A stretch of 64,000 nucleotides of DNA, from NCBI GenBank assembly GCA_964016885.1, contig OZ024745.1, forward strand, positions 62,682,001-62,746,000, given 5' to 3'. The notes beneath the pieces were generated by a model that searched no databases, had not been told where the DNA came from, and saw only the letters and a list, made by a program, of their open reading frames with translations. Of the stretch, positions 1-64,000 are shown piece by piece. The DNA is from Eledone cirrhosa. Lineage: Eukaryota. Both the position numbers and the translations under genes were made by a program. The first letter of the stretch is position 1; every line of letters starts with the position of its first letter.

Positions 1-612
1 TATGTGTATTTACATGTAGGTATCTGTGCGCGCTTGTTATAAATGTATTTATTTATATACGTTTATTTAATTATATGTATGCACGCGCACACACACACAC
101 ATATATATTTATATTTTTTTTTTCATATATATTTTTATGTGTATTTGGTGTATACATTCGTATGCCTGTGGGTACAGGCGTTGCGTGGGTTCTGTATGTG
201 CGTGTGGTTTTTTTTTTGCTTTTTTTAGTGTACGTGCGTGTATTTGTATATCTTGGCGAGTATTTCCGCGTATGCTTGTGTATGTACGTATATGGATGCG
301 TGTATGTATTTATTTAATTTCAATTACCTCTGTATTTTATTTACTTTATTCTTAACTCTGAAGCCGAGAACCATTCGATTTCCTAGTTAGAATTTTACTC
401 TACGACTTCAGTTATACCATTTACGTGGTTTTGTCTTTGCGTGCAATTATTCTCCCCGCTCCACATATGACGTATTATCTTCGTTCTTTGTTCGTTCATT
501 GCCAGAGAACGTCTCTATGAACCACCTAATAGAATATTAGTGTACGACATCTTTTATACCATAATCGTGGTTTTGTCTTTGCGTGTAATTGTTTTTTATC
601 GCTCCAAATAAT

Positions 613-698
613 TGTTTCTACTTTAGGCACAAGGCCAGCAATTACCCAGTGCATTACTGGTACTTTATTTTATCGACCCCGTAAGGATGAAAGGCAAA
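613..698 (-). mobile_element. tRNA-derived SINE, 5'-truncated copy with 8-bp TSD
   Basis: Reverse complement matches the 3' half of the SINEs at 13369, 15080 and 63724 (tttgcctttcatccttacggggtcgataaaataaagtaccag...ggccttgtgcc..agtagaaacaattatt). Direct repeat caaataat at 605-612 and 699-706. Confidence 0.85.
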
Positions 699-891
699 CA
701 AATAATGACGTATTATATTCGTTTTTTCCCGTTCTTTGCCAGGGTACGTTTCCACGAACCAAAGTATCGTCTTCCTATCTTCCTCCGGTTGCAACGATTT
801 TTGAAATATAGACTTTGAAATATTCACGTCCAGTAGGTATATTGGTGTTGTACTAGGCTGAGTGTAATAATAATAAACTAATAATAATAAT

Positions 892-944
892 CAAGGGCGT
901 TGCCCCAGCATGGCCTCACCCAGATGGCTGGAAAAGGTAAAAGA

Positions 945-946
<2 letters not shown>
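892..946 (+). mobile_element. Short 3'-end fragment of a second SINE-like repeat in a (TAA)n tract
   Basis: GC-rich ~55-bp island (gggcgttgccccagcatggcc...aaggtaaaagag) flanked on both sides by TAA repeats. Family identity is not established from this window alone. Confidence 0.45.

Positions 947-1002
<56 letters not shown>
947..1002 (+). repeat. (TAA)n microsatellite
   Basis: Pure TAA run. Confidence 0.95.
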
Positions 1003-1361
1003 GGGAAGAAAACGCACATGGTGGATATATAGTTATGGAAACGCTCCCGTAAGTTTTTGATTTTTACTTATTTAAAACAACTGTGATAGAATAATTCTTA
1101 TTACAAATGAAGTATAATATTACAGTTTAACGCTCAGCAAGCCACAACGCATCACATTACGGTATAGGGCCCCAATATTTAATATTTAATTTTGGATCAG
1201 AAATGTTATAGCCGAAAAATAGAAAAATGGCAAAAATGGCTAAGTGGACAGGCAGGAAAATAATTTCATCACCACTACCAAGCCAAAAGCTCTAGTCAAG
1301 GTACCTCAACTTCTATTTCTACTTCAACTTCAACACCATCACTACAGTACTACGATCACAT

Positions 1362-1507
1362 CACCACCACCACTGCCTCATTATCGCTACCGCCGCTATT
1401 CTCTCCCACTACCTCCTGCTAATTACTACTAGCAAAGCACCACCTCCACCACCACCACTGCCTCATTATCGCTACCGCCGGTAATCTCTCTCACTACCTC
1501 CTGCTAA
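1362..1507. repeat. Direct duplication of ~61 bp (period 85)
   Basis: caccaccaccactgcctcattatcgctaccgccg...ctacctcctgctaa at 1362-1422 and 1447-1507. Confidence 0.85.
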
Positions 1508-1612
1508 GACAGGCATCGTAGTATCCCTACTAAAAAAGGAAGGCATCAAAAGATATAAATAGACTGATTTGATGACCCGGTCAAAAAATCAAAAAACCAA
1601 AAATAAAAATAA

Positions 1613-4600
1613 AAACAGCACAGCAGCAACGAAAAACGTAAAGAAAAGAAAAAAGAAAAGAAAAACAAATAGACTGAGAAGAAAAAAAAAAACTAAGTCA
1701 GACATTCAAACATTACATTACAATGAAACTTATGCTTATTCTTTTTTTTTTTTTTACCTATTTGTTTGTTTGTTTATTTATGTTCGTCTACGGCGTGATA
1801 GTGCCACACTAAAATCACCGGGGGTGATGAAATCAGCGGTGGTTATGTAACCATACATTCACCAATCCTCGATAAGAATGTTTAAATGTCGAACCTAAAC
1901 AGTTCAGATAACGGTGAAGTGGAGACTGGAATGTCATGTGACAGATTCACACCCAGCAGATGCTCCCTGGCTCAGCAGCAGGGACCTGGCTGTCAACCAA
2001 ATACTGCTGGTATCTGAGGAAGAAGAAGAAGGAAAGGGACCAGAACCAACTGGACGAAAGAATTGATGTTACCTGAAGAGTAACCCCAAGGATAAAGGCT
2101 ATAGGAAACGGATGCTTAACATCTGGAACGAGATTGCTCTATTTAAATTAGATGAACAAAAATTGGCCGGGCAGGCTCGGGTAATAAGAACTAATGGGTG
2201 GATAAGCGAGCTGGAACTGGAGGAACTGAGCAGAAAGATTAGGCTGGAAGTGGAGAGTGGAGTATGCCAGGCAAAAAAGCCAGTGGGGAATGAAGGTGAA
2301 GAGGTTGAGAGAACAGAGGAACCATCCGAAGCAGACAATAATCTGAATGCTGAAATAAATAATACCTGGAACAAAGATACGGCCATTGAGGAGTTGAATG
2401 CTGACGGGCTAGGACAAGATTTGGTTGATATCCTAAACTTATTGGTAGATGAATTGAACAATGATAGTTGGAAACCTACGAACCTAAAATTTGTAGACAG
2501 GAACAAGTTAAAAGAAACAACAGCTAAGGTAAACAAAGTCATCCCATACCTTGAGGCGAGGAACCTTCACCAATTCAACAATATCCTCAAAGCAACCGCA
2601 AATGCGGTGAGGAAATTACTTGGCATGAAAACGAGATAAAACAACAAACAAGAAAGATCAGAACCTTGGTGGAAGAAACGACTGAATGGTCAAATCAAGG
2701 AAATGAGAAATTACATTGGAAAGCTTGAGTCCTTACTGAATGGGACATTACAAAACATAGACACTAAAGATAGATGGGAAATAAAATACAAAACTAGGGG
2801 GGGGGGGCTAAATATTATCATAGAGGAACTGAAGAAATGCATTGTAGTAAAAAGTGCAAAGATTAGGTATGATAACAGAGTCAGTCAGTATAGACGGAAC
2901 CGCATGTTTGACAACAACCAGAAGATGTTGTTTGGACAGCTTGAAGGGAAAGAAAGAGGCAAAGACTTGATCCCCGAGGCGGGACAGACTAAGACATTCT
3001 GGAGAGGAATATGGGAGCAGGATGTTGAACATAATAGTCAGGCAGTGTGGATTGAGACAGTTCAAAAGGAAATTATCAAACAGGCACACGAACAACCTGA
3101 TTTGAATATCACAGTTGAAACTCTTAAGGGAGGGGCAGGCCAAAAATCTAACCAACTGGAAATCACCAGGCCCAGATGGTATGCAGGTGTATTGGATTAA
3201 AAACATAACATCTCTCCACCCGAAACTGACAACCCTGTTCAATGATTGCTTGATGTCGGGTGAGGTACCAGAGTGGTTGACTAAAGGTACCACAGTTCTG
3301 GTAATGAAGACCGAATCAAGGGTATTTATTTTACCAACTATAGGCCCATCACATATCTGTCCGTAATGTGGAAACTGTTAATAAGTATTGTGTCTGAGGA
3401 ATCTACCATCACCTCCACCTAAACAACTTGCTACCGGACGATCAGAAAGGATGCCGAAAGAAGTCCCGTGGTACAAAAGACCAGTTACTTATTGGAAAGA
3501 TGGTAATGAGGAATTGCAAGAGGAGACACACTGGTCTTGCCATGGGATAGATAGATTACAAAAAAGCATTCGACATGGTACTTCATTCTTGGATAACCAA
3601 AAGCCTAGAGATCTTCAAGGTGGCATATAACATTGTTGAGCAAAAGTATGAAGTTCTGGGAAACAGAATTAACATCAGGTAGAAAATCCTTGGGAGGCGT
3701 GAAGATCAAGAGAGGTATCTTCCAGGAGATAGTTTGTCCCCCTCTGCTGTTTGTCCTTGCCTTGATACCCCTGACCGTTATATTGCGAATGGCGAAAGTA
3801 GGATACACGTTGGGAAAAGGAGAGCTTACCATCAACCACCTCCTCTTCATGGACGATCTTAAACTCTTTGGGAATAGTTAGAAGGACCTGGATGTACTTG
3901 TTGACACTGTCCGTATTTTCAGCAATGCTATATGTATGCAATTTGGTATTAGTAAGTGTGGAGTGCTAGTGATGAAGAGGGGTAAATTGAGCAGAAGCAA
4001 CGGAATCCAGGTATCAACAGGTGAGATGATAAAGGAAATTGACACTGAGGAGGGATACAAATATTTAGGTGATCTGGAGGCAGATGACATCAAGAACAAA
4101 AAAATGAAGGAATTCATAAATCTGAGTACATAAGGAAAGTAAGGAGCGTATTAAAATCACAACTAAATAATAGGAATGTCATAAGTGTAGTTAATTCCCG
4201 AGCTGTGTCTATCATTGATGGATTGGCAGTATCGGTAGAGGGTCAGACACCATCATTTCCAGCATAGTTACGTCCCATATTTACAAGGAGGCTAGCTCAC
4301 TGTGTAGGATCTGTGGAGAGAGAGAGAGAGGAGACTGTGGCTCACATTGTATCCGAGTGTAAACACCTAGCCCAGACTCACTATAAAGGCCGGATACATT
4401 ATGTGATAGGCAGAGTGATCCACTGGCATCTATGCAAAGTAAACAATTTACCACATTCTGAGAAGTGGTATGAGCATAAGCCAGAGTCCGTGATAGAAAA
4501 CGATCAGGTGAAGGTGCTATGGGATTTTAGGATACAGACAGACAAGAAATTAGAACACAATAGGCCTGACCTGGTGGTTTTGGACAAGGAAAAAAGATCG

Positions 4601-4955
4601 TGCCTGATTATAGATGTAGCCTGTCCATTTGACACGAGAGTGTAAGAAAAGGAGAGGGAGAAAATTAATCGATACCAGGACTTAAAGTGGAAGTTCAAAA
4701 GGATTTGGAACTGCCATGAAGTCAACGTCGTCCCGATTGTCATAGGCGCACTAAGTACTATCTCAAGGAGTTTCCAAAGATGGTTAAAGAAAATGAGTCC
4801 AGCCCCGCTTTTTGGAACACTTCAAAAGGCATGCTTGCTGGGAACGGCAAGAACCCTCCGATACGTCCCGAATATCTGAGGCTGCAGGTAACGGCTTGAT
4901 ATTAATTTCAACAAACTTTCCAGTTAAATAACATCAATGACTGAGACTCAAAGAA
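1613..4955 (+). mobile_element. R4/Dong-clade non-LTR retrotransposon, family A copy 1 (near full length, decayed)
   Basis: Broken ORF from ATG 1886 to TGA 4879: N-terminal YRKRMLNIWNE, RT motifs NWKSPGPDG, GIFQ and HLLFMDDLKLF, zinc knuckle ETVAHIVSEC, and RLE endonuclease RPDLVV..IIDVACP. Followed by a (TAA)n tail. The 5' boundary is approximate. Confidence 0.9.
4217..4276 (+). mobile_element. SINE 5' head fragment inside Dong copy 1
   Basis: ggattggcagtatcggtagagggtcagacaccat..ccagcatagttacgtccc matches the head of the SINEs at 13369 and 63724. Confidence 0.85.
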
Positions 4956-4956
4956 C

Positions 4957-5000
<44 letters not shown>

Positions 5001-5420
5001 GACGGACAAAAAACTGGAACACAATAGACCTGACCTGGTGGTTGTGGACAAAGAAAAAAGATCGTGCCTGATTGTGGATGTGGCCTGCCCGTTCGACACG
5101 AGAGTGCAAGAGAAGGAGAGGGAGAAAATTAACCGATACCAGGACCTAAAGTGGGAGGTGAAAAGGATTTGGAACTGCCATGAAGTCAAAGTGATCCCGA
5201 TTGTCATAGGCGTACTGGGGACTATCTCCAAAAGTTTCCAGGGATGGTTAAAGAAAATCGGCCCCTTCACGCTTTTTGGAACGCTTCAAAAGGCATGCTT
5301 GCTTGGAACAGCAAGAACCCTCCGATACGTCCTGAATATCTGAGGCTGCAGGTAGTGGCTTGATATTCAATCCAACGGACTTTCCAGTTAACCAACATCA
5401 ATGACTGAGATTCAAGGAAT
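5001..5420 (+). mobile_element. Dong family A copy 2, 5'-truncated (RLE domain plus 3' UTR)
   Basis: ORF 5038-5343 (IVDVACPFDTRVQEKEREKINRY...RTLRYVLNI); (TAA)n on both sides. Confidence 0.92.
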
Positions 5421-5429
5421 AACAATAAC

Positions 5430-5495
<66 letters not shown>

Positions 5496-5496
<1 letters not shown>

Positions 5497-7599
5497 CTTG
5501 GTGTCGGGTGAGGTGCCAGAGTGGTTGACAAAAGGTACCACAGTTCTGATAATGAAAGACCGAATCAAGGGTAATTATGTTACCAACTATAGACCTATCA
5601 CATGTCTGTCCGTAATGTGGAAACTGTTGACGAGCATTGTGTCTGAGGAAATCTACCATCACCTCCACACAAACAACTTGTTACCGGACGAACGGAAAGG
5701 ATGCCGAAAGAAGTCAAGTGGTACAAAGGACCAGTTACTTATTGATAAGATGGTAATGGGGAATTGCAGGAGGAGACACACTGATCTTGCATGGGATGGA
5801 TAGACTACGGAAAGGCATTTGACATGGTGCCTCATTCTTGGATCACCAAAAGCCTGGAGATCTTCAAGGTGGCAGATAACATCAGACAGTTGCTGGGCAG
5901 GAGTATGGGGTCCTGGGAGACAGAGTTTACATCAACTGGAGAATCCTTGGGAAGCGTGAAGATCAAGAGAGGTATCTTCCAGGGAGATAGCCTGTCCCCT
6001 CTGTTGTTTGTCCTTGCCCTAATGCCCTTGACCATTATGCTGCGAAAACTGAGAGCAGGATACAAGTTGGGAAAGGGAGAGCTTACCATCAATCACCTCC
6101 TCTTCATGGACGATCTTAAGCTCTTCGGGAAGAGTGAGAAGGAGTTGGATGTGCTTGTTGACACTGTCCGTATTTTCAGCAATGATATATGTATGCAGTT
6201 TGGTATTAGTAAGTGTGGAGGCGTAGGTTGATCAGAAGTAACGGAATCCAGATACCAACAGGTGAGATGATAAAGGAAATTGACTCTGAGGAAGGATACA
6301 AGTATTTGGGCGTTCTGGAGGGTGATGGCATAAAGAACAAAAAAATTAAGGAATTGTTAAGAACTGAATACATTCGGAGAGTAAGGAGCGTATTGAAGTC
6401 ACATCTGAACTGCAGAAATGCCATAAGCGCAGTAAATTCCCGAGCTGTGTCTATTATTAGGTACAGTGCGGGAATTCTGAGATGGAATGTTGCTGAACAA
6501 AAAGAAATGGATAGGAAGACTAGGAAGCTATTGACTATCTACAACATGTTCCACAAGAGGAGTGATGTCGATAGACTCTACCTAAGGAGATCTGAGGGTG
6601 GAAGAGGTCTTATCAGCATAGAGGACTGTGTTCAGATGGAGAAAAACAACCTATACAAATACGTGACTGATAGTAAGGAGCCAATGCTCAGAACTGTACT
6701 GAAGGAGGGGACAGTAGGCCTAGGGATGTCCAAGGAGGAAATAACATCAAGGAGAAAGAGCAGCTATCAGGGAAAATCCCTTCATAGTACCTTCTTTGAG
6801 AAAATTGAATTTAGAGATCCACAGACATGGAACTGGTTGAGAAGAGGAGACCTCAAAAAGGCTACAGAAGGAATGTTAATGGCTGCGCAGGAGCAGGCCC
6901 TAAAAACGAAGTGGTTGAAACACCATATTTACAAGGAGGAGGCTAGTCCACTGTGAAGGATCTGTGGAGAGAGAGAGGAGACTGTGGCTCACATTGTATC
7001 CGAGTGTAAACACCTAGCCCAGACCCACTATAAGGGCTGGAGAAATGATGTGATGGGCAGGGTGATCCACTGGCACCTGTGCAAAGTAAACAGTTTACCA
7101 CATTCTGAGAAATGGTATGAGCATAGGCCAGAGGCGGTGATGGAGAACGATCAGGTGAAGGTGCTGTAGGATTTTAGGATACAGACGGACAAGAAACTGG
7201 AACACAATAGACCTGACCTGGTGGTTGTGGACAAAGAAAAAAGAGCGTGTCTGATTGTGGATGTGGCCTGCCCATTCGACACGAGAGTGCAAGAGAAGGA
7301 GAGGGAGAAAATTAACCGATACCAGGACTTAAAGTGGGAGGTAAAAAGGATTTGGAACTGCCATGAAGTCAAAGTGATCCCGATTGTCATAGGCGCACTG
7401 GGGACTATCTCCAAAAGTTTCCAGGGAGGGTTAAAGAAAATCGGCCCCTTCACGCTTTTTGGAACGCTTCAAAAGGCATGCTTGCTGGGAACAGCAAGAA
7501 CCTTCCGATACGTCCTGAATATCTGAGGCTGCAGGTAGTGGCTTGATATTCATTCCAACGGACTTACCAGTTAACCAACATCAATGACTGAGATTCAAG

Positions 7600-7600
<1 letters not shown>
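5496..7600 (+). mobile_element. Dong family A copy 3, 5'-truncated (RT, CCHC, RLE)
   Basis: NYRPITCL, KAFDMVPH, GIFQGDSLSP, LFMDDLK, YKYLG, HIVSEC, IVDVACP; frameshifts and stops; (TAA)n tail at 7601-7696. Confidence 0.92.
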
Positions 7601-7696
<96 letters not shown>

Positions 7697-7697
<1 letters not shown>

Positions 7698-7825
7698 TTT
7701 TCTTTATTAACCACCAGGGTTCACATAAAGTAGACATTAAGGACAGTACAGGACAATACAGGACGGTACAAATGGGCATTCCTGCGTGTAAAAAAACAGA
7801 GGTTGAAATAAAATAACAAAGAAAA
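7697..7825 (-). mobile_element. Tx1-like LINE 3'-UTR fragment (severely 5'-truncated)
   Basis: Closely similar to 28724-28830 (acataaagtagacatta.ggacagtacaggacaatacagg.cggtacaaatggg); (TAA)n on both sides. Confidence 0.88.
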
Positions 7826-9193
7826 ATAATAATAATAATAATAATAATAAATTTTCATTATATTTATTGATGTTGTAACGCGTGTTTCGCGATTGATCAG
7901 CTCAAGTTTAGATCTGTATCAGTTGGACCCGGCTTAGGAATCAAAATCTCATCGCACTCCTGTTATTGGGACTTTAGAATGATTCCCGTACAGCTCTGTT
8001 TCTCAAAGTTATAAGGGAATTCAATGAAAATACAAGAAGTCCGGATTCCAATATATACCTTTAATGGTCCTCAATTACATAATACTTATTTCTGCAGCAA
8101 GCTTACTTATTTCAGACCATGGCGCAAATGTAATGAACACAATAGATTTAAAAGATTTAATTCAGTAATCCCTACATAACAAAAAAATAAAATGCAAAAA
8201 TTGATAGGGCATTGGCCCGGTCAGAGATACCATCACTACCACGGACGGCCTCAATACCAAAGTAGAGTTTACATGTTCCATTACGGCTAAATCGTTAGTC
8301 TTCTTAATGTGTGTGTGTGCGAGTGTGTTTGTGATTTTGTGTGTGTGCGTTTTTTATGCGATTGTATGTGTATATGTGTTTTTGTATTCGTGCACCATGC
8401 AGGTGTTGATCCCTTCTGATATTGAGATTAAATCGAAGTTCCATACGATACCTTATTACTTAATTTGCTCCAATTAAGATGATTCCAGACCCAAATCTCA
8501 TTATTAGCATTATTTACCTCCTAATTTTGACGATTTCTTTTGTTTTTGTCAGTGCTTTTGTTATCTTAATGTTATTGTTATTGAGAGATTTTTGTTAACT
8601 TCTTATTTTTATAATTAATTCTGTTGATATGGAAGAAATAAAGAAATGATTAATGCACATAATTTAATATTCAATTGAAGTAAGATAAACCACAGACGTT
8701 CTAGTATATTAACTTTGTTCAGCATATTCAATTTCGAACGGGAGCATGAATTATACGTATGTGAATATATGATAAATTACATATAAATATCAGTGTGTGT
8801 GTGTGTATGTAAATGTTACTGTGCTTTCTGCGTGTGCGTCTGTCTAAGTAAGTGTGCGGGTGAGTGTGTGTACCTCTGCAACTGTGTGGGAGGAGGGGGT
8901 GCATACGAATTTGTGCAACTGTGACATGAACTAGATTAAAGCAAATAATATTAAATATGGTAACACTTTAAAGTTGAAAAAATATTAACTATCATAAAAA
9001 AACGATGGTGTGAGACAAAACAAAGGAGAGAGACAAAATAAGAGCAAAAGTAGTTACTGAGCAGGTCACCGAATGTGTGACGAAGAAGCTTTGATGACAA
9101 GCAACATCTAAATAAACATCCGATTGTGAAATTATAACAATAAATTAAAGTGAACCCAATAGGTAATTTTATCTTCCCTTCATGACCCTCACA

Positions 9194-9223
<30 letters not shown>

Positions 9224-9224
<1 letters not shown>

Positions 9225-11290
9225 GCGGCGATGAATTAGTTTTGCGAGGGTTTTTATATGAAATCGTGTGTCGAAACTTACGACACTGACTACCTAGACA
9301 GCAATGACCTTAGATGTTTCTGCCCTAGTAGACCTATAAGAGGTAGACCCCCCACCATAACCTCAATGGCAAAAAAGACTCCCATGGGAAGGTGGATTGG
9401 GTGGACCAAAGCTATACGGACCCCCCAAAACACTGATCAGGTAAGAAAAATGGTCGCACATGCAATAAGGGCTAGTATCAAAACTACCCTAAAGGGCCAC
9501 ATATTTAAGTTCAATGAGAAAATCTACACCCAAAATGAGGGAGCAGCCATCGGCGTCAGCATAGCTGGTGATGTTGCCAACCTTTTCATGGTATGGTGGG
9601 AAAGGAGACTTAAAGATCTCCTTAATGAAAGCTCCATAGACCTCATCATGTACTCTCGTTATGTAGACGATATCAATATAGTTATAAGAACACCCCCACT
9701 AGAGAGCACTAACAAGTTTCATTTAGAACGTAGCACGATGGAAAGCATCCAGCAGATATCTAATTCCATACACCAGAGTATAACTGTAACTATCGACTTC
9801 CCTTCCAAACACCCTAACAATAGACTACCTGTATTAGACACATAACTCTGGATTAACACTAAGACGAGAGAGCCCAAATTCTCCACTCACACTATGCTAA
9901 ACCCATGGCCTCCAAATACCTGATACTCAAAAACTCAGCAATGTCCAGTAGTGCTAAGTTTAATATTCTGATCGCAGATTTGGTACGCGTGATGAAGAAT
10001 GTGTCCCGCATGTGCGACCCAACAGAAATGGAAAAACACATCCAACACTTCATCAACCGCATGCAGTTCTCTGGCTACAACCAAAGAGACAGAGTCAGAG
10101 TATACGAAGGAGCCATGGAAAAGTATAAGACCCTCATAGAACTGGACATGAAAGGAATTTGCCCATTATACAGGAGCAAATCATGGAATAGCTTAGATAG
10201 GGCTAGATATAAGATAGGGAAAGCCACCTCATGGTACAAAAACCAGAGATACCAAAGTGTCATGTTTGTGGACGCCACCCCTGGAGGGAAATTAGCTAAC
10301 CAGTGTAGAAAGGCCCTGAGAAAGACCCACTTAAAAATAAAGGTGGTAGAAAAGCCAGGAACCACCATAAAATCCCTGATCAGCAAAACCTACCCTTTTA
10401 AGAAAACCCACTGTACCAATAGGAAATGTATCATATGTAAGGTGAACCCCCGGATAAACTGTAAAACTAGAAACGTAGTCTATAGCATACGATGTACAGA
10501 GGGTACTTGCAGAAACATGACAACAACATACATAGGTGAGACAGCTCGTAGCATAGGTGAAAGGATAGAGCAACCCTTGGGGGAACTAAAAGGACGAAAA
10601 AACGGGCAGTACTATACGAACATGCTAGACAACAACATGACGGTAACATAGACAACATAGAAATTAGAATAATATCTAAACATAGAAATGACCCAGAAGA
10701 TAGGCAAATCAGAGAGGCCAGTGAAATAGAAATTAGAAGACCAAAGCTAAACAGAAAGAATGAATGGAATAACAACAACACCCAACAAACAACACTGACC
10801 TAAGAGAAGTATAAATAAGTAAATAAAATAAGATAAATAAATAAATAAATAAATACATACACAAGCACAATAACAACAAGCACATAAACACACACTAGTC
10901 ACCCATCACACAACAAACATAACACTATACACACACACAAACGCATGCGCAAAGAAAACAAAATAAAATAAACAAACATGCAAATAAATAAATAAATATA
11001 TAGACAGACTGAATGAAAATGGCGTAGACATACAACACAACAAGAGGAAAATATAACACCACTGACGATGTTGCAGATGTGCAACGAAAGATTTATGATA
11101 AACTATATATATGTGTTTGTGTCTATATTGTATCTGTATTATTTTTTGACCGTCGGTCAGTCAATGGCAACATTGAGGACCGAGTAAGTTAGATTACCGA
11201 TATAAAAGAAAGCGAGAAGCGAGAACCAACCAAACAGTGAGTGTGTTCTGTTATTAATTCTGGCAATATTACACAAATATGACCCTCCCC
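9224..11290 (+). mobile_element. Penelope-like element (RT plus GIY-YIG), 5'-truncated, in (TA)n
   Basis: RT motifs QNEGAAIG, SRYVDD and LPVLD; Cys-rich linker CTNRKCIIC; GIY-YIG NVVYSIRC...YIGETARSIGERI, continuing after a frameshift as RQIREA..I...RPKLN. Hammerhead motif in the 3' UTR; (TA)n flanks. Confidence 0.88.
11058..11099 (+). ncRNA. Minimal type I hammerhead ribozyme motif (slightly degenerate) in PLE 3' UTR
   Basis: CTGACGA (11062-68), T, stem II GTTGCA-gatg-TGCAAC, GAAA, GATT, TA, then TGAT pairing 3 of 4 with upstream ACCA. Confidence 0.7.
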
Positions 11291-11296
11291 AAGTAT

Positions 11297-11379
<83 letters not shown>

Positions 11380-11881
11380 ACATGGTATGCAATGATTTAA
11401 AGGGATGAGTGTGTAAATAGTTCGATGAGTGTGTAAATAGTTCGTAAAATTGTTGGTAGGTCGGATGCGGAAATATCTGCAGCTATGATGCGCATAGCAA
11501 AAACTCGCGTTAAACAAAAATCTCTTACTGAATGGAAGAGTAGTGAAAGAGAAACAGGGAGACAAAAAAAAATGTATAAGTTAGGAGTGAGAATGAGGGG
11601 AATAAAGCGTAAAGCATATGAGTGAGCGAGAAGAACATTGGGAAAGAAAGTGATAGAGCATATAATGTTGACATAGGGAACGCAGTCTCACTTCTCCGTG
11701 TCAGCGTTATACGCTCTATCACTGTCTTTTCATCTTCTATCGCTCTCTCTGTTTATATATATATATATCTTCTTCTCTGGCCGCTCTTCTGTTTAGTCAG
11801 AGGTTTACCTTACCCCGACTCTTTGCCATAATCATCTTAGAAACTGGCTTTTAACAGCTATTTTCACATTTGAGCCCACTT

Positions 11882-11920
<39 letters not shown>

Positions 11921-11952
11921 AAAGAATAGAGGTGTAACACACGAGTTGTGCT

Positions 11953-12176
11953 ATATTGGTAAAAGGAAAAGAAAATGCTGACAAATTGTTCCCTGTGAAA
12001 AATAGTTTAATTAGGAATAAGTAAAAATTAGTAATAAGTATTGGTTAGTATTCAGTTTTAGTTTTAAGTTTTTACCGGTTGCGCATTTCTAATGCTTTTC
12101 AAAAATTATTTTTACTTATTCCTAATTAAAATATTTTTCACTGGGAACAATTTGTCAGCATTTTCTTTTCCTTTTA

Positions 12177-12183
<7 letters not shown>
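11953..12183. repeat. Palindrome with ~78-bp arms between (TA)n tracts
   Basis: atattggtaaaaggaaaagaaaatgctgacaaattgttccc versus gggaacaatttgtcagcattttcttttccttttaccaatat. Confidence 0.9.
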
Positions 12184-12215
<32 letters not shown>

Positions 12216-12890
12216 ACATCAACATATGGTTAAAAGAGTTCCAAGTATTTGATTATGCGCATTTAAAAAAAAAATCATCATGGGATGATATCTGCGTTCT
12301 CATCATATAAAATAGGGATACATGATATGAAGCTTAAAAAACACTTGTGAATAGTATAGTATTAAATCAACATATGAAAAATAAATTAAGATTGATGTAT
12401 GAGATTGGGAAAAAGTTGGAAAAGGTGAGGAAGAGATGAGAGTAAAGAATGGTGGGGGAGGTGTATAAGGATGAAAGAGGAGGGGAAATAGGTGATAGAG
12501 AGAGAGAGATAGCCTTTACAACTGAGAAAAAGTATATATTGTCTCACATAGAGAAATTAATAAGCCGTTGGAAGATAATAAATAATTTAAAATAATTTGA
12601 AATTAAAAGTTAGTGAGGTTTATGCATGAAGAGAAAAAGGAATTAAGAATAATATTAAATTAAGGTTTGTATATTGAAGGGTTTAATAATATGTGCGAGG
12701 AAAAGAAATTATTAATATGTATTATTAAAATAATCCTTATGTATATATATATAAATATATATATATATTCATAAGGATATATATATGTATATATTTAGAT
12801 ATAGTCACAGATACATATATGAGTGTGGCTACTTTCAACGGTGTTGCTCTATGATAAAGTGAATTAAGCAAATAATTATTAATCAGAGCT

Positions 12891-13063
12891 ATATATAATT
12901 ATATGTTTGAAGAAAACTCAGATAAAGTGTATCCAAATATTTTCCTCCTTAGTCCGTAGAAATCAACTAGATACTCCGTTAAAATGATTATTTATCTAGT
13001 TGATTTCTACGGACTAAGGAGGAAAAGAATTGGATATACTTTTGCTGTTCTTTAAACATACAG

Positions 13064-13070
<7 letters not shown>
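12891..13070. repeat. Palindrome next to (TA)n
   Basis: ttttcctccttagtccgtagaaatcaactagata / tatctagttgatttctacggactaaggaggaaaa, with weaker outer arms. Confidence 0.88.
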
Positions 13071-13120
<50 letters not shown>

Positions 13121-13239
13121 GAGAAAGGGAGGGAGCTCAAATGCGAAAATAGCTGTTAAAAGTCAGTTTCTATGATGATTATAGCAAAGAGTCGGGGTAA
13201 TGAACACCTCTGAATAAACAGAAGTATGGCCAAAGAAGA

Positions 13240-13281
<42 letters not shown>

Positions 13282-13368
13282 GAGAGAGAGCGATTGAAGA
13301 AGAAAAGAGTGATAGAGCGTATAACGCCGACACGGAGAAGAGAGACTGCGTTCCCTATGCCAGCAGTA

Positions 13369-13555
13369 TGTGGATTGGCAGTATCGGTAGAGAGTCGGAC
13401 GCCATGCTTGCCAGCATAGTTACATCCCTTTACGGTCTGAGTTCAAATCCCACCGAGGTTAACTTTGCAATTTCATCCTTACAGGGTCGAGAAAATAAAG
13501 TACCAGTAATGTATTGGGTTATTGCTGGCCTTGTGCCAAATGTACAAACAATTAT
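13369..13555 (+). mobile_element. tRNA-derived SINE, full length
   Basis: A-box-like tggcagtatcgg, B-box gagttcaaatccc, 3' end ggccttgtgccaaa..acaattat. Confidence 0.88.
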
Positions 13556-13580
13556 ATCATTATATGTTCTATCACTTTGG

Positions 13581-13688
<108 letters not shown>

Positions 13689-13840
13689 GGCTTACTAAAA
13701 CCACTGGTGTTATTTTAGCATTCTCCGGCCAAGTATATATATATTCTTTTAAAAACGTTCTTTGTACAGAGTTGTTTTCTTTTTGAAATACGTATGTTTT
13801 AAGGTATTCTGAGGCTGTGTTCTTGAAACCTTATATTTTT

Positions 13841-13940
13841 CCCGCCGAGGTTGACTTTGCCTTTCATCGTTACGGGGTCGATAAAATAAAGTACCAGTAC
13901 TGGGGATAATTGCTGGCCTTGTGCCAAAAGTAGAAACAGT
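13841..13940 (+). mobile_element. SINE, 5'-truncated, with TSD
   Basis: 3' half of the same SINE; direct repeat ttatatttttc at 13831-13841 and 13940-13950. Confidence 0.87.
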
Positions 13941-14613
13941 TATATTTTTCTAATATGTTTCTAATTTGTTTTAAAATTTCCCTCCAACCATTATTAGCGG
14001 TGATCGTCGCATACAATACAGTTGCGGGTGTGTACGCGATCGGTGTAGACGAGGGCGCCTAAAGACAGTTAAAGCATACAACCCCTTACCTACCACAGTA
14101 GTAATTCCGATCTAAGAAACAAATTTGATTGACAGGTGGAGAATGAAAAGAACCAAATAGTGGACAACCATGAGTGGCTAGAAATATCGATGACGTGTGC
14201 AATTCTTGACCACTCATAGAATGACAACAACAGGATCTAAGCCGACAGGCGTAGGATATCGATGTAAAAGGACATTAGGAAAATATGCTTCGTAGAATCA
14301 AGACGTATCTGAGGACCTTGAGATTTTCAGAGTCAGGTTCGATCATCACATCGATCGTGCCTCCAGCTGGTCGCCAGAGAAACTATTGTAATATGTCCAA
14401 TAAATTCCATTCGTCGCAACACTGATTCTCTTCTTTTCTGTGATATCATCACCTGCTCTATGAGAGCGTCGAATGCTCACTCGGCCTACCGCGTACGGAC
14501 GCTTTAAGCATCCAACACTAATTAAATATATGTGTATATATTTATATATATATATATTCGTAAAATTGGAGTATCGTCTGCGCGAATATACAGGGAGAGA
14601 GAGAGGGGGGAAT

Positions 14614-14616
<3 letters not shown>

Positions 14617-14670
<54 letters not shown>
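14617..14670 (+). repeat. (AG)n microsatellite
   Basis: Pure AG run. Confidence 0.95.
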
Positions 14671-14676
<6 letters not shown>

Positions 14677-14939
14677 GAGAGAGCGAGAGAGAATCTGCAG
14701 TGTTGAAACAGTGGAGACCGCAAATCAAGTGAATACTCATTGCATGGAGAGAGACAGACTTAGTATAGAGAAAATAGTACTCTACCGATCTCTGTATATA
14801 TTCTGCCCCTCCCCGTGCATTAAGTACTCCCATGATTTGTGGTCTCCTCACCACCATTATTTACATTAGCCCCTTCGGTAGAGCACTATTTCCGACCCTT
14901 TTCGATGGATCCAGGGATTAAATCTCTCTCTCTCTCCCC

Positions 14940-14988
<49 letters not shown>

Positions 14989-15079
14989 CACATATAAATA
15001 TATGTGTGCATCTGTGTGCGTGTGTGTATATATATATATATATTTATATTCATATAATCTAACACTGAAATGTGATCCA

Positions 15080-15266
15080 GCGCATTGGCAGTATCAGTAG
15101 AGGGTTGGACGCCATGCTTTGACGCATAGAGTTACGGCCCTTGTCATTCTGAATTCAAATCCCGCCGAGGTTACCTTTGCCTTTCATCCTTACGGGGTCG
15201 ATAAAATAAAGTACGAGTAATGCACTAGGTAGTTGCTGGCTTTGTGCCAAAAGTAGAAACAATTAT
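15080..15266 (+). mobile_element. tRNA-derived SINE, full length
   Basis: Same A and B boxes, and the 3' end gtgccaaaagtagaaacaattatt. Confidence 0.87.
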
Positions 15267-16097
15267 TTTACAAATACACGGACCCACGCACACACACACA
15301 CACACTAGCGCGCGCGCACACACGCATGCACACACAAAAGCACCCACATATGCTTAAGGAAAATGAAACATACAAGCACAAACACATCAGACAATTATTG
15401 GCGTGTATTACCCTCTGTGAGAATGTATTACTGTGTGGTTGTATGAGTTTATTACTGTTATTAGAACATTTTAATAATTCTTATATATAAATAGCATGTT
15501 ATAGAATCTTAACACTATTGGTCTTCCGACAATAATGGAATGACTCTCGGCACATTGTAATCAAAACGAATTTTCTGACTTCATGATACTTTTAATAATA
15601 TGTATGTTTATATTTATTCCGATAACGTGAATCAATATTTTCATACTGCCTTGGGAAATCATGGATATATATCAATAAATAAAGCTCCATAGTGCCATGA
15701 GATATAAGACAATAACGGGGATTGCAATCTTCATGGATGACCTGGATCTATGTGTAACCTGAAGGGCGCAGGCATACAGTAAACTACGACGTATTACATA
15801 ATGAGCTACACATGCTGGAGATCATAACAGGTTTATTATATATAAACTACGTAATGTAACAGATTCAGCTTGTTAAGTTCTGTATTTTCCATATAGGAGC
15901 CTGATATGGGTCTGCAATGATGTAGCAGAGTTTATGTTTCCATGTCAGCGGTTGGTATACGCGGTTGTGCTTACGGCTTAAAGCAATAAACGGGCTTATT
16001 TCTCTCTCTCTATATATATAACGAAAGAAGTGTGGTAAGGAACCAGATGGACCATAACGCTCCAGAGTACTCAATACTTAGGGTAGTAGAGTGGGTA

Positions 16098-16223
16098 ATA
16101 GGAAAAAGTTTAACCCCGACTGCATAGCTCAGGTCGTTTCGACGGCTATTTCTGGACTAATAGCTGTCGAAATAGCCGTCGAAACGGCTTGAGCTCTACC
16201 GTCGGGGTTAAACTTTTTTCTAT
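16098..16223. repeat. Palindrome made of hammerhead 3'-half-like sequence
   Basis: aaaaagtttaaccccgac..agctcaggtcgtttcgacggctatttc / gaaatagccgtcgaaacggcttgagct..gtcggggttaaacttttt. Confidence 0.85.
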
Positions 16224-16226
16224 ATA

Positions 16227-16258
<32 letters not shown>

Positions 16259-16427
16259 GGGATAACAAGTTATCGTTATAGGTAATTCAGTTAGAGGTTG
16301 TGAGTACTCCGTATTGTGGATAGTTTTAACGTACGGCGTTGTTTGACTGAACAAGAGGTTTCCATCGTTAGGTTGCGAGTTCGCGAGAATCCCTATGTAG
16401 GTTATTCTTGGAGTAATAATAGTGAAA

Positions 16428-16502
16428 TATTGAAGAATAACATGGTCGTCTGTACAAAAAATAAACAACTTTTTTGTACAGCCGACCATGTTATTCTTCA
16501 AT
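16428..16502. repeat. Hairpin with ~32-bp arms before (TA)n
   Basis: attgaagaataacatggtcgtctgtacaaaaaa / ttttttgtacagccgaccatgttattcttcaat. Confidence 0.85.
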
Positions 16503-16507
16503 CTTTC

Positions 16508-16584
<77 letters not shown>

Positions 16585-16586
<2 letters not shown>

Positions 16587-17995
16587 TAAATTTCTTTAAA
16601 ATTGGAAGCCTCGACAATGCAAATGGGTAAATCTCCGGGTAAGAAGATTCGGTGGTGGAGAGAGAGATGTAAGTGGGTGTACGTTGAGATGCGTGGCGTG
16701 TATAAGACGTGTAGAGGAATGAAGGAAAGAACGTAAAGGATAAAAATAAAAATAACAACACGAGAGAGAGTTACCTTGGGAGAGAATTAATTGTCCCTAT
16801 ATATTTCGCATTCAAATCCATCAACTGGAATTTTTTTCCGGGGTGGGGAAAAGGTTGTCTGTCGGAAAGGTGCGAAATGTGTCCTCCGCTGTTCATTGTT
16901 TTGAATATCTGAGGTATTCAGCAGAGCGTGCGTGCTGAATACCTCAGATATTCTCCCTGCGAACATGCCTCTCCAGGAAACCCGGGAAATCAACTGACGC
17001 ATGCTCCCTCAGTGATTGCCCGATGCGCCATGCGAACTGTTGCCTACGCACATACGTCGTGTATGAGATAGAATGTAACAATTGCAACCAACACTATATA
17101 GGTAGCACAATCCGGCCGTTGCACATCCGGATCAAGGAACACACTAAAACCAGGGCCTCGTCTTTCCGGAAACACATAGCCAAATGCGGAAACAAAGACT
17201 GAAGGCCCATTGTCACAATTCTAGCGACAGAAAGAAACGTCGGCACGTTACGTATCAAGGAAGCACTTTGGATCAAACGTCTAGGGCCACAATTAAACAA
17301 TCGATCCGAGAGAAGCGAAATGAGGTGGTTGGTTTAAGTTAACTAACGATGCAGCAACACACCCACACACACAAGCGAGACAGCAACACACGCTCAAACA
17401 CTCACACAGTAGCATTCCACCATTCGAACATACTACACCGCCAATACAGAGAAACAAGGCAACAACACACGCACACACACACACACTCAAGCGAGACAAC
17501 AACACACGCACACACACACACACACACAGTAACATTCAACAAACAGGCAGAGAATGGGCTGACAGCTAGCGCCACCCCACTCCCACATTTGAAAGAACTA
17601 CTTCGGCCGCTGACCTGTGCCTGACCGACCCCATTTCACGCTCACGCGCGCTCTGCTTAATACCTCAGATATTCAAAACAACAAACAGCGGAGGACACGT
17701 TTCGCACTTTACCGACAGACAACCTTTCCCCCACCCCGGAAAAAAACCCCAGTTGATGCATGTGAATCCGAAATATATAGGGACAATTAAATCTCTCCCA
17801 AGGTAACTCTCTCTCGTGTTTTTATTTTTATTTTTATCCTTTACGCTCTTTCCTTCATTCCTCTACACGTCTTATACACGCCACGCATCTCAACGTACAC
17901 CCACTTACATCTCTCTCTCCACCACCGGATCTTGTTACCCGGAGATTTACCTATTTGCATTGTCGAGGCTTCCAAACGACTTAAAGAAATTTACC
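16585..17995 (+). mobile_element. Penelope-like element: inverted pLTR (16585-16928), truncated GIY-YIG body and pLTR (17649-17995)
   Basis: ~345-bp inverted arms enclosing a GIY-YIG remnant; (TA)n on both sides. Confidence 0.85.
16957..17337 (+). pseudogene. GIY-YIG endonuclease C-terminal remnant (missed by the ORF track)
   Basis: Manual translation: LRTCLSRKPGKSTDACSLSDCPMRHANCCLRTYVVYEIECNNCNQHYIGSTIRPLHIRIKEH...*...LRIKEALWIKRLGPQLNNRSE. Confidence 0.85.
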
Positions 17996-18030
17996 TTATT
18001 ATTCCACAATGCTTCAAGCAAACTTCAATA

Positions 18031-18079
<49 letters not shown>

Positions 18080-18177
18080 AGAAGACCGTTTATTGCTTTA
18101 AGCCGTAAGCACAACTGCTTATACCAACCACTCAGATGAACACATACACTTTGTTACATCATTGCAGACCCACATCA

Positions 18178-18480
<303 letters not shown>

Positions 18481-19442
18481 ATGCAATCGCTTATACAAAA
18501 AACAAAAGAAACGATCTAAACTGCTTATGTGACCTTAGGAAATCTTCCAACATGATCTAGAACAACACTTGAACAAAACAAACATAAAACTAATAACTTT
18601 GCATGTCAGAAGGACAGAGGTCTGGCCAGAAATCATTCGGCTATTTTTTTTTTTTTAAACACAAAGAAAGAAATTCGTGTAAAAATTATTTGTACACTAG
18701 AACCGCATACATTCTCGCGAATTTGGGTATTGTCTAAGCTCGCTGGTTCCACTAGTCACTGTCTGTTCTTTGATATAACACATACGCGTCAGGTTTTCAT
18801 TTCGCCGCATCTCACAATAAGTATCCTGATTTCTTGAATACTCAAATAACTGAACATGAGATGAAATAAATACGTGCACGCCCGGGAGTCAAAATCCTGT
18901 CATCAGAGTGGATGCACTCCAAATCGCCAAGTCACTGAAATATTCCGCATAAAAAGACAGAATTACTTGGCTAAGCAATTCCTTTATCGAAGAGGATGTG
19001 CAAATGATCTACACACACTAAGTATTTTCCAAAGTTTCATGTCATATTATTTGTCGACAGCCCTTGTGCATCCTTAAAATAACTGTCGAGTATCTATCAA
19101 AACATCTGTCTAGATTTAAAAGCCTGACTGACAATGAGAGTGCAAGCATATTTCCTTACACACCCTTTCTCTTTTGACATTTTAATGTGCTAACAAAACC
19201 GTTAGACGTGAAAAACTCACTTTTTCAGGTCAATTTCCTCCACTTTATATGATTGAATCTTATATGTATATATATATGAATGAAAATAGACCGAGAAAGA
19301 GGAATGTCCATCATCAGTAGTCTGCTGATTATCACTTGGTATTTCTTCGCATTAAAGACTAGATACCTAAAATCAGTGCGAGCGATAACTAAATTAAGTT
19401 ATCGGCGACAGAGGGAAAGTAAACAAACAACCTGGTAGTAAT

Positions 19443-19642
19443 NNNNNNNNNNNNNNNNNNNNNNNNNNNNNNNNNNNNNNNNNNNNNNNNNNNNNNNNNN
19501 NNNNNNNNNNNNNNNNNNNNNNNNNNNNNNNNNNNNNNNNNNNNNNNNNNNNNNNNNNNNNNNNNNNNNNNNNNNNNNNNNNNNNNNNNNNNNNNNNNNN
19601 NNNNNNNNNNNNNNNNNNNNNNNNNNNNNNNNNNNNNNNNNN
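19443..19642. other. Assembly gap (200 N)
   Basis: Run of N. Confidence 1.
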
Positions 19643-19929
19643 GAAGAAACAGACGCGTCCGAGCCACGCGAAAAGTGAGAGACGAAAGAATTTCGCGATG
19701 GTCATACGGGAGGAAGTGAGAGAAGGAGTAGCAGAGAGTGAGTGAGTGAAAGTGTGGGGAAGGGGCCAGCCGAGAGTGTGTGGCCAGCAGCGGGGGGTGG
19801 CAGAAATCAAGAGGTAAAGGAGAGAGAAGGGGGAGAGAGAAAGAGGATAGCAGTAAGTTGACAGAAAAAATACGAACCATAGCGAAGGGAAAAGATATAT
19901 GTGAATGAAAAATGGCGTGCCATTTTTCA

Positions 19930-19975
<46 letters not shown>

Positions 19976-20449
19976 ATTTACTACTCATAATGTCAATGTG
20001 TCCCAACAACACGTCTTCATAAGACATAGACACTGATATGTTATTATAATTAGATTTTTTTCTTTGCATAAACGTATAAAACAACACCACCAAACACAAA
20101 ACTGACCATTCTCAGTGAAACCAGCAGTTACGAAATACTACTACTACTACTACTACTACTAGTAGTAGAAGTAGTACTTTCGGGGCCACAAATACACAAT
20201 AGGAAAAGGCCCCGAAAGAGATAATGATCGATTTAGATCATATTCAAATAGCAATCGTCATATTCAAATAGCGATCTTCCTTAAAATTGAAGTCCTTGCA
20301 CAAAAAGATTCGATGGCCATCACTCCATTGGCCTAAGTGTTTACTCTCTATCCAACCTATCTCTCAAGGGTGATTGTCAGGATGAAAATAACAGGTATCC
20401 CGCTAGACATGAAGATCTGGTGAATTGTGGGCTAGATCACAATTATTAA

Positions 20450-21200
20450 AGGAATAGTGATAGAGAAGACTAGAAAAGGGAGAGAAAAGATTAGAAAGCT
20501 AGAAGAGGCCATTAGGGAAGTTATCGCAGCCGACGTCATTGCAGCGAGATTGGTGCTCGACAGGTTCTTTACTGCAAATCACGAAGGCGCCGTTGTCAGA
20601 ACTAAGCCGTGTGCTCTTAAACACAAGTGGCGGAGGCGCAGCATGGCAACAAAGCCACACTTCTGTCTTTCACGGTATTCAATTCTAAGAAGGTATGTGC
20701 TGTTTTTCAGAGACATTTCGTGCAAATTTTCATGAGCAGTGATGGGTCGGACTGAAGCATGTATTTCAGTTTCTAGCCCGGTGGTTTGCCAGGGCTCTCG
20801 GTGAGAGAGGTAAACATTTGCGAAAAGCCGATAACAGCCAATGAAGTATGGGACACAATGGCTAACTGCAAAAGAAGCAAATCGCTTAAATTGGATGGTC
20901 CGCCCTACGAGCTTAACGCGAACATGATAGATTTGGTCTGCGCCATCATAGGGAACGTCTACGCCAACTAGCAGCAGAACGGGAGAATTTGTAGTTCCGT
21001 GAGCCGTGTGGCGTTGCTGAAACGTCGGTACATGGCCGCAATTCTTAAAGCTCCGGGTCTGTTTTCAGAGGATGGATTGCTCCAATGCATATTTAGTGGT
21101 TAGAGGGAACGGCAATCTCTCAGAAGACTTCAACATCATGCGGTCCGTTCGCCAAGATCTAACGTCGTCGAGCACTGGGTGGATGGACGCCTAAATTGTC
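20450..21200 (+). pseudogene. Old, internally deleted Tx1-like ORF2 fragment
   Basis: RKLEEAIREVIAADVIAARLVLDRFFTANHEGAVVR matches RKLEEAFRTGIATDVLTVRLALDQFFNAKHEGCVVR (42286-42813). Also KPITANEV..SKSLKLDGPPYEL. Confidence 0.8.
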
Positions 21201-22534
21201 GTAATGCATGTTAAAAACATTCCCTACAAAAAACTATTATTTCGACTATGCATATATTAGTTAATAATCACATTCTGTCCATACATTTTCTCGTGTTTCA
21301 TTTCATTTCACATCCATATGCTTTCGTTTCTCTTTTCTTTAATTTTATCTACGGACTTTGCGTATACATGTTATCTTTATAGTAGCATATCAATCATTTT
21401 CTCGTTTTGAATATCCGTGTTTCAAATAAAGAAAAAGTCTTTATGTACTACTAAATGCATATTCCATGTTTGTGTATTCAAGTTAGTTACGTTTTGGTGA
21501 TTATATTTACGTTTATGTGGGACCTCAAATAATGGAGTAAAAACCTAGCTTGAGATTGAGATCTTTCCTCTTCTCGATAGTATAAAATATGTACCATTTA
21601 ACATTTTTCATCAAACCTCTACAGCTGAAAGTTCTTGCGAATTACCATTATATTTACGAATATGCCTAGCCGATATCGGCAATATGGCAACATTTCAATG
21701 GGGATTCAGATACGGGGCACAAATATATATCATATATGGTGCATGAAAAAAGGATTAAAAATTTACTTTAGAAACGTATATTGCGGTTCATACCATAGAG
21801 ATAAAAGCAGAAACACATGTTCTGCTGGCAGCAGCAGAAAACAACAACAAACAAACAGTGACCAAACACTAATATTTATGAACATAAAATAAACTGAATA
21901 TAGAATACGTACAATGAGACGACTGAGAATATAATTGTTAGCTGCGCGTTAGTAACATTTAGGTTAGGTTCGCCGCTAGTATGGCGTATGAAGTTATGTT
22001 CTCTGAGTAAAATGCCATCATATCGATACGAAAACAAAACGTGGTATACAAAAAGTACCAATTACGCCAAATAATGATGAGTTAACTATAATGGCTTAGG
22101 CTATATTATCCAAAAGTGGCAATGGTAACAAACGCAAGTTTCAGATATAGCTATCAAGAATGGGAACGAATATTTCCGCACACTGGTTGACATTTCAATT
22201 GATTCTGTTTAAATATTGCACAGAAAGTGGTTGACAAATGTCAGAGAACAAATGTATTGAAATCAAAATAAACAGAATGTCAGTACCAATATTTGGAGTA
22301 GTCAAAATGGCAAAATACGAACAATCTATAAAACTATGACAGGACACAAAAAGCGGCGTAGTTTCACAGAGCCATGTCAGCAATTACTTATATAGCGTGG
22401 TGCACCCTTTAAATTCAATAATACAACACAAAATCTACTCACCACACGTGTCCTACAGAGTCACCACCGAATAAATTAACACAACTCTCACAACACATAA
22501 ATTGCAGAATTTGCTGTACGTAATAAACATGATT

Positions 22535-22740
22535 GATTCTTCTTTGGCACAAGACTAGCAAATTGATTGGAAGCGGGAAGCTAATTCAATCAACTCCAGT
22601 GCGTTACTGGTACATAATTTTATAGAACCTGTAAGGATGAAAGGCAATGTAAACTGGGATTTGAACTCAGAACTTAAAGAGCCTTAAATATAAGCTGCAA
22701 ATCAATTCGTTGGATAATTTACCGATACTGCCATTCCACT
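22535..22740 (-). mobile_element. tRNA-derived SINE, diverged long-form copy
   Basis: ggcacaagactagc...actggtac...gtaaggatgaaaggcaa...gggatttgaactcag...taccgatactgcca. Confidence 0.75.
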
Positions 22741-22771
22741 GTCTTCGAAAGCAAATGTAACAATGATAATC

Positions 22772-22965
22772 ATGGTTTCTTTATTAACCACATTGGACTC
22801 AAATTAAGAGAACATTAAGGATAGGAGAGAATGATACAGAACGACATAGGAAGGTACAGTGTGTTGATTAGAATGTAACAGTTCTGAATAAAATAAAGGT
22901 ATAAAAGAAAACCATGAAAAAGATTCAAAGAAAAATATTCTCCAATAGGGGAAAACGTTTTGAAC
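22772..22965 (-). mobile_element. Diverged Tx1-like 3'-UTR fragment
   Basis: atggtttctttattaaccac matches the 3' termini at 7697 and 40169; caatagggg resembles 28865-28873. The far boundary is uncertain. Confidence 0.5.
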
Positions 22966-23000
22966 GCAACAACCCCTACTTCCCACGTAGCTAAAATCTA

Positions 23001-26000
23001 AACAGCAGCAGCAGCAACAACAACACTAGTAACCGATGCTACTGGCCTTGAAAATCGAAAAAAGTAAAGGAAAAAACAACAATGAAACAAAAAAAAACTA
23101 AGTCAGTCATTCAAACATTACGATGAAACATATGTTTATTTTTTTAAGTTTTCATCCATTTATTTGTTTATTTATTTATGTTCGACTACAGCGTGATGGT
23201 GCCACGCTAAAATCACCGGTGGTTATGTAACCATACATTCACCAATCCTCGATATGAGTGTTTAAATGTCGAACCTAAACAGTTCGAATAACGAAGGCAA
23301 ACGAGCCAGTGGGAAATGAAGGTGAAGAGGTTGAGAGACCTGAGGTAGCATCCGAAGCGGACAAAGATCTAAATGCTGAAATAAATAACATTTGGAACAA
23401 AGATACGGCCATTGAGGAAATTAATGCTGACGGGCTAGGACTAGTGGTAGGACTAGTGGTAGATGAAATGAACAATGATAGTGGGAACCTATTATTAGTA
23501 GACAGGAAAAAGTTAAAAGAAACAACAGCTAAGGTAAAAAATGTCATCCCATACCTTGAGGCGAGGAACCTTCACCAATGCAAAAATATCCTCAAAGCAA
23601 CAGCAAATGGGGTGAGGAAATTACTCGGCATAAAAACGAGAGGAAACAACAAACAAGAAAGATCAGAACATTGGTGGAAGAAACGACTGATTGGTCAAAT
23701 GAAGGAAATGAGAAATTACATTGGAAAGCTTGAATCTCTACTGAATGGACTGGAAATAAAGTACAAAACTAGGAGGAAAAAGCTAAATATCATCATAGAG
23801 TAACTGAAGCAACGCATTGTAGCAAAAAGTGCAAAGATTAGGCGGTATGAGAGCAGGGTCAGTCAGTATAGACATGTTGGACAACAACCAGAAGATGTTG
23901 TTTGGACAGCTTGAAGGGAAAGAAATAGGCAACGACTTGATCCCTGAGGCGGAACAGACTAAGACATTCTGGAGATGAATATGGGAGAAGGATGTTGAAC
24001 ATAATGATCAGGCAGTGTGGATTGAAACAGTACAAAAGGAGATTAGTGAACAAGCACACCAACAAACTGATTTGAGTATCACAGTTGAAACTCTTAAAAG
24101 GCAGGCCAAAAAACTAACCAACTGGAAATCACCAGGCCCAGATGGTGTGCAGGGGAATTGGATTACAAATATAACATCCCTCCACACGAAACTGACAACC
24201 ATGTTCAATGACTGCTTGATGTCGGGTGAGGTACCAGAGTGGTTGACAAAAGGTACCACAGTTCTGGTAATGAAAGACCGAATCAAGGGTAAAGATGTTA
24301 CCAGCTATAGACCTATCACATGTATGTCCGTAATGTGGAAACTGTTAACAAGCATTGCGTCTGAGGAAATCTACCATCACTTCCACATAAACAACTTGTT
24401 ACCGGACGAACAGGAAGGATGCCGAAAGAAGTCCCGTGGTACAAAAGACCAGTTACTTATTGATAAGATGGTAATGAGGAATTGCAAGAGGAGACACACT
24501 TGTCTTGCCATGGGATGGATAGAGTACAAAAAGGCATTTGACATGGTGCCTCATTCTTGGATCACCAAAAGCCTAGATATCTTCAAGGTGGTAGATAATA
24601 TCAGACTGTTGTTGAGCAAAAGTATGAAGTCCTGGAAAACAGAGTTAACATCGGGTGGTGATTCCTTGGGAGGCGTGAAGATCAAAAGAGGTATCTTCCA
24701 GGGAGATAGTTTGTCCCCTTTGTTGTTTGTCCTTGCCCTGATGGCCCTGACCATTATACTACATTATACTACACAAAATGAGAGTAGGATACAAGTTGGG
24801 AAAAGGAGAGCTTACCATCAACCACCTCCTCTTCATGGACGATCTTAAAATCTTTGGGATGTGTGAGAAGGAGTTGGATATGCTTGTTGACACTGTCCGT
24901 ATGTTCAGCAATGATATATGTATGCAATTTGGTATTAATAAGTGTGGAGACCTAGTGATGAAGAGGGGTAAATTGAGCAGAAGCAACGGAATCCAGGTAC
25001 CAACAAGTGAGATGATAATGGAAATTGACCCTGAAGAAGGATACCAATATTTAGGTGTTCTGGAGGCAGATGATATCAAGAACAAAAAAATGAAGGAATC
25101 GATAAGATCTTAGTACATTAGGAGAGTAATGAGCGTATTAAAATCATATCTAAATACTAGGAATATCATAAGTACAGTGAATTCCCGAGCTGTGTCTATT
25201 ATTAGGTACAGTGCGGGAATTCTGTAATGGAATGTTGCTGAACAAAAAGAAATGGATATGAAGACTAGGAAGCTATTGACTATCTACAACAAGCACAAGA
25301 GGAGTGATGTCGATAGATTCTACTAAAGAGATCTGAGGGTGGAAGAGGTCTTATCAGCATAGAGGACTGTGTTCAGTTGGAGAAAAACAACCTGCATAAA
25401 TACGTGACTGACAGTAGGGAGCGAATGCTCAGAATTGTACTGAAGGAGAGGACAATAGACCAGGGGATGTCCAAAGAGGAAATAACAAAAAGGAGGAAGA
25501 GCAACCTTCATGAAAAATACTTTCATAGTACCTTCTTTAAGAAAACTGAATTTAGAGATCCACAGACATGGAACTGATTCAAAAGAGACCTTACAAAGAC
25601 TACAGAAGAAAGCTAATGGCTGCGCAAGAGCAGGCCCGCAGAACGAAGTGGCTGAAACACCATATTTACAAGGAGGAGGAAAGCCTGGAGATATGATGTG
25701 ATGGGCAGGGTGATCCACTGGCACCTATGCAAAGTAAACAATTTACTACATTCTGAGAAGGGATATGAGCATTAGCCAGAGTCGGTGATGGAAAACGATC
25801 AGGTGAAGTTGCTATGGGAATTTAGGATACAGACGGACAAGAAACTGGAACACAATAGACCTGACCTGGTGGTTTTGGACAAGGAAAAAAGATCGTGCCT
25901 GATTGTGGATGTAGCCTGCCCATTCGACACAAGAGTGCAAGAGAAGGAAAGGGAAAAAATTAACCGATCCCAGAATTTAAAGTGGGAGGTAAAAAGGACT

Positions 26001-26217
26001 GTCATAGGTGCACTAGGTACTATCTCAAAGAGTTTCCAAGGATGGTTAAAGATAATTGGTCCCGCCCCGCATTTTGGAACACTTCAAAAAGCACGCTTGC
26101 TGGCAACAGCAAGAACCCTCCGATACGTCCTGAATATCTGAGGCTGCAGGTAGTGGCTTGATATTCATTTAAACAAACTTTCCAGTTAAATAACATCAAT
26201 GACTGAGACTCAAAGAA
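23001..26217 (+). mobile_element. Dong family A copy 4 (5' leader retained, internal deletions)
   Basis: Leader homologous to 1613-1912; ~360-bp deletion near 23292; RT ORF 24015-24848; RLE 25785-26141; TAA tail. Confidence 0.9.
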
Positions 26218-26227
26218 TAATAATAAA

Positions 26228-28678
26228 TCTCATAAATGGAAATATTCTGGTAGAGACAGGGTGCCAAATTTCTGGCTCTCCCCACTCCCGTGCACTCACA
26301 ATATATCGGTCAACCTGTTTAATGGAATTATGAAAGATCCAAAAAATACACCTGATTGGATAGCTATTGACATTACCTACCTTCTACCAAAGAACAACGA
26401 AACCAAAGATCCAAAAAACTATCGGCCATAACCTGCTTGTCCAACACTTATAAACCATTAACCTCTATTCTCATGGAAAAAGCATACGTGTTTTTGGAGG
26501 AGAAAAATCTTTTCCCCATTGAACAAAAAGGGTGCCGAGGAGGTTCATATGTTTGCAAAGATCAACTTTTGATTAATTGTATGATCCTTGAGAACTGTCA
26601 TAATAAACACAGAAATCTCAGTTCTGCATGGATCGATTATGAAAACGCCTTTGACAGCATACCACACTCATGGATTCTGAAATCACTGGACATCTTCAAA
26701 ATCTCACCTGTGATCTCAAACTTCCTGAAACACAATATGTCATTATGGAACACAAATCTCCAATTGTCACATTCGACTGTTGCACTGTGCTCTAGGAATA
26801 TAAACATCAACTGTGGTATATTCCAGGGTGACTCACTTTCACCCTTGCTTTTCTGCATAGCATTAATACCCCTTACATCCGAACTTAATAGAACAGGGTA
26901 CGGTTTTAGAATTGACAACAAAAAAATTAGCCACCTATTTTATACGAATGATTTGAAGCTATATTGCAAAGATAATGACGAACTGGAAGGCCTTTTGCGG
27001 ACAGTAAAAACGTTTAGCGATGACATCAGGATGGAGTTTGGACTTGACAAGTGTGCAAAAGCCACTTTCAAGTGGAGGAAGCTTGTCAACTCAGACTCAG
27101 TTGAAATGGATGCTGAAACAATCATAAAGGAACTTGAGCAGGAACAAACCTATAAATACTTAGGGATTAATGAGGCTGTGGCATACAGCATGCAAGTAGG
27201 AAAGCGAGGATAAGGAAAGAACGTTACAGGAGAGTACGTGCAGTTCTGTGATCAGAACTAAAAGCTCGTAACAAGGTGCTAGCCATAAATTCCTTGGCAG
27301 TTCCAGTCGTCACTTATAGCTTCGGTGTGTTGAACTGGAATATGAGTGAAATCAAAAGAATCGACACCAAATCCGTAAGCTACTGAACTGTAATAGGATG
27401 CACCACCCAAAAGCAGATGTGGATCGTCTTTACCTTCCTAGACCTCAAGGAGGCCGTGGCCTGATCCAATTTGAACTTGCTTACTAGACCACCATCATTG
27501 GACTGGCCAAATACCCTGAAACAACTAACGACTGTATGCTGAAACATGTTGAAAAGCATGAGAGAAGTAAGAAGCTTCATTCTATCTTGAAGGAGTGCAA
27601 CAAATATGCTACTGATCTCATGCTTGATACCCAGGCTGGACAGACTAAAGAAACTGTTGTAACTGATGCTGCTAGGCACATAAAATCACTGGCAAAAGCA
27701 AAAGGGCAATGACAATTAGTATCAAATTGGGAGCAGAAACCTCTGCATGACAAATATGTGGCCCGTAGCAAACAAACTCATGTTGACCAAAAGCACACCC
27801 ATCAGTGGCTGCGTAGTTCAGGGCTAAAGGCGGAGAGTGAAGGCTTCATCTTAGTTGTCCGAGGTCAAAGCTTATTGACTCATAATTACCAGGCCAATGT
27901 GATGAGAAACGGAATAAACCCAAAGTGCCGATTCAGCAATGCTGAGGTTGAAACAGTGGATCATTTAGTCTCTGGATGTAAAGTTTTAGCACCAGTAGAA
28001 TACAAATAAAGACATGACAGAGTTGGCCAATATCTACACTGGGTAATATGTCGGCGTTACAAAATCAAAGCTGAAGACAAGTGGTACAATCATCACCCTG
28101 AGGCTGTAACTGAAGGAGAACAAGTAACAATTCTCCGGGACTTTCCTGTACATACTGACAGGACCATAAAAGCAAATAGACCTGACATCATTGTAAAAGA
28201 TCAACATAACAAGTTCTGTTTATTGATAGATATGAGCATTCCATGTGATCACAATATCGCGGCAAAAGAATTTGACAAGCTACGAATATATAAATCTGCC
28301 TATTGAAATTGAGAAAATGTGGTACCTCAAGGCTGTTACAATACCAGTGATTGTGGGAGGACTGGGAATGATCAAGAAAGGAACAGAACAATATTTGCGA
28401 ATGATTTCTGGTTTACCCTCTCTGCACGAGGGGAAAAAAATTGTTTTGACTGGTACTGCACACGTATTGAGAAGAGCACTATCTCTGTAAGATTTATATC
28501 CCTCCTTGTATTTACATATGCATATGCACATGTGTATATATGTATACTGTGTTTTTTTTTATTATAATCAATGTGCTGTATTAATTGGCTTACCAATGCA
28601 CACTGTGAATTTATTTGCCCTAGGTGTCAGGAAGACACTCGGCATATATCTCAGAAACAATAATGAAAGAAAATAAAA

Positions 28679-28680
<2 letters not shown>
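26228..28680 (+). mobile_element. R4/Dong-clade LINE family B, 5'-truncated
   Basis: CKDQLLIN, GIFQGDSLSP, HLFYTNDLK, YKYLG, ETVDHLVSGC, RPDII, terminal TAHVLRRALSL*. Nucleotide sequence is distinct from family A; (TAA)n tail at 28681-28723. Confidence 0.9.
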
Positions 28681-28724
<44 letters not shown>

Positions 28725-28973
28725 CTTTGTTTATTAATCACAAGGGTCTACATAAAGTAGACATTAGGGACAGTACAGGACAATACAGGGCGGTACAAAT
28801 GGGTATTGCTGCGTGTAAAAAACAAGAAACAAAGGATGTAATAATAGAACAATGAAAAAATTCCACAATAGGGGGGAGACCTTCGATGGACATACGTGGA
28901 GAAAGCCCATTAAAAAGCCACAGTGACCCTGACCACCAGGGCAAGTGCCCTCTCCCAGTTTTCCACCTTTAAT

Positions 28974-31973
28974 TTACAGACACATACTCAGAGTAGGCCC
29001 ATTCACTGGGGCCATTCTTGCCTCTCTCACCTATCTTTCAACAAAATGCTGGGAAGAGAGCACTTCCCTTTCTAGCCTGATTTTCCTTTTTAAATGAAAT
29101 TTGAAAAAGTTAATCAAGGCATCACCGAAGAGGCAAGTGCTCGTATTCAGCCCTTTCAAACGTGTCCACCATACTATCTCTTTCGCCATGGCCACTAGAC
29201 AGATAAAAACTGCCTGCCCTTCCCGGCTAAAGGAGGAGGACGGGGCAATCCTCACGATGGACTCAGCTGATAGCTGGATCCGTCCTACACGCGACAGCAG
29301 GTGTTCGACATAAACCCACAAGTCAGCAATGGTCGCACATTGGACGAGTGCGGGCAGGACGGTTTCGTCGCCCTGCGCGCATCTCGGACATGCCCGGCTG
29401 ACGGCACCTCCATGCCTGTAGAGTTTATCCCGAACTGGCAAAGCTCCTCGGTAGCACCGCCAGGCCAGGGATTTCTGGAAGTTGTCCATAGGCTCCGACC
29501 CGAAATTCTTCCGAAGAGATTGGCTAGTTGATTTTCGTCGACGCCTAGAGTTTCCCCAAGTACGTCGTCGCTCTTCCCCTCCACTAATCCTCTATAGAAC
29601 GCCAAGGTGGAGTTTCCACCGATAACATTGCCCGATTGGTCGAGGGCTGTGAGCGCCTGAAGACATTCCAGTCTCCAAGCGATCCCCCTCGGCCTTCGCT
29701 TGACCCAGGACTGCAGCTCCGTCAAGGAGACGAGCTGGGGAAAGACGCGTCTAGCAAACGAGACCACACCTCATCCCGTCTAGGAAGAGGTGGAGATGTC
29801 GTAGCCTGAGCGCGTGTCTGCGCATCATCAGCCACGGCATACCCAGCCCTCCACGTAGCGGGTGTTGACAGCAGATGGACCGCCTGACCATCGGAGCGCG
29901 TCGCTTCCACAAAAAGCGAAAGATCAAACGCTCCAGCGCAGTCAGGCGGGGCTTAGGACAAGGTACGACGGTCAGGCGGTAGTAGATGACGGACGCGATG
30001 TACGCGTTATCCACCTCCGCTCGACCTTTCAGGGATAGCTTCTCGGCCCATTTCTGGGTGAGAGAAGCCACCTTGTCCCAGTTTTTCTCCGTCTGGTGAT
30101 CCGGACCGAACCAAGCCCCGAGCAATTTAACTGGTCCGTCCGTCCAGCGCTCGACGACGCTGTTGGATGGCATGGACCTGCCTCTCCAGGTGCCGAGCTG
30201 CAGGCCCACTGACTTTTCCTGGTTGATCATTGCTCCTGTCACCGCTTCGTATTCTCTTCGTGTAGTGCCGATCGCCTCGATGTGTTTGGCGTTCGACACC
30301 ACTACGGTGACATCGTCCGCATAGGCTGACACGGATCTTCCGCATCCTAGTTCGCGCCGGACCCCCTCAACGTCTCCAGTTTGTGCAGTAATCGCTCGAG
30401 AGTCAATACGTACAAGAGGGACGAGAATGGATATCCTTGGTGGGCCGAGCGCATGATGTTGAACGGTTCCGAAAGGTGACCGTTCACTCTCACCACAGAG
30501 CAGATGTCGCTGTGCATGGCAGTGATCCAGGCTCTGAAGACGGGCCCAAATCCAGCCGCCCTCAGGACTGCCGCCAGGTAATGATGGTCGACCCTATCGA
30601 AAGCTTTCGACTGATATAAATTGATCAAGGACCCACCCGTGCCAGGTTCCCTAGCTACCCTCTCTACGATGTATCGCATGAGGTGGAGGTTGTCGTGGAT
30701 GGATCTGTCGGGAATGGCGCATGTCTGCGCCTCTCCCACCAGACCACCAACGACAAGCGCCAACCTCTTTGCTAGCACCTTGGCCAAAATGTTGAACACT
30801 GTGTTTAGCAGAGTTATGGGCCCGTCGTGGTCCACCGAAGACCGGATCGTGGCTTTGTTGCCACGACGTGCCTCCGCCACTCGAGCCCATTGAACGGCTT
30901 TCGTCCCCTCGTGTCTGAGAGCACGCACCCTAGCTCTGACACGCAGCCTTCGTGCTTTGCATTGAAGAATTGGTCAAGGGCCAATTTCGCCGCAAGTACA
31001 TCGGTCGCGATGCCTTTGCTAAGCGCCTCGTCTAATTTTCTAACTAATTCTCCCTCTGCTCTATTTTTCTCTATTGCTAAAGCTTTACTAAACCTAATGG
31101 ACTCTATTCTAATTGCTCTTTTCAGAGCAAACCACCACTTGTTGTTGACGATGGCCCTCGTCAACGCCCGCTTAACTAGTTCGCTAATCCGGTCTCTGTA
31201 GGCCTTGCACGCTGGTAAGGACGCGTTTAGCTTCCAGTAGCCGGGTCCTCGTCTATGAAGCCTATCTAAGTCAAGCACACAGATCACGAATGTGTGGTCC
31301 GTGTAGCTGACTATCTTGAATTGTGGACAGCCTATGCTAGACCTATCTATTTCTCTACTAAATACTCTATCTAGATATGATCTGGATGACCCTATGCGAT
31401 TTGTCCAAGTCCACATTGGCACATTCGGGAAATCCAATAGGTACCTGTCAGACAGTTAAAACGCCTAAGCAGGTTGGTGAGGCTCTTGCACCCTCCTCTC
31501 CTATCCGCTAATCCCACACAGTCCCAGCGTGCATCTAAGATCCCGTTCCAGTCTCCCACTAACACTAAAGAGCGGGACGTTCCAAGAAAGGTCTCCAGAC
31601 GCCGGACGAAATCAGGCCACCCTGCTCCTGTCGGGGCATAGACGGCCACTAGCCTGAAAGCTTGCCCGTCTCCGCTGGTCACGTCTAGCACCACCAACTT
31701 ACCTTCTGGGTCCAGGAAGATGGCCCGTATGGCGAGATCCAAACCTCTCCGAAAAAGCACAGCAATTACTCCACCCGATCCTGGACGGCTGGGAGATGCG
31801 TACACATCGTAGCCGCCGAAGATCGGTGCGAAGGCCCGTGCTTCGGAGATTCTGGTCTCGCTGATGGCCACCACATCTATGTTTAGTGACCTGAGGTCGT
31901 TGAGCAGGTGGCCCTGCTTCCATGATGACCCCAAGCCACGCGCATTTGTGCTGCCCATTCTGAGTGATGTCAT
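28974..31973 (-). pseudogene. Tx1-like ORF2: APE endonuclease, RT and zf-RVT
   Basis: STNARGL, AISET, VYAP, GDWN, SYLDR, YTDH, YWKLN, KAFDRVDH, AYADD, CPRC..ETV; frameshifts and a deletion near 30830. Confidence 0.88.
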
Positions 31974-32012
31974 GTTGAAATGGAATGGAAAAGATGGGAA
32001 AGACCACTTACC

Positions 32013-33963
32013 TTACTTCTCGTAGAGGAAGAATGGTTTCTCCATCCTTTTCACTGCTTGTGGCCTCCTCTGGAAGGATGTTCTTATAAATCCTCCGATG
32101 TCTTTGGGGAATTTTTGTTTTAGAGTCGTGTACGTTTTCTGTGTGATGCGGGTGATTTGTATGTGTGGAGGTGGTGTGAAATGTTGGGTTGTTGTGTAGT
32201 CTTTTTCTGTGAAGCTGGTGTTGTGTTGCATGTAGTGTAATAATTGGTTGTTGTTCAAATTTAATGCTGTATAGTGTGTATCGTTTTGGTTGTTTTGTTT
32301 TGTTTGAATTTGTTGTGGGTTTGTTTCTGTTACGCTTTTTGGTGACTTTTGTGGTGTTGGTGATGGTGGTGTTGCGGTTAATGATGGTGTTAGTGTTTGT
32401 GGTGATGAGGTTGGTGATGCTGGTGTGGATGGTGGCATATCTGTCCTAACTTTTTTGTTTGATAGTTTATTTGTTTCCCTCTGTATTTTGTTTCTGGATG
32501 GGGATGGAAGAGAATTTTTTCTTTTTTGGTTTCTTTTTTTCTTTTTTCCTGATACCGTTTCCCACTCCTCGTCGTCACAATCTGTCTCCAGTTGTGATAG
32601 GCCGGGGAGTGGAAAATCCTCCACATGCGTTGGTTTTGGTTGTGGCGTGGTTGATGGTGTAGGCGCTGGTGCTAGTTCTGGCGCGTTGGGTGGTTGTGGT
32701 GTTGGTTTTGCTACTGTTGCTGGGGTTGTTGCTGTTACAGTCGCTTCTGTTGTTGCTGCTACAGTTGTTGCTGCCATCTCTGATTCTGGTTGTGTTGATG
32801 GTTGAGTCACTGGGGTGGGTAAGAGAGGTGGCCTTAAGTTTTTAGCCTGAAGGCAGAACGCCCTTAGGTGGGTTCCTTCACCACAAACGACACACCTAGG
32901 TCTTCTGCCCTCGACGATTACGGTGAGGTGGCTGCCGTCAGTGAGGTCTATTACCTCTGGGATCTCCTCAATGCTTTTATGGTCCGCTTGGATCAGGAGC
33001 TCCATCCCAGATCCGGACCAGTTCTCCTGCTTTTCTTTCGCTATTTCAATTATCTTGGTGTTGGCCTCGATGTCGGCGAGGAGGGCAGCCATTAGTCAGG
33101 GAATTTCGATGGCCGGTGGAACGTGGGTCACCCTGATCTTCACAAGTCTCTGGCTGGCCACAATAGCTTGGGACGAGTGTGAAGTCGTCACTTCTTAATG
33201 GGGCCATGAAGTGTTCTCTGGCCTCCTGTGGTGTTTCAAAGAACACGTCCACGTTTCCACACTTCTGCCCACGTCTGATGTGGGGTTTTTTGCCCACACA
33301 TGTCCCAAAGTTTTTTGGATTTGGGACACGGATGCCCGTTCCACTCGGCGCGATTTTATGTTAATTGTCCGATGAGACACGGTGCATAGGCGACGTTGCT
33401 CCATTTTATTAGGTGTGGGGCGGGGCGCGGGGGGGGGGGGGGGGGGGGCTAACCCTGTACCCATCTTTCTTTACCATTCTTTAGGCTTCTTCTAATTCCT
33501 CCTGAGTTACCTGGATCGCTTCGCACGTTTTTGCTACTCTGGCAAAACTCAGGGTAGTTTTCTTAATTTCATTGTTGCTGTTGTTGTTATCGTTATTTTT
33601 GCTATTGTTAATTTTAGTTTCAGTTGTGGTGGTGGTGGTGGCGTCAGTGGTGTTCGGTGTGGAAGAGTTAATTTTGGTTGAATTCATTTCGATATCACGA
33701 GTTAATTTATTTTTTTCTTTTGTTTCTGTTGTCGCTGTGGTGGTGGTGGGGGTGGTGGTTGTCGCGGTGGTGGTGGTGGTGGTGGTGGCGGCTTTAACAC
33801 CTGCAGTCATTGGTAATGGCGGGAAATGAACGTCTGTCTGAGACAAATTTAAAATATTGCTACTGCTTACATTTCCAGTGTTGGCAAACGTAGCAATATT
33901 TACAATGGTGGTGTCGGTGTGAGGTGTTAGCTTGTGAGGAAGGAGTGACTCTGAGACAGCCAT
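32013..33963 (-). pseudogene. Tx1-like ORF1 (gag-like CCHC knuckle)
   Basis: Thr-rich N-terminus, SFARVAK motif, CVVCGEGTHLRAFC knuckle, Pro/Thr-rich tail, EEWETVSGKKKKR; split by frameshifts. Confidence 0.78.
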
Positions 33964-34190
33964 GATTTTTCAAAGAAAAATTTTTGTTTGATAAGGCCCA
34001 AATATATTTGAGTGTCCTTTTCAAAAATCAATGTATGTGCACTTATATGTAGTTAACAATAAAATCTTTCCATAAATGGCTATTTTAAACAACTGAAAAT
34101 AACAAACCTTTGCGGAGCTCACGATAATACGATTTACTACGTAGGTCGCCAATAATAATAATGATAATAATAATAATAATAATAATAATA

Positions 34191-37147
34191 CGGTCATTGA
34201 GGAAATGAATGCTGACGGGCTAGGACAAGATTTGGTTGATATCCTAAAGTTAGTGGTAGATGAAATGAACAATGATAGTGGGAAACCTATGAACCTAAGT
34301 TTTGTAGACAGGAAAAAGTTAAAAGAATCAACAACTAAGGTAAACAAAGTCATACCATAACTTGAGGCGAGGAGCCTTCACCAGTGCAACAATATCCTCA
34401 AAGCAACAGCAAATGCGGTGAGGAAATTACTTAGCAAAAAATTTAGAGGAAACAACAAACAAGAAAGATCAGAACCTTGGTGGAAGAAACGACTGAATGG
34501 TCAAATCAAGGAAATGAGAAATGACATTGGAAAGCTTGAGTCCCTACTGAATGGGACACTAAAAAAACATAGAAACTAAAAATAAACTGGAAATAAAGTA
34601 CAAAACTAGGAGGAAAAACTAAATATTATCATAGACGAACTGAAGCAACGCATTGTAGCAATAAGTGTAACAATTTGGCGATACGAGAGCAGAGTCAGTC
34701 AGTATAGACAGAACCGCATGTTTGACAACAACCAGATGTTGTTTGGACAGCTTGAAGGGAAATAAAGAGGCAACGACTTGATCCCTAAGGCGGAACCAAC
34801 TAAGACATTCTGGAGAGGAGTATGGGAGCAGGATATTAAACATAATGACCAGGAAGTGTGGCTTGAGACAGTACCAAATGAGATAAGTGAACAAGCACAC
34901 CAACAAACTGATTTGAGTATCACAGTTGAAATTATTAAGGGGCAGGCCAGAAAACTAACCAACTGGAAATCACCAGGCCCAGATGGTGTGCAGGGGTATT
35001 GGATTACAAATATAACATCCCTCCACCCGGAACTGACTACCATGTTCAATGACTGCTTGATGTCAGGTGAGGTACCAGAGTGGTTGACTAAAGGTACCAC
35101 AGTTCTGGTAATGAAAGACCGAATCAAGGGTAATGATGTTACCAACTATAGACCGATCACATGTCTGTCTGTAATGGGGAAACTGTTAAAAAGCATTGCG
35201 TCTGAGGAAATCTACCATCACCTCCACATAAACACCTTGTTACCGGACGAACAGAAATGATGCCGAAAGAAGTCCCGTGGTACAAAAGACCAGTTACTTA
35301 TTGATAAGATGGTAATGAGGAATTGCAAGAGGAGACACACTTGTCTTGCCATGGGATGGATAGAGTACAAAAAGGAATTTGGCATGGTGCCTCATTCTTG
35401 GATCACCAAAAGCCTAGAGATCGTCAAGGTGGTAGATAATATCAGACAGTTGTTGAGCAAAAGTATGAAGTCCTGGAAAACAGAGTTAACATCGGCTGGA
35501 GAATCCTTGGGAGGCGTGAAGATCAAGAGAGGTATCTTCCAGAGAGATAGTCTGTCCCCCTCTGTTGTTTGTCCTTGCCCTGATGTCCCTGACCATTATA
35601 CTGCGTAAAGTGAGAGCAGGATAGAAGTTGGGAAAGGGAGAGCCTACCATCATTCACCTCCTCTTCATGGACGATCTTAAGCTCTTCGGGCAGAGTGAGA
35701 AGGAGCTGGATGTGCTTGTTGACACTGTCCGTATTTTAGGCAATGATATATGTATACAATTTGGTTTAAGTAAGTGTGGAGACCTTGTGATGAAGAGGGG
35801 TAAATTGAGCAGAAGCAACGGAATTTAGGTACCAACAGGTGAGATGATAAAGGAAAGTGACACTGAAGAAGGATACTAATATTTAGGTGGTCTGGAGGCT
35901 GATGACATCGAGAACAAAAAATGAAGGAATTGATAAGATCTGAATACATTCGGAGGGTAAGGAACGTATTAAAATCACATCTGAACAGTAGGAATGCCAT
36001 AAGTGCAGTCAATTCCCGAGCTGCGTCTATTATTAGGTACAGTGCGGGAATTCTGAGATGGAATATTGCTGAACAAAAAGAAATGGATAGGAAGACTAGG
36101 AAGCTATTGACTATCTATAACATGTTCCACAGGAGGAGTGATGTCGATAGACTCTACTTAAGGAGATCTGAAGGTGGAAGAGGTCTTATCAGCATAGAGG
36201 GCTCTGTTGAGATGGAGAAAAACAACCTATACAAATACGTGACTGATAATAGGGAGCCAGAATTGTACTGAAGGAGAGGACAATAGACCAGGGGATGTCC
36301 AAGGAGGAAATAACAACAAAGGGAAAGAGCAACCTTAATGAACAATCCCTTCATAGTACCTTCTTTGAGAAAGCTGAATTCAGAGATCCACAGACATTGA
36401 ACTGGTGGAAAAGAGGAGACCTTAAAAAGGCTACAGAAGGAATGCTAATGGCTGCGCAAGAGCAGGCCCTCAAAACGAAGGAGGCTAACCCACTCTGTAG
36501 TATATGTGGAGTGAGAGAGGAGACTGTGGCTCATATTGTATCCGAGTGTAAACACCTAGCCCAGACTCACTATAAAGGCTGGAGACATGATGTGATGGGC
36601 AGGGTGATCCACTGGCACCTATGCAAAGTAAACAATTTACCACATTCTGAGAAGTGGTATGAGCATAAGCCAGAGTCAGTGATAGAAAACGATCAGGTGA
36701 AGGTGCTGTGGGATTTTAGGATACAGACGGATAAGAAACTGGAACACAATAGACCTGACCTGGTGGTTTTGGACAAGGAAAAAAGATCGTGCCTAATTTT
36801 GGATGTAGCCTGCCCATTCGACACGAGAGTGCAAGAGAAGGAGAGGGAGAAAATTAACCGATCCCAGGACTTAAAGTGGGAGGTAAAAAGGATTTGGAAC
36901 TGCCATGAAGTCAAAGTGGTCCCGATTGTTATAGGCGCACGAGGTACTATCTCAAAGAGTTTCCAAGGATGGTTAAAGAAAATTGGTCCCGCCCCGCTTT
37001 TTGGAACACTTCAAAAGGCACGCTTGCTGGGAACAGCAAGAACCCTCCGATACGTCCTGAATATCTGAGGCTGCAGGTAGTGGCTTGATATTCATTTCAA
37101 CAAACTTTCCAGTTAAATAACATCAATGACTCTGAGACTCAAAGAAC
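34191..37147 (+). mobile_element. Dong family A copy 5, 5'-truncated
   Basis: NWKSPGPDG, NYRPITCL, LFMDDLK, CSICGVREETVAHIVSEC, RHD, RPDLVV; TAA flanks. Confidence 0.92.
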
Positions 37148-37190
37148 AATAATAATAATAATAATAATAATGTTCTCTTTAATAATAATA

Positions 37191-37805
37191 ATATGGAAAA
37201 TACCCAGAAAGAGCTAACAATCCTGATGTTGATAAAACTTTAACCCATCAGTGGATGGCATCCTCTGGACTGAAATCGGAGACTGAAGGACTGATTATAT
37301 CAGCAAAAGAACAGTGTCTGCCAACAACAAATTACCAAGCCAACATAATAAAAAATGGATGCAACCCATTATGCCATGTATGTAAAAATCAACCAGAGAA
37401 CATTGATCATATAATTTCAATGTGCAGCCCTATAGCTCCAACCGAATATCTAAATAAGCATGACAGAGCTGCACAATACATACATTGGATAATGTATAAG
37501 CATTTTGAACTGCCTCATCAAAAGAATTGGTGGGAGCATCAACCACCTCCCATAGTTGAAAAATATCACATCTCAATCTTGTGGAACTTTAGCATCCAAA
37601 CAGACCGAAAAATGGATGCAAATAGACGTGATATAATACTGAAGGACTTTAAAAAGAGGGTATGCCTGGTAATTGATATGTCCGTTCCAATAGATAAGAA
37701 TGTATCTATAAAAACATTTGAAAAATTGAGCAAGTATAAGGACCTGGAGATAGAAATTGGAAAAATGTGGTAATTGAGAGCTAAAGCAATACCAGTTGTT
37801 GTTAG
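37191..37805 (+). mobile_element. Dong family C 3' segment (duplicate of 39241-39856, lacking the 3' UTR)
   Basis: GLKSETEGLII..CHVC..ENIDHIISMC..LVIDMSVP..KYKDLEIEI; colinear with the downstream copy. Confidence 0.88.
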
Positions 37806-40136
37806 AAAAACCAGCACACAGAAATCCCCAGGAAAAGACAAAATACCAAATTTTTTGATAAATGCCTTCACATAGTCTCATTAGCTGTTAGCCCGACTTT
37901 ACAATGAAATGGTTAAGGAGCCAGAAAAGACACCACCATGGCTAGTTAACGGCATTACATTCCTACTTCCGAAGAATGATGAGACAAACAATCCCTAAAA
38001 TTACAGAGCGATAACTTGCATGACCACAATGTATACAATTTTAACATCAGTTCCAACTGAATATACATATGATCACCTGATAACAAATGATCTATTTCCC
38101 AATGAGCAGAAAGGGAGTAAACGAGGCTCATATAGCTGTAAAGATCAGCTTTTGGTTAACAAAATGATACTGGAAGATTGTCATTATAGACACAAAAATC
38201 TATCAATTGCTTGGATAGAATACAAAAAAGCATTCGGTAGTTTGTCACACAGTTGGATTGAAAAATGTTTAGAGATTTTCAAAATATCTTCTGTTGTCAG
38301 CAGGTTCCTGTCATTCAGTATGAAGACATGGAAAACGACACTCCTTTTGAATAGTGAAAAAGAAATCACTGGAAGCTGGAGAAATTAGTATTAATTGTGA
38401 AATTTTTCAGGGTGACTCTTTATCGCATTTATACCATTAAGTAAAATGCTCAATGAAACAAAACATGGATATAAAGTCTATGACAAAACAATTAATCACT
38501 TGTTCTACACGGATGACCTGAAACTATTTGCAAAAAATGAAGCAGTTCAGTGATGACATTAAAATGGAGTTTGGACTAGATAAATGAGCCAAAGCAACGT
38601 TCACCAGAGGAAAGCTGCTGAAAAGTTCAGACATTAATCTTGATCGGGGGAATGTAAGAACACTTGATCAAGAAGAAACTTACAAATATCTAGGTGTTTG
38701 TAAAGGAGACGGAATCAAGTACTTGACTATGAGGGAAAGGATAAGGAAGGAATGTTACCGCAGAGTAAGAGATATCTTAAGAACGGAATTGAATGCCCTA
38801 AACATGCTTACCATACCAGTAGTAACCTACAGTTACAATGTCATCAACTGGTCAAGCACAGAGATCCGCAGGCTCGATACAAAAATTAGAAAATTCTTAA
38901 CCATGCACAGAATGTATCACCCTAAGGCAGATACAGATAGAATATATCTCCCTAGGAAAGAAGGAGGACGTGGGTCAATCCAGTTAGAGAAAACTGCAAC
39001 AATTGGATTATCTACATATCTAAGGGAATCACATGATTGGATGTTCAAACTCGTTTTGAAACACATCAAAAGATCATACTCCATTACAAAAGATGAACAA
39101 AGATACAGTAATGGACTACAAATCTCAGAAGTTCCATTTACTGCTGAAATGAAAAACACAGAAAAAGCAAAGCAGGTAAAAGTAACTGCAAAGAAAGAAC
39201 TGCTACAGAAACTGGCTAAGAAATGGCAAGAAAAGCCTCTATATGGAAAATACCCAGAAAGAGCTAACAATCCTGATGTTGTCAAAACTGTAACCCATCA
39301 GTTGTTGGCATCCTCTGAACTGAAATCGGAGACTGAAGGACTGATTATATCAGCACAAGATCAGTGTCTGCCAACAAAAAATTACAAAGCCAACATAATA
39401 AAAAATGGATGCAAGCCATTTTGCCGTGTATGTAAAAAATAACCAGAGACCATTGATCATAACATTTCAATGTGCAGTCCTATAGCTCCAACCGAATACC
39501 TAAACATGCATGACAGAGCTGCACAATGCATACATTGGATAATGTGTAAGCATTTTGACCTTCCCCATCAAAAGAATTGGTGGGAGCATCAACCACCTCC
39601 CATAGTAGAAAAAGATCACATCTCAATCTTGTGGAACTTTAGCATCCAAACAGACTGAAAAATAGATGCAAATAGACGTGATATAATACTGTAGGACTTT
39701 AAAATGAGGGTATGCCTGGTAATTGATATGTCCGTTCCAATGGACAAAGAATATATTTAATAAAACATAAAAAAAAATTGAGCAAGTATAAGGACCTGGA
39801 GATAGAAATTGGAAAAATGTGGAAATTGAGAACTAAAACAATACCAGTGGTTGTAGGCGCTCTACGAATGATACCTAAGGGGTCTAATGATTACTTATCG
39901 CAAATCCCAGGCAACCCGCGTATAGGAGAAATACAAAAGATAGTACTAATGGGAACTGCCCATATACTCAGGAAGATTCTGTCAATATAAGTACATCATA
40001 AGTCTAAACACCTAAAGATGCATGTGTGTGTATGTATGTTCTTTCTTGAGCATGGCGGACCTTGTTGTCTCCTGAGGTCACTGGTTGTGACTTGGTGATA
40101 ACTTGTATGAACATAAAGCAAGATAAATGCAACTGC
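37806..40136 (+). mobile_element. R4/Dong-clade LINE family C, 5'-truncated
   Basis: KSPGKDKIPNF, CKDQLLVN, FQGDSL, HLFYTDDLK, YKYLG, terminal GTAHILRKILSI*; TAA tail. Confidence 0.9.
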
Positions 40137-40438
40137 AATAATAATAATAATAAATAAATAATAATAATGGTTTCTTTATTGGCCACAAGGGCTAACATGA
40201 AGAAAAATATTAGAGACGGCACAGAACAGTACAGGACAATACAAAGTGGGTTTTGGTCGTGTTAACAGGTTTTAACAAGATAGAAATCGGGCTAGAAATC
40301 AAACAAATTCAAAACAACAAAAATTCCCCAAAAAGGGGGAAATCTCCGAGGGTCACTCGTGGCGAAAACCACACAAAAGACCACGGCCACCCTTACCACC
40401 AGGGCAAGCACCCTCTATCAGTTTTCCCACTTCTCAGT

Positions 40439-43400
40439 CTAAAGGCGCATACTCAAAGCGGGCCCCTTCACTCGGACCAGACTCGCCACTTTCACCCACC
40501 TTTCAACAAACTTACTAGAAGACAGCACTTGCCTCTCCACCCTGATTTTCCTCTTCAAGTGAAACTTGAAAAAGTTAATCAGGGATTGGCCGGAGAGGAA
40601 AGTATCTGTCTTCAACCCTTTCAACCTTGTCCACCACACAATCTCTTTCGCCATGGCCACCAGGCAGATGAAAACTGCCTGCCATTCCTCCTCTTTAAAG
40701 GAGGATGGCGGAGCTATCTGCACAATGGAGCCAGTCGATAACCAGATCCGTTCTACACGCGAGAGCAGCTGTTCGACATAGCTCCACAAGTCAGCAATTC
40801 TCAAGCACTGAACGAGTGCGTGCAGGACGGTTTCGTCTCCCTGCACGCATCTCGGACAGGCTCGACTGAGAGCACCTCCGTGCCTGTAGAGCTTATCTCG
40901 AACCGGCAACGCTTCCCGGTAGCATTGCCAGGCCTTGTATTTCTGGAAGTTGTCCATAGGCCCCGGACTGAAGGTTCTCTTGAAGAGAGCGAACAGCTGA
41001 TCGTCATCGACGCCCAGGGTTTCCCCGAGAACATCATCGTACTTTCCCTCCACTAGCCCTCTATAGAACGCAGAGGTGGATGTTCTACCGATACTAGTGC
41101 CAAGCTGGTAGAGGGCAGTGAGCGCTTGGACATATTCCAGTTTCAAGGCGCTATCCCTCGGTCTTTTCTTGAGCCAGGACTGCAGCTCCGTGAAGGAGAC
41201 GAGCTGGGGAAAAGCGCGTCTGGCAAACGGTGACCACACCTGTTCACTGTCAAGCGCGTCTGGCAAACGGTGACCACACCTGTTCACTGTCAAGGAAGCA
41301 CCCGAGATGTCTCAGCCTCAGCGCATGTTTGTACATCATCAGCCACGGCATGCCTAGTCCTCCACACAACGGGTGTTGACAGCAAATGGATCGTCTGACC
41401 ATGGGAGCACGTCCTTTCCACAAAAAGCGGAAGAGAAGGCGCTCCATTTTGGTCAGAGTTGGGCGGAAGCAACGTACGACGGTCAGGCCGTAGCAGATGT
41501 ACACATTCGCCACCTCCGCCCGACCTTTCAGAGACAGCCTCCTCTCGGCCCATTTCGGGGTGAGAGAGGCCACCCTGCTCGTCATCTCGCTCCAGTTTTT
41601 CTCCATATAGATGTCCGGACCGAACCAGACCCCTAGCAATTTAAACGGTCCTTATGTCTAGCGCCCCACGACGCTGTCGGACGGCATGGACTTGCCTCTC
41701 CAGGTGCCGAGTTGCAAGCCCACCGACTTTTCCTTGTTTATCTTTGCTCCTGTCACCGCTTCGTATTCCTTGAGAGCGATGCCGAGGATCTAGACGTGTT
41801 TGGTGCTCGACACCACCACGGTAACGTCGTCGGCGTAAGCTGACACGGATCTCCAGCATCCCAGTTCGCGTGGGATCCCCCTCATCGTCTCCAATTTGTG
41901 CAGTAACAGCTCGAGGGCCAGTATGTACAAGAGGGACGAGAGGTGGCAACCCTGCCGGACCGAGCGCGTGATGCTGGAAGGCTGTGACAGGTGACCATTC
42001 ACCCTCATAATCGAGCAGATGTCGCTCTGCATCGCAGCAATCCAGCCGCTAAAAACGGGCCTGAAGCCGGCCACCTCGAGGACCGCAGCCAGGTACCGAT
42101 GGTCGACCCTATCAAATGCTTTAGATTGATCCAATTGATCAGGCCCCCACACGTGCCATATTCCTTAACCACCTTCTTTATGATGTATCGCACGAGATGG
42201 AGGTTGTCGTGGATGGATCTATCCGGAATGACGCATGTCTGCGCCTCTCCCACCAGATCAGCGACGACAAACGCTGATCTCTTTGCTAACACCTTGGCCA
42301 AAACTTAAACTCTGCGTTTAGCAGAGTTATGGGCCTGAAGTTGTCTATAACGTCCCCCTTGTTTGGGTATTTTCTCAGCAGCTCCACCGCTCCCCGGCTC
42401 ACAAAACTGGGAATGCTCCCGTTCTGCTGCCAGTTGCAGCAGACATATGCCAAAATGTCGCCGAACAAGTCTGTCATATACGCATAAAGCTCGTAGGGCA
42501 GACCATCCAAATGTTGAAATGCCGCACACATATGCTCGGGTTTGAGCAACATGCGCCCGTTTTGATCAGGCAAAGACCGAATTGTGGACTTATTGCCCCG
42601 TCGCGCCACCACCACCCGGGCCCATTGAACGGCTTTCGTCCCCTCGTGTCTTAGAGCACGCGATCTAGCTCTGACCACGCAGCCTTCATGCTTTGCGTTG
42701 AAGAATTGGTCGAGTGCCAATCTCACCGTAAGCACGTCGGTTGCGATGCCTGTCCTAAACGCCTCTTCTAGCTTTCTAACTAACTCTCCCTCTTCTCTAT
42801 TTTCCTCTATCACTACTCATTTGCTAAGCCTTATCGATTCTACTCTAATAGCCCTTTTCCGGGTAAACAACCCCCTGTTGTTGACGATCGCACCCGTCAA
42901 CGCACGCTTAACTAATTCGCTAATCCGGTCTCTGTAAGCTATGCGTACCGGGAATGATGCGTCCAGCTTCCAGTAACCGGGCCCTTGACTATGGAGTCTA
43001 TCTAAGTCAACATCACGGATCATCAAATTTGTGGTTCGTGTAGTCGACTGCTTTAAATTGTGGACAACCTACGCTAGCGTTATCTGTTTCCCTACAGAAT
43101 ACCCTATCTAAATACGATCTGGATGACCCGATGCGGTTTGCCAATGTCCATATTGGCACATTCCGATAATCCAGTCTATACCTGTCAGAGAGTTCAAAAC
43201 GTCTGAGAAGATTGTTGATGCTTTTAGACCCTCCTGCCCTGTCTACTAGCCCCACATAATCCCAGCGGGCTTCTAAGATACCGTTCTAGTTGCCCACTAA
43301 CACTAAAGAGCGGGACGTTCTAAGAAAGGTCTCTAGATGTCAGAAGAAATCTGACCGTACTGCCCCTGTTGTGGCGTACACGGCTACTAGCCTGAAAGCA

Positions 43401-43708
43401 TTGACTTCACTGCCGGTCATATCCAGCACCACCGACTTACCTTCTGGGTGCAGGAAGATGGCCCGTATGGCGAGATCCAACCCTCTCCGAAAAAGCACAG
43501 AATCTCCTTCCCCCATCCTCGACGACTGGGAGATGCGTATACATCGTAGCCGCCGAAGATCGGTGTGAAGGCTCGTGCTTCGAAACGTCTGGTCTCGCTG
43601 ATGGCCATCACATCTATGTTTAGTGTGAGATAGTTAAGCAGGTGGCCCTGCTTCCAAAGATGACCCCAGTCCACGTACATTTATACTGCCTATTCTAAGT
43701 AAGGCCAT
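40439..43708 (-). pseudogene. Tx1-like ORF2 (APE, RT, zf-RVT)
   Basis: MALLRIGSINV, AISET, SYLDR, NFRPITLLN, KAFDRVDH, RQGC, AYADD, CPRC..ETVLHALVQC. A 40-bp tandem duplication at 41212-41291 shifts the frame. Confidence 0.88.
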
Positions 43709-43749
43709 GTTTGGTGAGGAATGGAGTAAGTGAGAAAGGATCACCTACC

Positions 43750-45764
43750 ATGATTGTGTGGGAAAGGGACAGTTGAATCGTCCCTTTGGCTGGTGACGGG
43801 TGTTTCCAAGATGATGTCGGTGTATATCTTCTGGGGAACCGACCCTCTGAAGTCTCCAACTGCGTAGGGGAATTTTTCTTTTAGAAGTTTATAATGTTCT
43901 ATTTTGATTTCAATAATCTTTCAATTTTTTGGGACAGTTCTTGGTGTTGGTGGGGTGTAGTAATGTTTGTCTGTGATATTTGTGTGCTGCTTTATATGTT
44001 GTAAGAGTTCTTTATTGGCCATGTTTATGGATGTGTACTTTTTTTTGGAGGGGGGGGGAGTGGTGGTTTTGTTGCTGTTTTCTTGTTGTTGCTGTTGGGT
44101 GTGTGTGCTTTGTTTGTTATGTTTGCGATGTTGGTGTTTTTTGGTGTTGCTGGTGGTGGTGTTGTTGTTGGTGGTGATGCTTGTGGTGGCGATGGTGATG
44201 GTGGTCGTTTTGCTGCAAGTCTCCTTGCAGCCTTTATCCATCTTTGTTTGCCTTTGCTTTTAGAGGGTGAAGCTAAGGGTTTTTTTCTTTTTTTTTTTTT
44301 TTTGTTGCAGACCGTTTGCCACTTCCCTCCCACCTCACACACCATGTCGGATTCCGTGGCGTCAGGGAGGGGTATGAGCTACACTGCTGTTGGTGGTGGT
44401 AGTGGAGCCCGCTTCGGCAATTTTGCCGTCTGTGTAGCTACTGCGACTGTTGGTGTTGCCGCCACTACTGCCGCTGTTTTATTTGTCCGTGGCCATGGTA
44501 TGGGTGCAACAGACGTTGCTCTCCTACTCACTATGGAAGGGTCTTCTGCCTCTGTTGCCTGTCCTGCTCTTGGTAGCAGCGGATCAAGCGTCGGAAGGAG
44601 GGGGGCCCTCTTCTTGGCTGTCTTCCACGGGCAGAAGACCCTGAGGTGACCCTTATGCCCACAGAGATAGCACTTTGGGCGCATTACTTCCACGCTTATA
44701 GTCAGTTGGAATCCTTCCTCGAGGTCTATGATATCTGGGATGGCCTCGATGCACTCCTGGTCAGTTTGTATTAGCATTTGCATGCCTATTACTGGCCAGT
44801 TCTCACTTCCCGTTCTCTGTATTTGCAGTATGGTGGTCCTGTCCTCGATTTCAGCAATTACAGACGCGGCCAGCCAAGGCATGGCCACAACGGGCGTGAC
44901 TTGGGTCACTTTGACCCTCTCAATTTTCTACTCGCAGTAGGAGGGCACCAAGACTATCTCCACACTCTTTGGGTTTCCAAAGTGTGAGACTTTGCCTCTT
45001 GGTGGGTGGGGGTGATAAGTACGTCTACAATGGCGGACTTTTTTCCTCGGGTGATGTTTGTTTTGCGCGCCCAGACGCACCCCAATGCCTTTTGATTTGA
45101 GCCTCTATGGCTCACTCCACCCGATGTGACATATTGCTTACGGTGCGGTAAGTCACCGTCCGCAGCTGCTCGTCTTTGAAGAAATCGGGTGGGGGTTTCA
45201 GGGAAACTCTATTGTCATTTCTTGTCACCATGGCTCTTGCGACTGCCATCTCCTCCTCCGTGACTAGCACTGTCTCTATATTTCGGGCGACACCTGCGAA
45301 AGAAGTGGCCCCTTTTTCAGCCGTACCATTATTGCTGCTGCTACGGCTGCTACTGGTCTTTTTGTTGGTGCTGTTGTTGTTGCTACTGCTACAAACGGTG
45401 TTGTTGGTGTTGTTGCTGTCATGACTGTTGTAGTTGGTTGTGTTTTTGGTGCTACCTTTGTTGTTGTTTTCGGTGCAATTTGCATTGTTGCTGTTGATAT
45501 TGTCATTGTTTATTTTCTTGTTCGTGGTGTTAATATCGTTGTTGTATTTGTTGTCATTTTTTATGTTGTCTGTATTTTGGTTGTCGCTGTTATTGTTGTA
45601 GTTGGTGTGGTAATTTTTTAAAAATTAGTGTTCTCGGTGTTGTTGTCTTTGTTCACGTTGGTTGTGGTGGTGTTTGTTGTATCAATTTCTGCAACCCTCC
45701 TCTCAACTTTTACGCGGTTGTCACACGGCAGCAGACATATAGCTGGGGGGCGTGACTCAGCCAT
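43750..45764 (-). pseudogene. Tx1-like ORF1
   Basis: ATGGCTG start as in family 1, Thr-rich N-terminus, CYLCGHKGHLRVFC knuckle, WQTV..KKKK motif; multiple frameshifts. The 3' end is approximate. Confidence 0.75.
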
Positions 45765-47178
45765 GTTTTTTTATTTTATTTTTAAATGTAAAATGTTCAA
45801 ATATTTGGGCCCAAAAGCCCAAATATTATACTTTCCCTTTCACAGGGCAAAGAAAAATTTGACAACACATAATTATAACAGGTAAATAAAGCGACTTACT
45901 GGGAGCGAGCAAAACGACGTCCGAACAGACCAATAATAATAATAATAATAATAAAAATCTTGATAATAATAATAAAAAAGAAGACGGATGGGGAAGGGGA
46001 AAATGTAGAATATAAAGATATAGGAGAAAAATATTAATAATAAAAAGAAGAGATGGTGGAGGAGGCAAAGAAGCAAAAAAGTACAAAGAAGAAAAAAATA
46101 ATAGAGGCGTACAACAACTGCATATTGTTAATAACATAAAGTTTAAAATCAATAGGAATAAATGTTCTCTATTTTTTTGTAATATAAAAATACATTTAAA
46201 TATTAACAGTTCTTAATGCTGACCTCCGTGTGCATTATGGTCATTATACTCTGATATTTTTTTATAGAATTCCATAGCCCCATAGTCTTAAACTTATATA
46301 AGAAAAATATATCCTAAATTTATATCTATCTATCCCCTTCTTATTTTGAGCAAACATCGACATATAGGAAGAATTGTATTATGAAGTAATTGAAAAGACT
46401 TTTGGAAAGAAACGTGTGAAGATCTTCAAGAACTTTAGCAAATAAATAAAATCAGCCAAGAACATTATATAATAATTATGTTTATGTATTAAAAAATAAA
46501 TAAATGGAAAGAAAAACCTAAATATATGTTGGAAACTTGCGTTCCACTAACTACAGGATGGAATATTGCGCAACGGGAAGAATTCAATAAAATGTCATTT
46601 TCGAAAGATCTACATGAATGTTTGTAGGAATGTGAAGAGAAATCACAATGTGGTATTAAATCTTTGAAGATAATGTCGAACAAGCTTCACAATCCGAATG
46701 AATTGAATGGGCAATAGGTGACAGTATTGTTCAGAACTTCAGATATCCTGAGGAAAAATTTCTGTCTGAATCATGCAGACTTGATGGAAAATAATTTTAT
46801 TTTCATTCTCCATTATTATGGACGAGTACAGTCAATACAGATGATAATTACAAATATTAACAATAATAACAACAATAATAACAATATTGATAACAACATA
46901 ACAAACGTTATCGTAATTGTCAATTACGATATAAAAATAATAATAATTATAACAGTAAATTTTAATAAGTTTTATTAGATGAGTAAGTAATATGGGGTAT
47001 GTTTAGAGCCATTGTTAGTTTCATCTTTTGAGATAAAAACAAAACAACAGGAAAGATAAAATATTATTCAATGAAGATGACAGGAAAATATAGTATTTAA
47101 TTGTATAACATTTGCAGTGATTTGCTTCTCTTTACGCATGATTACATTTATTTTTAAATAGGTGTATGTATGCTTATA

Positions 47179-47233
<55 letters not shown>

Positions 47234-47298
47234 TATATGTATATATACATGTATATATGTGTGTGTGAGTATGTATATATATTCATACATATATATAT

Positions 47299-47334
<36 letters not shown>

Positions 47335-47345
47335 CTATATATAAG

Positions 47346-47465
<120 letters not shown>

Positions 47466-47922
47466 TATATGTATATATGTGGGTGTGAGTGGGTGTTGAT
47501 CTGTGAGTGTATATGTACATACTTTCATATGTAGACTTTTTTCAATGAAAATATAAATTCATCTATAAATATATTTATTGTAGATTGATGGTCACATAGT
47601 TAGAATAATATGGAAGTTCCATCACTTCTTGTTAAAAGTATCAATAGTCATGATATGTTTGTGATTTTGTGTTACATCTATTACCAATGTGTAGAAATGC
47701 TTGGTGTTCATTCTAACGGAGAATCACGTTAGCTTATGCGTATATACAAATATATCTATATATCGTTAACTTAAACAATACTAATTGGAATTTCAAATGT
47801 GAGAGTCCCAAAATAGTTGACTACAATATTAGCGGATAACTCTAAAAATAATTAGCATAATTCGGATAAAGTACACTTGGTAACGAAGAAGAGCAGACAG
47901 AAGTACCGCTATCCACTTTGCA

Positions 47923-48051
<129 letters not shown>

Positions 48052-48052
48052 A

Positions 48053-48089
<37 letters not shown>

Positions 48090-48120
48090 TATACAAAGAT
48101 ATGAGATCGAGATACGTGTG

Positions 48121-48155
<35 letters not shown>

Positions 48156-48527
48156 TGTGTACAAATGTGATGTTTATGGACCTTCATTGTCTCATTTATT
48201 TTCAGAAAGAATAAAGACGTGATTTGATACGCCTTCATTTTGGAAAGGCCGTAATGATTAATGTACATATTCCTGCCGGTATTTGAAATCCAAAGCTAGA
48301 TTTATACGTCAGCTATCTAGTGCATTTGATTGCGCAAAACACAAGATTAAATAAAAGGAAAAATGACATGTCACACTATAAAATATGTAATGGACAAATA
48401 AACAGTAGAATCGTATAATTGATTTGGGCTTTGAATACTATGCACATTTGATAAAAGATTTATTCCATATATATATATATATACATATGTATATAGGTAC
48501 GTACATTTATATATATAAGTATATATA

Positions 48528-48570
<43 letters not shown>

Positions 48571-49386
48571 ATTTCAGCAGCTTTGGTAAATTTCTATATG
48601 TATACACCATTTTACAATACATTTTTTTCCTTAGTATTTAACACCATATAATTTATGTTTTCAATATCATAAAGAATACATATGTATACTTATATATTCA
48701 CATGCGCCACAAACATAGACACACACATATATATTTATATAAGTGTATGTATCTGTATTTGTGTGGTGTGGATTGTGTGTGTGTGTATCTGTGTGTGTGT
48801 ATGTATGTGTGTGTGTGTGTGTATGCATGCGTGTGTTTTCATGTCAGGGTGTATAAATGTCGGTTTTCAGGTCAAAGTGAACCCATGCTATACGATACCT
48901 TTATGTTCATACGACATGCACTTTCATTTTTGAATGTAACAACTTTTATACTGTTCAAATTTCAAACGTACTTGCGTCAAACTGAAGGCATATATTCACA
49001 GCAATTCATATATTTGCAATATTTTCTTTTCAATTCTGAGTATGATATATCGAAGGGAAAAATAAATGGTGAGTTTAAATATCATTTTAAAAAATATCCT
49101 GTTAATATTTGCTTCTTAATTTAAAATTTAGAATTTTTCAGTGCTTTCACTGAAGAATAGAATATATCCTCTTTTCAAAAAATAATTTCATAAACAAATA
49201 GGGACTTTTAAATTTATATAAATACATGCATATATCTATATCTATATCTATATATATAAATATATATATATAATATATATTTACATATATATATATGTAT
49301 ATGAATATATATATGTATATGTATATATTATTCATATATATATGTATTTATATATATATATATATTCATATATATATATATATATA

Positions 49387-49473
<87 letters not shown>

Positions 49474-49855
49474 TTATATATATATATACATACATATATA
49501 TTTGTATATATATATATGTATATATATTTATACATATGTGTGTGTGTGTGAGTATGTGCATGGGAATGTATGTAATTTTTAGGAAATTTCAAGTCAGACA
49601 AAAATAGTTTATTTTAAGACAGTTTTCAGAATATTCAAATTATCTCGCTGAGGAGAAAAAAATGAAAATATTATTACAATTCAGTGCTTGAATTGGTATA
49701 GGCAAACAGCAACGATCTGATTAATGCGTACACGTTAATCTTTTTTTACCATATATTCTCTGAGATGACATCAAGTGTGTTTTGGGCACATGAGTCGATT
49801 TTATAGACATTTTTATATTTCTATAGGTTGTATCATAAAGTTAACTATTATGTAT

Positions 49856-50054
<199 letters not shown>

Positions 50055-50341
50055 ATATATTTATATTTCTTTACATATACATATATTTCCATTTTAGAAA
50101 GGTGGAACTTGCAAAAGAAAATTCAAACTTTCTGTTGGTATGTCAATATATATATATATATATACATATATATATACATATATATATACATACCTTCATA
50201 TCTATCTATCTATATAAATATATATATATATATATATATACGTATATATATATATGTGGGTGTGTGTATATATATAAATATATATATATATATGAGTATC
50301 TGTATATATATATATATATCTGAGTGTGTATGTGAGTATAA

Positions 50342-50468
<127 letters not shown>

Positions 50469-50724
50469 TATACGACAAAACGTCAATAGAGAAATTGGGC
50501 GAGGTTAAATGTTTGAAATTTATATAACATAATGCCACAAGCTTTATATTGAATACCAAATAGTCGAAAGTGGAAGGGACATCACCATCATTGCAGAAGA
50601 AATGGATAAATTTGGCTCCCTCTATTATTTTTAGAATTATTCACTCATTTATAGTTTGTAAATGATTTGTGGCAGCTTTTCAATATAGAGAACTATATAT
50701 GTATATATACATACATATATATAC

Positions 50725-50808
<84 letters not shown>

Positions 50809-50810
50809 CA

Positions 50811-50851
<41 letters not shown>

Positions 50852-50852
50852 A

Positions 50853-50929
<77 letters not shown>

Positions 50930-51239
50930 TATGTATATATATATATGTGTGTGTGTGTGTGTTTATATATATATTTATATATATATATATATACATAAAA
51001 ACAGATGTGCAGCGATATGTTATGATGCGCAATGTTATAGGAAATAATTAAGTTTTTGTCAATAGATATATGCATTTTTTTTTTTAACAATTAAGTTTGT
51101 ATGGCACAGAACAATATAACGTTTTGAAGCAGAAGTTTAGAAATCTCTATTTTATATTAACATATCATATTCATCGCACACAAGTTTTTCTATCTACACA
51201 CAATCGCACACATACACCACCACCCGTGCATGCACACAT

Positions 51240-51271
<32 letters not shown>

Positions 51272-51439
51272 TTGTGCGTGTGTGTAGAAATAAATATATA
51301 TGCATGTATATATGTATAAATATATATATATCTGGACCCTGACGGCTGAGCTGTTGCCGTTTCAACAGCTAGTTGTACACTCATTATATTATTGATATAT
51401 ATACATACATAAATACACACACACACGCACATATATATG

Positions 51440-51756
<317 letters not shown>

Positions 51757-51822
51757 TATGCGTTTACGTGTGTGTGTACGTTTATACAGATATAATTTTC
51801 GTTATGTTTGTATATACACACA

Positions 51823-51916
<94 letters not shown>

Positions 51917-52601
51917 ATAATAAACGACAAATCAACATGTGTAATGTTACAAAGACGGTGTGATTTGGTATACATTTTTTGCATTCTAACAAATAGGATC
52001 AATTTTACTTGTAATTGAATGAGGTCTGTCTCGCGTTAATACATATTCTGATTTTTTTTCTCAGATAGCAGCAACCGTATTTCAATGATGATCGCTTTAT
52101 ATTTTTTTGTTTCATGAAATTTTCTCGTTTTTCGAATTTAGCTTTCAATGTGTCATGTTTTTTTTTTCTTTTATATTTGAAGAAAGGGTGTTGACATATT
52201 GAATTACATTATGTGCCAATTTAATGAAACACCCATCTTACAGGATAATGCAAATGCATGCATCATTTTCCAGTTCATCTTTCGTATATTTTCACATCGT
52301 GCAAAATAAAATCTGACATTTTCATGTATACATACATATATATATACATGATGGCTTCCCCTCGTTACCGAGTATGGCCATTGCACGATATACAATTATT
52401 AATAATTATTAATGAATTCTATCGTCCAATGCCTGTGCGTGAAGGTATTTTTTAAAGTTTGGAAAGACTGTGCACTGAGCCAATCCCACTCTCTTAGCGA
52501 CAGTAACTATAACCCGAAAAGAAGAAAAGATCAACATCATCGCTGACTACTGAGCAGCAGGTTTTATATCGGAATTATCCCAGTTTCCTTAGTTGCCTTC
52601 T

Positions 52602-52638
<37 letters not shown>

Positions 52639-52969
52639 ACGCCATTCCCTGATAATTGCAGTCACATTTAAACGACCAGATGATCATTATATATATAAAA
52701 TACATTAATAGATGCATGTAATAGATGCATATATGTATAATCATCTAAATAGATATCATGCCTATGGCTGCTACTGTGGGTTTTATATGAGATATTTGTA
52801 CAGAAATCTTCATATGGGATGATGCAGTCTCAACATGGTGTGTACTTCTATGAAGCTATGACTTGCTAAACACAATTGGCTGATGCATACACACAAATGC
52901 ACAAACTCACACACAAGGACCGACACCCACAGGTATATTAATGTATGTGTATATGTATATAATATATAA

Positions 52970-53003
<34 letters not shown>

Positions 53004-53031
53004 GAAAATCTGTGAGATCCTTCAAACAGGT

Positions 53032-53203
53032 ATATTTGAAAAAGGAAAAGTATGACTTCAGTTGTTGTTCTAAACAATTTGAATTAATTTTATAATATTA
53101 TAATATTGTGAGTTGGTAGATATACCAACTCACAATATTATAATATAATAAAATGAAATCAAATTGTTTCGAAATACAAGTGAAGACATTCTTTTTCTTT
53201 TTT

Positions 53204-53210
<7 letters not shown>
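53032..53210. repeat. Palindrome with a perfect 24-bp inner stem
   Basis: atattataatattgtgagttggta-gata-taccaactcacaatattataatat (53095-53146) with diverged outer arms. Confidence 0.88.
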
Positions 53211-53288
<78 letters not shown>

Positions 53289-53685
53289 ATATATATATAC
53301 ATATATATATGTATGTATATATATATATATTAGTATTTTGCCAGCAGAGGTATATACGTAATATTACCAACCTTTTGATAAGTTTGCTGTAAGAGTACTG
53401 AACAGTTCAGGGTATGTTGATGACAAATCTTTGGCCAAATCGTGAATCTTAATATGCATACATATTGCATACATATTCTTTAGTCACATGCACATAGTCA
53501 CATGCACATATATAAATATATGATATCACGTTTTGCAATTACTTACGAGATATGTATTAAATGAAACATATGTATACATAATCTGAATTAGTTGGGATAG
53601 TTATATCTCACACAGAGGAACATACATGCACGCACATTTCCATATATATACATATATATATATAAACACATACAGACATATATAT

Positions 53686-53915
<230 letters not shown>

Positions 53916-53948
53916 TATACATATATATATATATATACATATATATAC

Positions 53949-54013
<65 letters not shown>

Positions 54014-54106
54014 ATATATATTTATATATATGTAAATATATATATATTTATATATATATGTATATATATGTATATGTATGTATATATACCTATACCGCAT
54101 TATATG

Positions 54107-54227
<121 letters not shown>

Positions 54228-54867
54228 CAATGTGTGTTTGAGTGGCGTGCAGAAGTGTGTGTATGCGTGTGAGCCTGTGTGTGTTTGTCAGAGAGAGAGA
54301 GATAGAGAGTGAGTGCGCAATAGTAAGTCAATTTCTGCAAATTGTTCTATGGCGTCGACATGTACCTCATTCGAATTTTCTCTTTTAAATTTTCATTTGA
54401 AAATTCAAGTCATTTCTCAGGATTTTGTATTTCTCGGACGCTTAAATTTCTTCTTGAAAGAAATTGAATTTTGCAATGGTTTACCATTTTCAATGTCTCT
54501 GATATTCATCATTTCTTTTATTATGGTTATACCTTCTGATGATCTGTCATAATTTCTACCGCCGTATTTTCACATTAACTTTTTTCATATATCTCACTCA
54601 AATCCACGATCTTTCTAGCAATAATATTTAGTATTTCATCACAGCGTTTAACTGTTACTGGCAGTTATTATTATTATTAGTATTGATATTATTATTGTTA
54701 TTATCATTATTATTTTTATCATTTAGCTTATAAAAGAGCTAAAATTGTTTATAATTGTCTGGCTGTTGGTATATAGTAAACGCACACACACGAACACACA
54801 CAAACACAAACAACACACTCACAAAGACGGACACATACACATACAAACACACACACACACACATATA

Positions 54868-54951
<84 letters not shown>

Positions 54952-55125
54952 TAGATAGATAGATATATCAGAGACTGCGTGTGTGTGTTTATACACACAG
55001 TTATGTGTGACTATTTGAGTCTATATTCTTGTATATATTTAGATGGATATAATTGTTACCAGATTAAATTTTATTTTTTAAAACAAATACCTATAAAGGT
55101 TTTGTATTTACATATAGCTATACAA

Positions 55126-55184
<59 letters not shown>

Positions 55185-55385
55185 ATATATATATATGTAT
55201 ATATATGTACATATATATATATATATATATACATATACATCTATGTTCGTGCGTGTATACACGCATAGGTGAGCGTTTGTATGTATATTTGTGTATGTAT
55301 TTAGACGTATATGATTATGTTACCACATAAAATTTTATTTGATATATGTTCTTGAAACATACACCCATACAGTTTTTGTATTTAC

Positions 55386-55416
<31 letters not shown>

Positions 55417-55562
55417 ACATATATGTTTATGCATGTGTACCGTTCTTATATACAATGATATGCAGATGCATATATATGTACATATATGCATATATGCTAA
55501 TACATATATATATATATGTATACACACATATATACATATATACATATATATATATACATATG

Positions 55563-55624
<62 letters not shown>

Positions 55625-55673
55625 AAATTTGTTTATTCATAAATATATTCTATTACTTTCATTGTAGCTGCTT

Positions 55674-56354
55674 TCAGCAAAGTCCTATATTAGTTGTTTC
55701 TTTATTGCCTTCTTCCTCTTTGTTATGTGATACTTTTATAACGTGTGAATCTTGTTCTTCTAAACTATCTGTTTTCTCTTTTTTCAGCTTAGCTCTTTTG
55801 ATACAAGATTCACAAGTGTCCTTGTTATGAGCGCTCGTATGTTCACATGCAGAAACATCATTCTCATCTGAAATAAACTCGAATTTGTATGGAGTAGGTT
55901 CCCCCCGCATTTCACATATCACATTAGTTAATGCTTTTATATAATTTTTTGCAAGTGTCAATGTTTCGATTTTAGACAATTTCCTGTCAAGATTTACGTG
56001 TGGTATCACCTCACGCAACTCTTGAAAAGCATCGTTTAACGAATGCATTCGCATACGTTCGCGTTCATTACTTTCTAAACGTCGCATGTTGCGTTCTCGA
56101 GCACTAAGTACTTTTCGTCGACGGGAACTTTTACGAGCACACTTCGCTCGCCGTGATTCGACTGAATCTTCTGTTGTTGAACTTGCCCCAGAATCTGATG
56201 GTGAACTTGGTCCTCCTTCGCGTTTTGCTCCACGTTTTCTCATATGATAATCACTAGCTCTTATTCCTGGTATATCCCAAACAGAATCATTTGTTCCTTC
56301 ACCTTGAATGTCGTAATCCAAGCTTGATGTCATTTCTTTAACCTTTGAGCGCAT
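55674..56354 (-). CDS. dimm: Class A bHLH transcription factor, Dimmed/Mist1 (BHLHA15) family
   Basis: Intact 226-aa ORF with [63 protein letters not shown], which I recognise as DIMM/MIST1-type. Candidate AATAAA at 55637-55632. Confidence 0.92.
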
Positions 56355-56358
56355 CTCC

Positions 56359-56386
56359 CTGAAATGCAGAGAAAAAGCTTATTAGA
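56359..56386 (-). promoter_or_regulatory. 3' splice acceptor 4 nt upstream of the dimm ATG
   Basis: Minus strand reads tctaat (branch-like) aagctttttctctgcatttcAG|GGAG ATG. Confidence 0.7.
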
Positions 56387-56807
56387 CAAAACCCATTGTA
56401 CGATAACAAAAGCAATTGTTTTGCATTAATATATAACAGAATTATATATAAAACTATATCGATGTATCTACCATAAACAGATAGATTGTTATAATTATTT
56501 AGAGAGAGAAAAACGAGAGAGGGCATGAGAAACACTATAATCATCAATGTAAACATTTCAGAGAAATATATGTATATTTATTTGTAGCCGATATGTACAT
56601 GTCACGAAGCATCAAAGTAGTATGGAAATAGAACCGGATATTTTTAAAACTATATTCACAAAAATGTTTTTCACATAAGACATATGTAAACCAGAACGAA
56701 GCGTTTATTAGTTAGAATCGATCTTAGCAATATTGTGCTCGGCTATTCGACTTTCTACATTTAACATTTCATTTTCTATTTATTTATTATATTTTAATTT
56801 GTCTAAT

Positions 56808-56897
<90 letters not shown>

Positions 56898-57896
56898 TGT
56901 GTGTGTGTGTGTGTGTGTATTATTTTATTTCATAATTAATCACATCTTTTTTCATACTATATGTAAACGTATGTTAATATTCCCAGAAAGTAAATGTAGC
57001 AACAAACTTGTAGCTTTAGTTTAGCTTTCCAAATAACAAAATTTATAAGAAACCATGATTTCTTCGATTATTATTTAATGAAGAACATTGTGAAACGTAC
57101 GAAAACAACTTAATCTCCGGATGAAGATTACATTACAATGCATTATGGGAAATTCTCCTCTGCACGGTTAAATAAAGAACAAAACAGACGTCTCTATTTA
57201 CCGCAACCTAAATTTATCCGTCCAATCTTCCTTAGAACTCATCATTACCTTTCATTGAAGCAGGATTATAAATGATATCAACAAAATCGCAACCTAATTA
57301 TATTCTATTAAAACAAATCTCTATTCCTTAACGTCCTCTATACTATCTTAAATTCAGTACACACTATTTGTTTATACGTTTTGTCTTTCATGTTAACATT
57401 CATTCAGTTCATCTTGCACATGCCTTTTGGTGTATAATTAGACTCGTCAAGAGAGACCAATCGATGTACATTTCTAATTTATCATAGATGATACATTTTT
57501 TCTGAAATCAATTTTAACCAAATAGAATTCTTACTTTTCTCATACAGCGTACCGATTGACCGAAAGCGAAATACTTCCATGAACCTGGCTATTAATTTAA
57601 TTAATTAACGTAAGTATATTATTCACCCGAAAGAAATACTGACCATGAACTCGATTCGAAAATAAACAGATTAAACAGATAATCATGAGATAAATGGAAA
57701 AAAAGGCAAGAAATTTAAAATTCTAGTAAAGAGTTGAAGCACAACTCCCGGTGAACGTGAAATAAGATATTGTATTATAATAACAATGAGGAGAAACAGA
57801 CATATTTTGAGACGGCGTTAAAAGTAACAATAAAATATCCACAGCAACTGTTGCTACGATAATGTTGTCATTTTATTCCAGTGTGTGACTTCTATT

Positions 57897-58125
57897 TGGC
57901 AGAGTAGTTAGTGTGTCGGATGAAATGCTACTTTGATGGTATATTTGCCGAATCAGTGAATAATCGACCTAAATCGTTAGTGCTATTTTGTTAGCGCAAT
58001 TTAAGTTCTGTAACGTCGAAGTCAACTGTGGCTATCCTTATAAAATCTATAAGAAATATAGCAATGAAGTACTATGAATGATGTAATCGAATAAAACCTC
58101 CCCCAATGTTTCAATATTGTGTATA
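57897..58125 (+). mobile_element. Highly diverged SINE remnant
   Basis: tggcagagtagttag head, cgtcgaagtcaact, gatgtaatcga..cctccccc colinear with the long-form SINE. Confidence 0.5.
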
Positions 58126-58148
58126 TTCATATATGCCTCCTAAATAAT

Positions 58149-58358
58149 GGTTCCTTACATAGGCACAAGGCTAGCAATTTTGGGTGAGGGGGAGGTCGAT
58201 TAAATCGACCCCAGTGCGTGACTGATACTTTATTTCATCGACCCCATAAGGATGAAAGGCAAAGTTAACCTCGGACTGATTTGAACTCAGATCATAAAGG
58301 ACAGTAACTCTATGCTGCAAAGTATGGCGTCCGACCCTCTACTGATACTGCCAATCCA
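58149..58358 (-). mobile_element. tRNA-derived SINE, full-length long form, 13-bp TSD
   Basis: Complete head to tail; cctcctaaataat at 58136-58148 and 58359-58371. Confidence 0.9.
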
Positions 58359-58477
58359 CCTCCTAAATAATAAAAAACAATTACATGAGCCCATCTATAC
58401 TAGCCACATGATTTGCACAAAAATAAATATAAACTTAATAAAATAAGTATAAACTTGCAGCAGCAGCTCCTGCTGTT

Positions 58478-58511
58478 GTTGCTGCTACTGCTGTTGCTGC
58501 TGCTGCTGCTG

Positions 58512-58563
<52 letters not shown>

Positions 58564-58571
58564 AGCTACTA
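58478..58571. repeat. (CTG)n/(CTA)n compound microsatellite
   Basis: Direct inspection. Confidence 0.9.
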
Positions 58572-58615
58572 GAAGATAGTGTCGATGCGATGTTAAAAAT
58601 GTGTTCAAGCTGACT

Positions 58616-58659
<44 letters not shown>

Positions 58660-59403
58660 TCGGCTTGAACACATACATCTGTAGTCCTTCCATGAAATGT
58701 CTGAAGCCCCACAAAACATCGTTCATGGTAGCGTATTTATAAATCTTGATATAACTCAAGTACGGATACTGTTTATTGTCTTTCCTAAATATCAGTTTCT
58801 GAGTAATATGTTTCCGTATCACAATTGTAACTTCGAAATATTCATACATAACGTTTCTTCAATTTCAATGTCCTAGTCTTATATTACTGTTGTCAAGCGA
58901 AAAATTGCAAACTGTCATGTTTCCATGACGGAACTCTTTCACCATGATATATTCCATCGCTATATTATATTTGTAAAACTTTATAAGAATCCGTATTTTA
59001 TCTCAATATGCCATGCGCTTGTGTTTTCCATAGTTCAATTCTTCCCCGTAAAGGATGTACCATTGTTTCATTTTAACAAATGAAAGCTTCGGAATATTGT
59101 AAAAAATACCATCTCACGCTACGAATATAAAAAAAAATAATCCACTGAAACAGTTTGTATCTGTGCAGATATTACTACTGTAATAATCAGTTTAGTTATT
59201 CAGTAACAAGGAAATGTCGCTGAACGTTGCTAACAAAAGCTTTAAAAATGTGAATGTAAATGAGCATATCTGCAAAATTTCTGAAATAGGAAAGCGTACA
59301 TAAAAATCAAAGTAAACCAAACATTTAGCTACGAGTAGTAACGTTATGTTTAGCATTCAAAGTAATGTAATAGTATAAATCATTTCATAAGGTATTCTTC
59401 AGA

Positions 59404-59793
59404 ATAGCTATCTCGGTAGAGTGCGTGCCTCGGAAATCTGAGAGTCACTCGCAGCAGAGCCACTACTTCTCCGAATTGAGAGACACCCCTGTCATACACT
59501 GGACATGTGGTTAGAATGTGTTTGGAAAAAAAGTCATCCGGCAGAAAATCCAGTGGTAGAGCCCGAACATGATGGTTAGATAAAATCCATGAGCTCGGCT
59601 GGTTTTGCTTGGGGATGCAGCCGGATCATTTGCGAACTTTTCCACCATGACCTTTTCAAGAAGAAGAAGAAGAAGAAGAAGAAGAAGAAGAAGAAGAAGA
59701 AGAAGAAGAAGAAGAAGAAGAAGAAGAAGAAAAAGAAGAAGAAGAAGAAGAAGAAGAAGAAGAAGAAGAAGAAGAAGAAGAAGAAGAAGAAGA
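59404..59793 (+). mobile_element. Candidate third SINE type with a long (AAG)n tail (59658-59793)
   Basis: tRNA-like head tagctatctcggtagagtgcgtgcctcggaaatc, GC-richer body, then an (AAG)n run. No clear B box. Confidence 0.45.
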
Positions 59794-61653
59794 AATTACA
59801 TGTGTTTCAATATAAACAAAACCGTTTCTTCGCTTCTTTACCAATTTCATTGCTTACTTAAATAGCATTTCATTTTGCAGTTAATGAATCTAAAAGCTAT
59901 TTCGAATTGGTGTCGCTGAAAGCGAAATACAACGCCAGCTCATATATACTTTATTGTCTTCAATTATTTGGTCCATTTATATGACATGCATTGCAGAGTC
60001 TACATTTGTTATCAAGCGTCAAATATGGATCGAAATTCTAACTTAAAATTGTTTCCTTTGTTATTGGAGGTAATGAAAATCATTTTGTATCACTGTATTT
60101 CCATTTCCACGTAAAGGAAAACATCAACAACTTCTATTGGCATAATGACATGTAAAGGAAATGATGCGGAACATAAGATTTTTGTAATATATTTTTAGAA
60201 TATGTAGAAGGATGTAGGTGTATATGTCATTCCTTTATTTATAATTTGCTCCCATGTTGTCAATCTTAGTATATAGATAATTTGCATGACACTCAAATGT
60301 TAGATCGATTTTCCTTCAAATTATAAAAAGGTTATCAGATACAACAGATATTTATATTTCTTCTTTGGATATTGAATAATATTATTTATGAGAGTTTCAT
60401 GGCGATAGGTGGCATTTTTCTTAATGATAATAAAATAAAATTGAACACATATCCGTATATAAAGCAGAAGTCTAACAAATCACAATAGTTGAGGGCACAG
60501 TTTTAAAAAGTATTACTTAGAAGCATTTTTTATGTGGTATTCTCTTTGATTCCGCTTCTTTTTATTCATACATACCATATTATTATATATCATAATCACT
60601 TTAATTACATTATTTGACAATGTATCATATTGAAGCGGAAATACCAATCCCCATCAATGATTGACTGATATTTTACAAACGAAACGTAAAAGATAAAGAA
60701 ATGAAATATACATAAAAAAATGAAACGGAGAAATTATTATTGATTTTCATTGATATAAACACTTTATACTAAAGGTCAACTCGTATCATTTCTATAGAAC
60801 ATAATCAACTACTGTGTGTGTATTGAAGTATAGTAAACAACAGGATAACACCCTAGTCCACAGTTTATCTTCGTTTCTCATTCTCTCTTGCTATCTTTCT
60901 CTTTCTCTCTATTTCTCTCTCTGCATCTCTCTCTCCTCAGTATTTCTTTTCTGCCTCTCTCTATTTTCTCTGCTACCTTACCTTCAATAATAATTCGAAG
61001 CATAAACATATGAAGACCATGTGTATCGTATCAGCCCACACAATACTATTGATGGGTTTATTACAGAACATTAGGGAAGTTAATCCATGCCGACCAGCAT
61101 CATGGATCACTGGAAATGAGCTCCTAATTTTGATAAGACTTTCTGATGTAGACGTACATCAACAGGTACTCACATACAGGACCATCAAATAATCATAGGT
61201 TTTAGAATTGTCATCTTTACCTGTAAAACAAGGCTCCTTCAAAACAGTATAACTCTGACCCCAAACCCGAAGCAAACGAGACACGTACAGACCTCATAAG
61301 TTGTGAAATATATGAGCGTATCCACCTTTATAATGTTACGTGTTGGAAATGCTTTCATATAAGTCAGATTATCATTAAAACTCATTATTGCTTCTGATAT
61401 CTTCTAGAACATGCATGAAACTTTTGAGGAGATATAAATATGTTTCTGGTAGTTTCGTGTGTGACTCTCTTGGGAATTGTTTCCCATACGATGCATTTTT
61501 TTTTGTCATTTTTAGCCTGGGCTCTGTTAAATATTTCGTACGATTCCGAGCTAGAAGAAAATTGTGAAGTATTGCAAATGACTCTTGTTTACTGAGATTT
61601 CAGGAGTCAATATTTAGGAATTGTGCGTTATTCCCATTCTCCTACCACAAATC

Positions 61654-61722
<69 letters not shown>
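61654..61722. repeat. (TAG)n microsatellite
   Basis: Pure run. Confidence 0.95.
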
Positions 61723-61724
<2 letters not shown>

Positions 61725-62136
61725 CTATTGCCAAAAGCCAAATAACAATGTATTTTAAGCAAATACAGATTCGTATAGAAATAAATGTATCATAAATTGT
61801 TGGCAATCGTTGGTGACATGCATAATTAATTAATATATATAAAACCCAGTATTAATTTGGAAGCTGGCGTAAATGTGTGCCATGTTGATGTAGACTATAT
61901 ATCTGAAGAAATGACCATTATATTTCATATCTACGAAAGAGACTAAGGTCTCGTTTGCAGTGACCGGTATGATTAAATTAGTGAATTTATATCTGTAAGA
62001 CAACCAACATAGAGGAAAACGTGATATTTTACCACAATATCTACTTTTCACAGCTACACTAAAATGCTTTTACTGAAACACATTCTTAAAAGTTTACTTC
62101 AATTTACATTCATCGTAGCGCGTAATCTTGTTAATA

Positions 62137-62205
<69 letters not shown>

Positions 62206-62343
62206 AATACTAGCTGCTAGAAGAACTATCATTAGGTTCGATAATAGTTACTGGGAAAGAAAAAACACAGAATAGCTCTGATATCACTATGAGACTAACG
62301 ACTCAGCTCAAATAACAGACATGTTTGGAATATATATATATAG

Positions 62344-63650
62344 TACATACCTTATAAGGAATTTGATAACCTCCAGGGAGGATTTATAGAGACGATACAC
62401 TACTTTTAGCTAAACTTGGAAAGATTACGTAAAAAGATTAGAACCTTCTTCAATAAACTAGGCCTAAGTGGCACTTTCGAACTCAACTTCTTGGATGTAT
62501 CAATCTAAACACAGGACTAATAGAGCCCTTCCATAAAAATAACGAAAATCTAGCCTACATTAGTTATAACTCAAACTACCCTCGCTCCATAATTAACTCC
62601 ACGGCACATAGCATATCACTTAGAACTTCACGCTTATCTTCTAACCTAGAGATTTTTAATGAACACGCGAACTACTACAACATAGCTTTACTTAAGGCAG
62701 GCCACAAAGAGAGGCTCAAATACATACATACCAGATACAAACACCAACAACACATTTAACAAAAATAACACCACTCACACCTATAGAAATAAAAAATATA
62801 GTACTAAACATAGAAATAAACAATGAGCACCAGAAATAAATGAACCGATTACTAATATAAGGACCCCTAAGAAATATAGAAAATCCAGAGATAGGAAATA
62901 CTTATGGTTCAATCCAATATTTAACGAATTAATTGACCAGCACTTCCCTAAACTTCGCAAATACCATAACATCTTTAATAGAAATACTATCAAATACTAT
63001 CAAACTATCTTACAATACTGCAACCAGCATAGAATCACACATACATAAAATTAACCATAAAAGAATCTCTAATGAAATTAACCTACAAACAAGCACCATA
63101 ACATCAAATACAAAACAAACACATAACATCACAACCACACACACGTCAGAACGCATCACAACAAAACATCAACAAATCCAAATCTCAGCCCATACGTAAC
63201 GACATTCAAAACCGCATCGATGAACAGGAAAGCCTCAAAATATAACTGTCACTTACCGGATAAGTGCCCACTACAGAAAAATTGCCTGGAGTCAAATATA
63301 GTGTACCTGTGTACTATAAATTCAGGCAACTTAGCATGGCACTACATAGGTGCTACGGCGGGGAGTTAAAAAAAAGATGGTACGTCCACAGATACTCTAT
63401 AAAGAACCGTAGACTAATGATCACAACAATGCTCTCCAATAAAATCTGGCAGCTTAAAGATACAAACCAAGAATACTGGATTAGCTGGTCAAAACTGTCA
63501 GCGGCAAAGGTCTACAGAAATGAAATGTCTCACTGAGGGCTTTGCAATAATATTTTAAAATATGACAAAATGCTGCTTAACAGCAAAATTGAACGGTTAA
63601 TTTTCTGTAGGCATAAAGCAGCTACTAAATTCGCTAATTTCAAACCAACT
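62344..63650 (+). mobile_element. Penelope-like element, third family, 5'-truncated and decayed
   Basis: YRDD-type RT motif near 62383, LNFLDV, KYLWFNP, GIY-YIG YIGAT/GELKKRWYVHRYS..LSNKIWQLK, C-terminal LLNSKIE..CRH; begins after (TA)n. Confidence 0.8.
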
Positions 63651-63723
63651 TGATTCGATTCAACAATTCCATAATTCAAACTGTACCATCTGAGTCTATT
63701 ATAATAAAACATTATTATTATTA

Positions 63724-63910
63724 GGTGAATCGGCAGTATCTGTAGAGGGCCGTACACCATGCTTTCCAGCATAGTTACGTCCCTTTACGGTCTGAGTTAA
63801 AATCCCGTCGAGGTTAACTTTACCTTTCATCCTTACGGGGTCGATAAACTAAAGTACCAGTAATGCACTGCGTAATTACTGGCCTTGTGCCAAAATAGAA
63901 ACAATTATTA
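63724..63910 (+). mobile_element. tRNA-derived SINE, full length, in (ATT)n
   Basis: Complete SINE flanked by attattatta on both sides. Confidence 0.9.
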
Positions 63911-64000
63911 TTAACTGTCAATAAATCAACTAATCAATGAATCAACATCATGACCTCCTAACTTTTCTCTCTTTCACTCTCTTTCCCTAAATCTATTTCA

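What the first reader, a model, noticed from the sequence alone, without database searches (positions are those of the whole stretch)
22772..45975. 23-kb retroelement train on TAA tracts with strict clade-specific polarity
Seen: DongA(+), DongB(+), Tx1-1(-), DongA(+), DongC(+) twice, Tx1-2(-), joined almost entirely by (TAA)n spacers with no unique DNA and no nesting inside ORFs. Across both arrays all 8 Dong segments are +, and all 4 clear Tx1 segments are -. Inference: two unrelated endonucleases (RLE and APE) converge on one microsatellite but prime from opposite strands. Each insertion regenerates target for both, giving a self-extending safe-harbour array. Facing 3' ends could yield mutual antisense readthrough, as in a piRNA-cluster-like trap.
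Basis: partly seen in the sequence, partly recalled or inferred. Interest (0 to 1): 0.75.

Follow-up and report, generated by a model that had tools for sequence, protein, structure and literature searches.

The report
Retrotransposons share TAA repeats, facing opposite
Two unrelated kinds of jumping gene, plus a very common short element that likely borrows the enzymes of one of them, sit in the same TAA/ATT repeat facing opposite ways across this genome (likely an octopus relative's); this 23-kb chain is one of many, likely grown because insertions leave target repeat on both sides, with no sign that it is a defence locus.

Summary
Confirmed, with corrections. Window 22774-45931 holds five Dong/R4-like LINE segments (+) and three Tx1-like segments (-), all broken; 5 of 7 junctions carry a TAA tract.

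Polarity is a genome-wide rule relative to the repeat strand. Tx1-1 5' ends follow an ATT-strand tract 2,382 times and a TAA-strand tract 0 times. Outside the window, 5' ends at pure tracts were Dong 102:0, Tx1 99:0 and SINE 51:0.

Tx1 and the SINE duplicate roughly 6-22 bp of target starting at ATT, so target survives on both sides. The SINE shares Tx1's strand, duplication signature and a 3' hairpin. No duplication was found for Dong.

Such trains occur in 3 of 80 evenly spaced 10-kb windows, so this one is not special, and nothing supports a piRNA trap. Dong/TAA, microsatellite-specific Tx1 and opposite-strand pairs (TRAS/SART) are published. An ATT-specific Tx1-like lineage antiparallel to Dong was not found in my searches. 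The scan noted this pattern before on other pieces of this genome. Verdict: new variant of a known kind; interest 0.42.

The parts
22774..22956 (-). Old Tx1-like 3' stub, ending in a degenerate 4-unit tract (22762-22773)
   Evidence: 71% identity to a Tx1 3' end elsewhere in the genome; sequence
23050..26217 (+). DongA copy (R4/Dong-like: RT, CCHC, RLE), 5'-truncated in the UTR, with internal deletions; no tract at its 5' junction
   Evidence: RVT_1; BLAST and tblastn to an intact 1126-aa DongA ORF; nearest relative among fetched loci 90.8%
26218..26227 (+). Short TAA spacer, about 3 units
26228..28678 (+). DongB copy, from the RT start to the 3' end; 31-46% amino-acid identity to DongA
   Evidence: RVT_1; tblastn; 1,879 first-look candidates in the genome
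28679..28723 (+). (TAA)15 tract shared by the DongB 3' end and the Tx1-1 3' end
28724..34150 (-). Tx1-1 with both ends present: ORF1 (CCHC motif) and ORF2 (APE, RT, zf-RVT), broken, with internal deletions
   Evidence: Pfam Exo_endo_phos, RVT_1, zf-RVT; 5' end defined by 29 other copies
34151..34190 (+). (TAA)13 tract between the Tx1-1 5' end and the DongA 5' truncation point
34191..37147 (+). DongA copy, 5'-truncated; 88% identical to the first DongA of the array
37148..37193 (+). Interrupted TAA tract (7 + 4 units)
37194..37802 (+). DongC piece lacking its last ~280 bp and tract; joined to the next DongC by a short microhomology
   Evidence: 92% identical to 39241-39854; junction sequence
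37803..40136 (+). DongC copy, from the RT start to the 3' end; 33-40% amino-acid identity to DongA
40137..40169 (+). Imperfect TAA tract, about 11 units
40170..45931 (-). Tx1-2 with both ends present, broken; 76-81% DNA identity to Tx1-1
45932..45975 (+). Interrupted TAA tract at the Tx1-2 5' end; right edge of the array
946..7850 (.). Second array of the same kind: (TAA)19, DongA 1003-4957 with its 5' end, DongA 5000-5431, DongA 5495-7600 (all +), Tx1-1 stub 7697-7826 (-)
4217..4274 (+). SINE fragment inside the DongA ORF, at the internal ATT site also hit by a SINE in L188
15078..15268 (+). Reference copy of the ~190-bp SINE that follows the Tx1 strand rule

Best explanation
The array is a pile of dead non-LTR retrotransposons that lie in (TAA/ATT)n repeats with a fixed orientation per clade (Dong-like reading TAA, Tx1-like and the SINE reading ATT), likely because each clade starts target-primed reverse transcription on its own strand of the repeat. 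Shown: Tx1 and the SINE are followed directly by ATT and often flanked by a duplication of about 6-22 bp that begins with ATT. Inferred: the first nick falls after AAT on the TAA strand, made by the Tx1 APE endonuclease and possibly steadied by a short AUU overhang on the RNA; Dong nicks the TTA strand with its RLE. Because the duplication keeps repeat on both sides of each Tx1 or SINE insertion, each event likely adds a landing site for all three families, so trains grow by successive insertion over millions of years. 5' junction formation likely sometimes erases the tract and part of the neighbour. The SINE is likely mobilised by the Tx1-like proteins. No host function is needed to explain the layout.
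For: Tx1-1 5' end after an ATT-strand tract 2,382 times versus 0 after a TAA-strand tract; all 100 listed matches end in register on ATT. 5' ends at 420 pure tracts outside the window: Dong 102:0, Tx1 99:0, SINE 51:0; 8 exceptions among all 573 ends, all at 3'-side ends. Full-length DongA 5' ends: 22 TAA, 5 none, 0 ATT. Tx1 duplications of 14-21 bp in 7 of about 15 copies whose 5' end lay in the locus, plus L033 and L236. SINE: duplication of 10 bp or more in 18 of 32 full-length copies from evenly spaced windows versus 8 of 300 mismatched controls; 28 of 32 are followed by ATTA against a 0.7% background. Seven SINEs nested in known LINEs show 6-22 bp duplications and no added tail; three of them hit one site in Tx1 ORF1 with different lengths. 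In L033 a SINE re-used the duplicated site left by a Tx1. A CUUGU-loop hairpin ends Tx1-1, Tx1-2 and the SINE with different but pairing stems. APE catalytic motifs align to the L1 endonuclease; the Dong C-terminal motif aligns to the R2 RLE. Segments differ in age, 90.8-96.6% to their nearest fetched relative. Tract-less junctions: 6 of 13 Dong5'-Tx1 5' joints versus 0 of 11 joints of two intact 3' ends. EN swapping moves specificity between TRAS1 and SART1 (PMC7265360, passages).
Against: No cleavage or insertion was assayed. No target duplication could be shown for Dong. Truncated 5' ends are less often at a tract: Tx1 13 of 47, Dong 65 of 103 in anchored loci, though many misses are gaps in my library. 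Three truncated Tx1 copies followed out to their 5' ends showed no duplication (L363, L366, L370). The SINE is much less tract-bound than Tx1 (7 of 51 full-length random copies have a tract upstream). The hairpin comparison rests on three lineages, the Tx1-1 class was defined on the right arm of the stem, and the window's own SINE copy did not fold it (z +0.47). Other octopod LINEs were not tested as SINE partners. Tx1 3'-end counts include 30 loci picked by a pattern requiring ATTATT.
Confidence: 0.8

Rival explanations
1. Strand choice is set mainly by RNA-primer pairing: transcripts run into the downstream repeat, so Tx1 RNA ends in AUU units and Dong RNA in UAA units, and each can only prime on the complementary nicked strand even if the endonuclease nicks both.
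For: Tx1 3' ends carry no poly(A) and join straight to ATT. In two copies (L215, L364) the downstream side has a few more ATT letters than the upstream duplicate. Both strands of the repeat offer a TpA step. Annealing of target-like RNA is proposed for SART1 and R1Bm (PMC7265360, passages).
Against: Most nested SINEs and short Tx1 copies show no extra tail beyond the duplication. Sister Tx1-like lineages end in other repeats, which fits endonuclease-set targets but does not exclude this model. It is compatible with the best explanation as a second layer.
Confidence: 0.3
2. The tracts are only element-made tails, and the chains are passive pile-ups kept by weak selection in an AT-rich region.
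For: 3' ends nearly always have the repeat; 41 of 63 pure tracts in evenly spaced windows have no recognised neighbour.
Against: Tracts abut 5' ends in fixed register 2,382:0; duplications show the ATT letters belong to the target.
Confidence: 0.07
3. The array is a host-selected, piRNA-cluster-like trap in which facing 3' ends give antisense RNA.
For: Convergent Dong/Tx1 3' ends exist at 28679-28723 and 40137-40169.
Against: Trains occur in 3 of 80 evenly spaced 10-kb windows. Convergent pairs (42) and divergent pairs (35) are about equal in end-anchored samples. Tx1 has an AATAAA signal just before its 3' end. Target rules alone give the layout.
Confidence: 0.06
4. The array is a misassembly joined at TAA repeats.
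For: Junction tracts are simple repeats; a 200-N gap lies 3 kb to the left.
Against: Tracts are at most about 45 bp, there is no gap inside the array, every copy is unique (3-9% from its nearest fetched relative), and the same junction types recur at hundreds of loci.
Confidence: 0.03

Closest known systems
Dong (R4 clade; Bombyx mori Dong, DongAg, snail DongBg, ostracod Dong)
   Same: Single ORF with RT, CCHC and RLE; (TAA)n target in insects, molluscs and cnidarians (PMC3812793, PMC7998251, passages). The B. mori 5'-junction primer reads TAA repeats then element (PMC3774820, passage), the same strand as here.
   Different: Three families only 31-46% alike share the target here, at thousands of dispersed sites, alongside an APE element on the other strand.
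Microsatellite-specific Tx1-clade elements: Kibi (TC)n, Koshi (TTC)n, crocodilian (TTCC)n/(TTTC)n families
   Same: Two ORFs, APE + RT, microsatellite target (PMC4494074, passages).
   Different: Target is (ATT)n. I found no ATT/TAA-specific Tx1 in print; Repbase, Kojima and Fujiwara 2004 and the supplements of PMC4494074 could not be seen. Clade placement was not tested by a tree with named references.
TRAS1 and SART1 in (TTAGG)n of Bombyx mori
   Same: Two LINE families enter one short repeat in opposite directions; the endonuclease sets the site (PMC7265360, passages).
   Different: Those are telomeric and structurally similar to each other (both R1-clade APE elements; clade label recalled). 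Here the pair is RLE versus APE, in a dispersed trinucleotide repeat.
RLE/APE convergence on one target: Utopia and Keno in U2 snRNA genes; R2 and R1 in 28S rDNA
   Same: Unrelated endonucleases on one repeated target (Utopia: PMC4640811 abstract and passages; Keno: PMC4494074 passage; R1/R2 recalled).
   Different: Those targets are genes with fixed sites; here the site is a microsatellite that Tx1 and SINE insertions duplicate.
SINEU mobilised by Tx1-Mar (crocodilians)
   Same: SINE-Tx1 partnership inferred from shared target preference (PMC4494074, passages).
   Different: Here the link also includes a shared 3' hairpin and a matching duplication signature; the SINE's head type was not identified.

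Membership tests
R4/Dong clade | Single ORF with non-LTR RT | tested here: met
   Intact 1126-aa genomic DongA ORF, RVT_1 E 2.8e-23; best solved relatives are R2 proteins
R4/Dong clade | C-terminal CCHC and restriction-like endonuclease | tested here: met
   CCHC visible in the ORF; residues 1015-1089 align to the R2 RLE motif, weak on its own (E 0.04)
R4/Dong clade | N-terminal Myb/SANT-like domain without zinc fingers (PMC7998251) | tested here: inconclusive
   No N-terminal zinc finger seen by eye or Pfam; no Myb hit in Pfam; a profile-profile test was not run
R4/Dong clade | (TAA)n target read on the element's sense strand | tested here: met
   5' ends 102:0; full-length 22 TAA, 5 none, 0 ATT
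R4/Dong clade | RT phylogeny with named Dong/R4 references | not testable with these tools
   The 120 listed homologues carried no clade names
Tx1 clade (L1 group) | ORF2 with N-terminal APE, RT and C-terminal zinc finger | tested here: met
   Pfam; closest solved relative is L1 ORF2p, E 2e-43; APE motifs align
Tx1 clade (L1 group) | Upstream ORF1 with a CCHC knuckle | tested here: met
   CCHC motif seen by eye in a 711-aa ORF1 of a related copy; no Pfam hit
Tx1 clade (L1 group) | Target-sequence preference with short target duplications | tested here: met
Tx1 clade (L1 group) | RT phylogeny separating Tx1 from L1 proper | not testable with these tools
   Named hits were only hypothetical or generic RT proteins of Argonauta and Acanthosepion; 'Tx1-like' rests on architecture, targeting and lack of poly(A)
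SINE partnered with the Tx1-like LINE | Shared 3' tail or structure | tested here: inconclusive
   Shared CUUGU loop and GAAAC end with pairing stems in three lineages; short, and not folded in the one SINE copy tried
SINE partnered with the Tx1-like LINE | Same insertion signature | tested here: met
   ATT-initial duplications of similar length and the same strand rule
SINE partnered with the Tx1-like LINE | tRNA- or other Pol III-derived head | tested here: inconclusive
   Rfam gave only chance matches at flanking simple repeats
piRNA cluster | Dense, uniquely mapping germline piRNAs | not testable with these tools

The most novel reading that the evidence does not exclude
One ATT-cutting Tx1-like lineage drives both its own thousands of copies and a SINE of several hundred thousand copies in octopods. 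By duplicating its target it keeps making landing sites for Dong on the other strand, so three families together build microsatellite-linked trains covering several percent of the genome. Sister lineages that end in (ATCT)n or (CTAA)n would form a natural series for reading how an APE endonuclease changes repeat specificity.
Probability: 0.5. Interest if true: 0.6.

Novelty: new variant of a known kind. Interest (0 to 1): 0.42.

Why it matters
It names a likely insertion rule and a likely partner LINE for an abundant SINE in a group where SINE and LINE expansions are described but, in the papers I saw, not their targets (PMC8967140 passages; PMC13282606 parts 1-2 of 3). The families cover at least about 6% of an 800-kb even sample (Tx1-like 2.9%, SINE 1.9%, Dong 1.1%). 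An RLE and an APE enzyme acting on opposite strands of one three-letter repeat, with sister lineages on other repeats, is a clean system for testing whether the nick or the RNA tail sets strand choice. The single array has no special standing.

Tried and rejected
Read support: no RNA holder was listed. Contigs of public runs were short and could not confirm or break the array. One 74-nt contig matched 26201-26274 exactly in two runs of one sample but has under 31 letters left of the junction, so it is not counted; nothing covered 37772-37819.

One search used the SINE reference in antisense, so its SINE rows are inverted; replace it. In one search, 14 mixed TAA/TTA tracts were set aside before counting, and the loci of the window and its two neighbours were left out.

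Dong target duplications were looked for in 27 copies with short or imperfect 3' tracts and none was convincing. No LINE nested in another LINE with both host halves joined was found. Of 8 stretches fetched to reach Tx1 5' ends, one gave a ~26-bp near-duplication, three had none, and four were uninformative.

Folding of the first ~110 nt of Tx1-1, Tx1-2 and DongA showed no stable 5' structure (z +0.8 to +1.1); pseudoknotted ribozymes were not tested. Homologue, cluster and Atlas look-ups gave no clade labels. The original Dong paper (PMC309301) is not held, and the supplements of PMC4494074, which may list more Tx1 targets, were unreadable. A whole-genome pattern count was made for Tx1-1 only; Dong polarity rests on sampled loci.

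Full report
SETTING. The window is G000:C5:62682001-62746000 in a 3.0-Gb animal genome. The nearest named relatives of its Tx1-like protein are from Argonauta hians (71% identity) and Acanthosepion pharaonis, so an octopod host is likely (inference).

OBSERVATION. Self-BLAST, Pfam and comparison with fuller genomic copies confirm the train: a Tx1-like stub (-), DongA, DongB (+), Tx1-1 (-), DongA, a DongC piece, DongC (+), Tx1-2 (-). Element DNA is 22,905 of 23,204 bp. Five of seven junctions carry TAA; the stub/DongA and DongC/DongC junctions do not. All copies are broken. The two DongA copies are 88% alike, and the segments are 90.8-96.6% identical to their nearest fetched relatives. That fits successive insertion, not tandem duplication. 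The left array (946-7850) follows the same rule but has a SINE fragment inside a Dong ORF.

IDENTITY. An intact DongA frame of 1126 aa elsewhere in the genome has RT, CCHC and a C-terminal stretch that aligns with the R2 restriction-like endonuclease. DongB and DongC are 31-46% identical to it. The minus-strand elements have an ORF1 with a CCHC motif and an ORF2 with APE, RT and zf-RVT; their closest solved relative is L1 ORF2p, and the APE motifs align. No named references were available for a tree, so 'Dong-like' and 'Tx1-like' rest on architecture and target.

POLARITY IS GENOME-WIDE. 3' tails could be self-made, so 5' ends are the test. The Tx1-1 5' motif follows an ATT-strand tract 2,382 times and a TAA-strand tract 0 times; all 100 listed matches end in register on ATT. 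In fetched loci outside the window, 420 pure tracts were scored and 14 mixed ones set aside. With TAA on top, 5' ends were Dong 102 plus and 0 minus, Tx1 99 minus and 0 plus, SINE 51 minus and 0 plus. 3'-side ends were 122:3, 132:2 and 59:3; the Tx1 3' count includes 30 loci chosen by an ATT-containing pattern. Truncated 5' ends are less tidy: Tx1 13 of 47 and Dong 65 of 103 were at a tract, partly through gaps in my library.

MECHANISM: SHOWN. Seven SINEs nested in known LINE sequence have 6-22-bp duplications and no added tail; six begin with ATT on the SINE strand and one with GTT, and three hit one site in Tx1 ORF1 with different lengths. Among 32 full-length SINEs from evenly spaced windows, 18 have a duplication of 10 bp or more (control 8 of 300), and 28 are followed by ATTA. 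Short Tx1 copies show 14-21-bp duplications starting at ATT in 7 of about 15 cases. In L033 a SINE re-used the site a Tx1 had duplicated. Three longer truncated Tx1 copies had no duplication, and none was shown for Dong. Tract-less joints sit at 5' ends: 6 of 13 Dong5'-Tx1 5' joints against 0 of 11 joints of intact 3' ends.

MECHANISM: INFERRED. By the standard target-primed model (established knowledge), Tx1 and the SINE prime at a nick after AAT on the TAA strand and Dong on the TTA strand. Whether the endonuclease or a short repeat overhang on the RNA picks the strand is open; two copies hint at an extra ATT unit on the 3' side. Duplication leaves repeat on both sides, so trains can grow. 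A LINE lies across the tract in 136 of 305 tracts that have a LINE on one side, against LINEs at 19 of 126 tract ends in evenly spaced windows. The SINE ends in a CUUGU-loop hairpin like Tx1-1 and Tx1-2, with different but pairing stems. With the shared strand and duplication signature this makes Tx1 its likely partner, though the hairpin is short and one SINE copy did not fold it.

NOT A SPECIAL LOCUS. Multi-LINE trains appear in 3 of 80 evenly spaced 10-kb windows (L108, L115, L157), which extrapolates to the order of ten thousand. Convergent and divergent Dong/Tx1 pairs are 42 and 35 in end-anchored samples. The 10 kb on either side of the window hold only SINE hits from these families. Nothing here supports a piRNA trap; small-RNA data would be needed to test it.

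COMPARISON. Dong targets (TAA)n in insects, molluscs and cnidarians (PMC3812793, PMC7998251, passages), on the same strand as here (PMC3774820, passage). Tx1-clade Kibi, Koshi and crocodilian families target TC, TTC and TTCC/TTTC repeats, and a SINE-Tx1 partnership is known for SINEU (PMC4494074, passages). TRAS1 and SART1 enter one repeat in opposite directions (PMC7265360, passages; lead from an earlier scan note). RLE and APE elements share U2 genes (PMC4640811, PMC4494074, passages). Octopus repeat surveys list Dong-R4 and L1-Tx1 as abundant; the parts I saw give no targets (PMC8967140 passages; PMC13282606 parts 1-2 of 3). Searches found no ATT-specific Tx1 and no Dong/Tx1 antiparallel arrays; Repbase, subscription papers and some supplements were not visible.

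EARLIER SCAN NOTES. The same pattern was noted on many other pieces of this genome. I used those notes as leads only. The sister-lineage lead was partly confirmed: diverged Tx1-like copies end in (ATCT)n in L148 and L163 and in (CTAA)n in L132 (3' ends only).

VERDICT. A real, well-supported genome-wide insertion rule. It combines known habits in a new way, with a new target for a Tx1-like lineage and a likely SINE partner. New variant of a known kind; interest 0.42.

Noticed in passing
window 55674-56378 (-): Open frame of 234 aa with a bHLH domain (Pfam HLH E 7e-19), about 9.7 kb right of the array; a likely host transcription-factor exon. Resemblance to Mist1/dimmed is recalled, not tested.
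   Followed up: no
window 9240-10651 (+): RT followed by a GIY-YIG-like motif in the next frame; likely a Penelope-like element, not at a TAA tract.
   Followed up: partly
window 20460-21012 (+): Old Tx1-like ORF2 fragment, about 67% identical to the array families, with no tract at its ends.
   Followed up: partly
window 19443-19642: Assembly gap of 200 N, 3 kb left of the array.
   Followed up: no
L148, L163, L132 (3' ends of diverged Tx1-like copies): Sister lineages end in (ATCT)n (two copies each in L148 and L163) or (CTAA)n (L132) instead of (ATT)n.
   Followed up: partly
L217, L218, L243; window 4217 and L188: Recurrent SINE hot spots inside the LINEs: three insertions at one site in Tx1 ORF1 and two at one ATT site in the Dong ORF, where the SINE lies on Dong's own strand because that strand reads ATT there.
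   Followed up: partly
L231, L232, L233, L234: DongA frames of 1022-1126 aa without stops; L231 is 98.6% identical to the copy in L250, so DongA was active recently.
   Followed up: partly
G000:C1:441098534-441134911: Six Tx1 3'-end matches, most spaced about 6.07 kb apart, suggesting a tandem amplification of a Tx1 unit; L108 also shows a ~3.1-kb duplication of a Dong train.
   Followed up: no
window 22530-22745 (-): A second SINE-like family with a related 3' end lies just left of the array.
   Followed up: no
L011, L157, L255: Inverted pieces of Tx1 or Dong next to same-family copies, as expected from 5' inversion or later rearrangement; L157 and L255 account for two polarity exceptions.
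   Followed up: no
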